Shown: piece after piece, positions 1 to 61,446 of the stretch | Layout: each line of letters begins with the position of its first letter | How positions within the stretch are numbered: position 1 is the stretch's first letter | Virus record (IMG/VR): IMGVR_UViG_3300021347_000002 | Span: 1 to 61,446 of that record | Strand: one strand, 5' to 3' | From: a virus | Lineage: Duplodnaviria; Caudoviricetes | Length of the DNA stretch: 61,446 bases | Program-made: the position numbers and the translations under genes | The notes under the pieces: model-generated | Database searches by the model: none | Seen by the model: the letters and a program-made list of their open reading frames with translations, nothing else | Told to the model about the DNA's origin: nothing

Positions 1-116
1 AAGTTGGCTCCGACTTGGGAGAGCTGATCCTCGACTTCAGCGATCATGCCGTCGAGCATCTTGATCTCTTCGAGAAGGAGATCACGGGTTTTTTGTTCTT
101 TCTCTTCGTCAGTCAT
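1..116 (-). CDS. 5' part of the small coiled-coil protein (complete copy at 59508-59699)
   Basis: Identical to the start of the 63-aa ORF MTDEEKEQKTRDLLLEEIK; truncated by the window edge. Confidence 0.7.
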   Translation of the reverse strand, partial: MTDEEKEQKTRDLLLEEIKMLDGMIAEVEDQLSQVGAN

Positions 117-118
117 AA

Positions 119-775
119 CTACGCTCCGAGAAAGTTTTTAACAAAGGCGGTAACATCTTCATCGGCTTCTTCCTTAGTCACGGTAAGTGACGGATTAAAC
201 CAAGTGTATTTACCCTTACTGAGTTCTTCAGAAACGAAGTTCCATACTTTGCTATGAATAGGGATTCCAGACTGAAGAGCGGCAAATGTCGCAAGACGCT
301 TGTAGGTTGAACGGTATGCATTCTTACCTACATTAATCTTACCCAACGCATAGTTGTGGTCCCCGATAGGTAACTGGAACGCATCATCATTATCACTACC
401 TTCAGGCTGGCGCATGAGGAGAGTGATCTCAGCGAACTCGGTCATCTCCCAATCCGACTCTGCTTCAATAGCATCGGCGTCAGATTTTGACCAAGCGATT
501 CTTGGCACATCCTCTTCATCGAAGGGGATGTTCTCCCGCCAGCCTTTGACGGCGGCGACAGTGATCGTCTTAACCGGAGTGTCCGGTGGGGCGATTTCGT
601 ATGTCTTATCGTAGAGAATCGATCCGACGGGAGCGTCAGACTGAGACATCTTTTGGCATACGTTAATACGTGGAATCTCGATGTCCTCTATGTCGATCTC
701 GATTCCGCTTACGTTGGTAGAGAGACCGGTGTTGGTCTCGGTAGCAACGACTTCTTGGTTTTTGGTGTTAGCCAT
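119..775 (-). CDS. Putative single-stranded DNA-binding / replication protein (allele A)
   Basis: Acidic 218-aa protein; start set at 775 to match the second copy. Lies between the DUF2800-like nuclease and DNA polymerase, the usual SSB position. Aromatic KGKYTWF motif. Confidence 0.55.
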   Translation of the reverse strand: MANTKNQEVVATETNTGLSTNVSGIEIDIEDIEIPRINVCQKMSQSDAPVGSILYDKTYEIAPPDTPVKTITVAAVKGWRENIPFDEEDVPRIAWSKSDADAIEAESDWEMTEFAEITLLMRQPEGSDNDDAFQLPIGDHNYALGKINVGKNAYRSTYKRLATFAALQSGIPIHSKVWNFVSEELSKGKYTWFNPSLTVTKEEADEDVTAFVKNFLGA

Positions 776-797
776 AATATCAATTATTTGGTTTGGT

Positions 798-1895
798 TTA
801 TTGAGTCGCGACACTGTGTCGCTCGTCGGATGTTTCTACGATCCCTGCATCTTCGCAAGCATCGAGGAAAGTTTGTTTGTCGTCAGCTGCCACTTTCTTG
901 GCAACCTTGGCGAGGGGGACGTTAACTTGTTCTATCAGCGTGTCCAGATCAATTCCGTATTTTTCTGCAATTTTTACAAAAGTCGCATTATCAGAAATCT
1001 TTCGGGTCCGCCCCATTGAGCGAAGTTTAAGCCCATCAAGCTGCTCGCCGTCTTTGAGGGCGTCGAGTGTTTTGCGTTTAATAGACGCTGACCAGTTCTC
1101 TACAATCTTCGCGATGTTGAATAGCTCAGAGAGTCTAGCTGGATTGTCTACGTCAGTTGGATCAATGTCCGGCAGCGTAGTATCTAGTTTCTTAGCTACG
1201 CTAATAACGAGTCCACCTAATGCAGGACAAGTATCTTCGTGCTTACAGAACCTACAGTATTGCGTTGGAGTGCATTCCTCTAGCTCAGGCGTGCCGGACT
1301 CCCACTTAGGTCGGGTCTTTTCGCCCGCTTTAATAACACGGCTAAGGTCTTCGACCAGAGTAGGGAGATCGCCTCGCGTAAACGTGTGATGAAGGGTCGC
1401 ATTGTGTTGCGGCACGTAGAACGCGAAGACGATCTCCTGAATGTCTGGATACTTCTGGAAGGCTCCGCATGTATATGCTTTGGCCTGCCAGTTCTTCTCT
1501 GGCGAATCAATGATACTGATTCCGGTTTTGTAGTCAGCCATGACGGCACGGTCACCGCCTTTAAGGATCAGGAATCGGTCGCAGGTTCCCCATGTCTCAG
1601 TGCCGTCTAGGGCAACCTCAACTTGTATCTCGTTTAGCTCCTCAGCGATCTCGCCGAAGTTAGCCATGAAGTCCTGCTCCATCTTAACGATCTGCTCGTA
1701 TATCTCATGCTCCTGCTCAGTATGGAGAGCAGAAGGATCAAAGACCTCAAGTGCCTCGTGGATTCTAGTCCCCATCTCAGCGGCGGCGGATGTGCCATCG
1801 CGTCCTTGATAAGCAGCACAAGCGGCTACATACTTTAGGCTCGACGGAGAAAACTCCGCGTGGCCTCTGCTTTGGTGGTCTGGTTGGTTATTCAT
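798..1895 (-). CDS. DUF2800-like PD-(D/E)XK (Cas4-like) exonuclease (allele A)
   Basis: HAEFSPSS..C N-terminus, GTRIHE, WGTCD, ADYKTG, and C-terminal Cys cluster CRFCKHEDTCP. Confidence 0.8.
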   Translation of the reverse strand: MNNQPDHQSRGHAEFSPSSLKYVAACAAYQGRDGTSAAAEMGTRIHEALEVFDPSALHTEQEHEIYEQIVKMEQDFMANFGEIAEELNEIQVEVALDGTETWGTCDRFLILKGGDRAVMADYKTGISIIDSPEKNWQAKAYTCGAFQKYPDIQEIVFAFYVPQHNATLHHTFTRGDLPTLVEDLSRVIKAGEKTRPKWESGTPELEECTPTQYCRFCKHEDTCPALGGLVISVAKKLDTTLPDIDPTDVDNPARLSELFNIAKIVENWSASIKRKTLDALKDGEQLDGLKLRSMGRTRKISDNATFVKIAEKYGIDLDTLIEQVNVPLAKVAKKVAADDKQTFLDACEDAGIVETSDERHSVATQ

Positions 1896-1899
1896 TATT

Positions 1900-2463
1900 T
1901 TAGAAACCGTATTCAGGGTGTAATTCTTTTAGTTGGTTTTGATCAAGTCCGTATCCTTTTCCGTAACCAAGATCGATAAGATTATCTTCCTTAATCAATT
2001 CTTCTTTAGAGGCCCACCCGACAAATCTTACACAACGATTTTTCACAGTAGCGAGGACATAGACATCGATATCAGGGTTTACTTTCCTAGTGGACAGAAG
2101 CATACCATCTAAATGATGGGTAGATTTTACGTCGTAGCGTTTACCATTAAGGAAGCCATCAGGACTACCACTTCTAGGTTTCAGACCTAAGTCTGGGAAT
2201 GTGTTGAACGCTTTAGCAAAAGCATACTCAGCCTTCATCCCCATCACGTCAGACGCTGCGCCATCTTGGCCCCCCATTTTCGCGTCTTTAACGCGAGAAC
2301 TTCTAGCGATCAGAGAGCGTAATCTCCCTACTGTTTCACATATTGTTATTTCGTCCGGTTCTAGGATCATTTTGATGATCCTACCTGCCCCTATATCTTC
2401 ACCCTCGCTTCTCCCTTTTACGTAATCGAGATATTCACTAAGTGGTTTATATTCAATCTCCAT
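1900..2463 (-). CDS. PD-(D/E)XK-like nuclease-fold hypothetical protein
   Basis: GMKAEYAF...PDGFLNGKRYDVKST motif; resembles ORF 54791-55309. Confidence 0.5.
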   Translation of the reverse strand: MEIEYKPLSEYLDYVKGRSEGEDIGAGRIIKMILEPDEITICETVGRLRSLIARSSRVKDAKMGGQDGAASDVMGMKAEYAFAKAFNTFPDLGLKPRSGSPDGFLNGKRYDVKSTHHLDGMLLSTRKVNPDIDVYVLATVKNRCVRFVGWASKEELIKEDNLIDLGYGKGYGLDQNQLKELHPEYGF

Positions 2464-2633
2464 TATACTTCAGTTTTAGTGGTTGATTCTTTTATATGCT
2501 TAACCTCACGCTGGAGGTAGTCGCGTTTCTTGAGTGTGCGCTCAACTTTGTGGTTTAGCATGTAGATCTCATCCTCAAGCAACTTGAGGCGTATCTTCTC
2601 TGCATCTGATAGGTATTTAGTGCTTTGGTTCAT
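2463..2633 (-). CDS. Small coiled-coil hypothetical protein (56 aa)
   Basis: Translated by hand (MNQSTKYLSDAEKIRLKLLEDEIYMLNHKVERTLKKRDYLQREV...). Fills the gap and its stop overlaps the next ATG. Confidence 0.6.
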   Translation of the reverse strand: MNQSTKYLSDAEKIRLKLLEDEIYMLNHKVERTLKKRDYLQREVKHIKESTTKTEV

Positions 2634-2639
2634 TTTGTT

Positions 2640-3932
2640 TTATTGATGGAGTGTTTCTAAATTTTCTGACTTCTGGTCTACAACCCTCATAACGTGTTCT
2701 TCAATTGAATCGCTGGCAACCAGAATCTTTTGGATAGCATCACTTTTTGCTCCGTTGCGGTGAATGCGCCCTAACGCTTGCAAGTGATCCTTGACGTTGA
2801 AGGTCGGTGAGATCAACGAGATCCGTTGGCGGTTACCGTTGATGTCATGCAATGAGATACCCGTTCCTCCTGCTGCGATGTTAACTACAATGACGTGTTC
2901 TTTATCTTCTTGGAAGTCGTCAATCACCTGCTGCCTTTCTGCGGTAGTCTGGCCTCCTAAAATAGCTGGGCATTCAAGTAGCTGCTGGAGTGTTGAAGCC
3001 GTCTCGGAAAAATTAACGAAGAGAACAACACTATGTCCTTGCTCAACGTAATCTTTAGCCATATCAGCCATGTCTTTAGCTTTGAGCGACTCCGCTAATT
3101 GACGTGCGCGTAACAGATTAACGAGAACCCAATCACTATCTTCGACGGTTCCATTCTCTAAAAGATTAGTCACGATCTCCGGTGTGATGTCCAGATCTTT
3201 ATAAGCCTTAGCAATCTTAGCAGCAGACCCAAAGGCAACAGGCTCGATGAACACTCGGTTATCTTTAAAAGAATCTGGAAAGTCGTCCACCGTAAGACGT
3301 TTAACATTCTTCCCATACATGACCTTATTAAGATCATTGAGTTTTGTTTTACGGCGCAACTCCCACGCGTTCCATTGATTTTGAGTGCAACCGAATTTCA
3401 TCATCCAGCTAAACCAGCTTTTAAGTCCCCCTTCAGGTTTGTTTAAGCTATGTAAGCCCAATGCGTAACCTATCGGGCGCATCTCAGTAGGGTCTTCGGC
3501 AGCGGTCGCACTCATGGCGTGAACAGAGTAGCCTTGAGTGACGAGAGAAATAAGTAGCTGCGCGTTCTGAGTATATGGCCCCTTACATTTGTGGACCTCG
3601 TCGATTAGCATTAGTGTATCTTCAGGCAGATACCAAGACATAATCTTCTTGCCGCGCTTAGACATCCATTCTGTCTTTCCGGTCCTGATCTTCTCGTAGT
3701 TAAGAACGAACAGTGGCTCCATACCACACTCAGCGAGTTCGCGTTCCCAAGATGGGATCACTGCCTTCGGGCAGATGACTGCGACTGGCTTCTTGAGAAT
3801 TTTGGCGAGGTGGCAAGCTACGATAGTCTTGCCAGTTCCGACATGACTAGTGTCGAGTGAATTAAGTCCTAGTTTATGCTTTGCTAAAAAAAAGTCGAAA
3901 GCTTCTTGCTGCTTGGGATATAGTTTCTTCAT
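2640..3932 (-). CDS. Superfamily 2 DNA helicase
   Basis: Walker A HVGTGKT, DEVH box, MSAT motif III, QALGRIHR motif VI. Confidence 0.9.
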   Translation of the reverse strand: MKKLYPKQQEAFDFFLAKHKLGLNSLDTSHVGTGKTIVACHLAKILKKPVAVICPKAVIPSWERELAECGMEPLFVLNYEKIRTGKTEWMSKRGKKIMSWYLPEDTLMLIDEVHKCKGPYTQNAQLLISLVTQGYSVHAMSATAAEDPTEMRPIGYALGLHSLNKPEGGLKSWFSWMMKFGCTQNQWNAWELRRKTKLNDLNKVMYGKNVKRLTVDDFPDSFKDNRVFIEPVAFGSAAKIAKAYKDLDITPEIVTNLLENGTVEDSDWVLVNLLRARQLAESLKAKDMADMAKDYVEQGHSVVLFVNFSETASTLQQLLECPAILGGQTTAERQQVIDDFQEDKEHVIVVNIAAGGTGISLHDINGNRQRISLISPTFNVKDHLQALGRIHRNGAKSDAIQKILVASDSIEEHVMRVVDQKSENLETLHQ

Positions 3933-3985
3933 ATTGTCTATGGACAGACAAATAATTGAAGCGACTGGCTATGTCCAGAAAAAGT

Positions 3986-4474
3986 TCAACTTTTTCTACT
4001 ACCCCAAATATATCGGGCAATAAGGTAGGCGTCGATCATGCCGTCGTGCGGAGTCCGGCACCGTTTATTAGCTAGCCAGTTCTCTGATGGCTCTAACTCA
4101 TTTGCTAGCTTCAAGGCAACTTCTTTAGTCCTACCTTTAGGGACTCTACCTAACATAACTTTCTGCCACTTGTGAACAGACACGCGCATTATGTTTTCGT
4201 AGTCGTGGGACTCAGCCATCCCAACTAACTTACCAAACGAGATCGCCATTGATCGAACCGCTTGGCTGCTCTTAGCGTGTGCGAGCGGTTCTTCTACCGC
4301 AAAAATAAAAGGTGTGTTTAAGTCCATTATCCATTGGTGGACTTTACGGATATCAATCTCTTTCTTCTTTGAGCGTTGAAGAGTCGGCATACGAATCTTG
4401 TCGATGATGCCACCATCAAATTTAGATATAGCGCAAAGTCCGCCATCCAGTCCGTTGTCTATTCCGACGATCAT
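3986..4474 (-). CDS. RuvC-like Holliday junction resolvase
   Basis: IVGIDNGLDGGL N-terminus, VEE, KWQK, DGMIDAYLIA. Confidence 0.8.
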   Translation of the reverse strand: MIVGIDNGLDGGLCAISKFDGGIIDKIRMPTLQRSKKKEIDIRKVHQWIMDLNTPFIFAVEEPLAHAKSSQAVRSMAISFGKLVGMAESHDYENIMRVSVHKWQKVMLGRVPKGRTKEVALKLANELEPSENWLANKRCRTPHDGMIDAYLIARYIWGSRKS

Positions 4475-4857
4475 TAAGCTTTCTCAGGACAATACAGATT
4501 GTCACACTCACCACCAGAAACAGGATTGCTACAGGTACCACACTCACGCTCCTCGCTGAGTAACGCTTTCGCGAGAATAGAGTAATTCACGAGATCCTCA
4601 CAGGCATCATCAACTGACTCGCCAGCTACTTTTAACTCACCATCATTCACGAACGACTTAATCCGCATCAATTTATCCTGCATCCTCAACAGCAATCCTG
4701 TAACCGGATGGAGTCCCAACGACTTCGCTGATTTGAAGTTCGCAAGAGCATCGATTGTCTCAGCACCACCGCAGTAGTCGCTGTTCTTTGCCCGCATGAT
4801 GTCGAGCGTTTTCTTACACGTCTCTTCGTGTAAACGGAATAGGGTTTCGGGTTTCAT
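4474..4857 (-). CDS. DUF1599-like nucleotide-modification-associated protein
   Basis: KNSDY...ANF...RMQDKLMRI...ESVDDACEDLVNY pattern; C-terminal CxxC...C..C. Confidence 0.7.
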   Translation of the reverse strand: MKPETLFRLHEETCKKTLDIMRAKNSDYCGGAETIDALANFKSAKSLGLHPVTGLLLRMQDKLMRIKSFVNDGELKVAGESVDDACEDLVNYSILAKALLSEERECGTCSNPVSGGECDNLYCPEKA

Positions 4858-5087
4858 TATTTTGCTGGGATTGAATCTCCTCTAACTAGAAGGCCGTCAC
4901 CTTCGGCAGGCACAAGAATCCTGATTCCTTTGGGAAGCGATTGCAAGTAGAATACTTCGCGAGCCGTTGTCGGCTTCACGCGATACCAAAGACCGTCAGC
5001 GGTATCTACTGGAAATCTAAAGTCGGAGCCGTCATCAATCCTTGTGATGAACTTTGGGCTTACTTCTGGTTCGCGGTCTTGGAACAT
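4857..5087 (-). CDS. Hypothetical protein
   Basis: ORF in the operon; ATG at 5087 avoids overlap with the upstream gene. Confidence 0.55.
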   Translation of the reverse strand: MFQDREPEVSPKFITRIDDGSDFRFPVDTADGLWYRVKPTTAREVFYLQSLPKGIRILVPAEGDGLLVRGDSIPAK

Positions 5088-5097
5088 TGCAACACTA

Positions 5098-5733
5098 TTA
5101 AATCTCGTTTCCGGTCTCCGCGTCAATCGTTTTTTTCTGTCTGATTGCTCCTCCGCCTTTATCTGCTTTGGAGTTATTCAAGATAGAAATATCGATCTGC
5201 ATCTTACTACTACCGCCGCCAGTTTTTGCGTTGAGTCCTAAGTTACGCCTGATGAGTTGGTCAAGTTCTGACATCTCGCGAATCGTTCGCGGCGCGCGGA
5301 TTCCCTTCATAGAATCTCGGAGCAATTTAATTCCAGCAGCCGCGATGTAGTGCTGGTATTTATCAGCAGGTGTATTCTGCGCTTCTGCTATCTCTGCTAA
5401 AGTCACATCTTCTTCCTTAGACGCACGGAACCTTTCTTCCACAATAGCTGAACTAACAGTCTCGTTGAAGTGTTCTTCGATATCTTCTTTGAGCTGGTCT
5501 TTGTCGGCGTCCGCATGTTCATCTTTGACTTTTGTATTGTGGATTAAGTTGTTTAGAACTTTACCGTCCGCTACGCTCCCATTCATCTTCGGGTCCACAC
5601 CGTGCTTTTTTAACCACTTACGTATTGTGTTGCGATGGACTCCTATGTGTTGACCAATCGCGCTATTACTGTAACCTTCTTTGTTAAGGCGTAAGGCTTC
5701 AGCCTCGCACTCTCTAATAGGTTTCTCAGACAT
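5098..5733 (-). CDS. HTH DNA-binding protein, possible terminase small subunit
   Basis: N-terminal HTH YSNSAIGQHIGVHRNTIRKWLKK, helical C-terminus; adjacent to TerL but divergent. Confidence 0.6.
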   Translation of the reverse strand: MSEKPIRECEAEALRLNKEGYSNSAIGQHIGVHRNTIRKWLKKHGVDPKMNGSVADGKVLNNLIHNTKVKDEHADADKDQLKEDIEEHFNETVSSAIVEERFRASKEEDVTLAEIAEAQNTPADKYQHYIAAAGIKLLRDSMKGIRAPRTIREMSELDQLIRRNLGLNAKTGGGSSKMQIDISILNNSKADKGGGAIRQKKTIDAETGNEI

Positions 5734-5743
5734 CCATTAAATT

Positions 5744-7531
5744 ATGCCTTCCGAAGCAGACAAACGCAAGCGCGTTCTAGAGCCGCGTATCGACCCACAG
5801 TCTAAGCAGATGGACGTAGGCGGACTCATGATTCAGCCTACCAGTCTCCTCACTGCTCTACTGTATGGTTTCGCTCACCACCCTAATAATAAAGCTAAGG
5901 AGTTCTACTTCTGGAGAATCTGCGACGAACTCTGGAATCGCGAAGAGCTACCGGAGCCGATGATGGTTCGCCATCCTTGGGCTGAAAAGATGATTCGGGC
6001 TGCACTTAAAGACAAGTATCTAGCGATTGGCGGTTCAGCTTCATCCGGTAAATCACACACGATGGCCGCATGGGGTATCGTCCAATGGCTCTGCCAGCCA
6101 CGAGACACACTCGTCCTGATGACCTCCACCACCTTACGGGAAGCACGAAAAAGGATATGGGGTTCAGTAATGTCTTTATTGTCCGTGATCGATGGTGCGC
6201 CGATCAAGATACGGGATTCAATCGGTAACGCTGCTTATGTTGATGAGAACGGCACGCTTATCGAAAGAGCAGGTCTTTCTCTGATTGCAGCGGAGAAATC
6301 CAAAACACGCGAGGCAATCGGCAAATTCATCGGAATCAAGCAGAAGCGGGTAATTATGATCGGTGATGAACTTTCAGAACTTTCTGAAAGTATCTTGCAG
6401 GCTGGTCTGACTAACCTTTCTAAGAACCCGTTCTTCCAGATGATCGGCATGTCCAACCCGAATAGCCGATTCGACGCTTTCGGTGTTTGGTCAGAGCCAA
6501 AGAAAGGCTGGGAAGCCATTGATACGCAAACCGCTGACGAGTGGAAAACGAAGTGGGGCGGTAAGTATATCAGGCTCGACGGTGAGCGGAGTCCGAACAT
6601 TGTGTTAGGTGAGGTTAAGTATCCTTGGCTACCTACCGCCGAAAAGCTGGAGGAGGATCGATTGCTGTTAGGGCCAGAGTCTAGAGGCTATATGCGAATG
6701 GTCCGAGCCATCTTCTTTGATAGTGACGAGACAACCGGAATCTACTCCGAAGCTGAGATGGCAAATAGTGGTTCGTTAGGTGACGTAGAGTGGGCTGATA
6801 AACCAACCACCGTTGCCGGAATCGATCCGGCTTTCACTAACGGCGGTGACAGAACCATTATGTATACAGCAGAAGTCGGATACGCTCGAAATGGCCAGTA
6901 TGTATGCAAGTTAGGAGAAGCACTCCACTTAAACGATGATGCCACAAATAAAGCTGTTCCCCGAACCTACCAGATTGTCCATCAAATCATCGATCACTGT
7001 AAACGTAGGAATATCTCTGCTGACAACGTAGCTCTCGACTCCACCGGAGCAGGTGCGCCCTTCTGCGACGTTCTGGCTGGCGAATGGGAGAGTTCGTTCA
7101 TGCGCGTTACCTTTGGCGGAAAGGCTTCCGACAAGAGAGTCAGCATGAACAGCCAGCTTACAGGCGAAGAACTCTACACGAATCGTGTGTCAGAACTCTG
7201 GTTCGTCGGCAAAGAGTTGATGAGGACACAGCAAATCTACGGAATCTCGTCAGATCTTGCCCAAGAAATGTGCGCCAGAAACTACGATATGGTAAAGACT
7301 GGTTCCCTTAAAGTGAAGATCGAATCAAAATTAGAGTTCAAAGCTCGGTTCGGTCGTAGTCCTGACTTAGCTGATGCCGCATTTCTGGCTCTCGATTGCG
7401 CTCGCCAGCGTTTAGGACTCGTGGCTGTTGATCCACCGAAAGACGAAAAGGGTGCGGGGTTCAGGAAAGCGACTACGATTAAGAGTCTCAGTGGTGCGTT
7501 GAATAATCCTGATTCGTCACTACTCGCCTAA
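5744..7531 (+). CDS. terL: Terminase large subunit
   Basis: Walker A GSASSGKS, Walker B IMIGDE, SNP motif, nuclease motifs GIDPA and SPDLADA. Confidence 0.9.
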   Translation: MPSEADKRKRVLEPRIDPQSKQMDVGGLMIQPTSLLTALLYGFAHHPNNKAKEFYFWRICDELWNREELPEPMMVRHPWAEKMIRAALKDKYLAIGGSASSGKSHTMAAWGIVQWLCQPRDTLVLMTSTTLREARKRIWGSVMSLLSVIDGAPIKIRDSIGNAAYVDENGTLIERAGLSLIAAEKSKTREAIGKFIGIKQKRVIMIGDELSELSESILQAGLTNLSKNPFFQMIGMSNPNSRFDAFGVWSEPKKGWEAIDTQTADEWKTKWGGKYIRLDGERSPNIVLGEVKYPWLPTAEKLEEDRLLLGPESRGYMRMVRAIFFDSDETTGIYSEAEMANSGSLGDVEWADKPTTVAGIDPAFTNGGDRTIMYTAEVGYARNGQYVCKLGEALHLNDDATNKAVPRTYQIVHQIIDHCKRRNISADNVALDSTGAGAPFCDVLAGEWESSFMRVTFGGKASDKRVSMNSQLTGEELYTNRVSELWFVGKELMRTQQIYGISSDLAQEMCARNYDMVKTGSLKVKIESKLEFKARFGRSPDLADAAFLALDCARQRLGLVAVDPPKDEKGAGFRKATTIKSLSGALNNPDSSLLA

Positions 7532-7606
7532 AAAACTTTTTCTCCAGACCCTTAGTTCTATAATATATATATTATAGAACTAACGGTAAGACAGAAAAGT
7601 TTTTTA
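7529..7606 (+). repeat. ~77-bp palindromic element, copy 1
   Basis: Perfect 32-bp palindrome TTAGTTCTATAATATATATATTATAGAACTAA (7552-7583) with outer AAAAACTTTT/AAAAGTTTTT arms; begins at the terL TAA. Confidence 0.95.
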
Positions 7607-7631
7607 GGTGGGGGTCGCAGCAGACCCTCCG

Positions 7632-7660
7632 TTGACAGTTTTATTGAATTCTGGTAGTTT
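7632..7660 (+). promoter_or_regulatory. Sigma70-type promoter, probably leaderless
   Basis: TTGACA-17 bp-TAGTTT; in-frame GTG at 7668. Confidence 0.6.
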
Positions 7661-7667
7661 ATGTCGC

Positions 7668-7961
7668 GTGGCGACTAAACGATTCAAACGCTTGCCGTCT
7701 GGGCGAATCCAATATCACGGCGAGACTTACGCTGGTTTTAATAAGCCTAAGCGCGCCCCTAAAGGATCTAAGAAAAAATTTGTCGTTTTAGGTAAAGAAG
7801 GCGATAAAATAAAGAAAGTCGGTTTTGGCCACCGCGACTACAGTGATTTCACAAAACATAAGAACCCTAAGCGTAGAGCTAATTTCCGCGCTAGGCACAA
7901 CTGCAAAACTGCAAAAGATAAAACAACGGCTAGATACTGGGCCTGCAAGAAACTTTGGTAA
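7668..7961 (+). CDS. Small basic protein, DUF5754-like
   Basis: KKFVV...VGFGHRDYSDFTKHKNPKRRANFRARH...YWACKKLW pattern, recalled from phage and giant-virus basic proteins. Confidence 0.6.
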   Translation: MATKRFKRLPSGRIQYHGETYAGFNKPKRAPKGSKKKFVVLGKEGDKIKKVGFGHRDYSDFTKHKNPKRRANFRARHNCKTAKDKTTARYWACKKLW

Positions 7962-7963
7962 CC

Positions 7964-9166
7964 ATGACTGAGAGACAGAAAAAAGAGGCTGCTAAACGCC
8001 TAGCTCAAGGAAAGCCCCAAGGATTAGGGCAGACCGGAGGATTGCAAAATTCGGAAGAGGAGAATAAACGCCGAGAAAACTTTGGTAAAACCGGAGGATT
8101 GCAAAATACGGAGGCAGAGAAGAAGCGTAGAGAAGATTTCGGTAAAACCGGAGGATTACAAAATTCGGAGGAAGAGAAGAAACGCAAAGAAGACTTTGGT
8201 AAAACCGGAGGATTAGGTGATTCTGGCGGCTTAGGTGAAGCAGGCCCCATTGGGGCTACTGGTGCTGTGGGTAAACCTGCTGAAGAACCTGCAATGGACG
8301 CTTACGACAAAGGTTTCCAAGCTTTAGATCAGGCAGACGTAGAAAAAGTAGGGGACTACGAAAGAGACCTACAAGAACTCGGACAGCTACGTAAGCAAAC
8401 GATAGCTGATACTTCAATGCCACAAGAAGAGAAGAGTAAACTTTTTGGTGATATTGCACAACAACCCGCAATGCAGAAGAAGCAGGCACGGGTAGGTTTG
8501 ATGGAAGAAGCCAAAAAGCTATCGAAAGGTGGTATGCTAGATGAAGCCGCCCAAGAGAAGCTCTTTGAAAAAGGTAAGTTCGGCAAAGCTAACCTTACTG
8601 AAGGTGAGATGAAGAAAGCTTTCTCAAGAGAAGATTTGATTAAAGACAGAGCGACTGAGAAAGAACTAGGTTATCTTCAGGAGTTTGAAGGAAAACTAGG
8701 TGGTGGCTTAGGTGCTTATGGTCAGAAAGTTAGACTCGGTCAGCAAGATCGAGCAGCTGGAAAACCTTTCGTAGCACGAAATCGTTTGACTGGAGGTGCT
8801 GGTGAAAGCAAATCAATCACTAGACCCGAAACCCTTATGATTAATAAAGCTGCCAAAATGATGAGGCTAGCTAAGAGAAAGGGGCTTGACCCTTCTGCTC
8901 TTGTTACCCCACTGTTAGCAAAAGCGGGTCAGATGGGTATGTATCGCCCTTCGATTACTTCTCAATCAGACAGAAAACGAGACGTTCTACAGTCTATGGC
9001 TTCCGCAGAACGTGCTGAAAAGGCTCGGTCGTTCTTAGGTGATATTATGGAATCTAAAAGAGCCACGGCGTCTGCTGAAGCGGGGGTAGCCAAGAAAAAA
9101 AATTCATTATTGGAAGAGCTTATACGCGAGAGGGAAGCTGGCGGGTATAAATACGGGAACGCTTAA
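7964..9166 (+). CDS. Putative internal virion (ejection) protein with 19-aa repeats
   Basis: Gly/Lys/Glu-rich, helical; first of three co-oriented genes ending in the giant ORF. Confidence 0.5.
   Translation: MTERQKKEAAKRLAQGKPQGLGQTGGLQNSEEENKRRENFGKTGGLQNTEAEKKRREDFGKTGGLQNSEEEKKRKEDFGKTGGLGDSGGLGEAGPIGATGAVGKPAEEPAMDAYDKGFQALDQADVEKVGDYERDLQELGQLRKQTIADTSMPQEEKSKLFGDIAQQPAMQKKQARVGLMEEAKKLSKGGMLDEAAQEKLFEKGKFGKANLTEGEMKKAFSREDLIKDRATEKELGYLQEFEGKLGGGLGAYGQKVRLGQQDRAAGKPFVARNRLTGGAGESKSITRPETLMINKAAKMMRLAKRKGLDPSALVTPLLAKAGQMGMYRPSITSQSDRKRDVLQSMASAERAEKARSFLGDIMESKRATASAEAGVAKKKNSLLEELIREREAGGYKYGNA
8033..8215 (+). repeat. 57-bp coding tandem repeat (GKTGGLQNSEEEKKRREDF, ~3.3 copies)
   Basis: ACCGGAGGATT recurs at 8033, 8090, 8147 and 8204. 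Confidence 0.9.
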
Positions 9167-9183
9167 CCTAAATACTTTAGACA

Positions 9184-10137
9184 ATGGACATCGCTCAGGA
9201 AATGGAAGCTTTGAAGATGCAGGACATCTTCAGGGGAGGTCTAGACGCTGCACAACAAATGCAGTATCAAAGAGAAGTTGAGATGCCTGAACAAGCTCAT
9301 CTTGCTAAGATGGCGAATGCCGCTATGCAGGCTGAGAACCTAAGAATCTCGCAAGAGACTCAGAGTTTTAAGTTAGAAGAACTTCGTCGCAAGGCTAAGA
9401 ACGAAGCCGAAGCCCATCAAATGATTCCTGATTTCGTTGATGCTCAACTAGGTCTCGCGAACGATCCTTCTAAAGATGCGTTTGAAAAAACACAAGGTAT
9501 CGCTGCAATCTACGCGCAGCTACCGCCCTCCGCCCTTACTAATCCCGCAGTTACTGCGGTGTTTGGAGCAGCTAATAGCATGGCCCAAGCTCAGTTTAAT
9601 TCTGAGAAATACAATAACGAGCAGAAGGAGAAGCAGCAGAGACTCCAACTGGCTCAAGATAGCAAGCGCGAGGCAGAAAACCAGAAAATCATGGAGGCTT
9701 ACGCTAAGTCTGGTAACGTCAAAGCACTTGAAGAGATGGTGACTAGCCAACCCTCTGAACTAGGAAACGCTTACCTCAGCATAGCGGGTGACGCTCAGAA
9801 GAGGGCGCAACTAGCACAAGCTGAGAAGACCGCAGAGCAACGCGATAAAGAGGAGAAAGCGCGCTTCGATATGAATGTCGCTAATATGAAGACACTAACT
9901 GCTATGGAGATTGGTGAAGGCGATGACATTGATTACAGCGACGCGGCTAAAACTGATTCTCAGTGGCAGACAATCAACACTATGCTCCTTAACCAATACG
10001 GTATTGATCCCTCACAGTTCCCTTCCGCTTTTGACGCTCGCCGTGCGGCATTAACTGCTGCTCAAAAAGAAATGGGAGGAACCTCAGCCGTCACAGAAAG
10101 CGCAGCAAGCAAAATTTCAGGCTCTATGGGCCGTTAA
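9184..10137 (+). CDS. Putative internal virion (ejection) protein
   Basis: Ala/Gln/Glu-rich coiled-coil composition; position just before the giant ORF. Confidence 0.5.
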   Translation: MDIAQEMEALKMQDIFRGGLDAAQQMQYQREVEMPEQAHLAKMANAAMQAENLRISQETQSFKLEELRRKAKNEAEAHQMIPDFVDAQLGLANDPSKDAFEKTQGIAAIYAQLPPSALTNPAVTAVFGAANSMAQAQFNSEKYNNEQKEKQQRLQLAQDSKREAENQKIMEAYAKSGNVKALEEMVTSQPSELGNAYLSIAGDAQKRAQLAQAEKTAEQRDKEEKARFDMNVANMKTLTAMEIGEGDDIDYSDAAKTDSQWQTINTMLLNQYGIDPSQFPSAFDARRAALTAAQKEMGGTSAVTESAASKISGSMGR

Positions 10138-10171
10138 ACACAACACTACATCACCCTAAAATAACTCAGCT

Positions 10172-13100
10172 ATGACTGAATTCCAAGATTACTCAGATTG
10201 GGTAAAGCAAAGACCTGTCTCTTCAGACAGCACCCAAAACAAGGTAGACTACTCAAACTACCTCCGTAAAACCCACCTCGACTCGAATGAGTATTCTCTT
10301 GAAGTCGAGAACTCAATCCAGAACGAGCTTTATGGTAGCTTAGTTTCGTCAGGAGACATTGAAGAAGGCGATGTAGACGCATTTAGTTCTCTCACTACTC
10401 CTCAAGCAATATCGTCAGAGGCTAAAATGGATATTATCCAGTCTCGCATCGACCCTAAAAGCTCTAGCTGGCAGGCTATCACTGCTTATAAAACTGCGGA
10501 AGCAGACGGTCTACCTCCAGAAGAAGTTCAAAGATTGAAAACCAACGCAGGGTTTATCGCTGATCGGGAATATGACTCCATGAAGAGGCAGATGGTTCGC
10601 AATGGCGAGCTAGCCTTCGCTGCTTTCACTAACCTTGACGGAAGCCGTGAGATTGTCGCGGGCGATGCTGCTATTGGAGCTAACCTTAGCGATGCTTTGA
10701 AAGCTTCTAAGATGGGAGAAGTCACTTTATCTGACGCGCTTGCCGCGCAACAGCAGATGACTCCTGCATTTGGAACTAAGGTTCCCGCCTTCAAAGCTTC
10801 TCGCTATAGTCAAGCTTCAGCTATTATGTCTGAGTTGATTAGGGGCGATGAAAAAACCAACAACCTCCTACAGGCACACGCAGAACTCCGTGCTGGCGAA
10901 GAAGATGAAGGCTTCATGGACCAAGCGGCTAATGTGGTTAACGCGTTTGGTGATGCATTTGTAGGTATTTTCTCTTCTGAGAAACGGGAGCAGAACTCTG
11001 CTATGTTTAGAGCAAAAGATGTGACACGCGACGAAGCGGTCGCAGACATGATGCTTCGTGTCAACAGCTCGAACGCTTTACCGGAAGGTGAAGAGTTTAC
11101 TGCTCAAGAGATTGGAGCAGCCTTTGACCACGCGGTCCTTGAACGTGCGACAGCACAAAACATGTTTGACCAGTATACTGGTGAAGAAGCTGGACGCAAC
11201 CTCCGCATCTCTTCGACGGGTATGCCAATCATGGCGAGCGACGTTCTCGCAAACGAAGATCTCTTCAACGATACGGTTAAAGGATCTACTCTAGACGATA
11301 ATCAGAAAGATTTTCTTAGGCAGACTCGCACGTCAGTCCTTACTGACCGCTTTGAAGACTACTCTGAGATGTTTAAGCGTAGTGCTGTTGAAGACCAATG
11401 GAGCCAAGCCTTAATCGAAGGAGCCAACCAAGGTAAGAAGAATCATGAGATCTTAAATGACTTCTTGAAGGACGAAGACAACTACAGCCTCGTTACCCAG
11501 CGTTCAAAGGGAATCGCGTGGTCCCTTGTGAACTCTATCGGGACTCTGGCAGCAGCTATTCCAGCAGCAGCAGGTAACAAGATGGCTACTGACTACTTGG
11601 CCGACGTTGCTCAGAAGAATTCTGACAGGCAGCAAATTGCTCGCCTCTTTGGGCAGGAATATGGATACGCTGGCGAGATTGGTGAGACTATCGCCCCTAT
11701 GGTTACGGATATCTCGGCTACCGCCTTCCTTTCAGCCGGAACTTTCGGAACAGGAGGAGCTGCGTACGTTGCAGCGAAGTCTGGTTCCGTTGCAGTGGCT
11801 AAGACAGTCACTAAATCTTACGTCAACCACGTAGTTAAGAGTGTTCCAAGGTCTGTATTCAGAATTAAAGGAGCTAAGTATCAAGGTAAACTCTCTGACG
11901 CGATTAACATCGCAGTTAAAAAAGGTCACAGCGACCTAACGATGGATGTCTTGAAGGAATTCAACAGCGAAGTCGTCCGTAAGGCAGGTATCGCGAGTGC
12001 TGCTGCTATTCCGGCGGCTACTCGATCAAGTGCTGCTACCTACGGTGCCATCACCAATGCTCTTAGGTCTGATACAGATATGTCAGACGAAGAGATCCGC
12101 GACAAAGCTTTGGGTGCAGGTATGATGAGCGGGGCTATCACCGGAATTATTACTGGTGGATTCTCAGCACTCGGTAGGGGTGGTCTTGATGACGCTCTGC
12201 TTCGCGGGATGACTTTCCGTGACATGACTAAGGTGGTTAGCAAGATGACGAACGTCACGAACAAAACTAACCTTGATGCAAATGTTAAAGCGGCTCTTCG
12301 TAAGAGCATCGCAGAGTCTGCTAAGAAAGCAGGACTCGCTTCAGCGGCGTTAACGAAGAAAGCTAGTAGGATTAGATCCAGAGCGGGGGAGATTGCTGTA
12401 GCAGTAGGACGTAACTTCGGGGATGAAGCTGTTGAAGAAGGTCTAGATGAGTTCTTCAACTCGTTCGTCGAAGATGCCGCATTGGATCAAGACACTCCAA
12501 TGTTTGAACGACTCAGCCAGTCATACCACGCTGCTGTATTAGGTGGTATCATGGGTGCTGGTGCGCCTGCCGTACAGAAAGCTGGTGCAGCTCTACGCCG
12601 CCAGAGAGGGATCACCTTTTCACAGGTTGATAGGATGACTTCTGAGGTTGCCCAGAGTGCGTCGGAAAACCTCAAGGCTAATGGTAGCCCTGTTGCAGCA
12701 GCAGTCCTTGAACGTCTTTTCCAGACTCCTTTACGTGAGATGGTGGCCGCACCTGAAGTTACAGAAGCTGCACCTGAAGTTACAGAAGCTGCGCCTGAAG
12801 TTACAGAAGCTGCGCCTGAAGTTACAGAAGCTGCGCCTGAAGTTACAGAAGCTGCACCTGAAGTTACAGAAGCTGCACCTGAAGTTACAGAAGCTGATAC
12901 CTTAGAGGAGGTGGTAGAAGAGCCAACAGAAGTTGAAGGCGATCCTGCTTCGGTGGAAGAAGCCTTTAAAAATAATCCAGATGAAGCTAAGGATCTGAGT
13001 CTTGACGAAGTTAATGAAAGGGAATCCAACGAGGAACCTGATAAGAGTAAGCCTCGTAAGAAGGCTAAGAAGAAAGTCGGCAAGAAGAAAGTAGCTAAGA

Positions 13101-16100
13101 AGAAAGTAGCTAAGAAGAAAGTAGCTAAGAAGATAGAGGAAGAGGAAGAGATAGTTTACGACCTCGATGAAGAAACGATGGCTGATCTTCAGGCAGAGCT
13201 TGAAGAAGAAACAGGACAAAAAGAGGCTGAACCCACTCCCGCTGAGGAGACTGCCGCTAGAAAGGCTGTAGCTAAGAAGGCTGTAGCTAAGAAAGCTGCT
13301 GCTAAGAAAGCTGCTGCTAAGAAAGCTGCTGCTGCTAAGAAGGCTGCTAAGAAGACTGTAGCTAAGAAAGTAGTAAAGAAGTCTAAGCTAAAGAAAAGAA
13401 TAGAACGGAAAGAAAAAGATCCATTCTATATCGTCCCTGATCCTAAACAAGCTAAGAACTTCTACAACGAAAAAGACTTCCTATCGTCTGGAGTTAACCC
13501 TGAAGAAGTTACTGATGAGAATGGGGAGATAGTCCTATCCACAGAAGAGCGTGAAATTGCTGATAAAGTATTCGCCTTATCTAAAAAAGGATTCCCTGTA
13601 AACTTTACGAAACAGGCTAGGTATGGTGTAGACCTATCTAAACATCAAGAAAATGACGGGCGAGATAGGATCTCTACAGTCCTAGCTAGAGAGGTATATA
13701 ACCGTTTCCCTGTCCTGCAACCTACTGAAAGCACTGCGAAAGGATTAGATAAGTTTTCTACAGGTGCTGCTAAGTATGGGGCAAAGAAAGTAACGCACTA
13801 CGATCCCGTTACAGGGAAAAGAAAAAATTTATCCGTTAAAGGATACCTTGATATAAATGGGAATGGCGTCTTCAATAATGATCCTATAACCATGACAGAG
13901 ATGTTGGCTAGAGACATACCTGTCTTTATCCCTAAAGAGTTTAGGGACAGCCCCCTTCTCAATCCTTCTTTCACCAACCATTTCGATCCTCAATCAGGTC
14001 AGCTGTTGGGGCTACAGAAGCCACATAAAAAAGACCCGAACAGAATTGAGCTAGTCCGTAAGGAGATTAGGAGAACAGAGGAGCCATATGATTTTAGTGC
14101 GTTCCTCTCACTAGCGAATCTTAAATTCATCAGACCCGATGATAAGCCAGCCTACAAGCAGATACGCTCGTGGAAATTTATTATCGGTAAAGAGGAAGGT
14201 AAGGCACCTGCTCGTGGGAACTATCTTGAGGGTTCATTCATTAAGAAGACAGGCGATAGCGTTTTTGTAAGGAGAAAGGCTGAAGATGCGGATACTGTAA
14301 AAATTAACGCCCTACGAAAAGAGCTTAAAGCTCTAGAAAACACGCCTTTCAAAGACCCCGAAGCAAAAGCGGCGGCTAGGAGAAAGATACAGGACAAGCT
14401 AGCTCTAGCTAGAGGTAGGACCATCACTATCCCTATTAGCAAACTCAGCGATTTTGATCGGAACTGGGTGGAGAATGTCCCTACGGATAAAGAACTCAGT
14501 GCGCCCGACCCAACACTACCTCTTGGAGTTAGCCTGACAAATCCAAGGACAGGTATGCCTATTGAGGCATCTAATAAGACTAGGCACAAGATGAGTGATG
14601 TCCTCCGCTCAGTAGGTGACTTCGCTACCTTAGCATTGCCTCTGGCCTCAGAGGCAAATGTAACTTTGTCTGACGGGTCTACTGCTTCCTCTAGGGGCAT
14701 AAAGGCTGTTACAAACTTATTGGCTCCGGCTTCAAGAGAATCTTTTAGAAGGTTGGAGTCAGCGATGGGCTTCAGTGTAGAGAATATCGTCACTGAGATT
14801 GAGATTGAGTATGAGATTTTACTTAACTTCTTTAATATCCGCCAAGAAATTCTCACTGATCAGCAGAAACTAGGTAAAAACACTACCCACAAATTAAGTC
14901 CTTTGCAATTTAATAAGGGAGTGGATCTACTTCTTAGACATATGTCTCTGGACGTAGATGAAAGTTCTTTAAGGACTCAGAAAGGTATAATCAGTAAGCA
15001 AAAAATAAAGAAGGCGCGTATGCAAGCAGCGTCTGACTTGATATCTCGATACAGCGATAACTATGGCGGGTCACCCATAGAAAACGTGAGGAACTTCCTC
15101 CTCAAAGATGTAGTCAACAATAAAAGATTCATGGAAACCGGCAGGATGCCGGACCTCATGGGTCTTGTAAGGTTGTCTGCTGATAAGTATGTTAAACAGA
15201 GCATTACGAGAGGTAGCGTAGAGAAGGAGCGTGATACCGAGTCTTTAGATGATCTTTCCTTTGAAGGTTCTATCGGAATGTTTGACGCTCAGGCAGTAGT
15301 AGGTAGCCTTGATATGTTGGATGTCGATTTGGGTTCGCTCCCTGACAGTTTTGCTAGTATCGTTGACCGTGCTATCCTAGAAGTAAATGAGAATGAAGAA
15401 TTGAGGGGTGAGTTAGAGGCTCTTTACATTGATTCTATCCTCATCAACAGCCCTACCTCATCTATCGACGAGGTTCCTAACCTTAGCACCAAAAACCTAA
15501 TCGAGGGGGTCGCTGATATCATAAGCATGGCGGGTTATGATTCACCATCATCCAAGAATGCTTTAGCATTTAAGAGGGCGGTTGAGCAAAGCGAATACTT
15601 CACACCACAATCTAGTCTTCGCATAGCTTTAGAGTCTATCTACTACGGGGATGGAGACCCTGTCAGGATTGGTAATTACCTAGCTAAGTTGAAACGTCGT
15701 CAGGATAGATACAGACCTGACCTGTCTATCTCTGAGTATCGTGCCTATACAGAATCTTATGAAGAAGGTGAACGTATGGCACTTGAAGAAGAGCGGGGAG
15801 AACCTATTACTCTCACAGAGAAAGGCATGGAGATTGCCGCCGAAGGGGGAGCTACCCCAACTCGTTACGCACGGAGACTGGTTCGTAAAAAGCAGGAGAA
15901 AGAATCTGTTCCTGCCATTGAAGGCTTGTCTACTGTAAAAGAGCAGATGGATATAGTCCAAGGTAAGGATGTCTTCGATGCACTTAGTGAGGAAGATAAG
16001 AACATAATCAAAGGCATTCAGGCTACCGTCTTAAAAGGAGATCTGAGTCTCGAAGAGAAAGAGAACCTCAGAGATATAACTTCTAGGATCATCAGCCCTA

Positions 16101-19100
16101 GAACTTCCGAATCTGAATTGGAAGAGATACGGGATGAGGTGAAAAGGATTATCGGTAGAGCGAACAACAACGCTTCTCAGAACTCAGCATCGCAAGCAGC
16201 GACTCCGATGGAGCGTAAGCTGATGCGAGCAGATAACATAGCTGAGATCGGAAGGCTCGGCCTTGAGCATGACAGCCCTGACACAGTCGTTGAGGCACTC
16301 AAGACTATCTCTACTGAGTCAGACAATCCATCACACAAGTTAGTGGCCGATCTTCTTTTGGAAGACGAGAGCTTCCTAAGTTCAGTTGACTTCCATATTG
16401 TGGATAGCCCAGCAAACTTCGCTGGTCAGTATGTCTACCGGACAGATGGAACTCATCGGGTAGCAATCAACATCGACACAGGTAACAAGCTCGGACTTGA
16501 GAACGTCCTGCTTGAGGAATACGTCCACGCGTTCTTGTCTGATGTAACTAAATCAAATGCCGATCAGAGGTCTGACCAGCAGAACGAGGCTGTTGAAAGA
16601 CTCAACCGGATCTACAAGCTAGCAGAGAAACAGTATCGCGCTAAGGGTATTAAAGATCCTATGCTGGAGGATGCCTTCGTGGATTTCGACGAGTTCTTAG
16701 CTAAGTTCTTATTGTCGCCTAAGCTACAAGCTAGCATCAAGTCACTGGAAGCTCCTGCTGACCAGCGTGGTTTCTTCAAGAGGATCATTGATTCTATCTT
16801 GTCCATGTTCCGCAAGCGTAAGGTATCGAAGACTGAAGCTGTTGAATACGGTAAGGCTCTACAGGATGTCATCGACCTAGCGAAGTCTCCTACCTTAGCA
16901 CAGCTCCCTCCTCTGACACAAGACGCAGCGCGAGTTGCGAAAGAAACTAGTTCCATCCTGAGCCGTGTCCAAGAGGAGACAGTCAAGCACGAGGAGCGGA
17001 AAGAGAACCGCATGACCTCTGAAGAAGCGGTCGATGATACTGTATCCGATGAGCCAGTCACTTTCGAGTCTGAGAAGAGTCGTAAGATCATGGAGGTTGA
17101 GGCTTACTTACGGAGTAGGATTCCAAGAGGGCTATCTCTACAGGAAGCAGCCCTTCTAGACATAGGAAGTATTGCTCGGTTAGATCAAGGAAATTTCAAC
17201 TCAGATGGAATACAGATAGTTGAGTTCGACTTTAAAGCTTTTGAGGTTGCGACCAGAGGAATGGATATGGTTGGAGCTAAGGTCTACGCAGAGAAGACTC
17301 TACTGCATGAGACGATTCACTCTGCTTCCTATAACGTCCTTACTGTTGAAGAGATCACTACGCTAGAGGAGTCCCTCTCAGATGAGGACTACGCTTCTAT
17401 TGCTGAGACATACTTCAGAACCGACGAGGCTATTGCAGAGGCAAAGGCAAAACTCGATAGTGAGAATGTAGAGGAAGCCGCTCTCATCAGGAGGCAACTC
17501 GCTGAGGAACATCTCCGTATGAACTCAGAGCGTATCCTCTCTGGAACAACTACTGAAGAGGACGCTGAGTTCTGGTCGTCTGACCCATCACTACTGAGCA
17601 TTATCGCCCGATACGTCAGATCAATGTTCGCCCGCCTCGCTGCCATCAGACGCGCTCAAGGTGGCTCAGGTGTTCTAGATGAGATGCTCATCCGTATCCA
17701 CGATGAGGTCACTCTCATCCAGAACGGTTATGTTAGCTATGATCCTTCGATGGAGTTCAACACCGACGACCCTGAAGAATCTTTAAACAAGTTCAATGAG
17801 ATATTGAAGCGAGACATCGGTTCAGGACAGCCAGAAGGAGTAGCTCTTCAAGCTCAAGTCGGGGCATCCTCCGCAAGTGACGTAGACTTCTCTAATATTC
17901 CAAAGCTGCTTGAGCTTTCGATGGTGGAGTTCAAGACTTACAAATCTCCAAAGACTTGGTTCGCTAGAAACTTCAAAGGAGATGTTGACCTACCTGTCAA
18001 ACGGATCATGGAGCAGCGCGCTGAGTTTGAGAGAGCATCAACTCGTGTCTTGAAAACATTCCACACGGAATTCAATAAGATCATCGAAAGAGATTTCGGT
18101 GAGATGACTCAGGAGTTGAGTGATAAGATCAATCTAGCCCAAGGTTATTCTCCCACCAGCCTCGTCAAAGAAGAATTCTACAGAGAGGTAGAGGAAGAAC
18201 ATCGCCTTACAGTAAGGCAGATAAATAAAGATGACTCACTCACTGACGTTCAAAAGAAAGAACAGAAAGCAGAGTCTCGCAGAATCAAAGAGAAGAAGAT
18301 TGAAGAGTTAGAGAACGTCAAGATCGCAGAACATCAACAGTCCGTTGATAAAGCACTGGATGATATCAGGCAAACGTCTCCAGACCTCGCTGCTAAGATC
18401 ACTCTGATGCGTGAGGAACTCATCCGACCTATCCAGAAGATCATGACTAAAGAGGATTCCGGTATATCGGAAGAGCTTAGGGCTAGGATCGATAGGACTG
18501 GTGGGATCTACCTTACGAGACAGTATAAGATCTTCAACGATCCGACATACGCTCAGAAGGTTCTGGAAGATCCTGACTTCCAGACCGCTCGTGAGTTCGC
18601 TATCGAATACTTCACGAATCAGATGGGACTCTCGGAGGCTGACGCTACTGAAGCCATGAAGGTGTTCGTGCAGCAGTATGACACTGGACTCCAAGGAAGT
18701 GGGACGCCCCTCACTAAGTCTTATAAGAAGATCATGAAGAACCTTTCACGCCGGAAGGATCTGCCGATTGCACTTAGAAATCTTATGGGTGAATATGGTT
18801 TAGAAGAGTCTACTAAAGGAGAGCCAGCCACCAACCTCCTGCTTAGAACCTTTGCTACCGTGTCTTCACTAGCTGCACAACAGAAGTTCAGAAGTAACAT
18901 TGTAAAGTGGGGAGACGAGAGCAAATCAATCATCAGCAAAGCAGACAGAGATGCAGACACAGAAAAGTTCGGGGACTATGTTCTCTTGCTTGATCCTAAG
19001 ACCGCAGTCAAAGGTGATCCACTAGCTGGTATGTATGCCGCAGCTGATACAGTAAAAGACCTAAGAGAAGTCCTCACGGCATCCCCAATAGGAATTGATT

Positions 19101-20881
19101 CCTCATCTGCTGGTAAGACCGTAGAGGGTATGGCTAAAGTGATGCAGAACCTAACGGGTAAGTCGATGCTGTTCAAGACACTCGGCTCCGTTGGTTTCTA
19201 CCTCCGTAACATCTTAGGAAACGTATTGTTCTTCGGTCCTGCTCAAGGTGTGTCGCTCTCAACAATGGGCGGGACTATGTCAGATTCTTATAATTCTATC
19301 AAAGGAATCCTGAATCCTGACCAGATAGATGCAGAGCTTACTGAGATGGTAGGTCTTGGAGTATTTGGTGACGAGCTTCGTGCTGGTATGATCAAGGAGT
19401 TACTCGACGGTAAGAGTGAAACCTTCCTTGATAAGCTCAACAACATCCTCGACAAGGTTCCTGACGATAAAGCATCAGGAGTTAAAGGAGTCACTACAAA
19501 GACTAGAGAGAAGGTTAAGTCACTAGAGGAAGCACTCATGAGACTGTCCTCTAACATCGACGGAGTATACAAAGTCCAATACTACAAGCACGAGCTGGGC
19601 GTCTTAAAAGAAGCAGTCGCTAAGTATCCTGATTCAGATCTCGCCGAGAAGGTGAAAGATAATGAAGATATCCTGAAACGCATGGCAGCTGACAAGGTTA
19701 AGCGGACTGCCCAGTCATTGAGCCAAGCCCCACCGATCATTAGTAAGCTATCAAAGTCTAGCTACGGTATGCTCTTCGCTCCGTTCATCCGATTCAAAAC
19801 GGAAGTGCCACGTATCGTGTTCAATACATACGAGCTGGCGAAGGAAGAAATGGCTAGCGATAACCCATTGATAAAAGCTAGAGGTAAGCGGAGACGTATC
19901 GCCATGACATCAATGGTAGGTGGGTTCTCGTTAGGACTACCAGCAGCGGCGGCACTGCTTATGGCAGGGATTGGTAACGACGAAGACGAAGCACTTAGAA
20001 AGTCAATGCCGTCCTACTTGAGGGGGCATTCGTTCTTCTTCTATAGGTGGAACGGCGAACTCCAGTCAATCGACCTGACTTATGTAAACCCATTCAGCAT
20101 CATGGCTGATCCAGTGGCGCGCAGTTTCCAAGAAATAACAAGAGGCAACGCCGATGGCGCAGTTGGTTCATTCCTGAAAGGGTTCTTCTTCGACCAGTAT
20201 CTCGATGAACAGATCCTTGCAGGGGCTGTTCAAGACGCAATGGATAACCGAGATGCCAAGACAGACCGACCGATCTCCATCGATAAGGTGGACGGGTTCT
20301 CTGTCGCGTTCGCTAAGAGGTTCGCCTATGTCATGGACACAGCTTACAATCCGCGCCTGTTGAGTGATGCATGGGACGCATACAAAGCTATGGGGACAGA
20401 CTACGAAGAATTAAGCGACTCGCCTGTTGGTGAGTTCTTCAGTGGCACACTGCCATTCAGAATCCACGATGTGGATGAGGAAGCTCAGTTCCGTAGGTTC
20501 ATCCGAGACCACAAGGATCGGGTGAATGAAGTGAAGTCTAAGAAGTATCGCATGTATAGCGACCAGCCCATCAGTGAAGATGAGATCCGCGACATCTACA
20601 ACGATGAAGCAGATGATCTAATCACATTGAACAAGGAAATGTATACCGTGATGCAAGGATTCAAAGGTCTAGGCATCGAGGACAGGGAACAGTTCAACAT
20701 GATGAAGGGTGCGGGAATCGGGAAAGATAAAGCAAGACTCCTTAGAGTCGGCATATCAGATAGACTAACCCCCAATGTCGGGTTCCTTGAAGGACTCCAA
20801 CAAAGGGGGCTAGCTGATCGTATCTCTCCTATGCTAGAAGAGAAGAACAAGAGGGCTAGGTATCACAGACTAGACGACTGA
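10172..20881 (+). CDS. Giant (3569 aa) internal virion / polyvalent protein
   Basis: Uninterrupted ORF with Gly/Ala-rich hydrophobic segments, low-complexity linkers, an SHD1-like segment, and zincin-like motifs LLEEYVHA and LLHETIHS. Confidence 0.75.
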   Translation: MTEFQDYSDWVKQRPVSSDSTQNKVDYSNYLRKTHLDSNEYSLEVENSIQNELYGSLVSSGDIEEGDVDAFSSLTTPQAISSEAKMDIIQSRIDPKSSSWQAITAYKTAEADGLPPEEVQRLKTNAGFIADREYDSMKRQMVRNGELAFAAFTNLDGSREIVAGDAAIGANLSDALKASKMGEVTLSDALAAQQQMTPAFGTKVPAFKASRYSQASAIMSELIRGDEKTNNLLQAHAELRAGEEDEGFMDQAANVVNAFGDAFVGIFSSEKREQNSAMFRAKDVTRDEAVADMMLRVNSSNALPEGEEFTAQEIGAAFDHAVLERATAQNMFDQYTGEEAGRNLRISSTGMPIMASDVLANEDLFNDTVKGSTLDDNQKDFLRQTRTSVLTDRFEDYSEMFKRSAVEDQWSQALIEGANQGKKNHEILNDFLKDEDNYSLVTQRSKGIAWSLVNSIGTLAAAIPAAAGNKMATDYLADVAQKNSDRQQIARLFGQEYGYAGEIGETIAPMVTDISATAFLSAGTFGTGGAAYVAAKSGSVAVAKTVTKSYVNHVVKSVPRSVFRIKGAKYQGKLSDAINIAVKKGHSDLTMDVLKEFNSEVVRKAGIASAAAIPAATRSSAATYGAITNALRSDTDMSDEEIRDKALGAGMMSGAITGIITGGFSALGRGGLDDALLRGMTFRDMTKVVSKMTNVTNKTNLDANVKAALRKSIAESAKKAGLASAALTKKASRIRSRAGEIAVAVGRNFGDEAVEEGLDEFFNSFVEDAALDQDTPMFERLSQSYHAAVLGGIMGAGAPAVQKAGAALRRQRGITFSQVDRMTSEVAQSASENLKANGSPVAAAVLERLFQTPLREMVAAPEVTEAAPEVTEAAPEVTEAAPEVTEAAPEVTEAAPEVTEAAPEVTEADTLEEVVEEPTEVEGDPASVEEAFKNNPDEAKDLSLDEVNERESNEEPDKSKPRKKAKKKVGKKKVAKKKVAKKKVAKKIEEEEEIVYDLDEETMADLQAELEEETGQKEAEPTPAEETAARKAVAKKAVAKKAAAKKAAAKKAAAAKKAAKKTVAKKVVKKSKLKKRIERKEKDPFYIVPDPKQAKNFYNEKDFLSSGVNPEEVTDENGEIVLSTEEREIADKVFALSKKGFPVNFTKQARYGVDLSKHQENDGRDRISTVLAREVYNRFPVLQPTESTAKGLDKFSTGAAKYGAKKVTHYDPVTGKRKNLSVKGYLDINGNGVFNNDPITMTEMLARDIPVFIPKEFRDSPLLNPSFTNHFDPQSGQLLGLQKPHKKDPNRIELVRKEIRRTEEPYDFSAFLSLANLKFIRPDDKPAYKQIRSWKFIIGKEEGKAPARGNYLEGSFIKKTGDSVFVRRKAEDADTVKINALRKELKALENTPFKDPEAKAAARRKIQDKLALARGRTITIPISKLSDFDRNWVENVPTDKELSAPDPTLPLGVSLTNPRTGMPIEASNKTRHKMSDVLRSVGDFATLALPLASEANVTLSDGSTASSRGIKAVTNLLAPASRESFRRLESAMGFSVENIVTEIEIEYEILLNFFNIRQEILTDQQKLGKNTTHKLSPLQFNKGVDLLLRHMSLDVDESSLRTQKGIISKQKIKKARMQAASDLISRYSDNYGGSPIENVRNFLLKDVVNNKRFMETGRMPDLMGLVRLSADKYVKQSITRGSVEKERDTESLDDLSFEGSIGMFDAQAVVGSLDMLDVDLGSLPDSFASIVDRAILEVNENEELRGELEALYIDSILINSPTSSIDEVPNLSTKNLIEGVADIISMAGYDSPSSKNALAFKRAVEQSEYFTPQSSLRIALESIYYGDGDPVRIGNYLAKLKRRQDRYRPDLSISEYRAYTESYEEGERMALEEERGEPITLTEKGMEIAAEGGATPTRYARRLVRKKQEKESVPAIEGLSTVKEQMDIVQGKDVFDALSEEDKNIIKGIQATVLKGDLSLEEKENLRDITSRIISPRTSESELEEIRDEVKRIIGRANNNASQNSASQAATPMERKLMRADNIAEIGRLGLEHDSPDTVVEALKTISTESDNPSHKLVADLLLEDESFLSSVDFHIVDSPANFAGQYVYRTDGTHRVAINIDTGNKLGLENVLLEEYVHAFLSDVTKSNADQRSDQQNEAVERLNRIYKLAEKQYRAKGIKDPMLEDAFVDFDEFLAKFLLSPKLQASIKSLEAPADQRGFFKRIIDSILSMFRKRKVSKTEAVEYGKALQDVIDLAKSPTLAQLPPLTQDAARVAKETSSILSRVQEETVKHEERKENRMTSEEAVDDTVSDEPVTFESEKSRKIMEVEAYLRSRIPRGLSLQEAALLDIGSIARLDQGNFNSDGIQIVEFDFKAFEVATRGMDMVGAKVYAEKTLLHETIHSASYNVLTVEEITTLEESLSDEDYASIAETYFRTDEAIAEAKAKLDSENVEEAALIRRQLAEEHLRMNSERILSGTTTEEDAEFWSSDPSLLSIIARYVRSMFARLAAIRRAQGGSGVLDEMLIRIHDEVTLIQNGYVSYDPSMEFNTDDPEESLNKFNEILKRDIGSGQPEGVALQAQVGASSASDVDFSNIPKLLELSMVEFKTYKSPKTWFARNFKGDVDLPVKRIMEQRAEFERASTRVLKTFHTEFNKIIERDFGEMTQELSDKINLAQGYSPTSLVKEEFYREVEEEHRLTVRQINKDDSLTDVQKKEQKAESRRIKEKKIEELENVKIAEHQQSVDKALDDIRQTSPDLAAKITLMREELIRPIQKIMTKEDSGISEELRARIDRTGGIYLTRQYKIFNDPTYAQKVLEDPDFQTAREFAIEYFTNQMGLSEADATEAMKVFVQQYDTGLQGSGTPLTKSYKKIMKNLSRRKDLPIALRNLMGEYGLEESTKGEPATNLLLRTFATVSSLAAQQKFRSNIVKWGDESKSIISKADRDADTEKFGDYVLLLDPKTAVKGDPLAGMYAAADTVKDLREVLTASPIGIDSSSAGKTVEGMAKVMQNLTGKSMLFKTLGSVGFYLRNILGNVLFFGPAQGVSLSTMGGTMSDSYNSIKGILNPDQIDAELTEMVGLGVFGDELRAGMIKELLDGKSETFLDKLNNILDKVPDDKASGVKGVTTKTREKVKSLEEALMRLSSNIDGVYKVQYYKHELGVLKEAVAKYPDSDLAEKVKDNEDILKRMAADKVKRTAQSLSQAPPIISKLSKSSYGMLFAPFIRFKTEVPRIVFNTYELAKEEMASDNPLIKARGKRRRIAMTSMVGGFSLGLPAAAALLMAGIGNDEDEALRKSMPSYLRGHSFFFYRWNGELQSIDLTYVNPFSIMADPVARSFQEITRGNADGAVGSFLKGFFFDQYLDEQILAGAVQDAMDNRDAKTDRPISIDKVDGFSVAFAKRFAYVMDTAYNPRLLSDAWDAYKAMGTDYEELSDSPVGEFFSGTLPFRIHDVDEEAQFRRFIRDHKDRVNEVKSKKYRMYSDQPISEDEIRDIYNDEADDLITLNKEMYTVMQGFKGLGIEDREQFNMMKGAGIGKDKARLLRVGISDRLTPNVGFLEGLQQRGLADRISPMLEEKNKRARYHRLDD
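12749..12895 (+). repeat. 21-bp coding tandem repeat x7 (APEVTEA)
   Basis: GC(A/G)CCTGAAGTTACAGAAGCT repeated 7 times. Confidence 0.97.
13058..13395 (+). repeat. Histone H1-like KKVAK/KKAAA 15-bp repeats
   Basis: AAGAAAGTAGCTAAG x3 and GCTAAGAAAGCTGCT-type repeats, separated by an acidic stretch. Confidence 0.85.
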
Positions 20882-21279
20882 TCCTCTTCTACCTCAGCCT
20901 GTATCTTATCGACACATTCTAGTATGTTACGAACCGTCCTACATAAGGCGGGGCCAGCTTCCATCTCCGCCCTTACAAGTTTGTAAGCGTGGAGGGGAGC
21001 TGTGTGGTCTTTGAATCCGAAGAGGGAGGCTATGCCCGTGAAGGGTAACCCGACTACGTCCCTAACTAAGGTCAACGCAACTCGACGAGGTTTGACATAC
21101 GCCATCTCTCGTGTGTTCGTGAACAGTTCGATAGGGTGCGTCAGGTTATACTCTTTCGAGGTCTCACTTAGGACAACCCTTACGTGATCACGGACGTAAG
21201 TCGGCTGACCTTTGAGCCTCTTGATCCTACCCTCGAAGAGATCATCAAGATACTTTTTGGAATACTTCTTCTCGCTCAT
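20863..21279 (-). CDS. DnaA C-terminal (domain IV)-like HTH protein
   Basis: VKPRRVALTLVRDVVGLPFTGIASLFGFKDHTAPLHAYKLV matches the DnaA domain IV pattern R..AMYL.R....S..IG..FG.RDHTTV.HA. Confidence 0.75.
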   Translation of the reverse strand: MSEKKYSKKYLDDLFEGRIKRLKGQPTYVRDHVRVVLSETSKEYNLTHPIELFTNTREMAYVKPRRVALTLVRDVVGLPFTGIASLFGFKDHTAPLHAYKLVRAEMEAGPALCRTVRNILECVDKIQAEVEEDQSSSL

Positions 21280-21419
21280 CTGTTCAGTTTAGCTTTCTTA
21301 TCTGCACGTTCCTTCATCTTACGGAAGCGGCGGTCTTCAGTCTTGATCGCATTCAAGGAGACGACCACAACGGTTAAGGGTAGCAACAATATGATGCCAA
21401 TGATTTGTAGGTAGTTCAT
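21276..21419 (-). CDS. Small membrane protein (47 aa)
   Basis: Translated by hand (MNYLQIIGIILLLPLTVVVVSLNAIKTEDRRFRKMK...); ATGA overlap with the next gene. Confidence 0.6.
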   Translation of the reverse strand: MNYLQIIGIILLLPLTVVVVSLNAIKTEDRRFRKMKERADKKAKLNR

Positions 21420-21420
21420 G

Positions 21421-21891
21421 TTACTGCGAGTCTACGTATTCTTTGATCCCCTTCTTGAGGTTGTCGATGTCTTCCTTACCGAACCATTCAAGGAACTGCA
21501 TTGCCTTCAGATCGATAGATAGTTTCTTCTTAGCAGCCCATCCATCATCGACTTCAAAGGTGAGCATCATTGTCCCATCTACTTTAGAGACTCCAGTTCG
21601 ACTACAGATCTCACCATCGAAATAATCGTTGGGGTCTTCAGCTACTGCATAAGGCTCTGCCTCGACGACCTCACCCTCGTTGAGGGCGGTGATCAACTCA
21701 TAATCTTGCGACGACACAGGCTCCCGCCAGTCAGGCGATGACGTAAAGTCACCACCACCCTCGCAGAACTCATCACGTTTCGCCTTACGCGGAAACGAGT
21801 AGTAGGTTACGCCATACCGTTTGCCAGTATTAGCACTCACGTTGTGGCCAAGTGACCACTCCATTGCATAGTAATGTCTATTTCTTCTCAT
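21421..21891 (-). CDS. Hypothetical protein
   Basis: 156-aa ORF in the packed minus-strand early operon, with an A/C-rich leader. Confidence 0.7.
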   Translation of the reverse strand: MRRNRHYYAMEWSLGHNVSANTGKRYGVTYYSFPRKAKRDEFCEGGGDFTSSPDWREPVSSQDYELITALNEGEVVEAEPYAVAEDPNDYFDGEICSRTGVSKVDGTMMLTFEVDDGWAAKKKLSIDLKAMQFLEWFGKEDIDNLKKGIKEYVDSQ

Positions 21892-21895
21892 TGTT

Positions 21896-22186
21896 TTATT
21901 TGGTTTTAGTTTCTGTTTGGTCTTTGATTACCTTCCGCCGACGACCAGCTGGAAGAAGAGATACGAATTCACCGGACCACCCACCTCTCGGTGAGTCGTT
22001 ACCGGTCTCGAAATGCTTGCCTTCCACGAAGCCAAGGCGAAGGAGGAGGTTCTTCAGGAAGAGCGCATGGTCTGCACTCTTCTTTGAGAACCTTCCGGTC
22101 CCGCTGTAGTAGTTAGGATACAGGCGATCCTTCACTCGGGCTAGTGAGGCGAGGGCTTCACCCTCACGGTGGGTTAATTTCTTCAT
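21896..22186 (-). CDS. Hypothetical protein
   Basis: 96-aa ORF abutting its neighbours; GNDSPRGG motif. Confidence 0.7.
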   Translation of the reverse strand: MKKLTHREGEALASLARVKDRLYPNYYSGTGRFSKKSADHALFLKNLLLRLGFVEGKHFETGNDSPRGGWSGEFVSLLPAGRRRKVIKDQTETKTK

Positions 22187-22437
22187 TAGTCTGTGTGGTT
22201 GTGTCCGATGTATACGGACATGTGTTCTTCAAGGTCAGCGACCTCATTCAGGATTTCCACAATCGGGCCATACTTCGCGGCGTCCAGATAGACGACACGG
22301 CTTAGGGTCCGGTTAGAGAGCCAGCACATGTTGCTCTCCTTGTGGTAGTTTAACGTCTCCCATCCGGCCAGTAGGCCGAGGGACTTCTGTAGTTGAGTCA
22401 GCTCAAGATGAGCCACTTCTATTGGCATTATTGTCAT
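22186..22437 (-). CDS. Hypothetical protein
   Basis: 83-aa ORF; TAATG junction with the downstream gene. Confidence 0.65.
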   Translation of the reverse strand: MTIMPIEVAHLELTQLQKSLGLLAGWETLNYHKESNMCWLSNRTLSRVVYLDAAKYGPIVEILNEVADLEEHMSVYIGHNHTD

Positions 22438-22448
22438 TGGTTTATTTG

Positions 22449-22631
22449 TTAAAGGTTAAGGGTTATTTGTTTAAGTCTAAGGGTGAAGCCTAACTCTTTC
22501 AGAGCTTGGATGTCACCATCAGTTAAGGACTTACGTCCTGTCAGCTTCTGTATGGATCGCTGCACTGCGGCATCTGCCACGTATGTCAGCGTGTTTCCAT
22601 ACACTTCTCGTTGGGTTACTTCTATTATCAT
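22449..22631 (-). CDS. Hypothetical protein
   Basis: 60-aa ORF (VYGNTLTY...LTGRKSLT...LKELG) with AAACCA leader. Confidence 0.65.
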   Translation of the reverse strand: MIIEVTQREVYGNTLTYVADAAVQRSIQKLTGRKSLTDGDIQALKELGFTLRLKQITLNL

Positions 22632-22658
22632 TGGTTTATTTGTTCTTTGGTTAAATGT

Positions 22659-23048
22659 TTACTCGCTTGCTCGATGGCAAGAGGTGCATAGAAAGACAAC
22701 GTCTAAGCGGTTCTCTTCTGCGTAGCCTTTGTGGTGGTGTGCTTCGATTCTCATCTGAGAGTTACCGCACTTGGTGCAAGATGTAGGTCTCGTAAGAACA
22801 CCCTTCTTGATCGCCCGCCTCACGGCTTCATGTGCGCTCTTCTTCTCGGGTGACTTCTTGTAGGCGGCTCTCCTTCGGTCAGCGTAGACATCTTTCTTTT
22901 TAAGGTAGTCCTTTCGCTGTGCTTTGTGTTTGCAGGCACGGCACTGCGTCTGAAATCCGTCTGGCTTGCAAGCGTCTCTGTTGAAGTCAATCTCAGGCAA
23001 CTCCTGCTTACAGCCGGAGCATAGTTTCATACTGGTCTCCTGTTTCAT
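22659..23048 (-). CDS. Zn-finger HNH endonuclease
   Basis: CSGCKQ...CRAC, CTKCG, EAHHH..Y, LCTSCH. Confidence 0.8.
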   Translation of the reverse strand: MKQETSMKLCSGCKQELPEIDFNRDACKPDGFQTQCRACKHKAQRKDYLKKKDVYADRRRAAYKKSPEKKSAHEAVRRAIKKGVLTRPTSCTKCGNSQMRIEAHHHKGYAEENRLDVVFLCTSCHRASE

Positions 23049-23049
23049 A

Positions 23050-23394
23050 CTAATACTTTGGTTCAATACATTGACGGGCGTAGTCCACATCACACTGGCG
23101 GATCTTACCTTTAACGGTAGCACGTAACGTCCTACGGTGGGCAGGAGTCAGCCGCTTGTTCTTGTTCATGTAGCGAAGCGCATCAGGGTGGGGGTCCACC
23201 CACATCCAGTTACGTTTTAGTCCGCCGTCTTCAACGTAACAACTAGTCAGGCTCAGTAGTCCTGCCCGAACGAGGGGGATGTCACTCTCCCTTACGTCAT
23301 CCGATTGTGTCCCCTCTGCGAGGGCCAGTATTCTTTTCTCGTCTGCTTTCATCAGTCTATTGTCTGCAAATTCCTTCCACGTTTTCTTGAACAC
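23050..23394 (-). CDS. Hypothetical protein
   Basis: ORF in the operon; true start may be the ATG at 23352. Confidence 0.6.
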   Translation of the reverse strand: MFKKTWKEFADNRLMKADEKRILALAEGTQSDDVRESDIPLVRAGLLSLTSCYVEDGGLKRNWMWVDPHPDALRYMNKNKRLTPAHRRTLRATVKGKIRQCDVDYARQCIEPKY

Positions 23395-23638
23395 ACTGCT
23401 TCAAAGCGTGGAGATGCTCACACATCTCAGCCTTGTATGCCTCTGCTTCTCCCTCACCGTCTCCTTGCTTTACGTAATGGTTACGTGGATGGAAGCTCTC
23501 GAACGGGAACTTGTCACAGGCTTCCTCTAACGCACTGTTGAAGGTGGTCCACTCCTTCAAGAGGCTATTCTTAGAAGAGCCATTCATGTGGATTACAGGC
23601 ACGCCTGCACTATCGTTTGTCATATCAGTTTCTTTCAT
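23357..23638 (-). CDS. Hypothetical protein
   Basis: PVIHMNGSS...HPRNHY motif; A-rich leader. Confidence 0.65.
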   Translation of the reverse strand: MKETDMTNDSAGVPVIHMNGSSKNSLLKEWTTFNSALEEACDKFPFESFHPRNHYVKQGDGEGEAEAYKAEMCEHLHALKQCVQENVEGICRQ

Positions 23639-23681
23639 TTGTTTATTTCTACTAGGTGTTAGTTCATTCCAACACCGACTA

Positions 23682-23708
23682 AGGCTATGGCCCGAAGACC
23701 ATAGCCTA
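23682..23708 (-). terminator. Intergenic hairpin (terminator or processing site)
   Basis: AGGCTATGG-8 nt-CCATAGCCT inverted repeat; no strong U-tract. Confidence 0.45.
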
Positions 23709-23716
23709 CGGCGGGG

Positions 23717-24037
23717 CTAGTGACTGAGGTTGAACGGGTTCTCTGGTGGCCCATGACACACGAAGAACCAGTCCTTCACTTCAGCATGCTCATCCTCTAC
23801 AAGCTTACCAATCCATGAGAAGATGTTCGCTTGTGGTGTCCCCCTCTGCACGACAGTCGAGGCTATCTTCACGGCAGGCTTGAGCTTGCGGTGGAACTCA
23901 GTATACGACACACGCTCTTTGTTCGCGGCGATCAACGAGTTGAATGCCTTCAACACAAGACGCTGGTCTTCAGCAGACAGCTTCTTGATCTGAGATACAC
24001 GATACTGGGTGCATTTAATCTGACCGTTTACAATCAT
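23717..24037 (-). CDS. Hypothetical protein
   Basis: 106-aa ORF immediately downstream of the DUF932 gene. Confidence 0.65.
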   Translation of the reverse strand: MIVNGQIKCTQYRVSQIKKLSAEDQRLVLKAFNSLIAANKERVSYTEFHRKLKPAVKIASTVVQRGTPQANIFSWIGKLVEDEHAEVKDWFFVCHGPPENPFNLSH

Positions 24038-24042
24038 ATTAA

Positions 24043-25086
24043 CTAAGCACTAAGGGTTGCAGTAAGGACACGGCGACCAGCCTCAATAGAAGACTCATCA
24101 GCAGACAAGAGGTAGTCAGCGAACCGTGTCTTGTGCTTGGCAGCAGTGCCATACTCACTTGAGTATGCCTTACTAGCATTCGACGTGCGGACCCCAACAC
24201 CTTCACCACTAGTCCAATACTCAGTGGCCCCATTCAAGACATCATACCATGTCTCACCACGGTTACCCTTCCCACCGAATGCGAGATCCGTGATACCGGA
24301 TACGGTGTTCATGGTACGGGCTGAGAACTTCTCAGTCTTCATGGCATCCTGCAAGAAGTAACCTGCCACGATGGCATCGATGTCCTGCTCGGCTACCCTC
24401 TGGGCAGCGAGGATCTCCATCGCTTCGATGTGCTTACGCTGCCCTTCAATCAGACCAGAGATGCTCTTCGATAGGTCGGCGCACTTCACATCCACATCAC
24501 CACGGTGGGTGACCTTCAGATTAATGAAGCCCTTCTCATTGGAGAGAGCCTGCATGATTGAGTTCTTACACACAAGACGAAGGCCAGACAGGAAGACCCG
24601 AAGAGCTTCCCCGTTGTGACCACTCGTCACGTTCAGGTAGGTGTTATGCTTGTCACCATTCACATCATACTCACCCATCTTATACGACATGAAGAACATC
24701 TTCAGGTTGTTGAGGGTTCCCATCGACGACAACGTGGAATCACAGTCAGTCCGCCTCAACGCTTTGCTGATGGCCTTAGCAATCACCTCGTTCTTGATGA
24801 CCGAATATTTATCAGTCGCCATGTGTAACGGCACACGCCTGTCGTCCGGCGTCCTCGCTATGAGAGCGCGCTGCTTAGGCAACGGGATTGTCAGCCCGTC
24901 CAACGTAGCGTGGACACGGGCCTTCTCTATCGGGTGGAACACACCGTGACGCTTGGCATCACGAGGAGTTATGAACTCACCCGCCGACTCTACCTCAAGT
25001 CCGTGATACATTTTGTAGTCGCTTCCTTGCGGAACGAGGACGGTATCGAGTTCATTGATGGCTTCTATTGTTGTATTTGTTTCCAT
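24043..25086 (-). CDS. DUF932-family protein
   Basis: YSVIKN, YLNVTSGHNG, RLVCKNS, HRG, TWYDVLNGATEY motifs. Confidence 0.8.
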   Translation of the reverse strand: METNTTIEAINELDTVLVPQGSDYKMYHGLEVESAGEFITPRDAKRHGVFHPIEKARVHATLDGLTIPLPKQRALIARTPDDRRVPLHMATDKYSVIKNEVIAKAISKALRRTDCDSTLSSMGTLNNLKMFFMSYKMGEYDVNGDKHNTYLNVTSGHNGEALRVFLSGLRLVCKNSIMQALSNEKGFINLKVTHRGDVDVKCADLSKSISGLIEGQRKHIEAMEILAAQRVAEQDIDAIVAGYFLQDAMKTEKFSARTMNTVSGITDLAFGGKGNRGETWYDVLNGATEYWTSGEGVGVRTSNASKAYSSEYGTAAKHKTRFADYLLSADESSIEAGRRVLTATLSA

Positions 25087-25155
25087 TGTATTGGTTTCTT
25101 TCTTTGGTTTTGGTTTTGTTTGGTGCTGAGACTATTCTCTCAGCTGGATTAATTG

Positions 25156-25183
25156 ATAATAGGTTGTGACTAACTTGTGTCAA
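25156..25183 (-). promoter_or_regulatory. Sigma70-type promoter for the DUF932 operon
   Basis: Minus strand TTGACA-16 bp-TATTAT with A-rich upstream sequence, followed by a GCTGAG/CTCAGC hairpin (25125-25144). Confidence 0.7.
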
Positions 25184-25263
25184 ATTTATTTTCTTTCCCC
25201 GTAGATACTAGCTTCCAGCCGATTCCGATACCAGATTCAAGGTAAATGGTAAGGGATTCGGGG

Positions 25264-25340
25264 TAAAAAACTATTCTCTCTTACCCTTAGTTCTATAATA
25301 TATATACTATAGAACTAAGGGTCTGGAGAAAAAGTTTTTA
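25264..25340 (-). repeat. ~77-bp palindromic element, copy 2 (inverted)
   Basis: Reverse complement reads TAAAAACTTTTTCTCCAGACCCTTAGTTCTATAGTATATATATTATAGAACTAAGGGTAAGAGAGAATAGTTTTTTA; begins at the TAA of ORF 25338-25718. Confidence 0.95.
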
Positions 25341-25718
25341 GATCGACATCTTGAACGAGGCACTCTTGAGCAGGTCTCCCAACATATCGTCGAGCGACTC
25401 ACTCAACTCCTGCTTGACGTTGTATTCCATGTCATGGGCTATGCTATCCATGTCTATGTGTGATGCCACGTCATCGATATCCATAGCGTATGCTACGTCA
25501 TCAGGATCTACCTCGACGTGCTTCGCCACGTCTTCATCTCTGATATGCTCGGCGATGTATCTCTCATCTATGAACAAGGCTAGGTTTTCGTAGTCAAGCA
25601 CACCATCTGATAAGACGATGTTCTTGAGTTCATCTTTAAACAACCAGATCGCTACGTTACGGATCTTAGTTGCTACTGTCTTCTTTGTGTTGGCGATTGC
25701 CTTCTTTATTGTTCTCAT
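25338..25718 (-). CDS. Hypothetical acidic protein with ~9-aa internal repeats
   Basis: IAEHIRDED/VAKHVEVDPDD/VAYAMDIDD/VASHIDMDS/IAHDM. Confidence 0.7.
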   Translation of the reverse strand: MRTIKKAIANTKKTVATKIRNVAIWLFKDELKNIVLSDGVLDYENLALFIDERYIAEHIRDEDVAKHVEVDPDDVAYAMDIDDVASHIDMDSIAHDMEYNVKQELSESLDDMLGDLLKSASFKMSI

Positions 25719-25826
25719 TATTTCTTATTGGTTTGGTTTGGGTCGTCAGTTTCAACGTGAAACAACGCACACCCTACAACGTCGATGCCTGTCGAGACAT
25801 AGACGCTGTGTGGGTATGGGTTTCTA

Positions 25827-26582
25827 CTAGTGGACACTAGTAAGTGCAGGCTCAACGACGAAGCCTGTCTCATCCTTCTTGGCCAGCCCCTTCTCAGTAA
25901 GGCCCACGACCACACCCTTCCTGTCGAGGAACCGAAGGTCTGTCTCGTCACCACTCACCACATCAAGCCCTAAGTATTTCTCAGGTAGCTGACCACGGAA
26001 CACGACTGCGGTGTTCACTCCCATGTGGGCCAGCTTCTTGATCCAGTCGTCATTGGTAACTTCAGACCGTGAGTAGGTGAGGTGGTAGTTGCTAGGCCAG
26101 CAGCCACCCTTCAATCGTTGGGATGCCTTAGCCCTAGACATTGACTTGGTGTAGTCGTAGAAGGTCACATCAGGGAAGAGATCGAAGATTGTCTGGTCCC
26201 TCTTATCGAAGAGGCTGGTCTTCTCACCTACCACAGTGAGCTTCTCCCATGAGATGTCCGATGTCAGGTTGAGTCGGAAGCATGGCTTGAGTCCGGCTCT
26301 CTTAGCTGACTTGATACTGGACCTGATCTCCTTGATCAGCTGCTCCATGAAGGCTTCACGATCTTCAAAGAACATCTTGGTCTTGTCGATACGTGCTTGC
26401 TGCACGGTCTTCATGATGCCTCGGCCTGCTGTATTGAGGCAGGCTAAGGCACATCCCTTCGATGCATAAGGGCAGGTATTATATCCTGATATCTTGCTAG
26501 GGGCTAGGTGAATACCGTAAGTGCGGTATCCGATTGCTTCTCCCTTGATTGTCTTTGTGTTTCCGGCGTTTAGTAGTTTCAT
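25827..26582 (-). CDS. Gp88-like phage protein
   Basis: CPYASKGCALACLNTAGRG, RLNLTSDI, FYDYTK, YHLTYSRSE, GDETDLRFLD, GLTEKG. Confidence 0.8.
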   Translation of the reverse strand: MKLLNAGNTKTIKGEAIGYRTYGIHLAPSKISGYNTCPYASKGCALACLNTAGRGIMKTVQQARIDKTKMFFEDREAFMEQLIKEIRSSIKSAKRAGLKPCFRLNLTSDISWEKLTVVGEKTSLFDKRDQTIFDLFPDVTFYDYTKSMSRAKASQRLKGGCWPSNYHLTYSRSEVTNDDWIKKLAHMGVNTAVVFRGQLPEKYLGLDVVSGDETDLRFLDRKGVVVGLTEKGLAKKDETGFVVEPALTSVH

Positions 26583-26589
26583 TTTTCTT

Positions 26590-26618
26590 ATTGGTTATTG
26601 GTTATTGGTTATTGGTTT
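26590..26618. repeat. TTGGTTA heptamer tandem repeat in gene leader
   Basis: About 4 copies here and about 3 at 26954-26973; reads (AACCAAT)n on the coding strand. Confidence 0.85.
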
Positions 26619-26630
26619 TACTAGTGTCCA

Positions 26631-26945
26631 CTAGTATAGTTCTTCGACTGTCTTCTCCCACTCTTCGAGAGATCGATCAGTCCACTTCGTCCAACGTGGT
26701 CGGATGCCGTGTTCTTCTTTGTATAGATCCCAGTATTCCTCCCATAAGAGAGTCCGTTTGAAATCACTTACAGTCTCACAACCATAGTGTTTGCAGTGGT
26801 CGATGAGATCATCTGAATAAGTTAGGAAGGTCGGTTTAATACATGAGCCTTCATTCAACTTGATGAGTTCTCCCATATAAAGACGCATCTCCTTACTCTC
26901 GGCAAGCATGACAGATGGGTGTTCGGTTTCATTATTTGTTTGCAT
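26631..26945 (-). CDS. Hypothetical protein
   Basis: 104 aa, YWDLYKEEHGIRPRW motif; its stop lies inside an ACTAGT palindrome. Confidence 0.7.
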   Translation of the reverse strand: MQTNNETEHPSVMLAESKEMRLYMGELIKLNEGSCIKPTFLTYSDDLIDHCKHYGCETVSDFKRTLLWEEYWDLYKEEHGIRPRWTKWTDRSLEEWEKTVEELY

Positions 26946-26985
26946 TATTCTATTTGGTTATTGGTTATTGGTTTACTAGTGTCCA

Positions 26986-27297
26986 CTAGTTGTCTCGGTT
27001 GAGGGGGTCGAGGTTGAATTGCTCTGCGACTTCTGGGGATAATTCAAAACAGATATACTCATGCTCTGCATTACCATATCGGACTCCCACCGTAAGCCAT
27101 CTACACTCTTCGTTTGAGTAAAAACGATAGGCATCTAGCTTATCTGTGGTTTGGCATAAGTATTTAGCCGTGTCTGTTACCGTCCTCTCGTAGTGCGGGT
27201 TATCTTTATTGTATTGAGCGGTCTTGGCCCGCATCACTTCCCACAAATCAAGAGGGACTGCTCCAGAGTAAGGCTGGTTCCAATGGTTACTTGTCAT
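26986..27297 (-). CDS. Hypothetical protein, paralog of the C-terminal domain of 27287-27988
   Basis: Shares AVPLDLWE, DKLDAYR, VG(V/I)RYG and FNLDPLNRDN; start reassigned to ATG 27297. Confidence 0.75.
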   Translation of the reverse strand: MTSNHWNQPYSGAVPLDLWEVMRAKTAQYNKDNPHYERTVTDTAKYLCQTTDKLDAYRFYSNEECRWLTVGVRYGNAEHEYICFELSPEVAEQFNLDPLNRDN

Positions 27298-27988
27298 TGT
27301 CTCGGTTGAGGGGGTCGAGGTTAAACAAAGCAGCCGTTTCATTTGTAACGAATGGTGAGTCGTAATCATCAACACCCATACCGTATCGGATACCTACGAT
27401 CAGCTTGAAGCTACTACCCGCAGTCAATATTCCATCACCTCTGGTGGGGTATATACGATAGGCGTCTAGCTTGTCAGATTTTCTGGCGTATAAGGATACC
27501 CTCTCCATGAGTCGGTCATGAGTTACTTCACCGTATATTTCATACGTTATGGCACGGAACAGTTCCCACAAATCAAGTGGCACCGCTTCGGTATATTCGT
27601 TATACCAATGACGACCTTCCTCTCGTTTCTCATGGCACTCTAGTTCGATACGGCGTTCCTCCTCTTGCTCACGCTCCCACCGTTCTGCGTCAGCAGCATT
27701 CTCCAGTAGGCGTTCTGCTTTTTCGGTGACCTTTTCTTTGTCCATAAGATGACCGCCAATACGACCAGTATCGAATCCGATGACCCACCTATTATTCTCC
27801 TCTTCGGAGTAGGTCAGACCACCTTCACTAAACCCCCATTCATTCAGTTCGTCGTAGTGCTTCCCATACCAACAATGGCCTAAAGGAATGGATATGTATC
27901 CGTTGTAATCTCCGCAGCAATCACGTTGGATGGGGTGTGGGCGGAGGAAGAGGAATGGTGGTATTGTTTTATCGTTCTTTGTTTGCAT
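27287..27988 (-). CDS. Two-domain hypothetical protein
   Basis: N-domain NGYISIP..H.WYG...GGLTYS...WVIGFDT; C-domain duplicated in the downstream gene. Confidence 0.75.
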   Translation of the reverse strand: MQTKNDKTIPPFLFLRPHPIQRDCCGDYNGYISIPLGHCWYGKHYDELNEWGFSEGGLTYSEEENNRWVIGFDTGRIGGHLMDKEKVTEKAERLLENAADAERWEREQEEERRIELECHEKREEGRHWYNEYTEAVPLDLWELFRAITYEIYGEVTHDRLMERVSLYARKSDKLDAYRIYPTRGDGILTAGSSFKLIVGIRYGMGVDDYDSPFVTNETAALFNLDPLNRDNDK

Positions 27989-27992
27989 TGTT

Positions 27993-28214
27993 CTATTTGG
28001 TTTTTGTTTTTGTTTTTGTTTTACTAGTGGTCACTAGTAGTTCAGATATTGTTTCGTCAGCTTCTACCTTGCTTACACAGTGGTAGTATTTTGTCTTTAA
28101 ATAAAAGCCACGGCCACATGGCGTTGGCTTGCTTATGCGGTTATGCTCTACAATGTAGGCTCCCCACTTGTCCCGCCTCGTAAAGCAGAACCCGTTTGGG
28201 TGTGTGTATTTCAT
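27993..28214 (-). CDS. Hypothetical protein
   Basis: 73 aa; C-terminus reads through an ACTAGT palindrome and the next leader (LVTTSKTKTKTKTK). Confidence 0.6.
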   Translation of the reverse strand: MKYTHPNGFCFTRRDKWGAYIVEHNRISKPTPCGRGFYLKTKYYHCVSKVEADETISELLVTTSKTKTKTKTK

Positions 28215-28573
28215 ATGTTTCTTATTGTGATTCCTCTACATGTCGAGGGTATCTCGGTTGGTTCTATCGACTCAGGATCTGACATGACGTAGCCGAACTT
28301 CACACCGTTCCACTCATAACCTTTCAGGTCACATGGAACATGGTGCAACGGTTCGTCATACCGGAATCGGGGTTCGTCAGTGTATCGAATGGCGTTGGAG
28401 ATGGTGACGTAGCCAACAAGCTTTGCCTTACCTTTGCCAGTCTGGATGACTCCAACCCTCTTGCCTACAAGCGAGGCAAGGGAGTTGGTGTTTCTTGTTT
28501 CAATTACCTTCTCTCCTGCGAGAATGAGGTCGGTCCAGTTCTTCTGGCTATCGTTGCAATTGAACGCTTTCAT
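28211..28573 (-). CDS. ASCH-domain protein
   Basis: LILAGEKVIETR (GxKxxExR motif), LVGYVTI. Confidence 0.8.
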   Translation of the reverse strand: MKAFNCNDSQKNWTDLILAGEKVIETRNTNSLASLVGKRVGVIQTGKGKAKLVGYVTISNAIRYTDEPRFRYDEPLHHVPCDLKGYEWNGVKFGYVMSDPESIEPTEIPSTCRGITIRNI

Positions 28574-28593
28574 GTTTTACTAGTGGTCACTAG

Positions 28594-28752
28594 TTATTTT
28601 CTACTTCTACGTTTCTTTACTTCATTGACTGCTTCCATCACAAGGATGTAAAGGAAGACAGGCATTGCTAATACGCTAGCGATTACTAGCAGGACTTCCG
28701 GCCCCTTCATTCCTTGAAGGGACTCGCCAATTACTTTTGCTATTTCGTTCAT
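28594..28752 (-). CDS. Small membrane protein (52 aa)
   Basis: Translated by hand: MNEIAKVIGESLQGMKGPEVLLVIASVLAMPVFLYILVMEAVNEVKKRRSRK; flanked by two ACTAGT palindromes. Confidence 0.65.
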   Translation of the reverse strand: MNEIAKVIGESLQGMKGPEVLLVIASVLAMPVFLYILVMEAVNEVKKRRSRK

Positions 28753-28777
28753 AGTCTGTTTGGTTTACTAGTGGACA

Positions 28778-29320
28778 CTAGTCGATTGTGATAAGGGATT
28801 GGATATCGTCCAATGAAGATTGGACCTTAGCAGCTGCATCCGTATCAGGTTCCATGTCTTCCAGCTTCGCTTTTACGCGGCGAAGGGTTTTCAGGATGTT
28901 AGCCAGTTCATCTTCTGCCTTCTTTTCTTTCGGTTCGACATACTCGCCCCAAAGCTCAGGATCTTTCTTGAACCTTCCCCAACATCCACCAGCGCGGCTG
29001 TTGAGTTTCTTGGCGGAAATCTTCTCACCCTTCCAATCAAGGTAGAGCTTGTAAGCTCCTAGCATATCAGCATTGAAGTCAGGCCATTCCCATCCCGCTA
29101 GATAGCACATATTGGCTATCTCGGTGAAGTAAGGGCAGGCATTCGTGCTTCGCTTACTAGTGGCCACTAGTGCTTCAAAGATTGCTAAGCTGGCAGCATT
29201 GTCTTCCCCTTCAGCTGCGAGGGTTTCCCATCGGTTGAATAGGGTAAGGGATGCTTGGTCTATGCTATCAAACATTAGGTCGATAGCGGCTACGAGGTCA
29301 TTTGCAGTTGTCTTTTTCAT
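28778..29320 (-). CDS. Hypothetical protein, first gene of the leftward early block
   Basis: ATG at 29320 follows an AAACCAAATAAGCAA leader; stop lies in an ACTAGT palindrome. Confidence 0.7.
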   Translation of the reverse strand: MKKTTANDLVAAIDLMFDSIDQASLTLFNRWETLAAEGEDNAASLAIFEALVATSKRSTNACPYFTEIANMCYLAGWEWPDFNADMLGAYKLYLDWKGEKISAKKLNSRAGGCWGRFKKDPELWGEYVEPKEKKAEDELANILKTLRRVKAKLEDMEPDTDAAAKVQSSLDDIQSLITID

Positions 29321-29608
29321 TTGCTTATTTGGTTTATTGTTTAAGGCATTGTTGCCCTTCAACCTTACAGGGAGGCAATCATCTTTTTCCTTGTACCTAC
29401 AAGGGTTCCTGATCCAGACAGCCCCCCTTTGCCCAAGCCTTCAATCCGAAGGGTGAATCCTGAATCCCTGAACCATTATTCTTGATTAGTGGCTCGTGGC
29501 TCGGGATTCGTTATTAATAGTTCGCGCGCGGACTAGATAGACGCCACCGGTAGGGTCGGCTTTTTTTTCTCGCGGCGCGCCGTATACATATACGTATTTA
29601 GAAAAAAA

Positions 29609-29636
29609 TTGACGGTGGGGCTACGTTTAGTAGGGT
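29609..29636 (+). promoter_or_regulatory. Possible sigma70-type promoter, leaderless
   Basis: A-tract, then TTGACG-16 bp-TAGGGT; in-frame ATG at 29643. Confidence 0.45.
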
Positions 29637-29900
29637 ATGAGCATGCCGGAATACGACCCGAAGAAGAAAAAAGAGTATTACCAGAAACATCGAAAAGAGC
29701 GTCTAAGATACCAAAACGACTATTATGAGCGGACGAAAAGTCGGAGGGAGCGAACTTTTGAGATTATGGAAGAGCTGGAGCCTAGTCAGTTTAATACGTA
29801 TAAACAGCAGTTAAGTGACTACAACAGAGAGTATTACAAGAAAAACAGGGCCAAGATATTGCGAAAGCGTGCGGAGGCGAGAGCGAAAAAGTCGAAATAA
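29637..29900 (+). CDS. Small basic Lys/Arg/Tyr-rich protein
   Basis: KEYYQKHRKE/REYYKKNRAK repeats; start at 29637 or 29643. Confidence 0.65.
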   Translation: MSMPEYDPKKKKEYYQKHRKERLRYQNDYYERTKSRRERTFEIMEELEPSQFNTYKQQLSDYNREYYKKNRAKILRKRAEARAKKSK

Positions 29901-29974
29901 AAACTTTTCTTCCAGACCTTTAGTTCTATAGTATATATATTATAGAACTAAGGGTAAGACAGAAAAGTTTTTTT
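29898..29974 (+). repeat. ~77-bp palindromic element, copy 3
   Basis: TAAAAACTTTTCTTCCAGACCTTTAGTTCTATAGTATATATATTATAGAACTAAGGGTAAGACAGAAAAGTTTTTTT; begins at the TAA of ORF 29637-29900. Confidence 0.95.
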
Positions 29975-30006
29975 CTGGCCTTTGGAGTTAGTAACAAGTT
30001 AAACAC

Positions 30007-30438
30007 ATGAAGATACCGAAAGGGTGGAAGCAAATAGAAGGAGCGTCTAATTACGCGCTATCGCCAGAAGGATATATACATAGTCTGAAGTCAGGTAAAC
30101 CGATGTCACGGAGGTGGCGGGGTCTCCGTTTCTGGTCTTCAGTTACGTGTGACGACGGTAAGTATCGTCAGATCGCACACGACGAGTTGCGGTATCAATC
30201 GCACGATTTACCGGATGAAGAGATGAAGATTGTGAAAGGCTACCCTGACTACAAGGTGACGCCATATGGTGCAGTCTGGAAATACCGCAAGACGCCTCGG
30301 AAGTATCGCAATAACCCGTTCTTAGTAGAGACTAAAGACATCGGTAACAAGGAGTATGTTAGGATGGTTACTGAGGACGGTAGACGTCATTGGGTCCGTA
30401 TGGAGAAGATCATGGAGGAGGCTTACCCAAATGATTGA
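30007..30438 (+). CDS. Tandem NUMOD4-like domain protein
   Basis: WKQIEGASNYALSPEGYIHS and MKIVKGYPDYKVTPYGAVWK; no HNH motif seen. Confidence 0.65.
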   Translation: MKIPKGWKQIEGASNYALSPEGYIHSLKSGKPMSRRWRGLRFWSSVTCDDGKYRQIAHDELRYQSHDLPDEEMKIVKGYPDYKVTPYGAVWKYRKTPRKYRNNPFLVETKDIGNKEYVRMVTEDGRRHWVRMEKIMEEAYPND

Positions 30439-30462
30439 CATTGACCGTCAATTCAATATACT
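30435..30462 (+). promoter_or_regulatory. Sigma70-type promoter for the portal operon
   Basis: TTGACA-16 bp-TATACT; ATG at 30471. Confidence 0.65.
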
Positions 30463-30470
30463 CGCCAAGT

Positions 30471-32693
30471 ATGTCAAACTTAATTGACTTAGACGGCCTC
30501 GACTTAGGGAGCCTTGATGAAAAGGGTAAGCCTGTTGAAACACGTCTCAAGGATGTAAAAGCAGCTATAGGCATCTTTGCAACCTTGCTCCGCGCTGATG
30601 AGAAGTCTGCTGTTAACCGTTCTCGGATTGACAGTATGTTTGACGGCAATGCCCCATACAGCCAATCACAGTTAGCGGCTAGTGGTCAAGGTCTCAAGAC
30701 CAACTTGAACTTCGGCGAAGCGCAGCGTCTGCTAGACATCTCTCTTTCGGCCTACGTTGACCTCTACAGCTCTTTAGAGAAGCTAGTGGAGGTAAAGGCT
30801 ACAACGGGCGAGAGAAGCGAGACAAAGCCAAAGGAGGACATCGTAGCGGAAGAGCTGACAAACTTGTTCCGCCGCTGGCCAGAGTTCCACAGTAGCTACC
30901 TTCGTCTTTGCACGCAGTTCATCAAGCACGGTGTAGGTATTGCCTACTTTGACTCACCAGAAGACTGGAAGTTCCGTGTCGGTGGTTTCGCTGACATACT
31001 CATTCCGCGACAGTCAGCCGCTTCGGAGAACGGTATCGACATCGCGGTTGGTCGTCGCCAGTATCAGTTACACGAGCTATACCACTTCATTAAGAACGAG
31101 AAAGCCGCTAAAGCGGTCGGCTGGAACGTAGCAGAGGTCAAGCGAGTCATGATGGAGAACGTCAAGACTTCGGGCCGCGCTTACACGTCTGGCAATACAT
31201 ATTCTGACTACGAGGCATTGCAGGCAGAGATCAAGAACAACGATCTCTACACCGGCATCCAGAACCCAACCGTTGACGTATTGCATTACTGGGTGCGTGA
31301 GATCGACGGTAGCGTAAGTCACTACATCTCCGCTGAGTCTAGTCCTAAAGATTTCCTATACAAGAAGGTCAGTCGCTACGACTCTCCTGAACAAGCCTAT
31401 ATCTTCTTCACCTATGGAGTCGGGAGTAACGGCACTTATCATTCGATTAGAGGACTCGGCCAGCGGATCTTTGCTCACGTCCAGACAAGTAACAGGCTTC
31501 GTTGCCAGCAGATTGACGGCGCGATGTTGGCGTCGGCTGTTATGATTCAGCCAGAGAACCAACGCTCTCTAGACGAACTCAGCTTCACATTCTACGGCGC
31601 GTATGCTGTGATGTCGCCTAACGTGCGTATTGTTGAGAAGGCTATTCCGAACTTAGGCACAGCAGTCCAACCAGCCTTGCAGGATCTCACGCAGCAGTTG
31701 AATCTTAACACCGACACAATGTCGCCGTATGGACCGAACCAGACTTCGCCATACAAGAATAAGATGCAGGTTGTAGCGGACATGGATGTGGCTACACGGA
31801 TTAGTGGTAGCACGCTAAACTTATTCTACTCAAGTTGGACTCGCCTAATGCGCGAGATGGTCCGCCGTATTGTTCAGGTCAAGCGGCCTGATGCGGCGAT
31901 TAAAGATTTCTTCGACCGTTGTGAAAAGCGGGGCGTAGAAAAAGAATTCATTAAGAAATTAGATGTCGCACAGACCAAAGCAGTTCGTTCCATTGGTAAT
32001 GGATCGCACGCAAACAGACTCGTCTCGCTTCGCGAGCTTCAAGGAATTAGTGGGCAATTCGACGACGTTGGTCGCCGCAACCTTACTCGTGACATCGTTA
32101 GCACTCGTGTCGGTCACGACCTCGCGGATCGCTATGTTCCGGCGCAAGAAGACGACAGGAAAACGGTAGATACCAAGATTGCTTATCTTGAGAACCAGCA
32201 GTTGCAACAAGGCCAGCCAGTTCCGGTTGTCTCTAGCGAGATGCATGGCCAGCACTTGCAGTTACACGTTCCGTTGTTGCAGCAGTTCATGCAATCGATC
32301 AACGAAGGACAGGCTGACCCGCAGCAGGTTCTTCCGGCATTGCAGGCACTTTACCAGCACATTAGCGAGACCGCCCAATACGCTGCTGGAGATCCGGCAT
32401 TGCAGGCCGTAGTGTCGAACGCGAAGCAGATTCTCCAGTATGCTGAAGAAGCGATCAACAACACCATGAAGGCGTTGGAGAAGATCCAGAGGGAGCAACA
32501 GCAAATTTCTGAAGAAGGGGGTGGACAACCTCAAGCGTCTGAGGTAGACATGAAGCTACAGAAGGCGCAAGTCGATATGCAGATCACGCAGCAGAAGGCT
32601 GAACTTGAGATGGCTATTAAGCAGAAGAAGTTCGACCAAGAGCAAGCGATCCGCGATGCCGAAGCCGCCTTGAGGTTTCGTGAACAAGAATAA
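30471..32693 (+). CDS. Portal (head-tail connector) protein
   Basis: About 740 aa, helical, with a Gln-rich C-terminal coiled coil; precedes the scaffold and capsid genes. Confidence 0.7.
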   Translation: MSNLIDLDGLDLGSLDEKGKPVETRLKDVKAAIGIFATLLRADEKSAVNRSRIDSMFDGNAPYSQSQLAASGQGLKTNLNFGEAQRLLDISLSAYVDLYSSLEKLVEVKATTGERSETKPKEDIVAEELTNLFRRWPEFHSSYLRLCTQFIKHGVGIAYFDSPEDWKFRVGGFADILIPRQSAASENGIDIAVGRRQYQLHELYHFIKNEKAAKAVGWNVAEVKRVMMENVKTSGRAYTSGNTYSDYEALQAEIKNNDLYTGIQNPTVDVLHYWVREIDGSVSHYISAESSPKDFLYKKVSRYDSPEQAYIFFTYGVGSNGTYHSIRGLGQRIFAHVQTSNRLRCQQIDGAMLASAVMIQPENQRSLDELSFTFYGAYAVMSPNVRIVEKAIPNLGTAVQPALQDLTQQLNLNTDTMSPYGPNQTSPYKNKMQVVADMDVATRISGSTLNLFYSSWTRLMREMVRRIVQVKRPDAAIKDFFDRCEKRGVEKEFIKKLDVAQTKAVRSIGNGSHANRLVSLRELQGISGQFDDVGRRNLTRDIVSTRVGHDLADRYVPAQEDDRKTVDTKIAYLENQQLQQGQPVPVVSSEMHGQHLQLHVPLLQQFMQSINEGQADPQQVLPALQALYQHISETAQYAAGDPALQAVVSNAKQILQYAEEAINNTMKALEKIQREQQQISEEGGGQPQASEVDMKLQKAQVDMQITQQKAELEMAIKQKKFDQEQAIRDAEAALRFREQE

Positions 32694-32989
32694 TGCCAGC
32701 TAAAAAGAAAGCCACAGTTCCAATTAAGTTGGAATACTGGTTCAAAGATTTAAAGTCGGTTACAAGGCTACGGGAGCTACTGGACGACCCTGCCCTACAA
32801 CAAGCAATCGCAATTTTGAAAGAGGCATCTGGCCCAACGGTTACGTCGTTGGACGCAGACCCGCAAGCGAACAGCCACAAACTGGCTTGGTATGCTGGAT
32901 ACAGAGACGCCTTTAATGATCTGGAGAAGCTGACTCATCGGCCCTCCACCACAAAAACTAACCAACCAGACGAATGGACGCACCTGTAG
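32693..32989 (+). CDS. Hypothetical protein between portal and scaffold
   Basis: 98 aa; typical small-gene position. Confidence 0.65.
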   Translation: MPAKKKATVPIKLEYWFKDLKSVTRLRELLDDPALQQAIAILKEASGPTVTSLDADPQANSHKLAWYAGYRDAFNDLEKLTHRPSTTKTNQPDEWTHL

Positions 32990-34170
32990 AAGCAGCCGTA
33001 GAGGCCACTGAAGCCGTAGAAGCACCAACTAATGTAGATGCTTTACCCGATGCCGCTGAACCGACTTCATTTGAAGCATCGTTAGAAGCAGCGTTTGCTA
33101 ACCTTGACCAAGCACCCGCAGAGCCTGAACCGGAACCGGAGCCAGCCGCAGAGCCTGATCCAGAACCCGAACCAGTGGTAGAGGAACCAGTTGCTGAGGA
33201 ACAGGATACAGGAAACGAGGTTCAGGAATCAGATGACCCAATCGAAAATTTAACGGAAGACATCGGCGACGAGTGGACCCCTAAAGCGGCTAATCGTTTT
33301 AAGGAACTCAAGACTGAGTTAAAGACAAATCGATCTGAGTTGGAGCAGTTGCGTCAGCAATCGAAGGAATACGAATCGAAGATTCAGGAGTTGACGGGAC
33401 TTGCTGAGAGTAAGGACGTTGAGCAGCTACAAGAAAGGCTTGCTGAATATGAACAACAGCAAGCTCTGACTAATCTGGAGCAGACCCCTGCTTATAAGCA
33501 GATAGTGTCGGAGCCGTTGGAAGCTCTTGTTGAGCAGGCTGACCAGATCGCTGACAAGTATGAAGTCGATTCAGATTCATTGATTGACATATTAGCGTTA
33601 GACGATCCTGAAGAACAGGAAGAACAACTTGGTGAGTTGTTGCCAAATGCTAGTGACCGTGATAAGGCTAAGATTTATCGGATCATGGAAGACATTGACC
33701 CGATTCTTAAGAGGCGTGAGAAGCTTTATGAGAATGCTGATGCTGCATTAGCGGAAGCTAAGAACCTTGAAGAGCAGCAGAAAGCAGCCACAGCAGCGGA
33801 ACAAGCCCAACTTAGGCAGAATATCACAAGAAATGTCGTCGAAAGAGTCCAGCAAAAGTTGCCCTTCCTCAAAGGAATCGAAGGTCTTGACATGTCAGCT
33901 ATCCAGCAGAAGGCATCAGAGACTGATCCTTCTGTCCTCCATCCTGTTGACCACGCCTACAATGCGGTCTCAGCCCAAGTGTTCCCGACGGTTGTTCGGC
34001 AGTATCTTGAGATGAGGAAAGAAGTCGAGTCATTGACTGATCGTCTTGCTGAGTATGAGGATGCGGAGCCAGCGATGTCTGGTCAGACGAAAGCCCCTGC
34101 CGCTAGTTCTGGAGTTCCTGAAAATGGGAGCTTTGAAGAGCGAGTGAACGCTGCTTTGGGTGCTGTGTGA
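32974..34170 (+). CDS. Capsid scaffolding protein (putative)
   Basis: Highly acidic, PEPE-rich N-terminus, long coiled coil; directly upstream of the capsid gene. Confidence 0.7.
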   Translation: MDAPVEAAVEATEAVEAPTNVDALPDAAEPTSFEASLEAAFANLDQAPAEPEPEPEPAAEPDPEPEPVVEEPVAEEQDTGNEVQESDDPIENLTEDIGDEWTPKAANRFKELKTELKTNRSELEQLRQQSKEYESKIQELTGLAESKDVEQLQERLAEYEQQQALTNLEQTPAYKQIVSEPLEALVEQADQIADKYEVDSDSLIDILALDDPEEQEEQLGELLPNASDRDKAKIYRIMEDIDPILKRREKLYENADAALAEAKNLEEQQKAATAAEQAQLRQNITRNVVERVQQKLPFLKGIEGLDMSAIQQKASETDPSVLHPVDHAYNAVSAQVFPTVVRQYLEMRKEVESLTDRLAEYEDAEPAMSGQTKAPAASSGVPENGSFEERVNAALGAV

Positions 34171-34175
34171 CCCCG

Positions 34176-34203
34176 TTGACAGATCGCCAGACAGTGTTAA
34201 TAT
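34176..34203 (+). promoter_or_regulatory. Sigma70-type promoter for the major capsid gene
   Basis: TTGACA-16 bp-TAATAT with TG just upstream of the -10. Confidence 0.65.
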
Positions 34204-34208
34204 GCGCT

Positions 34209-34306
34209 TATCAGTTGGGTTGCTCTAGCCTTAAATAGTTCTAAACAACTGGTAAAGCACATAGAAACTCAGGTTGCTCTAGCCATTGATTAGTTCTAAG
34301 AGGTTC
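34209..34306 (+). ncRNA. Candidate tandem cis-regulatory RNA motif in the capsid 5' leader
   Basis: Two copies of GGTTGCTCTAGCC-N5/6-TAGTTCTAA, each closed by a different stem. Confidence 0.5.
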
Positions 34307-34371
34307 GCCCTAAAACTCTTTAGTTTCCGACCACGTTGGCTGGAAGCGCAAACCCTTATTTATTTAAAACA

Positions 34372-35664
34372 ATGTCTACCTTTAATTTGGGGTCTACCGG
34401 CCTCGCTTCAATCAACACTATTCTCGCTGAAGAAGCCAACCGCATCGGCAGCGACATCTACTCACGCACGCTCCACACCTCTCCTTGGTTGGACCTTACT
34501 AAGCAGTCCGCATTTCCTGATGGAATGGGCTACCAGCAGACCACGCTCGTATATGATCGCGCTATTGCGACATCTGATGCCGCAGGAACCACTGCTGCTG
34601 GAGCTGGCGCATGGTCTAATGTTGGTGGGACATTCTCTAGTCAGACCCCAGCTTCAAATACTGGAGACTTAGTTAATGTCAATGACACTGCTGAGGACGT
34701 TCAAGGCGGTCGCGGTGACGGGCAAGATGTCACTGACAATAACCCCGCCGGAACCGACCGACGCTCGTTCGTTCAGTTCAACAAGAAGCTCAAGCCTTTC
34801 TCGTTGCAACGCGCCGTAATTGAGTCCCCGAAGATTTCTTTGGAAGACCTCCGCTTCGCCGCACACCGTCAGGACCAGCTTCGTGCTATCATGGACATCA
34901 TGACGCAAGTTACCCGCAACACTTGGGAAAACCGCTACCGTGATGAGTTTCACGCCATCGCTGACAACAAAGTTCTTTGTGCAGCTACTGGAACCGCAAT
35001 TACTGCCGCTCAAGAGTCTATTGCTAAAGTTCCTACTTCGGCTGTTACTGCTAACGTATCTAACGCAATCCTTGATAAGATCTACTACAGTCTTATCCGT
35101 GGGGGTGCAGGTTCTAACGCTTACGGTCGTGAAAACGGTCGCCCAGTGTTCTCACTTGTCCTTTCTTCTGAGGCTTCCTATCAGCTCCAGACCGAAGCCG
35201 GATTCCGTGATGACGTTCGCTACAACAACGCTAAGGTAAGTGACCTGATCGCTCCACTCGGTATCGAGAAGTCCTTCCGAGGATTCTACCACCTTGTTGA
35301 TGACCTCGCTCCGCGTTATGCTTCTAACTACTCACTTGTTGCGCCTTACAGTGTATCCGCTGGAGGAATTGCTACTCCTAACCCCTCATACGAGTCAGCT
35401 CCGTTTGAAGCAGCCTACGTTCTTCACCCTGAAGTTTGCGAAGCCCTCATTCCTAATCCAATGAGTGGTTCTAACGGACTCAGCTTCGACCCTGTCAACT
35501 ACCGTGGTAAGTTTGACTGGAAGAACATCGCTAACGAGATTACTAACCCTGACGGAACCATCGGATTCTTCCGTGGTGTTCTTGCCAGTGCTACCAAGCC
35601 CATTAAGACTGAGTTTGGTTATGTTCTCCTCTTCAAGCGTGACTCCAGCACTCCTGCTGCCTAA
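34372..35664 (+). CDS. Major capsid protein
   Basis: 430 aa from ATG 34372; follows the scaffold; codon usage looks strongly biased; has its own promoter and a downstream hairpin. Confidence 0.75.
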   Translation: MSTFNLGSTGLASINTILAEEANRIGSDIYSRTLHTSPWLDLTKQSAFPDGMGYQQTTLVYDRAIATSDAAGTTAAGAGAWSNVGGTFSSQTPASNTGDLVNVNDTAEDVQGGRGDGQDVTDNNPAGTDRRSFVQFNKKLKPFSLQRAVIESPKISLEDLRFAAHRQDQLRAIMDIMTQVTRNTWENRYRDEFHAIADNKVLCAATGTAITAAQESIAKVPTSAVTANVSNAILDKIYYSLIRGGAGSNAYGRENGRPVFSLVLSSEASYQLQTEAGFRDDVRYNNAKVSDLIAPLGIEKSFRGFYHLVDDLAPRYASNYSLVAPYSVSAGGIATPNPSYESAPFEAAYVLHPEVCEALIPNPMSGSNGLSFDPVNYRGKFDWKNIANEITNPDGTIGFFRGVLASATKPIKTEFGYVLLFKRDSSTPAA

Positions 35665-35672
35665 TTAATCTA

Positions 35673-35706
35673 GTTGAGTAGGGGTAGTTCGCTGCCCCTA
35701 CTTAGC
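35673..35706 (+). terminator. Stem-loop after the capsid gene
   Basis: GTTGAGTAGGGGTAG-TTCG-CTGCCCCTACTTAGC. Confidence 0.6.
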
Positions 35707-35723
35707 GTAACTTATATAGAATT

Positions 35724-35921
35724 ATGCCAACACTAGACGACGCACCAACAGGTCAGGTCTCAACTTTAGCTGGAGTTAATGCTGGAGTAACCGCAGACGT
35801 AGCTACTCGCGCTCATGGAGACGATCTGATCCAGATCTATGACGTCTCTGAGCAAAAAGCTAAAACGATTAAGCTTTCAGAACTCGCTATTGCTCTTCAG
35901 GCAACTCTTGATCCAGCCTAA
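35724..35921 (+). CDS. Small capsid-associated protein (putative)
   Basis: 65 aa, between the capsid gene and the terminator. Confidence 0.6.
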   Translation: MPTLDDAPTGQVSTLAGVNAGVTADVATRAHGDDLIQIYDVSEQKAKTIKLSELAIALQATLDPA

Positions 35922-35946
35922 TCCCGAATCACGTAACACTTAACAT

Positions 35947-35991
35947 GAACCCCGTTACCTGTCTCTAAAACGGGTAGCGGGGTTCTTTTTT
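35947..35991 (+). terminator. Rho-independent terminator
   Basis: GAACCCCGTTACC...GGTAGCGGGGTTC followed by TTTTTT. Confidence 0.85.
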
Positions 35992-36006
35992 ACAGAAACA
36001 ATTATT

Positions 36007-36831
36007 ATGTCATTAGATTTTAAAACATTCGATGCTTTCAAAAAGTTAATTGCAGCTAACCCTGAGATTCTTAATTTGGTTCAGTCAGTAGGCCGCGACG
36101 CTACTCAAGTTGCTTCTCTTCCATCAAGAGCGAGGGGGGCGATAAAGCGTGGAGCTGCTGAACTAGGAGAAGGGGTAGCTGGCTTAGTTGAAAAAGGAGC
36201 TGGGTTGGCAGACAAATATCAACCTCAGATTAGTTTAGGAGAAGAGGGGCCTTCAGCGAAGATCCCTTACAACCCTCTTATACCCTTTGATGCCGCTGAC
36301 CTTGCCGCCGCCGCAGGTTTAGCTAGAGAAGGATTGTCACAGGCTTCCGACTCTAAAACAGCGGAAGAAAAAATGTATGACAGTGCGCTTGAGGCAATGG
36401 ATAAGCGCATTGAGGAACTTGATAGTCCACCATCATCAGCACCAGCTCAACCTAAAGAAAGTCTAGAAGAGCGGAAAAAAAGGTATGCAGGTAACAAAGA
36501 AAAGATCAGAGCTATCCGAGATCGGAAAGATGCTGAACGCGCTGCCGCGTCTGAGGAAGAAGAACCTTCAGAAAGTGGTGGCTTTTCCGACATACTAGCA
36601 GGTATCTCAGACCAAGTAAAAGCAGGGGTAGAAGCTTCTGAAGAACCAGAAACTGACTACACTGAAGAAGCTATTGGTCTGTTCAAGAATACTCACGCTA
36701 CTGAGTTTGACCCTAAGTCCAGCATGGACAGAGGTAAGCTTGAAAAGATGAAAAAGCTACTTGCTAAACAAGGTGGTTTAGGGGATATGACTGCTAACCA
36801 GTTTGCCCTTCAAGTTTACCGCGACGAATAA
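36007..36831 (+). CDS. Hypothetical protein
   Basis: 274-aa ORF in the structural block. Confidence 0.7.
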   Translation: MSLDFKTFDAFKKLIAANPEILNLVQSVGRDATQVASLPSRARGAIKRGAAELGEGVAGLVEKGAGLADKYQPQISLGEEGPSAKIPYNPLIPFDAADLAAAAGLAREGLSQASDSKTAEEKMYDSALEAMDKRIEELDSPPSSAPAQPKESLEERKKRYAGNKEKIRAIRDRKDAERAAASEEEEPSESGGFSDILAGISDQVKAGVEASEEPETDYTEEAIGLFKNTHATEFDPKSSMDRGKLEKMKKLLAKQGGLGDMTANQFALQVYRDE

Positions 36832-37151
36832 TGGACGACGTATACCAATCCGAAGATTCTCCTCAGCATGAAAATGCTGAGAAGGATCTGGAGATGATCC
36901 ATCAGCAGCTTTCTAATGTGCAAGCTAATGTTGAGGCTCTCCTGCAACAGTGTGGCTGTGGCTCGCCTAGGCTTTCAGAAGCGTGGGTTCAGTCAAAAGT
37001 GACGCTGGCCAATGATTATCTGGACACGGTTCATTCCTACGTTGTGAACGGCGGCCCAATGAAACCGGACGCTGGACAAGGCGACTCAGATAAGGTAGGC
37101 TTCGTCATTGCCGTGGAAAAGGCTATGACGGATGGCAGCAGCAAAGCATAA
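36831..37151 (+). CDS. Hypothetical protein
   Basis: 106 aa; EAWVQSKVTLANDYLDTV helical motif. Confidence 0.7.
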   Translation: MDDVYQSEDSPQHENAEKDLEMIHQQLSNVQANVEALLQQCGCGSPRLSEAWVQSKVTLANDYLDTVHSYVVNGGPMKPDAGQGDSDKVGFVIAVEKAMTDGSSKA

Positions 37152-37476
37152 CATTATTGTAAGTCGTGGCGAGGATTACTCGTTTACGTTGACTGTTAAG
37201 ACGAGTGGTAATGCGGTCGTTAATATAACTGGCGACACATTCACTGCTGAGATCAGGCGCGACGGAGGTAAACCTCTTGTTGCGTCTTTTTCTTGTGTTA
37301 TTACGGATGCGGTCAATGGTGTTTTGACTGCGACCTTGAATAAGGCGGAGAGCTTAAAGCTTGATGGGAATGTCAACTACAAGTGGGATATGTTCCGTTT
37401 TGAGAACACTTCTAGCGTAACGACCCGATTAATCTATGGAGACGTAAAGGTTGAGAACAACGTAACTGACATATAA
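37132..37476 (+). CDS. Tail fibre adaptor-like beta protein
   Basis: RGEDYSFTLTV...DAVNGVLT...YKWD...RLIYG pattern, typical of genes preceding fibres. Confidence 0.55.
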   Translation: MAAAKHNIIVSRGEDYSFTLTVKTSGNAVVNITGDTFTAEIRRDGGKPLVASFSCVITDAVNGVLTATLNKAESLKLDGNVNYKWDMFRFENTSSVTTRLIYGDVKVENNVTDI

Positions 37477-38690
37477 TGGCTGTAGAGATCACAGAAACAC
37501 TCCGTCACAATTTAGCGGTAACTGAAGACAACTGGCAACTTACGTTGACTTCTGGGCCTGCTGGACCTGCTGGAGCTAATGGCACTAATGGGACGAACGG
37601 CACTAATGGAACTAATGGTGCGGACGGCGCGGCTGGCCCTAATGTAATTACTAGTAGCACAGCTAGTGACGGGACGGGTAACATTAACATAAGTAATGTG
37701 GTTAGTGACACAGCGGAAGTTGAATCGTTACTGACAATATCAGGCGATCAGCTAGTGGAAGACGGTTCTCAGATTGCTTTTGGTGCAGGTGAGGATTTAA
37801 AAATATACCACGGCTCAAATAACAGCTACATTAAAGAATCAGGTACAGGCGGTTTGTTTATACAAGGTGATACTACAATCACTATAGAAAAGACAGACGG
37901 CGAGAACATGGCCGAGTTTATTCCTGACAGTGCTGTTAATTTGTATTACAACAATGTGGTAAAGTTAGCGACGAGTGCGACAGGTATCACAACTCAGAGC
38001 ATTTATTTGAGTGGTGATATTGATCTCCAAGACACTTCAGGAGCTAACTCAGGTAAAATTAAAATAGGTAGTGGTGACGACCTACAGTTATACCACGACG
38101 GCACTCAATCGATAGTAAATAATCTAACAGGAAACTTATTTATAAGTACTCTGTCTGCTGATACAGACATAGTTTATTACGCAGATAATGGGTCTGGTAG
38201 TGTAGCAGAATATTTTAGATTGGATGGTGGTTTAGCCTCTTCAGGAACTAGGTATACAACTTGGCCAGATAATAGTAGAGTAACATTTGGAGCGGATCAG
38301 GATCTCCAACTCTACCATGATGGTTCTAATAGTTACATAGACGACAGTGGTACGGGTAATTTAAACATCAGAGCAGCCAACCTGAACCTACAGAAATATA
38401 CTGGCGAGACCTTCATCGCGTGCGTAGCAGATGGATCGGTATCAATATATCACGATAATGCGCCCCTCTTACAAACAACCCCTAGTGGGATTCTTGTTAC
38501 TGGAGTTGTCCAAAGTGCAGTATACCCGTTCAGTACTTTATCAAATATAGCATCCCCCGCCGCAGGTATGAGGGCATTTGTTAATGATTCTAACCAGTCG
38601 CTATCTTCACATCACGGTGCTATTGTAGCTGGTGGTGGGTCACATTATGTCCCTGTATATTACGATGGTAGTAACTGGCGTATAGGCTAA
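37476..38690 (+). CDS. Tail/head fibre with collagen-like segment
   Basis: GPAGPAGANGTNGTNG (Gly-X-Y) plus three G..DL.(I/L)YH repeats; ends VYYDGSNWRIG. Confidence 0.75.
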   Translation: MAVEITETLRHNLAVTEDNWQLTLTSGPAGPAGANGTNGTNGTNGTNGADGAAGPNVITSSTASDGTGNINISNVVSDTAEVESLLTISGDQLVEDGSQIAFGAGEDLKIYHGSNNSYIKESGTGGLFIQGDTTITIEKTDGENMAEFIPDSAVNLYYNNVVKLATSATGITTQSIYLSGDIDLQDTSGANSGKIKIGSGDDLQLYHDGTQSIVNNLTGNLFISTLSADTDIVYYADNGSGSVAEYFRLDGGLASSGTRYTTWPDNSRVTFGADQDLQLYHDGSNSYIDDSGTGNLNIRAANLNLQKYTGETFIACVADGSVSIYHDNAPLLQTTPSGILVTGVVQSAVYPFSTLSNIASPAAGMRAFVNDSNQSLSSHHGAIVAGGGSHYVPVYYDGSNWRIG

Positions 38691-38702
38691 ACCTAAAAGA
38701 TA

Positions 38703-40889
38703 ATGGCTCTTAACCCATCACCGCAGAGACAGTCAGTCGTTACGTTCCCTACACCGAACGTCAACGACATATTATTCTTTGAGTCTGTAGACGCAGAGCG
38801 GGTCGGTACAGAGATACCGGAATACGGTAGTAAGCACCCTGACTATAAGAAGTGGCCAGATCATCGGTTAGTCTATGTTCAATCAGTAGACGAGCAGAGC
38901 CGTTACTACCGTTACTACTATGCGGCGGACCAGCTTGATCAGGATAACGACAACTGGTCATTCAGTGAAGCAGATATCGGCGGCACAAAGTTTGATGCAG
39001 TCACGAGAGATTACGTAGTTAGGCGTAGTGAATTTAGTTCAGAACTTCCAGCTATGGGTTCAGCGATGCCCGACGTTCCGGCTAACAAGTTCAACGGGAC
39101 TTATGTGTTGTCTCAGCGCAAGCAGGTTCCTATAAGTGATAAAATACTTAGCGGGCTTTATGTGGTTGAGCAGAGGGTCTATGTAAAGAAGGTTCCTTTG
39201 TATAAACTGAATTTTGATGATTTCTTTAGGACGACTAATTACATAAAGCAGACTCTCTACCACAAAGGGGAGAAGCCCGACAATGTAAATACAATCGAGT
39301 ATTTAGTCGAGAACCGCAATAATGATTATTGGGGCATGAATAACGGAATCGTAAGGACTGCCCAACAGCTGTCCGACAATTGGTATTCCGTTACGGAGCA
39401 GGAGGTTGTTAAGTGTAACTCTGTCTCTGATAGAGAAGAGCTTCAGACAAACGCGCGAAGCTCTGTTCTCGCGGCTATAGCTAACAAGAATCCATCAGAC
39501 ATGAACTTGTTCAGCACCTATGCTACAGGTTCATTAGATGCCTCTGATCCTTTAACCAGACCGAGTTTAGTGCGTAACGCTAACTGTTGGGCGCATAATT
39601 TAAAAGGTATTACAGGCTTTGTTGCTTATAACAATAGGCTAGGGAGCGAGGGTGACGGTAAATTCCACAATGGCGTAGCGATAACACCAAGGCACGTCTT
39701 ATATGCGGAGCATGACCCATATGCAGTTAATGACGTAGTTTATTTTTGTTCTAGGAACAGCGAAATCTACGCCCGAAAAATTCTATCGGTAAAAAACCAC
39801 CCATCAGGAGGTTATGGTGCTGGTGATTTCGGTATAGCATTACTAGACGCGGACTTACCTGCTGCTATCGATATCGTTAAAGTTTTACCTAAAGACGCTT
39901 ATCAATATTTCCAGCTAGACGAATTCGGGACTCTTGCTTATGTTAATCAATGGACGACCCCTCCTGCTGAGGCGGAAGAGGTTTTAGTGTTGCAAACTGA
40001 CGCAGAAGAAAAAGCTCACATACGGAAAATCCAAAACCTCGACTTCAAAGATTTCGATTACGATAATCCAGCGGACACGTATGGGATTTTTCAGATATCT
40101 CCCGCTACTAATCTCAGCACATGGTCAGAAACCCTAGTAGGTGGGGATTCCGGTAGCCCAGCTACTTTAGTCATAAATGGAGAGTGTGTTTTACTTGGGT
40201 TACTTACTACCAATGGAGGAGTAGGAGGTTTTGTTAGTGCGCCTAGAAACTTTAGGGATATCAACGACCTTATATCATCCATTGATTCAGATTATGAGAC
40301 GTATTCGTTAGGGGATCCCGCATTACAGACTTACTTCTCTGATGGGTATCAATTGAATACTATTGATCTAGGTTCTAAATTTACAAGCCATCGTCCAGAG
40401 GAGGGGGGATTCTACTCGGTAAATGACTGCGCTCGTTTACAATACGAGACTGTTATTACGTATTATTTCCCTCCTATACTGGCGGGAGTAGAGTTTGATG
40501 TCTGGGAGTTGAGGTCAGGTGGGGAGAGAACGTTTCCGAGAGTGCAGTATGAGAAGGGTGCATTCAAAGGACCGTGCAGAGCTGTTGTAAACATTAGTTG
40601 GTCGGCTACCCAACCTGCGGGAGTCGCAGCAGACGAGAAGCCGGAGCCTGAAAAGATCGAAATCGTAAATCCGTTATTCACTTTAAACATACCGGCGACA
40701 CTTCACGGAGCAGTAAACTTTACGGTCAGCACCGGATCTAATGATGAGACTTGGAAACTGACTAACGCACAGTATACTAAAGGGGCGACGAATGTCACAA
40801 GTTGGGAGCCTCATGTGGCTTCCTCTGAAGTCAAACCTTTTAGGGGTGGTTGGTTGATGCAGACAACGACTGTCTACCCACCGTCATGA
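38703..40889 (+). CDS. Structural protein with an embedded trypsin-like serine protease domain
   Basis: GVAITPRHVLYAEH, GDFGIALLD, GGDSGSP (His-Asp-Ser triad motifs in order). Confidence 0.7.
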   Translation: MALNPSPQRQSVVTFPTPNVNDILFFESVDAERVGTEIPEYGSKHPDYKKWPDHRLVYVQSVDEQSRYYRYYYAADQLDQDNDNWSFSEADIGGTKFDAVTRDYVVRRSEFSSELPAMGSAMPDVPANKFNGTYVLSQRKQVPISDKILSGLYVVEQRVYVKKVPLYKLNFDDFFRTTNYIKQTLYHKGEKPDNVNTIEYLVENRNNDYWGMNNGIVRTAQQLSDNWYSVTEQEVVKCNSVSDREELQTNARSSVLAAIANKNPSDMNLFSTYATGSLDASDPLTRPSLVRNANCWAHNLKGITGFVAYNNRLGSEGDGKFHNGVAITPRHVLYAEHDPYAVNDVVYFCSRNSEIYARKILSVKNHPSGGYGAGDFGIALLDADLPAAIDIVKVLPKDAYQYFQLDEFGTLAYVNQWTTPPAEAEEVLVLQTDAEEKAHIRKIQNLDFKDFDYDNPADTYGIFQISPATNLSTWSETLVGGDSGSPATLVINGECVLLGLLTTNGGVGGFVSAPRNFRDINDLISSIDSDYETYSLGDPALQTYFSDGYQLNTIDLGSKFTSHRPEEGGFYSVNDCARLQYETVITYYFPPILAGVEFDVWELRSGGERTFPRVQYEKGAFKGPCRAVVNISWSATQPAGVAADEKPEPEKIEIVNPLFTLNIPATLHGAVNFTVSTGSNDETWKLTNAQYTKGATNVTSWEPHVASSEVKPFRGGWLMQTTTVYPPS

Positions 40890-41923
40890 GTTCTGAAGAT
40901 AACAGCTTGGATATAGAAGTCCCTATCTCTTACGATATACCGGACGAAGGTCTGAGTGACTACACAGTGGCACTTTCAGACGCTGACTTGGTCTCAACAA
41001 GTTCAGTTGTCCCAGAACCTCCGGCCTACAAGCCCTTTCCGTTTGCTTTACGTCCTGCTCCTAACGAGAAGATCCACATCTATTTCGGTGTTCTGGTCCA
41101 CCAGATCAACCGGATGGTATTCAATACGGACGGGTTAGTGTCCCAGACTGGTGTTAATAACCCACAGACTATAGTCCCATCTAATCTCTCTTCTTCTGAG
41201 AACCGATACAAGTTCTACACACTAGACTTTCGTGGGAATGTTTATCTTTATTGGGAAACTGATTCGTCGGGCGGTGTAACTTTGTGCGATATTAGAGGGG
41301 ATGATGAGAATGGCGCACCTCCCACTCAACAAAATTTACCTAATGACAGCGGCGGAAAGTTCTACGTTAAGATAGGTAATGTGGCTGCTAATAATGCGGG
41401 TTATGAGATCTCATCTCTAGATCAGAACATATCTACTGACGTTTACTGGTTAACAGCTTTTGGAATCCAAGAAGAGTCTTCTAACGGTTCTACTTCAGAT
41501 TCTACCTCCGGCTCTGATAAGTCTACTGCTATTGTGCCTATGGACTGGCACGACAAAGGATACGGCGCGTTATTCACGATGGAATCCAATGAGGTTCTCT
41601 TTGAGTTCGTGATGAGGGACGTGCCATTAGAAGGAGCCAAGACAGTAGCCCGAATCGATGACAGGTTCTTAGCAGTATGTGAACGTGACTCTATGGTAGT
41701 CACCGGAATATCTGGAGACAAGCTAGGGCCAGTCGGAGCAGTCATTAAGGGCAATGAAGTTATATTAGATGCTTTACCAGTTTCCTTCTTACGACCAAAC
41801 AAAGTAACATTGAAATTGACTGGAACCCGTAAAGGGTTTAAAGATTTTGATATGCCAGAGCGCAGCAAAGAGCAATTCATCGCTAACGAGAGGTTTATTA
41901 ACTCAGCTTATCCTAGAGATTAG
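40886..41923 (+). CDS. Putative tail-associated protein with Ser-rich linker
   Basis: ATGA overlap with the upstream gene; ESSNGSTSDSTSGSDKSTAIVP. Confidence 0.6.
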   Translation: MSSEDNSLDIEVPISYDIPDEGLSDYTVALSDADLVSTSSVVPEPPAYKPFPFALRPAPNEKIHIYFGVLVHQINRMVFNTDGLVSQTGVNNPQTIVPSNLSSSENRYKFYTLDFRGNVYLYWETDSSGGVTLCDIRGDDENGAPPTQQNLPNDSGGKFYVKIGNVAANNAGYEISSLDQNISTDVYWLTAFGIQEESSNGSTSDSTSGSDKSTAIVPMDWHDKGYGALFTMESNEVLFEFVMRDVPLEGAKTVARIDDRFLAVCERDSMVVTGISGDKLGPVGAVIKGNEVILDALPVSFLRPNKVTLKLTGTRKGFKDFDMPERSKEQFIANERFINSAYPRD

Positions 41924-41925
41924 TT

Positions 41926-43245
41926 ATGTCGAGTGGTAGTAGTGACAGCGGTAGCGGAAGCCAGAGTGTCGATAGACTACTGGATCTACAGCTAATTGGA
42001 AGTGACTTAGGGGATTCTGGTAATCTTAAATGGCGGGGAATCGCGAAGAGTGGTAGCAAGCTCTACGCTACCCCTTATATTTCTAGTAATATCCTAGTCA
42101 TAGACCCCTCAGATGATACGACCAGCGAAATAGTAAATCCAGTAACTGGGAGCGGAAACCAGAAGTATGTGGATTCTTTTACTGCTAGTAACGGAAAAAT
42201 ATATGCTAACCCCCATTCCGCTTTTAATTATCTAGAGATTGATGGAACAGGTTCTACACCTGTAATTACGGCTAGACCCTCAAGCAGTCTAACCCACACC
42301 AATATACGAGGAGGGGCTGAAGCTAATGGTCACATATACGGCAGTATTTATTCTAGGAATGTCTCCACCTACGCCAACCCATTCATTTCTAAGTTCAACC
42401 TAACTTCTTTCTCACAGACGTTATTGAGTTTTACTCCATCGCGAACTGGAGGTATTTATTATTACAGAGCTGGTTCAAGTAACACGCCGAGCTGGAGTGA
42501 AGAACTAGATAGTGATCTAAAGTGGATGTATGATTCATACTTTGGTGCCACGAAAGCTCCAAACGGAAAAGTATATCTCACACCTTATGGAGCGGATCGT
42601 ATCGCTATCCTTAACCCTTCTAATGACAGTATTACATTAGGTTCAGATCTTCTGACGGGTAACGAGCCTTATTATACGGGTTCTTACCACCGAAACATCT
42701 GGCTTAACCACGCCTATTGGAACAAATATTCCGGCGGAACCTATGCCCCTTCAAATGGATGCATCTATTGCTTCCCAAGGCATGGTAATGCTATCCTGAA
42801 GATAGACCCGTCGGATGACTCCGCGACTGAAATCCAACTTCCTTCAGCCTTACGGATTGCTAAGACTACACACACTTACGATCCTTCTGATCCAGTTACG
42901 ACTTTCAAAATGAAGTCGTTCTCGTCTGTTCTAGGTCCAGACGGAACCATCTATTCTGTTCCCTATGAGATACCTTACATATTCTGGATCGACCCAGCGA
43001 CGGATCAAATAGGGTATAAGGAGATCTCTTCAGAACTTGCAGGGTCGGGATCTAAGACGAATACCGCCACTGATTCGTGGTATTCTTACGGTGTAACTGA
43101 AGGAGACTACATATACATGGCTCCTCAGAAGGCGAACTATGTGATTAGAGTTGGTTTCCCACCCCCTCCGTCTTCTTCATCCTCATCTTCATCCGGCTCC
43201 GCTAAAAGTTTTTCCTCTGTGTCCGAAGGAGAAGGAAACCCATGA
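41926..43245 (+). CDS. Beta-propeller-like protein with Ser-rich termini
   Basis: Repeated (A/S)xNGKIY..P....IL.IDP blades; poly-Ser at both ends. Confidence 0.65.
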   Translation: MSSGSSDSGSGSQSVDRLLDLQLIGSDLGDSGNLKWRGIAKSGSKLYATPYISSNILVIDPSDDTTSEIVNPVTGSGNQKYVDSFTASNGKIYANPHSAFNYLEIDGTGSTPVITARPSSSLTHTNIRGGAEANGHIYGSIYSRNVSTYANPFISKFNLTSFSQTLLSFTPSRTGGIYYYRAGSSNTPSWSEELDSDLKWMYDSYFGATKAPNGKVYLTPYGADRIAILNPSNDSITLGSDLLTGNEPYYTGSYHRNIWLNHAYWNKYSGGTYAPSNGCIYCFPRHGNAILKIDPSDDSATEIQLPSALRIAKTTHTYDPSDPVTTFKMKSFSSVLGPDGTIYSVPYEIPYIFWIDPATDQIGYKEISSELAGSGSKTNTATDSWYSYGVTEGDYIYMAPQKANYVIRVGFPPPPSSSSSSSSGSAKSFSSVSEGEGNP

Positions 43246-43913
43246 AGAACCTAACTGACTGGTTTGACCGCGTTTACGTGATCAACTGCGCCCATAGGCC
43301 GGATCGTCTTGAAGAGACGAAGAAGCATCTGGAAGAAACCGGAATGGCTAATAATGACTGGGTTCATTATTATCCTGCTATAATTGGCGACTGGACAACG
43401 TGTCCGGCTGACTGGGGATCTGGCAGAGGTGCGTGGGGTTGTCTGCGTTCGCACCAAAGGATTCTAGAAGACGTAATTCACGACAGAGACGATAACGGAA
43501 ACCCAAACCTCATGAACGTATTGGTGTTGGAAGACGACGTGATCTTCAAAGAAGATGCTTTGGAGAACTTAAATAACTTTATGGAAACAGTGCCAAAGGA
43601 TTGGGGGCAGATTTATTTAGGTGGCCAACACCGCCGCGACCCTACACCTACTGAGTTCCCTAACGTAATTGTTGGGAACTCAATTAACAGGACACACGCA
43701 TACGCTGTTAACCAGCCTACATTCACGCACTTTTATCGGCATATCTCGTATGCGACGGACTACCGGAATACTAACAAGCACATCGACCACCAGCTTGAAT
43801 TAGCCCACCGCCGTAAGGATTGGCCAGTTTACTGCCCGAAAGAGTGGGTTGTCGGCCAGAGAGCTGGTTCGTCGAATATAAGCGGGAAGACACTTGAAAC
43901 TAAATTTTGGTAG
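43242..43913 (+). CDS. Glycosyltransferase, GT25-like
   Basis: VYVINCAHRPDR, GCLRSH, VLVLEDDV, THAYAVN, HID. Confidence 0.85.
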   Translation: MKNLTDWFDRVYVINCAHRPDRLEETKKHLEETGMANNDWVHYYPAIIGDWTTCPADWGSGRGAWGCLRSHQRILEDVIHDRDDNGNPNLMNVLVLEDDVIFKEDALENLNNFMETVPKDWGQIYLGGQHRRDPTPTEFPNVIVGNSINRTHAYAVNQPTFTHFYRHISYATDYRNTNKHIDHQLELAHRRKDWPVYCPKEWVVGQRAGSSNISGKTLETKFW

Positions 43914-43965
43914 TGTAAATGAAGAGTGGACAAACAGTAACCGCTTTTGTAAAGCTGTTTAGACG

Positions 43966-44640
43966 ATGAGACTTATTGTTACATTTGCTATTGGAGGTAT
44001 GCCTTGGGTGGACGCGTCTGTAGCCTCCATGCGGGACTATGCGAGTAAAGTAGGGGCTGACTTTCATGAGGTGAAGTGGTTCCCTGAAGAGTCGCGTAAG
44101 CCGTATAGAGGCAACCCCGTCTGGGCTTTCGTTGACTTTCTGAAGCGTTTTCGAGAGCAGGACTATTACAAGGAAGTGTTAGTGTTGGACTGCGATGTCT
44201 TGGTTCTACCGAGCTGCCCCAATCTGTTTGAAACGAGAGGCGACCTAGTGTGCGCTCTAGATCAAGCGTGGACAACGAAAGACGATAGGTATAAGAAGTG
44301 GGTCGCCAAACACTACCCTGACAGCACGGAGAACGTCTCCAGCATTGACGACCCCTACTTCAACGCAGGGGTATTACTGTTCCGTTTGGACGCCCTCCGC
44401 TCCCTAAACTTCGACCCACCATACCCTGACGAGATGGGATACGACCAAGATTTCTTGAATATGCGGACGGCAGAGGCTGGTATTGACATTACTTGGATCG
44501 GTGAGGAATATAATCAACGTAACGTGAACGACCGCCAATGGACTTTAGCCAACAACCATATCTTGCACCTTGTCGGAGGCGGCAAGGAGCGACTGATGGA
44601 TTACGCTGATTTCTTAGGGATATGGAAGGATCAGCGGTAG
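43966..44640 (+). CDS. Glycosyltransferase, GT-A fold (GT8-like)
   Basis: VLVLDCDVLV (DxD), YFNAGVLLF, DQDFLN, ILHLVG. Confidence 0.85.
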   Translation: MRLIVTFAIGGMPWVDASVASMRDYASKVGADFHEVKWFPEESRKPYRGNPVWAFVDFLKRFREQDYYKEVLVLDCDVLVLPSCPNLFETRGDLVCALDQAWTTKDDRYKKWVAKHYPDSTENVSSIDDPYFNAGVLLFRLDALRSLNFDPPYPDEMGYDQDFLNMRTAEAGIDITWIGEEYNQRNVNDRQWTLANNHILHLVGGGKERLMDYADFLGIWKDQR

Positions 44641-44661
44641 AAGAAGCCTATTTCTCAGTGA

Positions 44662-44690
44662 TTGACTTGACCACCTAAACCCCGTATATT
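44662..44690 (+). promoter_or_regulatory. Sigma70-type promoter, leaderless
   Basis: TTGACT-17 bp-TATATT; ATG at 44697. Confidence 0.65.
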
Positions 44691-44696
44691 CGGCCT

Positions 44697-45653
44697 ATGC
44701 CAGCGTTGACTGTCAAGGCGGTGACCAAAGCCTTATCTGACTATGTCCGCCCCGATGAGGATATCGTGGCGAAATTGAACATGGTCATGCCCCGAATCTA
44801 CGCGATGGGGATGTGGCGGGATCTGCTGTATGACTGGTCTATTGAGACTACGAACAAGTATTTCTCGTTACCGGAGCATTCTGAGAGCCTTTTAGGCGCA
44901 ATGTTGCAGAATTCTCCGGTAGATACACAGTCTCAGTGGCATGATTATCGTATTTCTGGCTACGCCAGTGGCGGTCCTGCGCCAATTTTCGGTGTTGTGG
45001 ACGATGGTTTCCACGAGGCTAAAGAGGATTTAGTTCATAAAGTAGTTACTGATATTTACAGTATACGAGTAGCCCCAATTCAACCAAACACTAACTTACC
45101 TACGACTGGATCAATTACGGTAGTTTATGGTGTGAATGGGGACTCAGAAGTTGGGGAAGACTCAGTAGTCACCCATACGTTTGATTTAGCAGGAGGAAGC
45201 ACCCCTCTTACTACTAGTGCAGGGGCTGTTAGTATAAAGTCCATTAGTTTCGCTGATATTCCTGAAGAAGTCCGTGTTTACGGTCACTATTCAGTGGATA
45301 ACACAGAGACAACACTAGCTGTAGTCAAAGGCGACGGCGTAGCTCGCTACCGTCGATTCCGGTTCCACAACAGTGATTCCTCTACCAAGAACGTCAAATT
45401 GCTGCTCAAACGGGCGTGGCAACCAGTCCTGACTCAGGATGACATTTTACACTTAGGCAACCTGAACGCTATTAAGCATGGTCTTTTAGGCATGCTGGCA
45501 GAGGACAATGCCGATTTGGAACGCGCCCAATACCACTGGACGATCTGTCAAAAGCTTCTGGACGAAGAACTCGACGCTGCCAGAGGAGCCGCGAAGCCAA
45601 AACTCACAGTTAAACCAGCCGGAAACAATTTCCACATCCCAAACATTATTTAA
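44697..45653 (+). CDS. Putative head-tail adaptor / tail tubular protein
   Basis: Helical termini with a beta-rich core, 318 aa; structural-block context. Confidence 0.45.
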   Translation: MPALTVKAVTKALSDYVRPDEDIVAKLNMVMPRIYAMGMWRDLLYDWSIETTNKYFSLPEHSESLLGAMLQNSPVDTQSQWHDYRISGYASGGPAPIFGVVDDGFHEAKEDLVHKVVTDIYSIRVAPIQPNTNLPTTGSITVVYGVNGDSEVGEDSVVTHTFDLAGGSTPLTTSAGAVSIKSISFADIPEEVRVYGHYSVDNTETTLAVVKGDGVARYRRFRFHNSDSSTKNVKLLLKRAWQPVLTQDDILHLGNLNAIKHGLLGMLAEDNADLERAQYHWTICQKLLDEELDAARGAAKPKLTVKPAGNNFHIPNII

Positions 45654-45656
45654 TTC

Positions 45657-45905
45657 ATGACTAACAACATCGACAAACAAACCTTCGGACAACGTGGGGC
45701 TAAGATCGTTACAGACACCTCCGCCACCACTGGTGAGTTCTGCGCTTTGCAGATCCTTGAGGATGCTACGTTCTCGGCTCTGACTTGGCCTGAGTTAGAA
45801 GGAGCGTTAACCGGATTTGCCATTTCTGCGGGAACGGTTATTTACGGTCAGATTACTGCCTTCACTCTGAGTTCAGGTAAGGTTCTAGCATACAAACAAG
45901 TATAA
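45657..45905 (+). CDS. Small structural protein
   Basis: 82 aa, beta-rich (AGTVIYGQITAFTLSSGKVLAY); precedes the fibre genes. Confidence 0.6.
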   Translation: MTNNIDKQTFGQRGAKIVTDTSATTGEFCALQILEDATFSALTWPELEGALTGFAISAGTVIYGQITAFTLSSGKVLAYKQV

Positions 45906-45911
45906 TCCGGC

Positions 45912-47654
45912 ATGTCACGTCTCGGTCTCGGCTTAGGTATTACTAAGGGTGGGGTAATTCCCTTCAACCCCTTATCCTTGGACCCGTATCTTTTATTCGA
46001 CACACAGTCGAGTATGATCGGGACGTTTGAGAACCCTACGCTGGACCTTGATCCGTCGGTTCCATCGACGTTGGATGTGATTACGGCAACGCGAGCTGGT
46101 GTTGCTACGTATACGGATGCTGATGGTTTGATCCAATCGGCTACTCCGAACACGGTGCGCGTTGACCAGACACAGGGAGCCGAGTTGACTCCGACGAAGT
46201 TTCAGCGGTTTATCAATACTGAGTTTAACCAAGCATATTGGTCCTTTAGCTCGCAGATGGGCAATCCGGTTTACAATTATGACACTGCTCCGAATGGAGA
46301 GCAGGAAGCCACCAGAATTGTATCAAACGGAGGTTCCTACCCTCAAATCGTTGAGACTATAGAAGGATTGACTATTGGGCAGCAATACACTGCTAGCTTT
46401 TATGTTAAATCCGACGGGACTTCACAGATTCAGCAGGCCACTCATTTTACAGGACTTTCTGGCGGTATAGGTTTTACACCGACAGATAATTGGGAGCGAG
46501 CAAGCTACACCATAACAGCAACAGCAACGACTCACAGTTTTGTTATTTTTACAAACGGTTCTTCCACTCCTGCTTCATCTTATCTTATTTGGGGACCACA
46601 GCTTGAAGAAGGCACAACCGCAAGTTCCTTCGTGGCGAATACAACGGGAAGCCCGAAGTTTATCGCCAGCGCAACCTACGGGCCGCGTGTGCCGATGATA
46701 CTGGTGGAGCCGAGTGCGACGAACTTGGTTACTTACAGTGAAGACTTTAGTCAATCTTCTTGGGATAAACAAAGCGGGGGAACTGGTGTAGCTCCAGCTA
46801 TAACATCTAATGACACAATCGCTCCTGATGGGACACAGAGTGCTGACAAGGTTGTTTTCAATAAAGGTGCAGCAGATGACCCATCTAATTACAGCATTCT
46901 TTCTGACGCTTTCCCTTCTCAACAAAACACTGCAAGCCTGTTTATTAAAGCCGACACAAACCAAAGGATTGTCATCCGGAACTCAAGTAGTTGGGTAGCA
47001 TATGATGTTACAACAGAATGGACACGGATAGAACAAACGGACACAGGTGGCTCTTTACAGATTGGTTTAAGAGATGGTTATGGAATACCTAACGTCCCTG
47101 ACACAGCGACTGTTTACCTATGGGGAGCGCAAGTCGAGGCCGGAAGTGTCGCCACGTCCTATATACCGACATCAGGCGGTGATGCCGCAGCAAGAACGCG
47201 ACCCGCTGATGACCTTGTGATAACCGGCAGTGACTTTACGGACTTTTACAACCAGAGCGAGGGGACGTTTTATGCTGAGAGTAATACTAGGTTATCAGAC
47301 GGTCAGCCTTTTATTGTTAGCGTCGATAACGGTGATAATAATCGAATTATTCTTTATAACGCCACAACTTCAGTAAGAGGATTTGTTAAAACAAGTGGGT
47401 CCACACAAGCAGATTTTAGTATTGGCACTAGACCATCCGCTAACACATTAAACAGAATCGCACTTAGTTATAAAACTAACAATGTCCAAGGCTCACTAAA
47501 CGGAGGAAGCGTTATCACTGATACAAGTGTGTCTATTGCTACTTCGATTAATAGAATGAACATCGGGACGCGCTATAACCAAGGGGACGCCAATAAGCTC
47601 AACGGCCACATCAAGCGTCTCATCTACTGGCCTTATCACTCAGACTCTCTATAA
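45912..47654 (+). CDS. Fibre/spike protein with carbohydrate-binding-like modules
   Basis: TRAGVATY, two WG(P/A)Q(L/V)E.G..A(S/T)S modules, LVEPSATNL, LamG-like C-terminus. Confidence 0.7.
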   Translation: MSRLGLGLGITKGGVIPFNPLSLDPYLLFDTQSSMIGTFENPTLDLDPSVPSTLDVITATRAGVATYTDADGLIQSATPNTVRVDQTQGAELTPTKFQRFINTEFNQAYWSFSSQMGNPVYNYDTAPNGEQEATRIVSNGGSYPQIVETIEGLTIGQQYTASFYVKSDGTSQIQQATHFTGLSGGIGFTPTDNWERASYTITATATTHSFVIFTNGSSTPASSYLIWGPQLEEGTTASSFVANTTGSPKFIASATYGPRVPMILVEPSATNLVTYSEDFSQSSWDKQSGGTGVAPAITSNDTIAPDGTQSADKVVFNKGAADDPSNYSILSDAFPSQQNTASLFIKADTNQRIVIRNSSSWVAYDVTTEWTRIEQTDTGGSLQIGLRDGYGIPNVPDTATVYLWGAQVEAGSVATSYIPTSGGDAAARTRPADDLVITGSDFTDFYNQSEGTFYAESNTRLSDGQPFIVSVDNGDNNRIILYNATTSVRGFVKTSGSTQADFSIGTRPSANTLNRIALSYKTNNVQGSLNGGSVITDTSVSIATSINRMNIGTRYNQGDANKLNGHIKRLIYWPYHSDSL

Positions 47655-47657
47655 CAA

Positions 47658-50600
47658 ATGGCACTCAATCTATCCACCCTGACCAGCCCAGCGACATCTG
47701 GAGATGTTCTAGCAGAAGCCCTGACCACCGCTGACTTCCTTGAGCCAGTTCCGGTTCTTCGCAACTTGGCTCGCGGTTCACAAAAGGGCGGCGATGCGAA
47801 ACAAGACGTGGCCCTAAACCAGCCTAAAGCGTTGCCGCTGGATGCCAATGGTAAAGGCTATCTGTATCTCTCTGGTGTTAGCGGTAACGATGCCAATGTT
47901 CCAGATGCTGCAAACCTTGACGGCTTTGGTGACTTCACTCTTCAAGTTGATAACCTTTACCTCCCTGACTGGACTCCTTCAACTCAAGTAACTACGCTTG
48001 CAAAAGGTAGTAGTTGGCAGTTCTCGGTTCACACCTCTGGCTCCTTTCGCTTAGACATGAGTGGCGTTTCATCTGTATTTAGTGACCCTACTGGTTTACC
48101 GGATAAAACAACGGCAAGCATTCGTGCAGTTCGTGCGGGGTCAGTGTTTACATTTTTCTACTCGTTAAACGATGGTGCAACATGGGTATCCGTTCCGTAT
48201 AATTTCGGCGGTGGCAGCGGTGTGTTGACTAATGTTACCCAACCGTTGGCCATTGGTTCAGCTAATCTTACAAGCACAACGCTCGGAAAAGTCTCGGGAG
48301 CAAAAGTTTGGAACAACGCAACTCAGAGCGGCACACCAGTCCTAGACGTAGACTTCACGGCCACCAACGTGCGCCACGGTGACACCAAGTTCAAATGCGG
48401 CTCCGGCCAAGTGGTAACAATCAACCAAGCCGGCAACGACCCAGCGACGATTATCAAGAAGCCAGTGCTTCGGTTCGATGGTGCTGATGATGGGTTCAAA
48501 GGGTTATTCGACCAGACGATAACTGATGGTGCTTATATGTTCGCGGCGTTTAGTGTGTTGGGAAGTGGCGGTGACTCATGGGGCCGAGTGTTTACAGTCA
48601 ATAAAACTGGTGGTTTTGATTATAATACGACAGGTAATATTTTTAGCGCACAAGTCACAACTACAGGAGACTTAGCCTATGCTGTTGTTTCTGGAAGCGA
48701 GACTTCTCACCCAGATTTGTTTGATGACGAAAATGGCGATATTCTACACCAAGTTAAAGTCACTAACAGCGCACAATCAAGTTTAGTAAACGGTGCTGAT
48801 TTCCAATCTAAAACAGACACATTAGCTTTAGAAGCTCAAGAGTTTAACATCGGGAAAGATGAGGGGACAACTGTGGAAAACGCCGCCATCGACCTAGAAT
48901 ACCTTGCACTCTTCCCTGCGACCATCACCGATGCCCAAGCTGACTCTGTTCGTAATTATATTAATAACCGGAACAACGTGTTCGACCTAAAGGACGGCTT
49001 TGGCTACTACTTCTTTGACCCGCAGATTTTCCCTATTGTTTCTCCTGCTGCCTTTGTGAGCTATTGGAATGGTAATATTGTTGGTTCAGATAATACACTT
49101 AACGCTTCTGTTAGCCAATCTACAGTCAACGACCAGCCGACACGGGATGGCTACAAGGTTACATTTAACGACAACGCTGACCACCTTGTGGTTGCAAGTC
49201 CACTGTCAGGAGGCCAAGCTGGCTGGCAGGTCGTAGGGACATCACTCGGAACCTTTGCGTATCGCGTGAATGCCAATGCGGTCACTGAGCTGAATCTTTT
49301 GGGTAACCTTGGAAATGTAGGAAACGCAATATTTCGCCAGACCGGAGATTCATACGGAATGCTACTTTTACCAGAAAGCGCAACCGGTGCTGACATTGAA
49401 TCGGCGCGGAAGCTCTTAATTGACCGAGGTTCCTCAGACGGCACGACATCATCGTCAATAGCACTTTATTTTTACGGGAGGTCAGACATTGTTGAGTTTA
49501 ATTCTATAAACGTTTCAAGTGCAACATCTCTAAGATTTACATGGTTTTCATGCTCGTCACTTAATAGCTTCCCCCCGCTTGACATAAGAAACGGAAATGA
49601 CTTCACGTCTACATGGCAAAACTGCTCGTCACTTCAATCATTTCCGGCGGGCGCAAAGCTCGGCACGAGCGCAAGCAATGTGAACTTTGCTGCCGCATGG
49701 CAGTCTAGTGGACTCACTTCGTTTAGCACACCGTTGCCCACAGCCACAAATTGCTCGTATGCTTGGAATTCATGCACGTCATTAAGCTCATTTGGAGATA
49801 TAGACATTAGTAGCTGTTCTGATTTCACGTCAGCATTTCAATACTGCTCGGCACTCACGTCATTCCCGCAAGACGCAAAGCTAGGCACGAGCGCACAGAA
49901 TGTGAACTTTACGAGCGCATGGCGAGACAGTGGGCTTACAAGTTTCCCTGCTGACATTGATTTGAGCAAAGGTAGTCAGTTCTTAGACGCATGGCACGGC
50001 ACCAATCTGACTTCATTTTCCACACCAATAACAGGCGTTAATGCAAAGAGGATGCGACGGGCTTGGAAAGATTGCGACCAGCTAACCGATTTTTCTTACA
50101 ATGTTTTCGCCAATTGGAATCCGAGCGTCATTCAAGGTCAATGTTTCAATAGCACATGGGACGGCTGTACGGCCCTCACCGCTGATTCGGTTGGCAATAT
50201 ACTCCGAGGCATAGATGCAAGTAATCAATTTGCCACAGTTGACGGAAATTCTGGTTCCGCTGCAATCACTGACGCTGGCATCGACATCGACTACAACGTA
50301 GCCACTGGCTCACTCAGTGCCGCGACGAACTCCGCAATCGACAGTCTCTCCGGCAAAGGTTGGGAGGTGTTTATCAATGGAGTGCTTGTTATTCCTAACA
50401 TCCTAGACTTGGCTCCAGCAGCCGCTTACAGTCTTCGTTCGTTTGACGCTGATGCTGACCCGAATGTCGTCAATGTGCGACGCTCAAGTGATGGTGCTAC
50501 AAGTGACTTCACGGCATCTGAGGTTAGCGATGGGACGTTGACGAGCTGGGTGAATACGGAATACAACCGTTACACTTCAGACTTTAGCTCTGGCACAGAT

Positions 50601-51566
50601 AGTTGGAGTTCTGATGGCGGTAATACTTACGCATACAATCAGTCTGTGTCAGGAGTTACTGGGGCTTTAAAAATAACAAACGTAAGCAACAATTACGGCT
50701 ATAAAGCTGTGGGTGCTGTTAATGGGTTAGCTTATCGCTTCACCGCTAAGGTTTACATCCCATCAAGTAACACATCTTTAAATGCTCTGAAGTTCAGATT
50801 TGGTTATGTTCCAGCAAATGAATGGATGACTGAGTCAATCAACACGTTAGACCAGTGGGTGACTGTGACGGTAAATTCTTATACAAACCCAGCGACATCA
50901 GGCGCAGAAAAGCTTTACTGGTATCACGATTCCTCAGCTACAAGCGGCGATGTGTTTTATCTTAAAGATGTCCAATTAACCCAACTCACAGCCGACGGCC
51001 ACGTCACCACATGGTATGACCAGAGTTCAAACGGACGGGATAGCTCACAGTCCAGCGCAAGCGCACAGCCAAAGATTGTCGATGCTGGCACGCTGGTGAC
51101 TGACTCAGCGAACAACCCAGCAATCATTGGTGACGGCGTAGATGACACTTTGTTCCACCCAACGCTTACTGATGAGATAGACAGTTCGGACTTTTTGGTT
51201 ACTGCTGCTTATGAGGATGATTTAACTATGGGAATCGTTGGTGCAATCCCAAGGCTGTATCTTACGAGTTCATCGATGTCGTATATTACACTAGGTACTG
51301 TTGGTTACCCTACTCAAACAGGGCGTAATGTCACCTCGTTCCAAGTTGCAGGGAACACGCAAGAAGTCTTTGGGAACGGAGCATCATTAGGAACTGCATC
51401 TGAAGCGCAAGTTGATATAGGCCAGAATATGTTTAACGTCCTGCAAGGTGGTTCAAATTTCTCAGACGCCCCTTTAATGGAAGTTATTGTCTTTGGAAAT
51501 AACCAGTCAGCAAACCGCACAGGCATTGAGAAAAACATCAACGACCACTTCGACATCTACAGCTAA
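47658..51566 (+). CDS. Large multi-module fibre/adhesin protein
   Basis: LamG-like segments, BspA/DUF285-like repeats (W..C.SL.SF), and an AAAYSLR...VTTWYDQS module. Confidence 0.7.
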   Translation: MALNLSTLTSPATSGDVLAEALTTADFLEPVPVLRNLARGSQKGGDAKQDVALNQPKALPLDANGKGYLYLSGVSGNDANVPDAANLDGFGDFTLQVDNLYLPDWTPSTQVTTLAKGSSWQFSVHTSGSFRLDMSGVSSVFSDPTGLPDKTTASIRAVRAGSVFTFFYSLNDGATWVSVPYNFGGGSGVLTNVTQPLAIGSANLTSTTLGKVSGAKVWNNATQSGTPVLDVDFTATNVRHGDTKFKCGSGQVVTINQAGNDPATIIKKPVLRFDGADDGFKGLFDQTITDGAYMFAAFSVLGSGGDSWGRVFTVNKTGGFDYNTTGNIFSAQVTTTGDLAYAVVSGSETSHPDLFDDENGDILHQVKVTNSAQSSLVNGADFQSKTDTLALEAQEFNIGKDEGTTVENAAIDLEYLALFPATITDAQADSVRNYINNRNNVFDLKDGFGYYFFDPQIFPIVSPAAFVSYWNGNIVGSDNTLNASVSQSTVNDQPTRDGYKVTFNDNADHLVVASPLSGGQAGWQVVGTSLGTFAYRVNANAVTELNLLGNLGNVGNAIFRQTGDSYGMLLLPESATGADIESARKLLIDRGSSDGTTSSSIALYFYGRSDIVEFNSINVSSATSLRFTWFSCSSLNSFPPLDIRNGNDFTSTWQNCSSLQSFPAGAKLGTSASNVNFAAAWQSSGLTSFSTPLPTATNCSYAWNSCTSLSSFGDIDISSCSDFTSAFQYCSALTSFPQDAKLGTSAQNVNFTSAWRDSGLTSFPADIDLSKGSQFLDAWHGTNLTSFSTPITGVNAKRMRRAWKDCDQLTDFSYNVFANWNPSVIQGQCFNSTWDGCTALTADSVGNILRGIDASNQFATVDGNSGSAAITDAGIDIDYNVATGSLSAATNSAIDSLSGKGWEVFINGVLVIPNILDLAPAAAYSLRSFDADADPNVVNVRRSSDGATSDFTASEVSDGTLTSWVNTEYNRYTSDFSSGTDSWSSDGGNTYAYNQSVSGVTGALKITNVSNNYGYKAVGAVNGLAYRFTAKVYIPSSNTSLNALKFRFGYVPANEWMTESINTLDQWVTVTVNSYTNPATSGAEKLYWYHDSSATSGDVFYLKDVQLTQLTADGHVTTWYDQSSNGRDSSQSSASAQPKIVDAGTLVTDSANNPAIIGDGVDDTLFHPTLTDEIDSSDFLVTAAYEDDLTMGIVGAIPRLYLTSSSMSYITLGTVGYPTQTGRNVTSFQVAGNTQEVFGNGASLGTASEAQVDIGQNMFNVLQGGSNFSDAPLMEVIVFGNNQSANRTGIEKNINDHFDIYS

Positions 51567-51802
51567 TGTATTATACATCTACAGACCGAGAGACACTCGA
51601 CGCTTACAACGATAAGATTGTCGCTGGTGAAAACTATGACGGAACCACAACGGTTCGCTGGGCTGATGTTATTGAGCATCAAGACGGCGACCAGTTTGCT
51701 ATCTTGAAGCACAGCGGTTATCAGCTAATCGAAGGCGAAGAGGACGCACCTACCGTTGATAACATCTCTGACTTCTTTCCACCACTAGAAGACCTTAACT
51801 AA
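51566..51802 (+). CDS. Small acidic hypothetical protein
   Basis: 78 aa, TAATG-coupled to its neighbours. Confidence 0.7.
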   Translation: MYYTSTDRETLDAYNDKIVAGENYDGTTTVRWADVIEHQDGDQFAILKHSGYQLIEGEEDAPTVDNISDFFPPLEDLN

Positions 51803-52146
51803 TGAACGACGAAACCCATAGATTCTTCCGGTTCTCCAACGAGCAATCCTACGAGACACTCACAGCATCCGGTAACGAAGCCCGAGGTTTACCTGACGGT
51901 GACGGCACTGAGCGGTGGCTAGCTCTTTGGGCTGACTTGTTCTTAGACCCAGAGACTGGCGCAGACCGCCTTTACTGCGTCAAGAAATCTGGTATTCTCC
52001 CGACAGACGACTTCGAGTTAGATGGCATTGAGGAAATCAACCTCGACACTTACCTTCAGCGACTACGCTGGGAGCCACCGATTGAGGAAGACCTAGAGGC
52101 ACTCGATGAGTTAGATGATTTTCTAGAATTCGTAGAACCTGAATAA
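51802..52146 (+). CDS. Small acidic hypothetical protein
   Basis: 114 aa, TAATG-coupled. Confidence 0.7.
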   Translation: MNDETHRFFRFSNEQSYETLTASGNEARGLPDGDGTERWLALWADLFLDPETGADRLYCVKKSGILPTDDFELDGIEEINLDTYLQRLRWEPPIEEDLEALDELDDFLEFVEPE

Positions 52147-52484
52147 TGGACGAAGAACAACCACTTACAGAGATTGAACAGTCGAGGGCCGATACTGGCT
52201 TTCGGTATTATGTATGTCAGCCAGATGTCTACACCGCCCTCGCAGCCGGAGTAGACCAGTCTCGTGGTTATCCCAATAAGCAAGGAACGACTTTAACCGG
52301 ATTGCCTCCGGTCGAACAGCTCTCTGATGCTACTGATGGTTCCGGCAAGCTCATCGCGATTGACTGCTGGCGGTTCACTGAAGCCGACGACCAGATGCTA
52401 GAAGGCCCGATTAATGCTGGATCAGTCGAAGAACTTACTGAGCAGACATTCTTATCATTAAAACCAGCACCTACTGAACTCTAA
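52146..52484 (+). CDS. Small acidic hypothetical protein
   Basis: 112 aa, TAATG-coupled. Confidence 0.7.
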   Translation: MDEEQPLTEIEQSRADTGFRYYVCQPDVYTALAAGVDQSRGYPNKQGTTLTGLPPVEQLSDATDGSGKLIAIDCWRFTEADDQMLEGPINAGSVEELTEQTFLSLKPAPTEL

Positions 52485-52663
52485 TGTTTCAACACATCAC
52501 ACACCCTATATCCGGTATCGTTGGATCTGCTATCGCTTTCATGTCAACCTTACCGGAAGATTTGGATATGGGCATCCAACTTATCTCGACTTTTCTCGGA
52601 TTGATTATCGCCGTCCTCTCTGCTATAACAGCAGTTGAAAAATTCAAAAATCGTAAGAAATGA
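52484..52663 (+). CDS. Holin/antiholin-like membrane protein (59 aa)
   Basis: Translated by hand: two hydrophobic segments and a basic tail KFKNRKK; first gene of the lysis cluster. Confidence 0.55.
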   Translation: MFQHITHPISGIVGSAIAFMSTLPEDLDMGIQLISTFLGLIIAVLSAITAVEKFKNRKK

Positions 52664-52839
52664 TTGATTACATATTAGAAAACAAAGACGAACTCTTCGG
52701 AATCGTCACCGCCGTCATCGCAGCCGCGTCAGCAATCGCCGCCCTTACCCCTACACCGAAGGATGATACCTTTATCGGCAAGGCGTATAAGGTTGTAGAC
52801 TGGCTCGCGCTTAATGTCTTCAAGGCTAAGGACAAGTGA
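52660..52839 (+). CDS. Holin-like membrane protein (59 aa)
   Basis: MIDYILENKDELFGIVTAVIAAASAIAALTPTPKDDTFIGKAYKVVDWLALNVFKAKDK; ATGA overlaps. Confidence 0.6.
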   Translation: MIDYILENKDELFGIVTAVIAAASAIAALTPTPKDDTFIGKAYKVVDWLALNVFKAKDK

Positions 52840-53045
52840 TTAAGCTGCTCACTGAGCTGATCAAAGCGTATGTCGCTACGTTGAACTGGAAACGGAGAAA
52901 ATTCATTTATGAACTGGAAGATGAAATCGACGATCTCGCTGCTGACGGCTCTCCTGCTGCCAAGCTGCGTATCGAAAGGTTATCGCGACGCCTCCGCTTT
53001 GAACAGAAGTGCGCTCTACGATCCACCAACAGTGACCTTAATTGA
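52836..53045 (+). CDS. Possible inner spanin (Rz-like)
   Basis: Short helical ORF overlapped in another frame by a lipoprotein gene; N-terminal membrane anchor is weak. Confidence 0.4.
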   Translation: MIKLLTELIKAYVATLNWKRRKFIYELEDEIDDLAADGSPAAKLRIERLSRRLRFEQKCALRSTNSDLN

Positions 53046-53145
53046 AGGGGCTGAGTATCAGTTTAAGGAAGGCATCTTCGTCGGTGATGGCCAGAAGTTT
53101 CACAGCGATTACAGCTACCGACGCGCCATTATTATCGCGAAATGA
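52921..53145 (+). CDS. Lipoprotein, possible outer spanin (Rz1-like)
   Basis: Signal peptide with lipobox-like MKSTISLLTALLLPS-C. Confidence 0.55.
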   Translation: MKSTISLLTALLLPSCVSKGYRDASALNRSALYDPPTVTLIEGAEYQFKEGIFVGDGQKFHSDYSYRRAIIIAK

Positions 53146-53795
53146 AGCCAAGCGAAATACTCGACAAGATTCTCGAATTGATAGCCGCCTACAGAGCGGC
53201 TAAAGCTGCTAAACGTAAGAAGGTAAAGAAGCTCAAGAAAGTCGCCATTTGTGTCGGCCACAGCCGGATCGGCGATAAAGGTGCGAGTTCTGTCGGTGGT
53301 GTAAATGAGTGGTGCTACAACAAAGAGGTCGCTGATCTTTTGCAGAACCACCTACGCCACCAAGGAATCCAGTCTGTTGTGTTCGATGACTACCCGTCAG
53401 AGAGCTACAGCCGTGCGATGGATTGGTTAGGTCAGAGCGTCGGCAAAGAGAAGTGTGACATCGCGATTGAGCTACACTTCAACAGCTACTCAAGCTCGAA
53501 AGCAGAAGGCTACGAATACCTCCACTATGAGGGTAGCCAGAATGGTAAGAGACTCGCGAACTGTTTTCTTAAAGCCCATAGCGAAACCTTTAAGGTTCAA
53601 AAGGATCGCGGAGTCAAGGCAGTCGGATCAGGTCAGCGTGGCGTGTCGTTCTTGAGGAGCGTCCCACCACCTGCCGTGATATGCGAGCCTTTCTTCGGCA
53701 GCAGCCCGAAGGAATGGGTTCTATTTGAAAACAAACACGCCTTACTAGCGAGCGTTTACGCTGAGGCGATTGTCGAATACTTTAACAACGCATGA
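53142..53795 (+). CDS. Endolysin, N-acetylmuramoyl-L-alanine amidase (Amidase_3-like)
   Basis: ICVGH, NE, IELHFN, VICEPFF zinc-amidase motifs. Confidence 0.88.
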   Translation: MKPSEILDKILELIAAYRAAKAAKRKKVKKLKKVAICVGHSRIGDKGASSVGGVNEWCYNKEVADLLQNHLRHQGIQSVVFDDYPSESYSRAMDWLGQSVGKEKCDIAIELHFNSYSSSKAEGYEYLHYEGSQNGKRLANCFLKAHSETFKVQKDRGVKAVGSGQRGVSFLRSVPPPAVICEPFFGSSPKEWVLFENKHALLASVYAEAIVEYFNNA

Positions 53796-53810
53796 GGAAT
53801 TGCCAGATAA

Positions 53811-54098
53811 GTGAAAAAATTAAAGTCAGTCATGATCGCTGGTCAGCGGATCAAGATTCATAGGACTGAGTTAGATGATTGCTACGGACAATACTTACAC
53901 GAAAAACGAATAATCCAGTTACATAAGAAACTACCAGAAAATCAAATCATACCAACCTTACGTCATGAAATGTTACACGCCGCCTTCCATATCTCTGGCA
54001 TCTCGTTCTGCGAGAGCTTTCAGGAAGAAGCCTGTATCCGCTGCATCGACGAAGTTTTCTTTCCGGCTTACGAACGAATCCTTAAACGCTTAAAATAA
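53811..54098 (+). CDS. Small zincin-like metallopeptidase
   Basis: YGQY....II, TLRHEMLHA, EE. Confidence 0.7.
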   Translation: MKKLKSVMIAGQRIKIHRTELDDCYGQYLHEKRIIQLHKKLPENQIIPTLRHEMLHAAFHISGISFCESFQEEACIRCIDEVFFPAYERILKRLK

Positions 54099-54313
54099 TG
54101 AGTAAAAGAAAAGCCCTCAAGAAAGTCAAACGTAAGAAGTCTAAGTCTCGCGTCAACGAGGCGGGCAACTACACTAAGCCCGCAATGCGTAAGCGTTTAT
54201 TTAACTCAATCAAAGCCGGAACAAAAGGCGGTAAAGCTGGCCAGTGGTCAGCCCGCAAAGCGCAGCTACTAGCAGCACGATACAAAAAAGCAGGAGGAGG
54301 CTACAGAGACTAA
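54098..54313 (+). CDS. Small basic protein, DUF5872-like N-terminal half
   Basis: YTKP.MRKR...GTKGGKAGQWSARKAQLLA..YKKAGGGY. Confidence 0.65.
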   Translation: MSKRKALKKVKRKKSKSRVNEAGNYTKPAMRKRLFNSIKAGTKGGKAGQWSARKAQLLAARYKKAGGGYRD

Positions 54314-54501
54314 TGAAAAAATTCAAACCACACATGATGTATGATAAGTCCGGTAAGGGCTATAAAGCGAACACCTACGAACAACACTTAGCTATGAAGA
54401 AAAAAGGATACGGACACGCAAAGCCAGCAAGTAAATCATCGACTAAGTCTTCTACTAAGAAGAAGGCTAAAAAGATCATCCGCAAACGCTCCGGTTACTA
54501 A
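54313..54501 (+). CDS. Small basic protein
   Basis: MKKFKPHMMYDKSGKGYKANTYEQHLAMKKKGY; TAATG-coupled on both sides. Confidence 0.65.
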   Translation: MKKFKPHMMYDKSGKGYKANTYEQHLAMKKKGYGHAKPASKSSTKSSTKKKAKKIIRKRSGY

Positions 54502-54794
54502 TGCCTAAGAAAGCTTCACAGAGGTCTCTCGATAATTGGACACGAGAGAAATGGGGAACCAAATCCGGTAAGCCGTCTTTGAAGACAGGTGAGCGGTATT
54601 TGCCAAAGGCTGCGCGGGAAGCTTTGACTGACGAAGAGTATGCTCGCACTAGCCGCAAGAAGCGGAAAGGGATGAAGGCGGGTAAGCAGCACGTCAAGCA
54701 GCCAAAGAAGATCGCGGAGAAGACCGCAAGATATAGGAGTAAGAAAAGGCTTCTAAAGAAGGCACGAAAAAAAGCGCGCAAGCGCAAATCATGA
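54501..54794 (+). CDS. Small basic protein, DUF5872-like C-terminal half
   Basis: QRSLDNWTREKWGTKSG...RYLPKAA..AL...EY..T..KK..G...GKQ.V. Confidence 0.65.
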   Translation: MPKKASQRSLDNWTREKWGTKSGKPSLKTGERYLPKAAREALTDEEYARTSRKKRKGMKAGKQHVKQPKKIAEKTARYRSKKRLLKKARKKARKRKS

Positions 54795-55309
54795 GTCGTT
54801 TCATAATCTACAAACCAACGCCTGACGATGTTGCCGAAGCCTTCAAAAGATCTGAAGCTCTAGGTAGTCTCAGAACTTCTTTTACCAACGGTAAGGGTAA
54901 CATGACGGGCTTTCTTGGTGAGGTAGCATTTGAGAATACTTTCAAGCAGTTCGATTACGTAGGCGATAATTCATTCACCCACGACTACGAATACAAAGGT
55001 CTGACGGTTGACGTTAAGGCTAAGAAATGCACATCGAGGCCGATGCTTAACTACAACGCCTCAGTTGTGAAGACGAAGTTCAGTAAGTTTGAAGCTGACG
55101 TATACTTCTTCATGCGGGTCCACGAGAACCTTCGTAAGGTGTGGCTCTGTGGATGGTCGCCTAAGAAGTCGATTATCCACAAAAAACGGTTTAGTAAGAA
55201 GGGCGAGAGGGACGCAGACGGGTTTCGGTTCAAGGCTGATGGCTACAACATCGAAATAAAGAGGACTCGTCGGCCTGATTCTTTTGAGTCACTCATCATC
55301 CGGCGGTAG
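54791..55309 (+). CDS. PD-(D/E)XK-like nuclease-fold hypothetical protein
   Basis: GFLGEVAF...HDYEYKGLTVDVKAK...DVYFF...WLCGW. Confidence 0.55.
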   Translation: MSRFIIYKPTPDDVAEAFKRSEALGSLRTSFTNGKGNMTGFLGEVAFENTFKQFDYVGDNSFTHDYEYKGLTVDVKAKKCTSRPMLNYNASVVKTKFSKFEADVYFFMRVHENLRKVWLCGWSPKKSIIHKKRFSKKGERDADGFRFKADGYNIEIKRTRRPDSFESLIIRR

Positions 55310-55516
55310 CTCTTTGTGGTGGATATGGCCCGTCCTTTTAAAGACGGGCCTTATTCCGTTCGGTGCTACGAGGTCTACGAACTCACTTAGCGGAGCGTCT
55401 ACATAAGCGTCTATGATGGACGGATCTCCTCCGAGTTTCTCCATAGCTTCACGTAGATCCATCCAAAACTCACCGCAGAGTTCCTGTCGGCGTATCTGAA
55501 GATCTTCGTTTGTCAT
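55289..55516 (-). CDS. Hypothetical protein
   Basis: 75 aa, last gene of the replication block. Confidence 0.55.
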   Translation of the reverse strand: MTNEDLQIRRQELCGEFWMDLREAMEKLGGDPSIIDAYVDAPLSEFVDLVAPNGIRPVFKRTGHIHHKELPPDDE

Positions 55517-57665
55517 CCGCTTGATAACCTATATCGTATTTCTCACTCAGGTCAATGCTCCATAATTTACCGCCGCCTTGTCCTTCGGACGTGATCGGGC
55601 GGATCTTTCTGTTAACACGACTTGCTTCTTCTAGAGTTATCATGCCTCTTCGGCAGAACTCCAGATTACGTGAAGACCCAACATCACGACCGTTATTCAG
55701 ATCGTGGATCATTACCTGAAACTCAGTGAGAGTCCCGCTCCACCGATCCAAGTCAGGATAAACTTCACGGCAACGCTTGGCGAAGAACTCGACTAACTCT
55801 GCAATCGAGCTACGACTACTATTGTCGTAAGCGGCGTCTGCGATGGTGGGGTCGATGTATGACTTAACACCGAACCGACCAACATCCTCAACTGATTGGG
55901 GAACTTTCCAGTCGAGCAGGAACTTACCAAAGTGCGGTAGCTCTTGTTCGATGGTAGCCTCTAACTGGGCGTTAGGTGGGAACGATGTTGTAGATGATTC
56001 AGCAATCAACAAGGCCATGAGCTTATCGCGATTACTGGTATCCAGAGAAGGGATCACTGACAGCGAGTTGGCGTCCATGTTCAGTGACAAGATAACTCGT
56101 CCTGTCCAAGGAATCGACATAGCGTCTGCATACTTGGCCATATACTCGACTCTGGGATTGGCTACCGCACGTTTGAGTAGTTCAGTTGCGCGCCTCTGGT
56201 CTTGAAAGCTTGCTGCTGAGGTTGTATCGTCAATGACCCAAGACGCTACCTTACCTAAGTCTTTGTTGAACTTCGTCTGACCAGACAGATAGTCAGACGC
56301 ATCAGAGAAACCCCCCACGAGTCCGCTGATAATTTTGTTCGACAGTAGCGACTTGCCGCGACCTGTCGGCCCGACCAGCAGCAAAGCTTGTCCCTGTAAA
56401 GGAACCCTATCCAAAACCGCAGTGTAGAAACGCTGCATCCAAGAGTAAAAGTAATCTAAAGCTGAGTTCTTAGAGCTATTCACAAATAGCTGATTCAACC
56501 ATTGATGAAGGAACGGCCACTTCGATGGGTCGCCGTCGGAGTCAGGGTCAACTGGAACTAGATTAGAGCAGTTGAGAATCCGGCTAGCGTTATATGATAC
56601 AATGCGTTCGTTTGAGAACACAACAGGAGCGATCTCATCAATCCGGTTGTTATTACTGACGGTCAGGAGAGCTTCTTCTACTTCACTGATTGCTCTCCCT
56701 CTTCTTACTCTGACAGAGAAACCCGCCTGACGTAGTTCAAGAAGAAGTTGTTCCTTCGGTATTGAAACAGCGTTACCATACAGAAGCTTGAAGAAGGTCT
56801 TACCATTGAACCAATATTCGTCGAGTAGGTTAGCTAGCTTCTTGGTCTCGTAGTCTTTTACGAAAGAACTACCAAAGATCTCTGACCAGCTCATGAATCC
56901 TTTACCCGCTCTGTCTGAATAACAGACGATGCCGTCTTCAACAACCTGACAGCCATCTCGGTCAATGCCGTCGTCTATCCAGAATAATGGACCTCTGGAC
57001 CCTGCTTCAAATTCACCGAACCAGCGATTAGGGAATCGGGATTCAACTTCTGCTGCGACTACGTCTAACGGGATCGATGTGTCAGAAGACTCTGGAGGCT
57101 TCGACGAAACTGCTTTCGATAAGCAAGCATGTATAATGTCTGAATTAACCTGTCCTCCTGTTTTAATCCAGTCCTCACCTATTTCAAAATATTGATTGGG
57201 CCTCAGCGAGGTCTTGTCAAAGCCAGCAAACAACTTATCCATCTTTATGGCTTTGTTGATGTAGTTCATGAACGACTCATACATTGATGGGTCGATAGGG
57301 ATAGGTGCGTCGAACTCCCATACCAATCGTAGGTAACCGCTCTGAGTTCGGCTGGACCATGTAGGTAGTGGGCTTGATAAACAAACTTTCTCTAGCTTAC
57401 TTTCAAAGCTAACCCAATCAATTGGGGAGTCGTAGTCAGCTACTACTCCGTGAATTTTATGGACGGGATTATCATTACTGATTCTCTTGGAAGGGGCGCG
57501 CCCTTCAACACACGCATAGAAGACGTGGTCGGTGGTATTATTGCTACACCATTCTCGATAGTCCGCCTTATTCTTAAATGGGGGTTTAGATAGCTTTAGG
57601 TTATGAAGTTTACTCGTCTTCTCTGCTTTGCTGCTGCGTAGGTTACGTAAATATCTGTAGGTCAT
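55470..57665 (-). CDS. Primase-helicase (N-terminal primase-like domain plus P-loop NTPase)
   Basis: VVADYD and RTQSGYLRLVW N-terminal motifs; LLLVGPTGRGKS, KFNKDL, VIDD. Confidence 0.8.
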   Translation of the reverse strand: MTYRYLRNLRSSKAEKTSKLHNLKLSKPPFKNKADYREWCSNNTTDHVFYACVEGRAPSKRISNDNPVHKIHGVVADYDSPIDWVSFESKLEKVCLSSPLPTWSSRTQSGYLRLVWEFDAPIPIDPSMYESFMNYINKAIKMDKLFAGFDKTSLRPNQYFEIGEDWIKTGGQVNSDIIHACLSKAVSSKPPESSDTSIPLDVVAAEVESRFPNRWFGEFEAGSRGPLFWIDDGIDRDGCQVVEDGIVCYSDRAGKGFMSWSEIFGSSFVKDYETKKLANLLDEYWFNGKTFFKLLYGNAVSIPKEQLLLELRQAGFSVRVRRGRAISEVEEALLTVSNNNRIDEIAPVVFSNERIVSYNASRILNCSNLVPVDPDSDGDPSKWPFLHQWLNQLFVNSSKNSALDYFYSWMQRFYTAVLDRVPLQGQALLLVGPTGRGKSLLSNKIISGLVGGFSDASDYLSGQTKFNKDLGKVASWVIDDTTSAASFQDQRRATELLKRAVANPRVEYMAKYADAMSIPWTGRVILSLNMDANSLSVIPSLDTSNRDKLMALLIAESSTTSFPPNAQLEATIEQELPHFGKFLLDWKVPQSVEDVGRFGVKSYIDPTIADAAYDNSSRSSIAELVEFFAKRCREVYPDLDRWSGTLTEFQVMIHDLNNGRDVGSSRNLEFCRRGMITLEEASRVNRKIRPITSEGQGGGKLWSIDLSEKYDIGYQADDKRRSSDTPTGTLR

Positions 57666-59422
57666 TATTTTTGGTATTGGGTTAGAATTTCTCCCTCTGC
57701 ATCCAGAGGAATATCGCTAATCCACTCAGGAGGAGTGGACATAATTTGGGTAATTTTTTGTAGGGTCTCTTCGGCTTTATCTTCATCACACTCGCAGATT
57801 ACTTCATCATGAACGTGAAAGATAATATCTATGCCTGCCTTGTCGATCTCTAACATCATAAAACTGAAAATATCTCTGGCCAAAGCCTGAGATAGATTCT
57901 CAGCGAGGACTCCACCCCATAGTTTCATGATGCGTTTCTGGCCATTCCGGTTGATGCTGGAGACGAACTGGACTCGTCCTTGAGCCAGAGTCTTTCGAAG
58001 ATTCCCGTAATTTAGAGATCTGCCTGACGGGAGGGTCAGAGACAGGCGACCAGCATTATACGCTTTATCGACTTCTTTGTCCAGTTTCTTCCAGTAGCGG
58101 GGAACCTTCGCGAGCTTCCTCCGGTAGAGGTCAACAGCGTCTTGGGCTTCTTGCTGGGGCATATCATACATCTCAGCAAACCGTTTAGCACCTGCCCCGT
58201 AGCCGCAGCCTAATACGAGAGCCTTAACTTTGTGCCTCAGCTTTGCGTCTTCTTTCTTCAGGACTCCTTTATCTCCAGACCACAAGCCGAACTGGATTGC
58301 GAACGCTTCGTAGATGTCGTCCGATTTCTCGATTGCGTCCATCGTCTCTCGGTCGCCGGACAGCCAGCATAGAGTGCGGACTTCGATTTGTGAGAGATCA
58401 ACAACGACTAGCTTCTTACCTTCAGGAGCAGTAATCAAGTTACGCATGTTGACTCCGAACATCTCATCTCTCGGCAAATTCTGGAGATTGAGGTTACCGC
58501 CACTACCACTGAAGCGACCAGTGTGACCGCCAAAATACATGATGCCGCCATAGTATCGGTTGTCTGGCATGGTAGCATGATCGAAGCTATCTAGCTTTTT
58601 CTTGATCGTGTTTATGCGACGCCAGTTCGTTACAGCTTCGATCCATTTGTATTTGTGGCCGTGTGCCAGTATCCACCTCTGGGCATCGACATCAGTCTTA
58701 GCTAGAGAGGCGGGCGGTTCGATGCCTAGCTTGATGCAATGTTCGTCGAATGCTTTACGGCTAAGTAAGGGCTTTTCATCAGCCCAAGGAATAGACTTCT
58801 CAGTTTCAAAGATGAGTTCATTGATTGTCTCTTTCGCTTTACGGAGAGCGTCGATGTCAATAGGGATTCCTCTCTGAACGATTCGTCGGTTTGCGACGCT
58901 GATGTCTCGTTCAAACTGAGACCACTTAGACTCGTAAGCCTTCCATAGACGGAGGCAGAGAACGGAGTCCTTGATAGCATATTCCTCTACTTCCTTCTGG
59001 AACTCCTTAGTCATGCCCGTCCACGTCTTACCTGACATGTTATCACGGGTAGATTTGGAGATCTCTAAGTCGAAAGCTTCAGCAGTTGAGTTCTTCAATG
59101 ACCTTGGCAGACCTACAGCAGCAGCCATGTCTGCGGTGCAGTGCCATTCTGCGGGTTCTACTTTAGGCCACCAACCATAGTTGATGCCGTAGAGGTAAAG
59201 TGTTTCATCAAATGATGCGTTATGGGACAGGACAATATTGCCGTTAAGCAGGTTCCAGTCAAAATCTTCAGGGTGACCCACCCATTCATATCCATCGTCA
59301 CCAACGACGCTCACCATATAGGCGTCGAAGTCGTAATGGGAAAAGTATCCTAACGGGCCGAGCTTGCGGATAGAGCAATGCTTGTCGTAGTAGGTTTCAA
59401 AATCTAATGCGTATGTAATCAT
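57665..59422 (-). CDS. polA: DNA polymerase, family A
   Basis: Exonuclease motifs DFET and HNASFD; HTGRFSG, NLQNLP, DLSQIE (motif A), KALVLGCGYG (motif B), HVHDE (motif C). Confidence 0.93.
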   Translation of the reverse strand: MITYALDFETYYDKHCSIRKLGPLGYFSHYDFDAYMVSVVGDDGYEWVGHPEDFDWNLLNGNIVLSHNASFDETLYLYGINYGWWPKVEPAEWHCTADMAAAVGLPRSLKNSTAEAFDLEISKSTRDNMSGKTWTGMTKEFQKEVEEYAIKDSVLCLRLWKAYESKWSQFERDISVANRRIVQRGIPIDIDALRKAKETINELIFETEKSIPWADEKPLLSRKAFDEHCIKLGIEPPASLAKTDVDAQRWILAHGHKYKWIEAVTNWRRINTIKKKLDSFDHATMPDNRYYGGIMYFGGHTGRFSGSGGNLNLQNLPRDEMFGVNMRNLITAPEGKKLVVVDLSQIEVRTLCWLSGDRETMDAIEKSDDIYEAFAIQFGLWSGDKGVLKKEDAKLRHKVKALVLGCGYGAGAKRFAEMYDMPQQEAQDAVDLYRRKLAKVPRYWKKLDKEVDKAYNAGRLSLTLPSGRSLNYGNLRKTLAQGRVQFVSSINRNGQKRIMKLWGGVLAENLSQALARDIFSFMMLEIDKAGIDIIFHVHDEVICECDEDKAEETLQKITQIMSTPPEWISDIPLDAEGEILTQYQK

Positions 59423-59440
59423 ATAAGTTTATTTGTGAGC

Positions 59441-59490
59441 AGAAAAAGCCCACCGCAAAGAAAAATGATTGGGAACTCTGCGGCGGGCTT
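59441..59490 (-). terminator. Terminator-like hairpin upstream of the polymerase gene
   Basis: Minus strand AAGCCCGCCGCAGAG...CTTTGCGGTGGGCTT followed by TTT. Confidence 0.6.
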
Positions 59491-59507
59491 GCTTCTAACT
59501 ACTATTA

Positions 59508-59699
59508 TTACGAGTCCAAATCTAACTCGGTCTGCTCACCAGTAACATGCTGGAGTGCTTCCCGAACTACCCTCAACTTTCTCAAGTTGGCTCCGACTTG
59601 GGAGAGCTGATCCTCGACTTCAGCGATCATGCCGTCGAGCATCTTGATCTCTTCGAGAAGGAGATCACGGGTTTTTTGTTCTTTCTCTTCGTCAGTCAT
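59508..59699 (-). CDS. Small coiled-coil protein
   Basis: 63 aa with a heptad pattern. Confidence 0.7.
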   Translation of the reverse strand: MTDEEKEQKTRDLLLEEIKMLDGMIAEVEDQLSQVGANLRKLRVVREALQHVTGEQTELDLDS

Positions 59700-59701
59700 A
59701 A

Positions 59702-60358
59702 CTACGCTCCAAGAAAGTTTTTAACAAAGGCGGTAACATCTTCATCAGCTTCTTCCTTAGTCACGGTAAGTGACGGATTAAACCAAGTGTATTTACCCTT
59801 ACTAAGTTCTTCAGACACGAAGTTCCATACTTTGCTATGAATAGGGATTCCAGACTGAAGAGCGGCAAATGTCGCAAGACGCTTGTAGGTTGAACGGTAT
59901 GCGTTCTTACCTACATTAATCTTACCCAACGCATAGTTGTGGTCGCCGATAGGTAACTGAAACGCCTCGTCGTTTTCACTACCTTCAGGCTGACGCATGA
60001 GGAGAGTGATCTCGGCGAACTCGGTCATATCCCACTCTGACTCTGCTGCAATAGCGTCAGACTCAGATTTAGACCAAGCGATACGGGGGATGTCCTCCTC
60101 ATCAAAGGGGATATTCTCCCGCCAGCCTTTTACAGCGGCGACAGTGATCGTCTTAACCGGAGTGTCCGGTGGAGCGATCTCGTAAGTCTTGTCGAAAAGA
60201 ATCGACCCAACTGGGGCGTCGGATTGAGACATCTTCTGGCAGACATTAATACGTGGAATCTCGATGTCCTCTACGTCGATTTCGATTCCGCTTACGTTGG
60301 TGGAAAGACCAGTATTGGTCTCGGCAGCAACGACTTCTTGGGTTTTGGTTTTAGCCAT
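59702..60358 (-). CDS. Putative SSB / replication protein (allele B)
   Basis: 218 aa, near-identical to 119-775. Confidence 0.55.
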   Translation of the reverse strand: MAKTKTQEVVAAETNTGLSTNVSGIEIDVEDIEIPRINVCQKMSQSDAPVGSILFDKTYEIAPPDTPVKTITVAAVKGWRENIPFDEEDIPRIAWSKSESDAIAAESEWDMTEFAEITLLMRQPEGSENDEAFQLPIGDHNYALGKINVGKNAYRSTYKRLATFAALQSGIPIHSKVWNFVSEELSKGKYTWFNPSLTVTKEEADEDVTAFVKNFLGA

Positions 60359-60382
60359 AATATCAATTATTGTTGGTTTGGT

Positions 60383-61446
60383 TTATTGAGTCGCGACACA
60401 GTGCCGCTCGTCGGATGTTTCTACGATTCCTGCATCTTCGCATTCGTCGAGGAAAGTTTGTTTGCTATCGGCTCCCGCTTTCTTGGCAACCTTGGCGAGC
60501 GGGATATTAACTTGATCGAGTAACGTGTCCAGATCTATTCCATGTTTTTCTGCAATTTTTACAAAAGTAGCATTGTCAGAGATCTTTCGAGTTCGTCCCA
60601 TCGAGCGAAGTTTAAGACCATCAAGCTGATCGCCGTCTTTAAGGGCATCGAGTGTTTTGCGTTTAATAGACATAGACCAGTTCTCAACAATCTTCGCGAT
60701 GTTAAATAACTCAGAGAGTCTAGCTGGATTGTCTACGTCAGTAGGATCGATGTCCGGTAACGTGGTATCTAGTTTCTTAGCTACGCTAATAACGAGTCCA
60801 CCTAATGCAGGACAGGTATCTTCATGCTTACAGAACCTACAGTACTGCGTTGGAGTGCATTCCTCTAACTCTGGTGTGCCAGACTCCCACTTCGGTCGGA
60901 TCTTTTCGCCTGCTGTAATAACACGGCTAAGGTCTTCGACCAGAGTAGGGAGATCGTCTCGCGTAAACGTGTGGTGAAGAGTCGCGCTATGTTGCGGCAC
61001 GTAGAACGCGAAGACGATCTCCTGAATCTCAGGATACTTCTGGAAGGCTCCGCATGTGTATGCTTTCGCCTGCCAGTTCTTATCTGGCGGATCAATGATA
61101 CTGATTCCGGTTTTGTAATCTGCCATGACGGCGCGGTCACCTCCTTTAAGGATCAGAAAGCGATCACAAGTTCCCCATGTCTCAGTGCCGTCTAGGGCAA
61201 CTTCGACTTGGATCTCGTTTAGCTCCTCAGCGATGTCGCCGAAGTTAGTCATGAAGTCCTGCTCCATCTCTACGATCTGCTCATAGATAGCTAGCTCCTC
61301 TTCATTATGGAGAGCAGAAGGATCAAAGACTTCGAGAGCCTCGTGAATTCTGGTCCCCATCTCGGCAGCAGCCGAAGTGCCGTCGCGGCCCTGATACGCA
61401 GCACAAGCGGCTACATACTTCAGGCTAGATGGCGAGAACTCCGCGT
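60383..61446 (-). CDS. DUF2800-like exonuclease (allele B, 5'-truncated by the window end)
   Basis: Same motifs as 798-1895; the frame continues to the edge (AEFSPSSLKY). Confidence 0.8.
   Translation of the reverse strand, partial: AEFSPSSLKYVAACAAYQGRDGTSAAAEMGTRIHEALEVFDPSALHNEEELAIYEQIVEMEQDFMTNFGDIAEELNEIQVEVALDGTETWGTCDRFLILKGGDRAVMADYKTGISIIDPPDKNWQAKAYTCGAFQKYPEIQEIVFAFYVPQHSATLHHTFTRDDLPTLVEDLSRVITAGEKIRPKWESGTPELEECTPTQYCRFCKHEDTCPALGGLVISVAKKLDTTLPDIDPTDVDNPARLSELFNIAKIVENWSMSIKRKTLDALKDGDQLDGLKLRSMGRTRKISDNATFVKIAEKHGIDLDTLLDQVNIPLAKVAKKAGADSKQTFLDECEDAGIVETSDERHCVATQ

What the first reader, a model, noticed from the sequence alone, without database searches (positions are those of the whole stretch)
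7529..29974. Three conserved ~77-bp palindromic elements with lox/FRT-like geometry, each fused to a stop codon
Seen: copies at 7529-7606 (+), 25264-25340 (-) and 29898-29974 (+) share TAAAAACTTTT..TCCAGACC-YTTAGTTCTATAR-TATATATA-TTATAGAACTAAS-GGTAAGA.AGAA.AGTTTTT. Each starts exactly at the TAA of an unrelated gene and has the same polarity relative to that gene. The core is 13-8-13, and copy 1 contains a perfect 32-bp palindrome. The asymmetric flanks (CCAGA versus TAAGA) are also conserved. Established: 13-8-13 is the geometry of loxP and FRT, and the arm AGTTCTATA resembles the FRT arm. Ordinary terminators do not conserve ~77 nt including an AT-only loop. Inference: this could be a target for a site-specific recombinase or telomere resolvase, a cruciform origin or packaging signal, an RNase III-type processing site, or a TAA-targeting miniature mobile element. 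I recognised no tyrosine recombinase or protelomerase here, so any acting protein would be host-encoded or an uncharacterised ORF.
Basis: partly seen in the sequence, partly recalled or inferred. Interest (0 to 1): 0.9.

Follow-up and report, generated by a model that had tools for sequence, protein, structure and literature searches.

The report
Conserved phage terminator-like hairpin repeats
Three near-identical long hairpins in an uncultured marine phage most likely mark where transcripts end or are damped, not where a recombinase cuts, and the copies in each genome are unusually kept alike.

Summary
Three ~77-nt copies lie at 7529-7606(+), 25264-25340(-) and 29898-29974(+). Each begins at a TAA stop and is co-oriented with its gene.

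Each copy is an A-tract, an interrupted ~35-bp hairpin and a T-tract. The 8-bp "spacer" is itself palindromic, so there is no lox/FRT-like asymmetric core.

The element is family-wide. A covariance model finds it after the large terminase gene in 74 of 80 related loci; the other six are cut off or displaced. All ten near-complete genomes carry 2-3 copies at the same gene junctions. The stems covary. The A/T tracts and lower stem keep their sequence. A sigma-70-like promoter follows the terminase copy in 44 of 51 distinct flanks.

No recombinase was found in 46 ORFs.

Two features are unusual:
- Copies within a genome are homogenised: 0.92 identity within genomes against 0.71 between.
- Orientation flips between close relatives, and neither RNA strand folds better.

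Best reading (0.55): a bidirectional intrinsic terminator/attenuator within terminator-promoter boundaries, kept uniform by gene conversion.

Rivals: a DNA site for a phage protein, such as the adjacent I-HmuI-like gene product; or an RNase III site. No transcript ends could be mapped.

The parts
7529..7606 (+). Copy 1, fused to the TAA of the large terminase gene. RNA fold: lower stem 7525-7541 with 7594-7610, internal loop 7542-7547 / 7588-7593, upper stem 7548-7565 with 7570-7587, loop 7566-7569.
25264..25340 (-). Copy 2, fused to the TAA of a 126-aa ORF in the variable early region. This site is present only in the window and its close relative G005.
29898..29974 (+). Copy 3, fused to the TAA of the 87-aa basic ORF. 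In four relatives this site holds two tandem copies 119 nt apart.
5744..7531 (+). Large terminase gene, upstream of copy 1.
   Evidence: phrog_2, E 3.2e-14
7632..7660 (+). Sigma-70-like promoter after copy 1: TTGACA, 17 nt, TAGTTT. The GTG start of the DUF5754 gene at 7668 follows 7 nt later, so the mRNA would be leaderless. Conserved in relatives.
7668..7961 (+). DUF5754 gene, first gene after copy 1.
25338..25718 (-). 126-aa ORF ending at copy 2. No family found.
25156..25183 (-). Sigma-70-like promoter (TTGACA, 16 nt, TATTAT; 11 of 12 matches) about 80 nt downstream of copy 2, ahead of the DUF932 gene 24043-25086(-).
29609..29636 (+). Promoter-like site of the 87-aa gene: A-run, TTGACG, 16 nt, TAGGGT, abutting the ATG. 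The same layout occurs in relative G003.
29637..29900 (+). 87-aa basic ORF ending at copy 3. Conserved at this position in all ten genomes (50-91% identity to the window).
30007..30438 (+). 143-aa I-HmuI-like (NUMOD4-type) beta-rich protein gene, directly after copy 3 with no promoter between. It is the candidate sequence-specific partner in the rival reading.
30435..30462 (+). Sigma-70-like promoter (TTGACA, 16 nt, TATACT; 11 of 12 matches) at the start of the 752-aa gene.

Best explanation
Each element is a bidirectional, intrinsic-terminator-type hairpin: an A-tract, a long interrupted stem-loop and a T-tract. It ends or damps host-RNA-polymerase transcription at the boundary between two co-directional transcription units.

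At the terminase site and at copy 2, a sigma-70-like promoter restarts transcription just downstream. This makes a terminator-promoter cassette. At the 87-aa site the hairpin follows a short, strongly promoted early gene, and four relatives carry it as a tandem pair. There it acts as a leaky attenuator ahead of a gene with no promoter of its own.

Fusion to TAA is simple compaction: the stop codon supplies the first A's of the A-tract.

The near-identity of copies within one genome is inferred to come from frequent gene conversion between the copies. Palindromes are fragile and recombinogenic, and the phage encodes a PD-(D/E)XK exonuclease. Because the arms are palindromic, conversion or local inversion can install the element in either orientation.

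Shown: anatomy, conservation, covariation, context, homogenisation and flipping. Inferred: termination itself and the conversion mechanism.
For: Anatomy:
- The hairpin is stable on both strands.
- Among 77 distinct instances, the A-run is at least 5 in 70 and the T-run at least 5 in 68. The T-run is at least 4 in all 77.

Conservation:
- Model R1 finds the element downstream of the terminase gene in 74 of 80 loci. Of the six misses, five are contigs that end there; the sixth has the element 205 nt further on, after an inserted small ORF.
- It is found in 25 of 27 further loci; the two misses are truncated.
- All ten near-complete genomes carry 2-3 copies, always between co-directional genes at the same junctions.

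Covariation:
- 89% of cells pair, against 42-50% when partners are slid.
- 16 of 20 pairs show compensatory changes.
- The covariation score is 0.588, against at most 0.21 in controls.
- The parts that matter for termination (A/T tracts, lower stem) keep their sequence while the apex drifts.

Promoter context:
- TTGACA lies within 90 nt downstream in 49 of 51 distinct terminase-site flanks.
- The full pattern TTGACA-N16-18-TAnnnT-N4-9-start is present in 44 of 51.
- An 11-of-12 promoter follows copy 2.
- The 87-aa gene has its own promoter.
- Four genomes have tandem doubling at that site.

Orientation: sense folds better in 43 and antisense in 34 of 77 instances, as expected for a symmetric device.

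A working precedent exists in the PeSL terminator-promoter cassettes of T4-type phages: PMC2839356 (passages read) and PMC4122927 (abstract read).
Against: - No transcript 3' ends could be examined. Only assembled contigs were on offer.
- The stem next to the T-tract is AU-rich. It has one closing C-G pair and then U-A pairs, and the element is 24-26% G+C. This is unlike textbook strong terminators.
- The same phage uses a canonical GC-rich hairpin plus T6 at 35947-35985.
- Termination does not need the copies to be alike, yet identity over the 62-nt core averages 0.92 within genomes and 0.71 between.
- The apex differs sharply between genomes whose terminases are 96.6-98.3% identical.
- In 9 of 60 distinct terminase-site instances the palindrome extends well beyond the T-tract (z below -3). 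In at least four lineages the outer arms repeat the lineage's upper-stem motif. A terminator cannot use this.
- The gene after copy 3 has no promoter between it and the hairpin, so termination there must be partial.
Confidence: 0.55

Rival explanations
1. The element acts as DNA. It would be a palindromic, cruciform-prone site recognised by a phage-encoded sequence-specific protein whose specificity co-evolves with the arms. The best candidate is the 143-aa I-HmuI-like protein encoded directly after the 87-aa-site copy; the P4-alpha/D5-like primase-helicase at 55470-57665(-) is another. Binding or nicking there could start replication or recombination, and nick-stimulated repair from another copy would homogenise the copies in a homing-like way.
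For: - Copies in one genome share both the upper stem and the non-palindromic internal loops. Genomes differ: 0.92 identity within against 0.71 between.
- The asymmetric part is kept, but its orientation relative to transcription is not. The copies are opposed in 7 of 10 genomes and flipped between terminases 98.3% identical. A duplex-DNA site tolerates this; a specific RNA determinant does not.
- Neither RNA strand folds better.
- In 9 of 60 instances the palindrome is extended, with arm motifs repeated in the order -> -> <- <-.
- The centre is AT-rich.
- The I-HmuI-like gene follows the hairpin in all ten genomes.
- Among conserved genes it diverges unusually fast and in step with the hairpin: 98.6% identity where hairpins match, and 85-91% where they differ while core proteins stay at 96-99%.
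- Its N-terminal half is variable and its C-terminal half nearly invariant.
- Its model (pLDDT 88.6) has I-HmuI as top PDB match (E 0.018, probability 0.94). One homologue carries PF07463.
Against: - The arm motif occurs nowhere else in the window beyond chance: 7 extra two-mismatch hits against 5.3 expected.
- The universal A-run and T-run abutting the stem, the gene-end position and the downstream promoter are what a terminator needs, not what a binding site needs.
- The gene lies next to the hairpin, so correlated divergence may be mere linkage.
- The fold match is weak (TM 0.33) and no catalytic HNH motif was identified.
- Extended palindromes are a minority: 49 of 60 have z above -2.
- Pairing continues to the very centre, which half-site recognition does not require.
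Confidence: 0.2
2. The primary role is RNA processing. Read-through transcripts would fold into a ~35-bp interrupted double-stranded RNA that host RNase III cuts at the internal loop. This would separate the upstream and downstream messages and set their stability, as at the intergenic RNase III sites of phage T7 (recalled knowledge).
For: - A long two-part stem with a symmetric 6x6 internal loop is more duplex than termination needs.
- The element is intergenic between co-directional genes.
- In some lineages pairing extends beyond the T-tract, which only a read-through RNA could use.
- Rfam gives only sub-threshold pre-microRNA-like matches, meaning a generic RNase III-substrate shape.
Against: - Orientation flips change the RNA's loop sequences to their complements.
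- There is no preference for sense-strand stability.
- RNase III needs neither the A/T tracts nor identical copies.
- Two of three copies are followed by their own promoter. The downstream message then need not be cut out of a polycistron.
- No RNA data are available.
Confidence: 0.12
3. The element is a miniature mobile element (MITE/REPIN-like) that inserts at TAA or A-rich targets in either orientation.
For: - It is a palindromic unit with a conserved asymmetric interior found in both orientations.
- The window lineage gained a third copy. That copy also carries 11 nt of flank (CCCCGAATCCC) identical to the terminase-site flank of other lineages.
- Nested, palindrome-within-palindrome forms exist.
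Against: - There are only 2-3 copies per genome.
- The same two junctions are occupied in 10 of 10 genomes and in essentially every terminase locus with sequence available.
- No empty site and no target duplication were seen.
- No transposase family was found in 46 ORFs.
- The extra flank copied with copy 2 points to recombination, not precise transposition.
Confidence: 0.05
4. The element is a target of a site-specific recombinase or telomere resolvase. Such an enzyme would invert, excise or resolve DNA between copies.
For: - Inverted 13-bp arms surround a TA-rich centre, and copies 2 and 3 are inverted repeats flanking the 4.5-kb early region.
- Many ORFs, including the 3569-aa one, have no recognisable family. 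An unknown enzyme therefore cannot be excluded.
Against: - The centre is symmetric, so it cannot give directionality.
- Arm and loop lengths vary between relatives.
- No integrase, resolvase or protelomerase family was found.
- Gene order around the copies is the same in all ten genomes even where copies are mutually inverted.
- Three resolution sites would fragment the genome.
- Four relatives carry two direct copies only 119 nt apart.
Confidence: 0.03

Closest known systems
Bidirectional Rho-independent (intrinsic) terminators
   Same: An A-tract, a stable hairpin and a T-tract. The position is intergenic, at the 3' end of a gene. The element works irrespective of orientation, and a tandem doubling follows a strongly promoted gene.
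   Different: The stem is about 35 bp and interrupted by a 6x6 loop. Its base is AU-rich and the element is 24-26% G+C. Copies are homogenised within each genome. Some lineages extend the palindrome beyond the T-tract. The phage's one canonical GC-rich terminator looks quite different.
PeSL (promoter-early stem-loop) cassettes of T4-type phages (PMC2839356, passages read; PMC4122927, abstract read)
   Same: A repeated intergenic cassette combining a terminator stem-loop with a sigma-70-like promoter. The shared sequence lets copies recombine. Cassettes sit at boundaries of variable gene modules; copy 2 lies inside the hypervariable early region.
   Different: PeSLs are many per genome and cluster in hyperplastic regions. 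They often have G-tract/C-tract stems, and their exchange was shown by experiment. Here there are 2-3 copies at fixed conserved junctions with AT-rich stems. Copy 3 has no promoter. Exchange is only inferred from homogenisation.
RNase III processing sites of phage T7
   Same: Intergenic hairpins with a lower stem, an internal loop and an upper stem. Several similar copies occur per genome.
   Different: T7 sites are strand-specific RNA signals. Here orientation flips and neither strand folds better. The A/T tracts are unexplained by this reading.
loxP / FRT tyrosine-recombinase sites (geometry recalled)
   Same: Two ~13-bp inverted arms about an 8-bp centre in copies 2 and 3.
   Different: The centre is palindromic rather than asymmetric. 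The arms are part of a much longer hairpin. The geometry is not conserved in relatives, and no recombinase gene was found.
Target sites of free-standing HNH homing/nicking endonucleases such as I-HmuI (PDB 1u3e; the nicking property is recalled)
   Same: A gene for an I-HmuI-like protein sits directly beside the repeated element. Gene-conversion-like homogenisation of the copies is what endonuclease-stimulated repair would give.
   Different: No catalytic motif was recognised, and no cleavage or binding has been shown. Homing sites are usually single, inside conserved genes, and not hairpins.

Membership tests
Intrinsic (Rho-independent) terminator, bidirectional type | Stable RNA hairpin immediately followed by a U-tract | tested here: met
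   Folding energy -35 to -39 kcal/mol, z -7.5 to -9.6. T-run at least 5 in 68 of 77 and at least 4 in 77 of 77 distinct instances.
Intrinsic (Rho-independent) terminator, bidirectional type | Mirror A-tract upstream, so that the opposite strand also reads hairpin plus U-tract | tested here: met
   A-run at least 5 in 70 of 77 instances. The antisense strand folds about as well.
Intrinsic (Rho-independent) terminator, bidirectional type | Position at the 3' end of a transcription unit, outside coding sequence | tested here: met
   All 26 copies in ten genomes lie between co-directional genes, starting at or up to 45 nt after a stop codon. Promoter-like sites follow two of the three window copies.
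Intrinsic (Rho-independent) terminator, bidirectional type | G+C-rich stem base next to the U-tract (typical of strong terminators, not strictly defining) | tested here: not met
   The lower stem is C-G followed by U-A pairs, and the element is 24-26% G+C.
Intrinsic (Rho-independent) terminator, bidirectional type | Transcript 3' ends in the U-tract | not testable with these tools
   Only assembled contigs of runs were served; no raw RNA reads.
PeSL-type terminator-promoter cassette | Stem-loop and sigma-70-like promoter joined in one repeated intergenic unit | tested here: inconclusive
   A promoter lies 26 nt after copy 1 and about 80 nt after copy 2. None lies between copy 3 and the next gene. 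The promoter is not part of the repeated sequence itself.
PeSL-type terminator-promoter cassette | Many copies concentrated in hyperplastic regions flanking orphan genes | tested here: not met
   2-3 copies per genome at conserved junctions.
loxP/FRT-type recombination site | Inverted arms around an asymmetric spacer | tested here: not met
   The central 8 bp are palindromic. Copy 1 is a perfect 32-bp palindrome. Pairing runs to a 4-nt loop.
loxP/FRT-type recombination site | Cognate tyrosine recombinase encoded with the sites | tested here: not met
   No such family in 46 ORFs against Pfam or 25 against PHROGs. ORFs with no family remain.
loxP/FRT-type recombination site | Rearrangement between sites | tested here: inconclusive
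   Gene order is the same in ten genomes. Contigs cannot show rare forms.
RNase III processing site (T7 type) | About two turns or more of double-stranded RNA with an internal loop | tested here: met
   Lower stem of about 12-17 bp, 6x6 loop, upper stem of about 18 bp.
RNase III processing site (T7 type) | Signal conserved on the transcribed strand | tested here: not met
   Orientation relative to the gene is opposed between sites in 7 of 10 genomes. Sense folds better in 43 and antisense in 34 of 77.
MITE / REPIN-like mobile element | Variable occupancy with empty sites, and many dispersed copies | tested here: not met
   The same junctions are filled in 10 of 10 genomes. 74 of 80 and 25 of 27 terminase loci are positive, and the misses are truncated or displaced.
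Protelomerase (telomere resolvase) target | Single palindromic site per genome with an encoded protelomerase | tested here: not met
   2-3 sites per genome and no such enzyme family found.

The most novel reading that the evidence does not exclude
The hairpins would be self-homogenising DNA sites tied to the small I-HmuI-like protein encoded beside them. That protein, with a variable N-terminal recognition half and an invariant C-terminal half, would bind or nick the extruded or duplex palindrome. Repair from another copy would spread each new arm variant to all copies in either orientation. Site and protein would then co-evolve as a genome-specific pair. The same breaks could serve as recombination-dependent replication starts or as module-exchange points. 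Transcription termination would be a by-product or second function.
Probability: 0.15. Interest if true: 0.7.

Novelty: new variant of a known kind. Interest (0 to 1): 0.4.

Why it matters
The phage family is abundant in marine metagenomes: several hundred terminase-bearing contigs, and DNA runs from nine studies beyond the likely source samples. It has no cultured member in the phage collection searched, and its host may be Verrucomicrobiota.

These hairpins, together with the conserved promoters after them, give a first map of its transcription units.

More generally, the family shows a regulatory hairpin evolving in concert at distant sites of one small genome. The copies flip orientation, and in some lineages the palindrome grows to about 150 nt. 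This is a clean natural case for studying gene conversion and palindrome dynamics in phage genomes. If the adjacent I-HmuI-like protein is involved, it would be a new kind of site-protein pair.

The work also shows that a lox/FRT-looking parse of an AT-rich palindrome is not evidence for a recombinase site.

Tried and rejected
RNA and read evidence. The look-up of sequencing runs listed 21 runs, all kept only as contigs. One was an RNA run, X20, with a share of 0.06. Read laying on 10600-30500 with X1, X2, X4 and X20 gave the following:
- Contigs break at the hairpin centres (25308/25310 and 29949/29930), as assemblers do at palindromes.
- No strand-changing joints appear at the copies.
- The loose ends at 25339 and 29973 are the flanks of copy 1 cross-aligning to copies 2 and 3.
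- X20 RNA contigs stop near 29876-29899 and at 25243. Contig ends cannot show transcript ends, and DNA carry-over is possible.
None of this counts for or against any reading.

Rfam. No family reached gathering score in the window. Around copy 1 only sub-threshold microRNA-precursor models matched, which reflects generic hairpin shape.

G.U versus A.C counting on minimum-energy folds (187 G.U, 68 A.C one-by-one mismatches). I rejected this as a strand test because folding itself favours G.U. I used the sense/antisense energy comparison instead.

Phage records:
- The element itself found one chance 28-nt match.
- The terminase found no match.
- The DNA polymerase is at most 28% identical to Bacteroides and other phages.
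So no cultured relative or published transcript map could be used.

Giant ORF and 752-aa ORF against PDB sequences: nothing significant. The idea of a virion RNA polymerase with hairpin promoters (N4-like, recalled) therefore found no support.

The 87-aa protein: Pfam found nothing below E 0.04. The protein atlas gave only unnamed clusters and sub-threshold structural rows.

Isolated arm motifs elsewhere in the window: none above chance.

Literature. Four searches found the PeSL papers and a quasipalindrome template-switch paper (PMC7202029, listing abstract only). None described this element or phage family. This covers only those four searches of the held library. Supplementary files were not consulted.

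Full report
**What is there.** The window is a whole IMG/VR virus record of 61,446 bp, rated 100% complete. Its first 1,863 bases recur at the end at 90.7% identity, so the unit genome is about 59.6 kb. Aligned in gene sense, 71 columns are invariant.

The core pattern occurs only at these three places, against 0.00 expected by chance. A covariance model run without filters finds no fourth copy. Each copy begins at the TAA of an ORF: the large terminase 5744-7531, a 126-aa ORF 25338-25718(-), and an 87-aa basic ORF 29637-29900. All three are co-oriented with their gene.

**Anatomy.** The element is one long interrupted hairpin, not a 13-8-13 site.
- An A-run and lower stem (AAAAAC UUUUUCU) pair with AGAAAAG UUUUUU.
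- A 6x6 internal loop follows (CCAGAC / UAAGAC).
- An ~18-bp upper stem runs to a 4-nt loop.

Folding energy is -35 to -39 kcal/mol, z -7.5 to -9.6. The antisense strand folds almost as well. The "8-bp spacer" is itself palindromic, and copy 1 is a perfect 32-bp palindrome. The element has 24-26% G+C in a 47% G+C genome.

**Relatives.** Three close relatives carry the exact core at the same sites. The terminase identifies a large uncultured family: 191 and 433 matching stretches in IMG/VR in two scans, all at least 82% identical in protein. There is no match among deposited phage genomes.

Downstream of the terminase stop, nearly every locus has a hairpin of the same build. An alignment of 56 sequences gives a consensus of 20 pairs, 16 with compensatory changes. 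On that structure:
- 89% of cells pair, against 42-50% when partners are slid.
- The covariation score is 0.588, against at most 0.21 in controls.
- 12 of 13 upper-stem pairs show double changes.

The A-run, the T-run and the lower stem keep their sequence. Model R1 hits 74 of 80 terminase loci. Five misses are contigs that end at the gene. The sixth carries the element 205 nt further on, behind an inserted small ORF. In 25 of 27 further loci the element is also found, and the two misses are truncated.

In the nine relatives' near-complete records that were held, the counts are as follows (a tenth handle, L035, was not held):
- Four have three copies: the terminase site plus a tandem pair, 119 nt apart, after the 87-aa gene homologue.
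- One has the window's three sites.
- Four have two copies.

All copies lie between co-directional genes at the same junctions. The tandem pair is a duplication of the hairpin plus the last ~29 nt of the upstream ORF.

**Context.** After the terminase copy there is a conserved sigma-70-like promoter whose -10 box lies 6-7 nt before the GTG start of a DUF5754 gene. TTGACA is present within 90 nt in 49 of 51 distinct flanks, and the full pattern in 44 of 51.

Copy 2 is followed after about 80 nt by an 11-of-12 promoter ahead of a DUF932 gene. The 87-aa gene has its own promoter abutting its start codon, in the window and in G003. The hairpin or hairpins follow it, and then a 143-aa gene comes with no promoter between. 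The next strong promoter is at 30435-30462.

Copies 2 and 3 thus bracket the divergently transcribed early region. That region is the most variable part of the genome. One canonical GC-rich terminator with T6 exists at 35947-35985.

**Two unusual properties.** First, evolution is concerted. Over the 62-nt core, copies within a genome are 0.92 identical on average: at least 0.90 in eight genomes and 0.74 in two. Between genomes the average is 0.71. The non-palindromic internal loops are homogenised too.

Second, orientation is not fixed. The asymmetric interior has the same polarity relative to the genes in three genomes: the window, G005 and G002. The terminase copy and the 87-aa copy are opposed in seven. 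G001 and G002 differ in orientation at the terminase site although their terminases are 98.3% identical.

Consistent with this, neither RNA strand is favoured. Mean fold energy is -33.4 sense and -33.2 antisense, with sense better in 43 and antisense in 34 of 77 distinct instances.

In a minority of lineages (9 of 60 distinct terminase-site instances, z below -3) the palindrome extends far beyond the T-tract, to about 150 nt. In at least four lineages the outer arms repeat the lineage-specific upper-stem motif. The three window copies show no such extension.

**Interpretation.** The parts that never vary are the A-run, the closing pair and lower stem, and the T-run. The T-run is at least 4 in 77 of 77 and at least 5 in 68 of 77 instances; the A-run is at least 5 in 70 of 77.

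The following together are what a bidirectional intrinsic terminator needs:
- The invariant A-run, lower stem and T-run.
- The gene-end position.
- The promoter that follows.
- The tandem doubling behind a strongly promoted short gene.
- The survival of the hairpin when a gene is inserted upstream of it.
- Indifference to orientation.

I therefore read the elements as terminators or attenuators that insulate transcription units. Functionally they resemble the PeSL terminator-promoter cassettes of T4-type phages, where the stem-loops terminate and the cassettes recombine (PMC2839356, passages read; PMC4122927, abstract read).

Homogenisation is then explained by gene conversion. The phage has a PD-(D/E)XK exonuclease. 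Palindromes are hot spots of template switching (PMC7202029, listing abstract), and palindromic arms allow conversion in either orientation. Copy 2 also carries 11 nt of flank identical to the terminase-site flank of other lineages. This points to copying by recombination rather than transposition.

Termination itself and the conversion mechanism are inferred, not shown. Confidence is 0.55.

**What argues against, and the rivals.**
- The stem base is AU-rich, unlike the phage's own canonical terminator.
- Termination does not require identical copies.
- The apex changes fast between close relatives.
- Extended palindromes are useless to a terminator.

A DNA-level reading accounts for these points (0.2). 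The 143-aa gene beside the element is present in all ten genomes. It matches an HNH-endonuclease PHROG over residues 6-61. One homologue carries PF07463, which I recall as the NUMOD4 motif. Its model has pLDDT 88.6 and is beta-rich with a final beta-beta-alpha unit. The best PDB match is I-HmuI, at E 0.018, probability 0.94 and TM 0.33.

This protein diverges faster than the core proteins and in step with the hairpin: 98.6% identity where hairpins match, and 85-91% where they differ while core proteins stay at 96-99%. Its N-terminal half is variable and its C-terminal half nearly invariant. Linkage could explain the correlation, and no binding has been tested.

The other rivals:
- An RNase III role (0.12) fits the shape but not the flips or the A/T tracts.
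- A mobile element (0.05) is contradicted by fixed sites and missing enzymes.
- A recombinase or resolvase target (0.03) is contradicted by fixed sites, a symmetric centre and missing enzymes.

**Limits.** No raw RNA or DNA reads were available. No cultured relative exists in the collection searched. Host assignment rests only on two MAG labels from Verrucomicrobiota.

Noticed in passing
window 1-1863 and 59584-61446: The two ends of the record are a 1,863-nt direct repeat at only 90.7% identity (99% in the first 200 nt, 85-93% further in). The record overshoots a ~59.6-kb unit genome and joins two strain variants, which is probably why IMG/VR calls it linear.
   Followed up: partly
window 26596-26635, 26951-26990, 27999-28038, 28555-28594, 28743-28782: There are five copies of a second repeat, TTTTACTAGTG-NN-CACTAGT (a 16-bp palindrome). 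They lie between small minus-strand early genes and are often preceded by GGTT-rich runs. This looks like an operator or small-hairpin motif of the early region (family D7).
   Followed up: no
window 35947-35985 (+): One canonical strong terminator: 16-pair stem with 9 G-C pairs, then T6. It follows a 65-aa ORF downstream of the 442-aa gene 34336-35664. It looks quite unlike the three AT-rich hairpins.
   Followed up: no
window 10172-20881 (+): A 3569-aa ORF with no Pfam, PHROG or PDB-sequence relative except a low-complexity histone-H1-like stretch. It contains in-frame tandem repeats of 21 nt (12725-12917) and 15 nt (13059-13385). It is only 27-36% identical, in parts, in other lineages of the family.
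   Followed up: partly
window 7655-7670 and 29631-29645; relatives in L091-L122: Promoter -10 boxes sit only 0-7 nt before the start codons (GTG 7668; ATG 29637/29643). This spacing is conserved across the family and suggests leaderless mRNAs.
   Followed up: partly
L216, L222, L225-L230, L233, L237-L239, L241; G010-G012: An unrelated group of 36-37-kb phage genomes from one metagenome shares only a 26%-identical DNA polymerase match with the window. It has one long hairpin per genome whose outer stem has the same sequence (AAAACTTTTCTCTC ... GAGAGAAAAGTTTT). Next to it lie several direct repeats of GAAAAGTTTTTTGAGAG and of GTCAAAACGTTAGTAAA in an ~800-nt intergenic region, which looks like iterons. 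It is unclear whether the shared motif is convergence, a shared host signal or exchange.
   Followed up: partly
L137-L139 (about 3286-3490): In one sublineage a small ORF is inserted between the terminase stop and the hairpin. The hairpin and the promoter after it are retained.
   Followed up: no
L031, L040, L051, L059, L067, L072, L070, L075; G004 both sites: The palindromes have grown to about 140-190 nt with the T-tract inside the stem. For L031 the energy is -110 kcal/mol over 230 nt. In G004 the whole nested structure is present at both sites.
   Followed up: partly
P0045; L270, L271: A homologue of the 143-aa protein is labelled as from an Akkermansiaceae MAG. Two 7-kb contigs with the terminase sit in an 'uncultured Opitutae' MAG. 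Both are Verrucomicrobiota, a weak host hint that rests on binning only.
   Followed up: no
window 5098-5733 (-) and 20863-21279 (-): A 211-aa protein with an N-terminal homeodomain-like HTH (weak small-terminase-like hit) is transcribed divergently from the large terminase. A 138-aa protein carries a DnaA C-terminal HTH domain.
   Followed up: no

What the first reader, a model, noticed from the sequence alone, without database searches (positions are those of the whole stretch)
25826..29171. Seven ACTAGT-N4-ACTAGT palindromes punctuate the early genes like cassette boundaries
Seen: ACTAGTGNNCACTAGT at 25826, 26620, 26975, 28023, 28579, 28767 and 29156, all within 3.4 kb. I did not see the paired form elsewhere. 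In four cases the palindrome supplies the TAG stop of the upstream gene (25827, 26631, 26986, 28778), one abuts a TAA (28594), one is read through (28023), and one perfect copy lies inside a CDS (29156). Most are followed by an A/C-rich leader and the next ATG. The whole cluster lies between copies 2 and 3 of the 77-bp element. Inference: operator array for a phage regulator, hairpin promoters or DNA-entry signals for a first-injected segment, or crossover points for gene-cassette shuffling.
Basis: partly seen in the sequence, partly recalled or inferred. Interest (0 to 1): 0.82.

Follow-up and report, generated by a model that had tools for sequence, protein, structure and literature searches.

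The report
Private palindrome linking shuffled phage early genes
A 16-base palindrome repeated seven times in this uncultured marine phage marks the joints between its small early genes, and related phages gain, lose and swap those genes at these joints.

Summary
ACTAGTGNNCACTAGT occurs 7 times in 3.4 kb (0 expected), and no further copy exists even with 3 mismatches. The genes there lie on the minus strand. On that strand each copy is followed by AAA and an A/C-rich leader, then the next ATG. Five copies supply or touch the upstream stop codon, one is read through and one lies inside a gene.

In the window, a near relative and 24 metagenome contigs, the stretches between copies fall into 28 cassette families arranged in 24 different orders. 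In 42 of 52 junction comparisons, similarity ends within 6 nt of the palindrome.

The copy inside the first early gene keeps all its synonymous sites in 13 of 13 alleles, down to 38% amino-acid identity.

Relatives with 93-98% identical portals carry different private palindromes at the same joints.

I found no phage RNA polymerase, no sigma-70 boxes and no U-tract at the motif.

Best reading: a lineage-private intercistronic linker that serves as the crossover point for cassette shuffling. It works like the PeSLs of T4-type phages but lacks their promoter. Its role during infection is unresolved (RNA hairpin or protein site).

The parts
29156..29171 (-). Copy M1, ACTAGTGGCCACTAGT, a perfect 16-nt palindrome in frame inside the first early gene (codons L-V-A-T-S).
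   Evidence: It is invariant in 13 of 13 alleles of the gene, down to 38% aa identity, with all synonymous sites fixed.
28767..28782 (-). Copy M2. It supplies the TAG stop of the 180-aa gene. The ATG of the 52-aa gene follows 14 nt downstream.
   Evidence: The relative L006 has two extra cassettes inserted exactly here.
28579..28594 (-). Copy M3. The TAA of the 52-aa gene overlaps its first base. The ATG of the 120-aa ASCH-like gene follows 5 nt downstream.
   Evidence: The cassette it heads is absent from L006.
28023..28038 (-). Copy M4, read through by the 73-aa ORF. The ATG of the 233-aa gene follows 34 nt downstream.
26975..26990 (-). Copy M5. It supplies the TAG stop of ORF 26986..27369 (103 aa if it starts at the ATG at 27297). 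The ATG of the 104-aa gene follows 29 nt downstream.
26620..26635 (-). Copy M6. It supplies the TAG stop of the 104-aa gene. The ATG of the GP88-family gene follows 37 nt downstream.
   Evidence: Contig joints 26634->27297 and 26635->26954 were seen in runs X8 and X9.
25826..25841 (-). Copy M7. It supplies the TAG stop of the GP88-family gene. The ATG of the 126-aa gene follows 107 nt downstream.
25338..29320 (-). The early gene cluster that holds all seven copies: ten ORFs, mostly without any family. I infer it to be one transcription unit.
   Evidence: ORFs. Families: 1 of 10 proteins passes a Pfam cut-off (GP88) and a second, DUF932, lies just outside the cluster. No sigma-70-like site lies on the minus strand inside the cluster.
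28778..29320 (-). First early gene (180 aa, all-helical, unknown fold). It occurs in every ACTAGT-type contig that reaches this position and in no relative that carries another motif.
29321..29636 (.). Divergent intergenic region upstream of the cluster. One block is conserved in all relatives and contains the plus-strand promoter-like site TTGACG-16-TAGGGT. The early promoter itself was not located.
25266..25340 (.). Copy 2 of the 75-77-nt palindromic element (A-run, long hairpin, T-run). It is the likely terminator closing the cluster. A TTGACA-16-TATTAT site on the minus strand follows at 25183-25156.
29899..29973 (.). Copy 3 of the same element. It lies behind the plus-strand 87-aa gene and bounds the region on the other side.

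Best explanation
The seven palindromes are copies of one lineage-private junction element that separates the cistrons of the phage's first early gene cluster (minus strand, about 29.3 to 25.3 kb).

Read on the coding strand, the element is: stop codon, ACTAGTG-NN-CACTAGT, AAA, an unstructured A/C-rich leader without Shine-Dalgarno, then the next ATG. The palindrome provides TAG in two reading frames.

SHOWN: it is the only sequence shared by otherwise unrelated small genes, and related phages differ by additions, deletions and replacements of whole gene cassettes whose borders fall at it.

INFERRED mechanism of the shuffling: homologous recombination between the roughly 20-bp shared joints. 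Unequal exchange within one genome deletes cassettes. Exchange between co-infecting relatives swaps them. The same exchange keeps the copies identical within a lineage.

INFERRED role in infection (about 0.4): the element acts in cis on the polycistronic early transcript as a short hairpin between stop and start. It would insulate or couple translation of neighbouring cistrons, or mark a processing or stability site. This rests on the equivalent joints in relatives, which carry clear RNA-type hairpins. A site for a dimeric DNA-binding protein is the main alternative.
For: Placement and statistics: 7 copies against 0 expected, and none elsewhere. Every copy lies 5-107 nt upstream of a minus-strand ATG and is followed by AAA.

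Population survey: the window, L006 and 24 metagenome contigs gave 120 instances and 90 unique contexts. +1 to +3 are A in 87, 79 and 72 of 90. The incoming ORF stops in the motif's TAG in 49 of 90. In the rest, 13 are the in-gene copy, 8 read through and 20 have no long incoming ORF. The median distance to the next ATG is 24 nt, range 0-129.

Shuffling: of 53 metagenome stretches holding the extended motif, 24 have 2 or more copies. The inter-motif stretches form 28 families in 24 distinct orders among 26 sequences, for example C M P A G B, C E H K A D B, Q I F A G B and C L I A D B. In 42 of 52 junction comparisons the similarity on the differing side ends within 0-6 nt of the motif. In clean cases the shared side has 0-3 mismatches in 60 nt. 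The window and L006 are 80-94% identical across the region but differ by whole cassettes at the motif. Contig joints at 26634/26635 appear in two runs from different studies.

Selection on the nucleotides: in 13 alleles of the first early gene, 46 invariant amino-acid columns have degenerate codons and only 12 keep a single codon. Five of those 12 are the consecutive motif codons. Of the other 23 columns with 4-6-fold degenerate residues, 1 keeps a single codon.

Family-wide equivalence: 32 loci share the portal (93-98% identity in the closest) but have unrelated early genes. They carry other private palindromes at the same joints: CTCCCTTTNAAAGGGAG x4, TACCCCTNNAGGGGTA x6, ACTACSGTAGT x6 and CATAAC-AA-GTTATG x3. 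Where a whole genome or record was searched, these lie only in a 3-5 kb stretch.

RNA-type hairpins in relatives: L106 has one stem with three different loops (UUCG, GCGA, GCAA). L096 has a UUCG hairpin. In L087 the stop lies in the left arm and the ATG in the right arm. The L103/L095 elements fold at -20 to -33 kcal/mol.

The ASCH-like gene is 85% identical in nucleotides between the window and L103, starting exactly at the ATG, and each copy is headed by its own genome's element.

Published analogue: PeSLs (PMC2839356 sections 13 and 16 read; PMC4122927 abstract read).
Against: The ACTAGT hairpin is weak as RNA: -4.1 kcal/mol, 6 pairs, an ordinary loop.

The 11 degenerate copies found (7 distinct sequences) carry uncompensated mismatches, and no compensatory double change was seen. 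This fits sequence recognition better than structure.

The strict invariance of all 14 arm positions, including the G and C next to the centre, is what a dimeric DNA-binding protein would impose.

A hairpin or linker has no obvious use inside the first gene's coding sequence, yet that copy is the best conserved.

The cassettes keep a partial order, and no inverted cassette was seen (0 inverted matches of 60 nt or more). Ordinary homologous exchange in flanking shared cassettes could therefore produce part of the mosaic without the motif being the crossover site.

The contigs were found through the motif itself, so conservation counts are biased upward. Many contigs are fragments of related genomes and are not independent.

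The comparison of sense and antisense folding energies in relatives is mixed: sense is more stable by 4.3 kcal/mol or more in 4 of 8 L103/L095 copies, the two are within 1 kcal/mol in 3, and antisense is more stable by 4.7 in 1.
Confidence: 0.6

Rival explanations
1. Operator or roadblock array. A dimeric sequence-specific protein, from the phage or the host, binds each 7-2-7 palindrome on double-stranded DNA and switches the early cluster off (or on). The cluster A mycobacteriophage repressor does this at stoperators. Each lineage would have its own protein-site pair. Cassette borders coincide with the sites only because the sites sit between genes.
For: The arms are invariant and the centre is free. 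The RNA hairpin is weak. Degenerate copies have uncompensated mismatches. A copy inside a coding sequence is held by nucleotide-level selection. The anatomy matches the 17-bp 7-N3-7 repeat of Cluster O mycobacteriophages, whose authors predict a dimeric binder (PMC4351075, passages read). Private motifs in otherwise near-identical phages would fit diverging regulator-site pairs.
Against: No protein that varies with motif type was found. The HTH 5098..5733 is 89-91% identical in G001 and G002, which lack the motif. The 87-aa basic protein is 73% identical between two loci with the same motif but 91% between loci with different ones. The DnaA-C-like protein was found in 1 of 4 relatives. The 180-aa protein has no DNA-binding fold hit (best Foldseek E 0.25). 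On the coding strand the centre is only AC, TC, GC or GA, never GT, and the 3' flank is fixed. This asymmetry is not expected for a symmetric dimer, although founder effects could also produce it. The equivalent elements in relatives look like RNA hairpins.
Confidence: 0.22
2. Phage-specific promoters. Each palindrome with its AAA(A)C tail would be a roughly 21-bp promoter, possibly used as an extruded hairpin as at N4 early promoters, read by a virion-borne or early phage RNA polymerase. Each cassette would bring its own promoter.
For: Each copy sits upstream of a gene, with a conserved tail where a start site would fall. The length resembles single-subunit polymerase promoters (recalled). 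A 3569-aa virion-module protein has N4-vRNAP size (the N4 size is recalled). No sigma-70-like early promoter was located upstream of the cluster.
Against: No RNA polymerase was found. The giant protein has 0 PHROG families and only a sub-threshold low-complexity Pfam hit. It has no PDB sequence hit below E 0.067 and none of the T/DxxGR, HD or DxDGD-type motifs (recalled motif definitions). Its Atlas neighbours are hypothetical, and its 13 homologues are unnamed; one carries two Pfam domains (PF18760, PF23802) whose names were not looked up. The other modules carry good sigma-70-type sites, TTGACA-N16-TAnnnT at 7632, 25183, 30435 and 34176, so host polymerase is used. In the L087-type relative the ATG lies inside the palindrome. 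One copy is 5 nt from its ATG.
Confidence: 0.07
3. No role in gene expression. The palindrome would be a selfish or purely recombinational repeat, copied along whenever a cassette is inserted and kept uniform by gene conversion.
For: Borders of indels coincide with it. Each lineage has a different, arbitrary-looking sequence. The most divergent contig (L150) shows decaying copies.
Against: The in-gene copy keeps six synonymous sites fixed across alleles down to 38% identity. Its orientation relative to the genes never flips. The stop codons and the leader are integrated with it. No recombinase or integrase gene was recognised in the window, although many ORFs have no family.
Confidence: 0.1

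Closest known systems
PeSLs (promoter-early stem-loops) of T4-type phages (Arbiol et al. 2010, PMC2839356; Comeau et al. 2014, PMC4122927)
   Same: Both are repeated intergenic motifs with this layout: stop of the upstream gene, stem-loop, ribosome-loading region, start of a small ORFan. Both concentrate in the hyperplastic early region. Insertions, deletions and replacements between close relatives are bounded by them. The proposed mechanism, recombination between copies, is the same.
   Different: PeSLs are about 100 bp and contain a consensus sigma-70 promoter and a stem-loop that terminates transcription; both were shown by reporter assays. Here the conserved part is about 20 bp. It has no -35/-10 boxes, a weak stem and no U-run. 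There is no Shine-Dalgarno. One copy lies inside a gene. The sequence is private to a lineage and is replaced by unrelated palindromes in phages with 93-98% identical portals. This phage is not T4-like. Mini-circles were not tested.
17-bp repeat of Cluster O mycobacteriophages, TGTTCGGNNNCCGAACA (Cresawn et al. 2015, PMC4351075)
   Same: Two invariant 7-bp inverted arms around a variable centre. There are many copies in one genome, mostly between genes and some inside genes. The function is unknown.
   Different: The Cluster O repeats are spread through the whole genome (34 copies) and are not tied to start codons. The authors report that few if any are involved in indels. Here all copies lie in one 3.4-kb early cluster, each heads a gene, and they coincide with indel borders.
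Stoperators of Cluster A mycobacteriophages (PMC9283540, search listing and abstract only; details recalled)
   Same: Many copies of one short site at gene borders inside operons. Site and regulator differ between related phages.
   Different: Stoperators are asymmetric 13-bp sites bound by a known monomeric immunity repressor of temperate phages. Here the site is a palindrome, no repressor is known, and there is no sign of lysogeny.
RNase III processing hairpins between the early genes of T7 (recalled textbook knowledge, no call)
   Same: One hairpin at each cistron border of a host-transcribed polycistronic early RNA.
   Different: T7 sites are roughly 20-bp irregular stems and differ from one another. 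The ACTAGT stem has 6-7 pairs. Only some relatives (L103/L095, L102, L096 types) have stems of that length.

Membership tests
PeSL (T4-type mobile regulatory cassette) | Repeated conserved motif immediately upstream of ORFans in a hypervariable early region | tested here: met
PeSL (T4-type mobile regulatory cassette) | Indels and replacements between close relatives bounded by the motif | tested here: met
   (42 of 52 junction comparisons end within 6 nt).
PeSL (T4-type mobile regulatory cassette) | Contains a sigma-70-like early promoter (-35, -10, AT-rich upstream region) | tested here: not met
   The scan found no site at any copy. The upstream flank carries at most 0.49 bit per position.
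PeSL (T4-type mobile regulatory cassette) | Stable stem-loop that terminates or attenuates transcription | tested here: inconclusive
   A stem-loop can form but is weak (-4.1 kcal/mol) and is followed by A, not U. Termination was not assayed.
PeSL (T4-type mobile regulatory cassette) | Excised cassette mini-circles | not testable with these tools
   Only assembled contigs were available.
N4-type DNA-hairpin early promoter | A virion RNA polymerase (T7-like domain in a giant protein) encoded by the phage | tested here: not met
   Sensitive profile-profile or fold comparison of the giant protein was not run.
N4-type DNA-hairpin early promoter | Hairpin of 5-7 bp with a 3-nt loop and specific loop and stem purines, with a start site about 11 nt from the loop centre (recalled) | tested here: inconclusive
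   The stem length fits. The loop is 2 or 4 nt and its bases vary. No TSS data exist.
Intrinsic (Rho-independent) terminator | G+C-rich hairpin followed by a U-run on the transcript | tested here: not met
   The scan listed no copy. The tail is AAA in 72-87 of 90 contexts.
Dyad-symmetric operator of a dimeric repressor (as proposed for the Cluster O 17-bp repeat) | Invariant inverted half-sites with an uncontacted variable centre | tested here: met
Dyad-symmetric operator of a dimeric repressor (as proposed for the Cluster O 17-bp repeat) | A cognate DNA-binding protein that varies with the site | tested here: not met
   No candidate follows motif type. The 180-aa protein is type-specific but has no DNA-binding fold hit.
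Integron attC-type cassette site | Imperfect palindrome at cassette ends recombined by a tyrosine-recombinase integrase encoded nearby | tested here: not met
   The cassette-end palindrome is present, but no integrase or recombinase family appeared in the 47 window proteins scanned. Many ORFs have no family.

The most novel reading that the evidence does not exclude
These marine phages may use lineage-private 'standard linkers'. Each lineage would have its own palindromic joint that is both the expression signal of every early cistron and the only place where new cassettes can be plugged in. The joint would be read by a still unidentified lineage-specific factor, either an RNA-cutting or RNA-binding protein or a DNA-binding regulator. 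Phages with near-identical virions would then fall into separate compatibility groups for early-gene exchange and cross-regulation. This would be a lytic-phage counterpart of heteroimmunity, and it would explain why the joints are replaced wholesale while structural genes stay 93-98% identical.
Probability: 0.18. Interest if true: 0.85.

Novelty: new variant of a known kind. Interest (0 to 1): 0.62.

Why it matters
Early regions of lytic phages hold most of the unknown small genes, many of which probably act against host defences. How these genes are exchanged so quickly is poorly documented outside T4-type phages.

Here a 16-bp palindrome marks the exchange points in an uncultured and apparently abundant marine phage group. 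Two MAG record titles hint at Porticoccaceae as the host. The population data show 24 arrangements of 28 cassette families.

The element lacks the promoter that explains PeSL conservation. Even so, it is held by selection inside a coding sequence, and sister lineages have replaced it with unrelated palindromes. That raises a testable question: what reads these joints?

The joints also give a simple handle for cataloguing early-gene cassettes in viromes.

Tried and rejected
RNA evidence: no RNA holder was listed for the region, so expression, transcript starts and processing could not be examined.

Cultured relatives: none was found for the region DNA, the portal or the terminase. The DNA polymerase matched only at 28% identity or less.

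Bacteroidota-type promoters (TTTG-N17-21-TAnnTTTG): 0 matches. I dropped this idea after good sigma-70-type sites were found.

Mimic of a host CRISPR repeat, or a host repeat: the extended motif occurs in only 4 stretches of the species-representative genomes. One is a fragment of this same phage, and three are single hits; the one I inspected (L183) lies inside a transporter gene. Rejected.

Long-range pairing of flanking copies around each cistron: the centres are complementary only around the GP88 cassette. Rejected.

Linking the centre dinucleotide to the upstream or downstream cassette, to map the crossover inside the motif: no consistent linkage.

GP88 neighbours: 78 of the 84 loci held at that point have no copy of the motif, so the motif does not travel with that gene.

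g180 homologues sought independently of the motif in IMG/VR: only the two contigs already known. The ascertainment bias of the conservation test could therefore not be removed.

tRNA scan: none found.

Earlier findings of this scan: none for this genome.

Supplementary files of the PeSL papers were not seen. Their reporter data (supplementary fig. S1) are taken from the main text only.

Full report
**1. The observation**

ACTAGTNNNNACTAGT occurs exactly at the seven stated positions. One hundred dinucleotide-preserving shuffles never produced a match. All seven copies fit ACTAGTGNNCACTAGT, and allowing three mismatches adds nothing elsewhere in the window. The window is the complete virus record. 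Its ends overlap by about 1.86 kb (1-300 matches 59584-59883), so the genome is about 59.6 kb.

**2. Anatomy**

The genes under the cluster are on the minus strand. Read on that strand, every copy is followed by AAA(A)C and an A/C-rich leader that lacks G and any Shine-Dalgarno. The next ATG follows 5, 14, 29, 34, 37 or 107 nt downstream.
- Four copies provide the TAG of the incoming gene.
- One overlaps a TAA by a single base.
- One is read through.
- One (M1, 29156) lies in frame inside the first gene of the cluster, a 180-aa protein, where it encodes L-V-A-T-S.

The motif offers TAG in two of three frames. The leaders add TAA or TAG in the third.

The cluster (29320 down to 25338) is bounded by two copies of a 75-77-nt palindrome flanked by an A-run and a T-run. 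Behind the lower copy lies a minus-strand TTGACA-16-TATTAT site. Similar sites precede other modules, at 7632, 30435 and 34176. None lies at an ACTAGT copy. I therefore read the cluster as one host-transcribed unit with the palindromes at its internal cistron borders. This is an inference, because the early promoter itself was not located.

**3. What the phage is**

It has no cultured relative. Recognisable genes are a terminase, a family A DNA polymerase, a primase-like protein, a helicase, a PD-(D/E)XK nuclease, tail proteins and an amidase.

The 3569-aa protein invited an N4-like reading, but nothing supports it:
- It has no PHROG family and no significant PDB sequence match.
- It lacks polymerase motifs, and its Atlas neighbours are not informative.
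- Its 13 homologues are all unnamed. One of them carries two Pfam domains (PF18760, PF23802) whose names I did not look up.

Two record titles hint at a Porticoccaceae host. One is a 7.3-kb fragment of this phage binned in such a MAG. The other is a 96% identical copy of the giant protein. This is a hint only.

**4. Comparative evidence**

In IMG/VR the extended motif occurs in only two other contigs. These two are near-identical to each other. They match the window at 80-94% across the region, yet they hold eight copies with different spacing. Relative to the window:
- They have two extra one-gene cassettes after the second copy.
- They lack the cassette that holds the ASCH-like gene.
- They differ in three further genes, each of which has one border at a copy.

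A metagenome scan gave 53 stretches, 24 of them with two or more copies. I cut 26 sequences at the copies. The pieces cluster into 28 families arranged in 24 different strings. Of these families, 10 have more than one kind of left or right neighbour. No cassette is ever inverted.

In 42 of 52 comparisons in which two contigs share the cassette on one side of a copy but not on the other, ungapped similarity ends 0-6 nt beyond the motif. The ten exceptions involve cassettes that are partly homologous.

Contigs from four public runs laid on the window show joints at 26634->27297 and 26635->26954 in two different studies. Contig ends at the copies are expected for repeats, and I did not count them.

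**5. Selection on the sequence itself**

The 180-aa gene occurs in every ACTAGT-type contig that reaches it, in alleles down to 38% identity. Across 13 alleles, 46 invariant amino-acid columns have degenerate codons, and only 12 keep a single codon. Five of those 12 are the consecutive motif codons. Among the other 4-6-fold degenerate columns, 1 of 23 does so.

The first base of the motif stays A even where the residue changes between Ala and Leu.

The sample was found through the motif. A motif-independent search found no further alleles, so some ascertainment bias remains.

**6. The wider family**

Thirty-two loci share the portal, at 93-98% identity in the closest. Their early genes are almost entirely different. 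They carry other repeated elements at the same joints:
- A roughly 75-nt element around CTCCCTTTNAAAGGGAG, four copies each in L095 and L103.
- A roughly 95-nt element around TACCCCTNNAGGGGTA, six copies.
- ACTACSGTAGT inside longer stems.
- TAAAACGTTT.
- CATAAC-AA-GTTATG, with the stop in the left arm and the start codon in the right arm.

Where whole records were searched, these palindromes are confined to 3-5 kb. In every case the centre of the palindrome is free.

In L106 one stem carries three different loops, UUCG, GCGA and GCAA. L096 has a UUCG hairpin. These loop types are known for stabilising RNA hairpins (established knowledge).

The ASCH-like gene is shared between the window and L103 at 85% nucleotide identity, beginning exactly at the ATG. 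Each copy is headed by its own genome's element.

**7. Mechanism**

What is shown: the palindrome is the border of exchangeable gene cassettes, and it is under nucleotide-level constraint.

I infer that the exchange is homologous recombination in the roughly 20-bp shared joint. The same process would homogenise the copies within a lineage. Arbiol et al. proposed this for PeSLs (PMC2839356, sections 13 and 16 read).

The role during infection is not settled. Several things favour a transcript-level hairpin:
- The position between stop and start.
- The fixed orientation.
- The hairpin nature of all equivalent elements.
- The RNA-type loops in relatives.

Several things favour a protein site on DNA:
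- The weak ACTAGT hairpin (-4.1 kcal/mol).
- The invariant arms.
- The uncompensated degenerate copies.
- The conserved in-gene copy.

No protein follows motif type. The type-specific 180-aa protein is all-helical (pLDDT 82.5) and has no fold match.

On the coding strand the centre is AC, TC, GC or GA and never GT. This mild strand asymmetry could also be a founder effect.

I put the transcript-level reading at about 0.4, an operator at about 0.2, a promoter below 0.1, and a purely recombinational repeat at about 0.1.

**8. Comparison with known systems**

The closest known system is the PeSL: same layout, same association with ORFans and the same indel borders. A PeSL, however, contains a demonstrated sigma-70 promoter and terminator, and both are absent here.

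The Cluster O mycobacteriophage 17-bp repeat has the same 7-N-7 anatomy. It is genome-wide, and its authors report that it is not involved in indels (PMC4351075, passages read).

Stoperators are asymmetric and have a known repressor (recalled; abstract of PMC9283540 seen).

I therefore rate the finding a new variant of a known kind. It is a promoter-less, lineage-private junction palindrome with population-level evidence of cassette shuffling.

Noticed in passing
window 7531-7605, 25266-25340, 29899-29973: Three copies of a 75-77-nt near-perfect palindrome, flanked by an A-run and a T-run and with a TATAATATATATATTATA centre. Each sits at the end of a gene module. Two are followed within about 100 nt by TTGACA-N16-TAnnnT sites (7632 plus strand, 25183 minus strand). 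It is probably a bidirectional terminator that delimits transcription units. Public contigs also break at these elements.
   Followed up: partly
window 1-1087 versus 59584-60672: The two ends of the record repeat each other over about 1.86 kb, but at only 99% and 88% identity in the two stretches compared. The record looks like a circularly closed assembly that joins two population variants.
   Followed up: no
window 10172-20881 (+): A 3569-aa ORF in the virion module. It has seven tandem APEVTEA repeats, Lys/Ala-rich repeats and an HExxH motif near residue 2378, but no RNA-polymerase signature. Its homologues (28-96% identity, 2635-4415 aa) are all unnamed; one carries Pfam PF18760 and PF23802.
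   Followed up: partly
window 29605-29645 and 30435-30473: Promoter-like sites lie so close to the start codons that the mRNAs would be leaderless or nearly so. TTGACG-16-TAGGGT lies 6 nt before the ATG at 29643, and TTGACA-16-TATACT lies 8 nt before the ATG at 30471. Almost no gene in the genome has a Shine-Dalgarno sequence.
   Followed up: partly
window 26990-27018 = 27297-27325; 27225-27285 ~ 27550-27610: The 103-aa gene is a partial duplicate of the C-terminal half of the neighbouring 233-aa gene, including the same 26-nt 3' end next to the palindrome. The relative L006 lacks the duplicate.
   Followed up: partly
window 29321-29560 and the same region of L087-L103: The region between the conserved divergent promoter block and the first early gene is filled with lineage-specific short tandem repeats. 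One example is many GGACT units in L096. Others are CCCGAA and CCCTGA units.
   Followed up: no
L184 (contig of a Porticoccaceae MAG) and P0001: A 7.3-kb fragment of this phage (92-96% identity, 7 motif copies) and a 96% identical copy of the giant protein are both filed under Porticoccaceae MAGs. This is a possible host hint, or a binning artefact.
   Followed up: partly
window 22624-21447 versus L006 13959-13960: A 1.2-kb stretch of the second small-gene operon is absent from the close relative, with no ACTAGT motif at its borders. Cassette turnover outside the first early cluster therefore uses other joints.
   Followed up: no

Follow-up and report, generated by a model that had tools for sequence, protein, structure and literature searches.

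A pair of conserved irregular RNA hairpins in the capsid gene leader of an uncultured marine phage and its relatives

In phage T7, the capsid gene (gene 10) is preceded by the phi10 promoter and by a hairpin at the 5' end of its leader, and is followed by the T-phi terminator. Leaders with paired elements have been described in other systems: the operator of the E. coli thrS gene has two similar hairpins that are bound by dimeric threonyl-tRNA synthetase, and the glycine, NAD+-I (nadA motif) and guanidine-II riboswitches occur as tandem similar domains. The put RNA of phage HK022 forms two stem-loops and acts directly on RNA polymerase, which then resists termination without protein factors, while the boxA element of rrn leaders and of lambda nut, the site of NusB/NusE, is bound as single-stranded RNA. 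The boxA consensus given for gamma-proteobacteria is GYTCTTTAANA (PMC5725501). Mining of the intergenic regions in IMG/VR by covariation has produced 8,495 unnamed structured RNA candidates (PMC10690425); the data source and the type of evidence are the same as those used here, and the motif described below could be among these candidates. We found no description of a tandem hairpin in a capsid leader in that survey, whose supplementary catalogue may contain the motif.

The element lies in a 61,446-nt stretch of DNA from an uncultured marine phage (IMG/VR record IMGVR_UViG_3300021347_000002; Caudoviricetes), and the whole of this stretch is referred to here as the window. An initial annotation of the window had reported two copies of GGTTGCTCTAGCC-N5/6-TAGTTCTAA in the leader of the major capsid gene, and both the copies and their positions (34218-34244 and 34272-34299) were reproduced exactly. 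The 13-mer GGTTGCTCTAGCC occupies 34218-34230 and 34272-34284, and TAGTTCTAA occupies 34236-34244 and 34291-34299, with the two boxes separated by TTAAA (5 nt) in copy 1 and by ATTGAT (6 nt) in copy 2. Neither the exact 13-mer nor the exact TAGTTCTAA is found at any other position in the 61,446 nt. The ATG of the capsid gene at 34372 is the start common to homologues, and the leader is therefore approximately 162 nt long.

Unit 1 (34208-34255, + strand) is closed by TTATCAGTTG (34208-34217) paired with CAACTGGTAA (34246-34255), a stem of 10 pairs that includes one G-U. This is followed by two unpaired G residues (34218-34219), an inner helix of 34220-34227 with 34236-34243, and an apical loop at 34228-34235 (GCCTTAAA). 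The linker to the second unit (34256-34263, + strand; AGCACATA) forms, together with the next bases, the sequence CACATAGA, which on direct reading recurs in the leaders of several lineages (L001, L010, L029, L060 and L062). Unit 2 (34264-34306, + strand) has a closing stem of GAAACTC (34264-34270) with GAGGTTC (34300-34306), an unpaired GG at 34272-34273, an inner helix of 34274-34281 with 34291-34298 and an apical loop at 34282-34290 (GCCATTGAT). Both closing stems had been proposed to pair. That of copy 1 does so along its whole length, and the unit folded alone at -13.1 kcal/mol (z = -3.2), with 2 of 200 shuffled sequences equally stable. For copy 2 the proposal holds in part: six of the seven positions pair, the other being an A-G mismatch, and the unit folded alone was no more stable than shuffled sequences (z = +1.05). 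The stem of copy 2 is credible only because the homologous stems of other lineages pair and covary; across 40 distinct units, these second-unit stems have a mean of -8.2 kcal/mol, and the weak stem is found in the window's own clade. Model R1 matched unit 1 with 46.7 bits (E = 5e-11) and unit 2 with 33.9 bits (E = 3.5e-7), and these were its only matches in the window (next best E = 2.1).

Between unit 2 and the start codon, the predicted fold contains a third hairpin (34325-34345, + strand; TTCCGACCA, loop CGT, TGGCTGGAA). Thirty diverse leaders were compared, and most of them have a hairpin of differing sequence at this position (mean z = -1.73, with z < -1 in 21 of the 30). The remaining spacer (34346-34371, + strand) turns A/U-rich just before the start codon and is without a Shine-Dalgarno sequence. 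Shine-Dalgarno-like sequences are rare in the window (2 of 45 genes), and the capsid gene is therefore not special in this respect.

Each unit is a conserved irregular RNA hairpin, and the structure is real. From the base upward, a closing stem of free sequence leads to two unpaired G residues, then to a helix of 8 bp, and then to an apical loop that begins with GCC and is otherwise free in both sequence and length. The inner helix is nearly two-fold symmetric, 5'-UUGCUCUA-3' over 5'-UAGUUCUA-3', with G-C, C.U, U.U and C-G at its centre, and the C.U and U.U mismatches are invariant. The initial annotation had proposed a tandem structured RNA on the grounds of a conserved core inside stems that differ and can still pair, and had named a lack of covariation in homologous leaders as the result that would speak against it. 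We found the opposite. The closing stems are wholly different in sequence between lineages and keep their pairing. In a model-fitted alignment, 10 of the 10 closing-stem pairs change on both sides, and the covariation score of the closing stem was 0.414, compared with 0.117 for shuffles and at most 0.092 for slid controls. From the roughly 240 distinct units that were collected, an alignment-free comparison of 49 divergent representatives gave -8.45 kcal/mol for cognate arms versus -3.85 kcal/mol for non-cognate arms, and none of 2000 permutations was as low.

The inner helix also shows compensatory change. Core position 10 and the base that opens the second box (A10:B1) covary, and the two form AU in 81 cases, GC in 9, CG in 1, UA in 1 and another combination in 1. 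An arrangement in which the two conserved boxes make up a loop was rejected because this covariation shows that the boxes pair with each other. Divergent units in L044 and L076 have two or all three of the apical pairs changed with pairing kept, and the rare variants UUCAG and UUUUA, along with the exchange of C.U for U.C seen in the L016 clade, are consistent with the same register. G-U pairs favour the + strand (46 units better and 30 worse, Wilcoxon p = 9e-5, alignment-free); the strand test on the model-fitted alignment was only mildly informative (55 G.U versus 38 A.C cells). The distance between units ranges from 52 to 90 nt among leaders and the apical loop from 5 to more than 20 nt among units, and the second box is followed by a 3' spacer of 0 to 7 nt. 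Such variable spacings and loops would count in favour of putative modular binding sites and against one rigid fold. The motif is a candidate for a new RNA family, and its putative recognition surface would be an unusual one, in that the duplex is symmetric and the C.U and U.U mismatches are obligatory.

The tandem hairpin is common to this phage and hundreds of relatives. A relaxed form of the unit was present at least twice in 59 of 71 related capsid leaders, once in seven and not at all in five, where the background is 0.15 per leader-sized stretch, and the 13-mer is identical down to approximately 50% capsid protein identity. Across 76 sources, model R1 gave 107 matches, every one of them on the + strand and a short way 5' of a capsid start. 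The exact pattern was found at 91 loci (87 IMG/VR stretches and 4 loci from bacterial genome assemblies, or MAGs), and a capsid homologue lies just downstream in 85 of these, the other six being cut off. Among metagenome stretches with the pattern, a capsid homologue was present in 107 of 116, nine were cut off and none had the pattern elsewhere. In total, 192 of the 207 viral, genome-assembly and metagenome stretches were checkable and none contained an off-target match of the 13-mer plus 8-mer pattern, which could serve as a practical marker of the lineage.

We also looked for copies of the motif outside phages. The R1 matches in three MAGs fall on phage contigs only, and 150 further genomes from the phylum of G001, an assembly with a related phage contig, gave no R1 match. 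Complementarity to 16S rRNA was no better than that of shuffled motifs in the three genomes compared (loci L174, L180 and L182; fraction as good 0.07-0.56). Given no host copies and no rRNA complementarity, mimicry of a host RNA, whether of type III antitoxin repeats, a CRISPR repeat or an rRNA segment, was rejected. Distant relatives found by a search from P0127 (L351-L353) have a promoter and a long structured leader from which the motif is absent, and a corresponding search from P0134 gave no locus. A comparison with Rfam, as the initial annotation had suggested, matched no family; Rfam 15 gave no match at the gathering score in the whole window and none at E up to 10 in 34100-34450, and the window contains no tRNA or tmRNA. 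In the literature search the 13-mer had no occurrence as DNA or RNA, with matches only to shorter terms in unrelated work. No capsid-leader motif appears among the titles and abstracts listed on structured RNA in phage intergenic regions, and among the matches listed for Verrucomicrobia and N4-like phages there were only known N4-like phages of other hosts.

The capsid gene is preceded by a sigma-70-type promoter (34176-34203, + strand; TTGACA-16-TAATAT with a TG extension), which is the only promoter-like site in 33000-36500, and the cassette is closed by a strong intrinsic terminator (35947-35991, + strand) with a stem of 16 pairs followed by T6. Transcription is predicted to start near 34209-34211, 6-8 nt past the -10 hexamer. 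Of the 41 promoters of relatives that scored at least 9, 36 keep TTGACA, and in 40 the -10 hexamer ends 4-15 nt ahead of the first closing stem, a distance that would place unit 1 at or within a few nt of the transcript 5' end. The next gene starts at 36007 and there is no promoter-like site of comparable quality before 44662, so that the downstream genes (36007-44640) would depend on read-through. This arrangement resembles that of T7 gene 10 in its dedicated and apparently strong capsid promoter, its hairpin at the predicted 5' end, its strong terminator after the capsid gene and the presumed read-through to structural genes. It differs in that the promoter is of the host sigma-70 type, in that there is no strong Shine-Dalgarno sequence, and in that two sequence-invariant irregular hairpins plus a third hairpin take the place of one simple stem-loop.

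The predicted position of unit 1 at the transcript 5' end would suit an autonomous stabiliser or processing site, in which the 5'-terminal hairpin blocks 5'-end-dependent decay of a very abundant capsid mRNA and the irregular helices may be sites of ribonuclease cleavage. The layout of the cassette, with a dedicated promoter, leader, capsid gene and strong terminator and no comparable promoter until 44662, agrees with such a role, as does the retention in distant relatives of a promoter and a long structured leader of other sequence. A generic function of leader structure, such as stability, could in fact be the older one, since L351-L353 have a structured leader without the motif. However, a stem suffices for protection, which needs neither the approximately 20 invariant nucleotides with their conserved mismatches, unpaired GG and GCC loop start, nor an internal second copy, and we regard a stabiliser or processing site as an unlikely explanation of the motif.

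Contigs from RNA libraries of two studies cover 34223-34471 and 34335-35744, which, as contigs only, are weak evidence of transcription. One of them starts at 34223, spans copy 2 and reaches into the capsid ORF, and copy 2 at least is therefore on capsid-containing sequence in an RNA library. None of the contigs listed for the four runs of these two studies covers 34208-34222, although some records may be hidden by a filter. In relatives the contigs end at 34188 and 34207, and the contig identical to the window starts at 34223, in the upper strand of unit 1 and right after adapter sequence. The gap would fit a boundary of the transcript close to its predicted start, or else an end made by processing, and we draw no conclusion from it, as contigs cannot show RNA ends. 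The start at 34223 in this single contig is a weak hint of processing, but a second contig of the same run, which lies inside the ORF, also ends in adapter, so that an adapter-joined end is no proof of a natural RNA end.

The presumed reliance of genes 36007-44640 on read-through bears on another possibility, namely that the nascent hairpins, with four GYUCU pentamers like the boxA core, modify RNA polymerase or engage Nus factors and so carry transcription past the 35947-35985 terminator into the tail genes. The element is immediately 3' of the conserved promoter and, as with boxA in rrn leaders and lambda nut, a promoter-proximal GYUCU RNA stands before a unit with an internal terminator; the succession of promoter (34176-34203), terminator (35947-35985) and next comparable promoter (44662) is the one expected of boxA or put, in position only. 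Leaders of rrn operons in the phylum of G001 have TG[CT]TCTTTGAAAA, one of them (GGTTGCTCTTTGAAAA) has 9 nt in common with the motif, and the C-to-U variant of the L016 clade is also found among these boxA-like sequences. The motif nevertheless agrees with GYTCT only and then diverges. Its strands GCTCTAGCC and GTTCTAA match just the first five bases of either the gamma-proteobacterial consensus or the TGYTCTTTGAAAA of the G001 phylum, whose boxA-like elements (rrn leaders, 9 loci) continue with TTT and A-rich sequence, and membership in boxA was rejected. It was rejected on structural grounds as well, for the A10:B1 covariation and the flanking-pair variants place the pentamers in a helix, whereas boxA is recognised unpaired. 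Partial read-through of a terminator, moreover, requires no special device. With put the element has in common two tandem stem-loops in a phage transcript, 3' of a promoter and, here putatively, acting in cis; put serves early operons while this element is tied to one late gene, and the two are likened by description only. An antitermination function seems to us very unlikely.

Tandem structure and strict conservation would also be compatible with a riboswitch in which each unit is a small aptamer that senses a metabolite, an ion or a signalling nucleotide and links capsid synthesis to conditions in the infected cell. Small aptamers typically have, as the units do, a variable closing stem round invariant non-Watson-Crick nucleotides and an apical loop that varies, and two similar small domains per leader are what the glycine, NAD+-I and guanidine-II riboswitches have; invariance across diverse phages would suit a small-molecule partner. 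These features have to be set against the lack of any Rfam family even at E up to 10; as to an expression platform, no terminator-like site was found in 34204-34372 and there is no Shine-Dalgarno sequence to sequester. The conserved region is also a nearly symmetric duplex and not a pocket-forming junction, and the spacing between the units is far from fixed. We consider a tandem riboswitch quite unlikely.

The repeats might instead act as DNA, as four direct GYTCTA operators for a DNA-binding regulator, possibly one that recognises the TAGTTCTATA arms of the window's 77-bp palindromes as well. As noted in the initial annotation, TAGTTCTA is present in the arms of the 77-bp element, and we found it in both arms of each of the three palindromes (7531, 25266 and 29899); the sites in the leader are just 3' of the promoter, where a roadblock repressor could act. 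A factor shared by the two elements was not supported when relatives were compared. In five near-complete relatives TAGTTCTA is found as the two leader copies plus zero to two single sites, which is the control level, and never as an inverted pair. A search with the palindrome arms matched 15 stretches; of the contigs of the capsid family, none but those of the two closest relatives have the exact arms, and the other stretches are unrelated contigs. Compensatory change, as seen in the closing stems and at A10:B1, would furthermore be meaningless for duplex DNA, and a DNA operator is in our view extremely improbable.

The reading that we prefer, with a probability of roughly 45%, is that the tandem hairpins are a factor-binding operator within a promoter-leader-capsid-terminator cassette. 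The invariant inner helix, the unpaired GG and the GCC would constitute the recognition surface for a trans-acting factor. This would most likely be a protein, possibly bound as a dimer per unit or as one molecule per unit. Its source could be the phage or, in view of the invariance of the motif, the core RNA machinery of the host. Binding at both units would govern the translation of the capsid mRNA, its stability or both, and in this way capsid output from an apparently strong host-polymerase promoter would be tuned. As judged from comparative sequence data, then, the element probably binds a protein or ligand and may control capsid synthesis. Two similar hairpins in a 5' leader that serve as paired sites for one factor, which is our working model, would parallel the thrS operator. 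The thrS hairpins, however, mimic the anticodon arm through their loops and adjoin the ribosome site, whereas here the loops are free except for GCC and conservation falls on a mismatched helix. Because the units end approximately 66 nt 5' of the AUG, they are unlikely to act by simply occluding the ribosome site, and an occlusion-type translational operator such as that of MS2 coat or thrS was rejected, with unit 2 ending at 34306, the AUG at 34372, and the third hairpin and an A/U-rich stretch between them.

Candidates for the binding partner were sought by a phyletic profile in which only ORFs that do not shadow longer opposite-strand genes were counted. Three ORFs of the window (4857-5126, 30007-30438 and 36831-37151) were the only ones found in all five motif-bearing genomes and in none of the four without the motif, a contrast that is confounded by phylogeny, the latter group being the more distant. 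The three ORFs gave no RNA-binding signal: PHROGs identified no RNA-binding domain in any of them, Pfam identified none in 4857-5126, and the translations of 4857-5126 and 36831-37151 have no basic patch. Approximately 20 nt that stay nearly invariant at about 50% capsid identity would be unusual for an RNA that co-evolves with a phage protein, and may point to a host partner. Such near-invariance would also be expected if the partner were a metabolite or a core host machine, and a self-contained riboregulator that has no phage protein partner is the corresponding alternative to the operator. The hairpins would then be sensors of a small molecule or signalling nucleotide, or a nascent-RNA device that reprograms the transcription or translation machinery of the host, and would serve to time capsid synthesis and the read-through that reaches the tail genes, or to boost them; we think this fairly unlikely. 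Should the partner of the element be a host factor or ligand, the phage would tap core host machinery through RNA alone. As an invariant, covariation-supported RNA at the head of the most expressed gene, the element may offer an entry to the control of late expression in an uncultured phage group.

The gene downstream of the leader (34372-35664, + strand) encodes a protein of 430 aa with an HK97 fold. Searches with the capsid sequence against PHROGs, Pfam and PDB sequences gave no match (0 for the profile against PDB), and Pfam gave nothing relevant for the capsid and 90 relatives. An AlphaFold2 model built on a 90-sequence alignment reached a pLDDT of 85.5 and a pTM of 0.81; an earlier model from a 24-sequence alignment (pLDDT 44.9) was discarded. 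The best Foldseek matches were the coat proteins of Shigella phage B2, Pseudomonas phage DEV and phage N4 (E ~1e-10), and of the 247 PDB chains matched at E up to 0.001, those listed are all phage capsid or prohead entries. On the evidence of the predicted fold, the product is an HK97-fold major capsid protein. The capsid fold of this lineage appears to be closest to that of the N4 group, and its capsid gene appears to use the host polymerase. The giant ORF at 10172-20881 was considered as an N4 virion polymerase and rejected, the likeness being in size only; it had no PDB sequence match and only a low-complexity match in Pfam.

No cultured relatives were found by megablast, blastn or tblastn against the phage collection. 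Contigs of the capsid family have been binned with genomes of Verrucomicrobiota and Planctomycetota, for which, to our knowledge, almost no phage biology is known. At 90% identity the capsid family falls into no fewer than 1,575 protein clusters; 509 representatives remain at 50%. As a lead from the protein atlas, capsid families are found on 11-13% of the members of nearby clusters.

The 13-mer core GGTTGCTCTAGCC (first box) occurs at 34218 and 34272, between the promoter and the capsid ATG, and a second box, TAGTTCTAA, lies 5 or 6 nt beyond each copy. Since both boxes lie where the initial annotation placed them and an exact search of all 61,446 nt found no other exact copies of either, that tandem observation was correct as written. 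The promoter is a sigma-70-like site (TTGACA-16 nt-TG-extended TAATAT, 34176-34203), the only such site in 33000-36500; a scaffold-like ORF ends upstream of it at 34170, and the capsid ORF begins at the ATG at 34372, a start common to all homologues. The annotation also held that both closing stems can pair. This stands for unit 1 (34208-34255), which alone folds into a hairpin closed by 10 pairs (z = -3.2), and only in part for unit 2 (34264-34306), whose closing stem has an A-G mismatch and whose stability alone is no better than that of shuffles. Folded as a single molecule, the full leader is unremarkable (z = -0.95). Among the runs listed, 14 on record as RNA contain part of the window, and contigs of four RNA runs from two studies were placed on it. 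One window-identical contig covers 34223-34471 (most of unit 1, unit 2, a third hairpin and the ORF start) and another 34335-35744; these contigs record presence in RNA libraries and carry no information on RNA ends, strand or level.

The flanks that form the closing stems are wholly different between lineages, yet they pair. Cognate 5' and 3' flanks gave -9.3 kcal/mol versus -4.2 for non-cognate flanks in 88 distinct units, and -8.45 versus -3.85 kcal/mol in 49 representatives (reduced from 243 distinct units, with 5' flanks differing at 6 or more of 12 positions), where none of 2000 permutations was as low. In a model-fitted alignment, which is biased towards the model in a way that the flank energy test is not, double changes were found at all 10 stem pairs, with 359 doubly changed cells versus 140 in shuffles, and the closing-stem covariation score was 0.414, where shuffles scored 0.117 and slid controls no more than 0.092. 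These results bear out the proposal of a conserved core within covarying stems: homologous leaders do covary, and their stems pair across lineages. That the units are DNA operators is extremely improbable, since compensatory changes have no reason in duplex DNA. The annotation's alternative of a DNA-binding factor common to the leader and three 77-bp palindromes is likewise unsupported, because the motif and the palindromes have TAGTTCTA in common only in this phage and its two closest relatives; such a factor would also leave the compensatory changes unexplained.

Comparison of the units indicates that the first and second boxes pair with each other. Tallied on a plain MAFFT alignment, the combination of core position 10 with the opening base of the second box was AU 81 times, GC 9, CG 1, UA 1 and other 1, and the adjacent C-G and U-A pairs of this inner helix were invariant. 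Divergent units still pair, with all three pairs changed at capsid locus L044 (UCG/CGA) and two at L076 (CGG/CCG). The register continues below with G5-C, C6.U and U7.U and, further down, U4.U and U3-A; it accommodates the rare variants UUCAG (U4-A and U3.G; four distinct first units, seven loci) and UUUUA (G5.U), as well as that of the L016 clade, in which C.U is replaced by U.C. Within each unit, a free stem leads to an unpaired GG and then to an 8-bp helix, which is capped by an apical loop that starts with GCC and measures 5 to more than 20 nt. Since its two strands, UUGCUCUA and UAGUUCUA, read almost alike, the helix has near two-fold symmetry, and two obligatory pyrimidine mismatches occupy its centre. 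Allowing G-U pairs lengthened stems more on the plus strand than on the minus strand (46 units versus 30, p = 9e-5), a bias that fits an RNA transcribed from the capsid strand.

PHROGs, Pfam and PDB sequence searches with the capsid protein gave no match. An AlphaFold2 model from an alignment of 90 diverse relatives (pLDDT 85.5) had as best Foldseek matches the capsid entries of Shigella phage B2, Pseudomonas phage DEV and phage N4 (E about 1e-10), with more capsid and prohead entries lower in the ranking, and on this model the product is a major capsid protein with the HK97 fold. An IMG/VR scan with the protein produced 75 loci at 42-90% identity, 71 of which had at least 250 nt upstream and were used for leader counts. 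A relaxed unit (GYU, three bases, loop, three complementary bases, UYC) was present at least twice in 59 of the 71, once in 7 and never in 5, against a background of 0.15 per stretch of the same size, and the exact 13-mer is kept at capsid identities near 50%. R1, a covariance model built from 16 units, matched 107 times across the window and the 75 loci, in every case on the capsid strand and just 5' of the capsid start; on the window with filters off it found the two units only (46.7 and 33.9 bits), the next match having E = 2.1. The exact two-box pattern was found in 87 IMG/VR stretches and in at least 116 metagenome stretches. A capsid homologue lay just 3' of it in 85 of 91 cases (87 viral stretches and 4 genome-assembly loci), the other 6 ending too soon; among the metagenome matches listed (n = 116) the figures were 107 with a capsid homologue, 9 ending too soon and none with anything else. 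R1 had no copies outside phage contigs in three assemblies, nor any in 150 further genomes from the phylum to which one of the three belongs, and a copied host element was therefore rejected.

TTGACA is retained in 36 of the 41 relatives' promoters that scored at least 9, and in 40 of the 41 the first stem follows the end of the -10 hexamer by 4-15 nt, so that unit 1 lies where the 5' end of the transcript is predicted. The units are 52-90 nt apart, with an extra small hairpin within longer spacings. Unit 2 is followed by a third hairpin, whose sequence is specific to the lineage (mean z = -1.73; 21 of 30 diverse leaders below -1), an A/U-rich stretch and the AUG; a terminator (16-pair stem and T6) lies 3' of the capsid gene. 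A conserved, covarying, capsid-specific tandem RNA structure thus heads a promoter-leader-capsid-terminator cassette. Much more distant capsid relatives keep the TTGACA promoter and a long structured leader, lack the motif and have a Shine-Dalgarno sequence. Such older leaders without the motif, together with the position of the units, speak for an autonomous 5' stabiliser or processing site, which we nevertheless consider unlikely. At L036, L038, L039 and L042 (capsid identity 56-58%, capsid start at 3001) the motif is absent, and its place behind a TTGACA promoter is taken by a different conserved hairpin, GACCTGCCAGTAGGTC or GTCCTGCCAGTGGGAC; lineages appear to have exchanged the leader module.

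No promoter-like site of comparable quality was found between the capsid terminator and 44662, so on promoter prediction the intervening genes must be reached by read-through. The position of the units and their GYUCU pentamers would suit a Nus- or polymerase-directed read-through element. The published consensus of boxA, the NusB/NusE RNA site, is given in PMC5725501 as GYTCTTTAANA, and rrn leaders of the candidate host phylum (that of an assembly carrying a related phage contig) have TG[CT]TCTTTGAAAA. Only GYTCT is common to motif and boxA, and those bases are paired in the motif; boxA identity was rejected, and with that test failed a read-through element seems very improbable. Complementarity to 16S rRNA, no better than chance, was also rejected.

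About 20 nt stay fixed, but the distance separating the two units, the length of the loop and the spacer 3' of the second box are all free to vary, the pattern of a protein-binding operator. Our tentative main reading, at a probability of roughly 0.45, is an operator that binds a factor and thereby sets the translation or the stability of the capsid mRNA. The invariant mismatched helix, GG and GCC would form the recognition surface, and each unit would be a separate docking module. No phage protein was nominated as partner from the candidates examined; because the motif is invariant across phages with about 50% identical proteins, the partner may, on this comparison, be a host component that evolves slowly. 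The architecture and invariance would favour a tandem riboswitch, but no expression platform was found in the leader, and this explanation is quite doubtful. The Rfam search proposed in the initial annotation matched no family, and the 13-mer was not found in the literature searched. The general kind, a cis-acting structured leader of a phage late mRNA, is already known; the motif is new as an RNA family and as a recognition surface, although it may be present, nameless, among the 8,495 candidates of PMC10690425.

The window is the entire IMG/VR virus record (61,446 nt), whose ends repeat each other without being identical: 1-1087 (likely to about 1860) matches 59584-60672 (on to the end), with 99% likeness over the first 300 nt and, further in, 88% identity and an offset shift of 2 nt. 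The ends could be terminal repeats that have diverged, or the assembly could have joined two strain variants of a circularly permuted genome. The record encodes a large terminase (5744-7531), a family A DNA polymerase and a primase-like protein, and a glycosyltransferase family 25 domain (E = 2e-7; 43242-43913, plus strand) lies amid tail and structural genes. Contigs with capsid-gene relatives are binned into Opitutae, Verrucomicrobiales and Blastopirellula assemblies and one capsid cluster bears the name of a Bacteroidota assembly, binning being weak host evidence. A Shine-Dalgarno-like sequence precedes 2 of 45 gene starts in the window, which typically follow A-rich sequence (e.g. AATA ATG); AAGGAGG is present in the more distant capsid relatives L351-L353, a difference that suggests another host group.

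Two further good sigma-70-like sites were seen on the plus strand, both in the structural module: TTGACA-16-TATACT (30435-30462), at the annotated TTG start of a 752-aa ORF whose true start may be further downstream, and TTGACT-17-TATATT (44662-44690), in the gap before the gene at 44697. Together with the one before the capsid gene, they may make up the full set of host-type promoters in the late region. The three imperfect palindromes of about 77 bp (7531-7607, 25264-25340 and 29899-29973) have TAGTTCTATA arms around an AT-rich centre and A-run and T-run flanks, lie where gene blocks meet, and resemble bidirectional terminators or operators; within the contigs of this capsid family, the exact arms recur, three copies each, in the two closest relatives only. 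A 3,569-aa ORF (10172-20881, plus strand), with internal PEVTEAA and AAKK repeat arrays (12725-13385), is kept at 23-40% identity in all nine relatives compared; it resembles the N4 virion RNA polymerase in size, and Pfam and PDB sequence searches found no recognisable relative. In the minus-strand early region TTTACTAGTGnnCACTAGT, a palindrome of 7 bp around a 2-nt centre, is present seven times (25820-25841, 26614-26635, 26969-26990, 28017-28038, 28573-28594, 28761-28782 and 29150-29171), often following TTGGTTA-type repeats, and at least one copy is 5 nt upstream of a start codon (gene 28211-28573). These sites could be operators; since the capsid fold is N4-like and the giant ORF is present, they could also serve a virion RNA polymerase as hairpin promoters.
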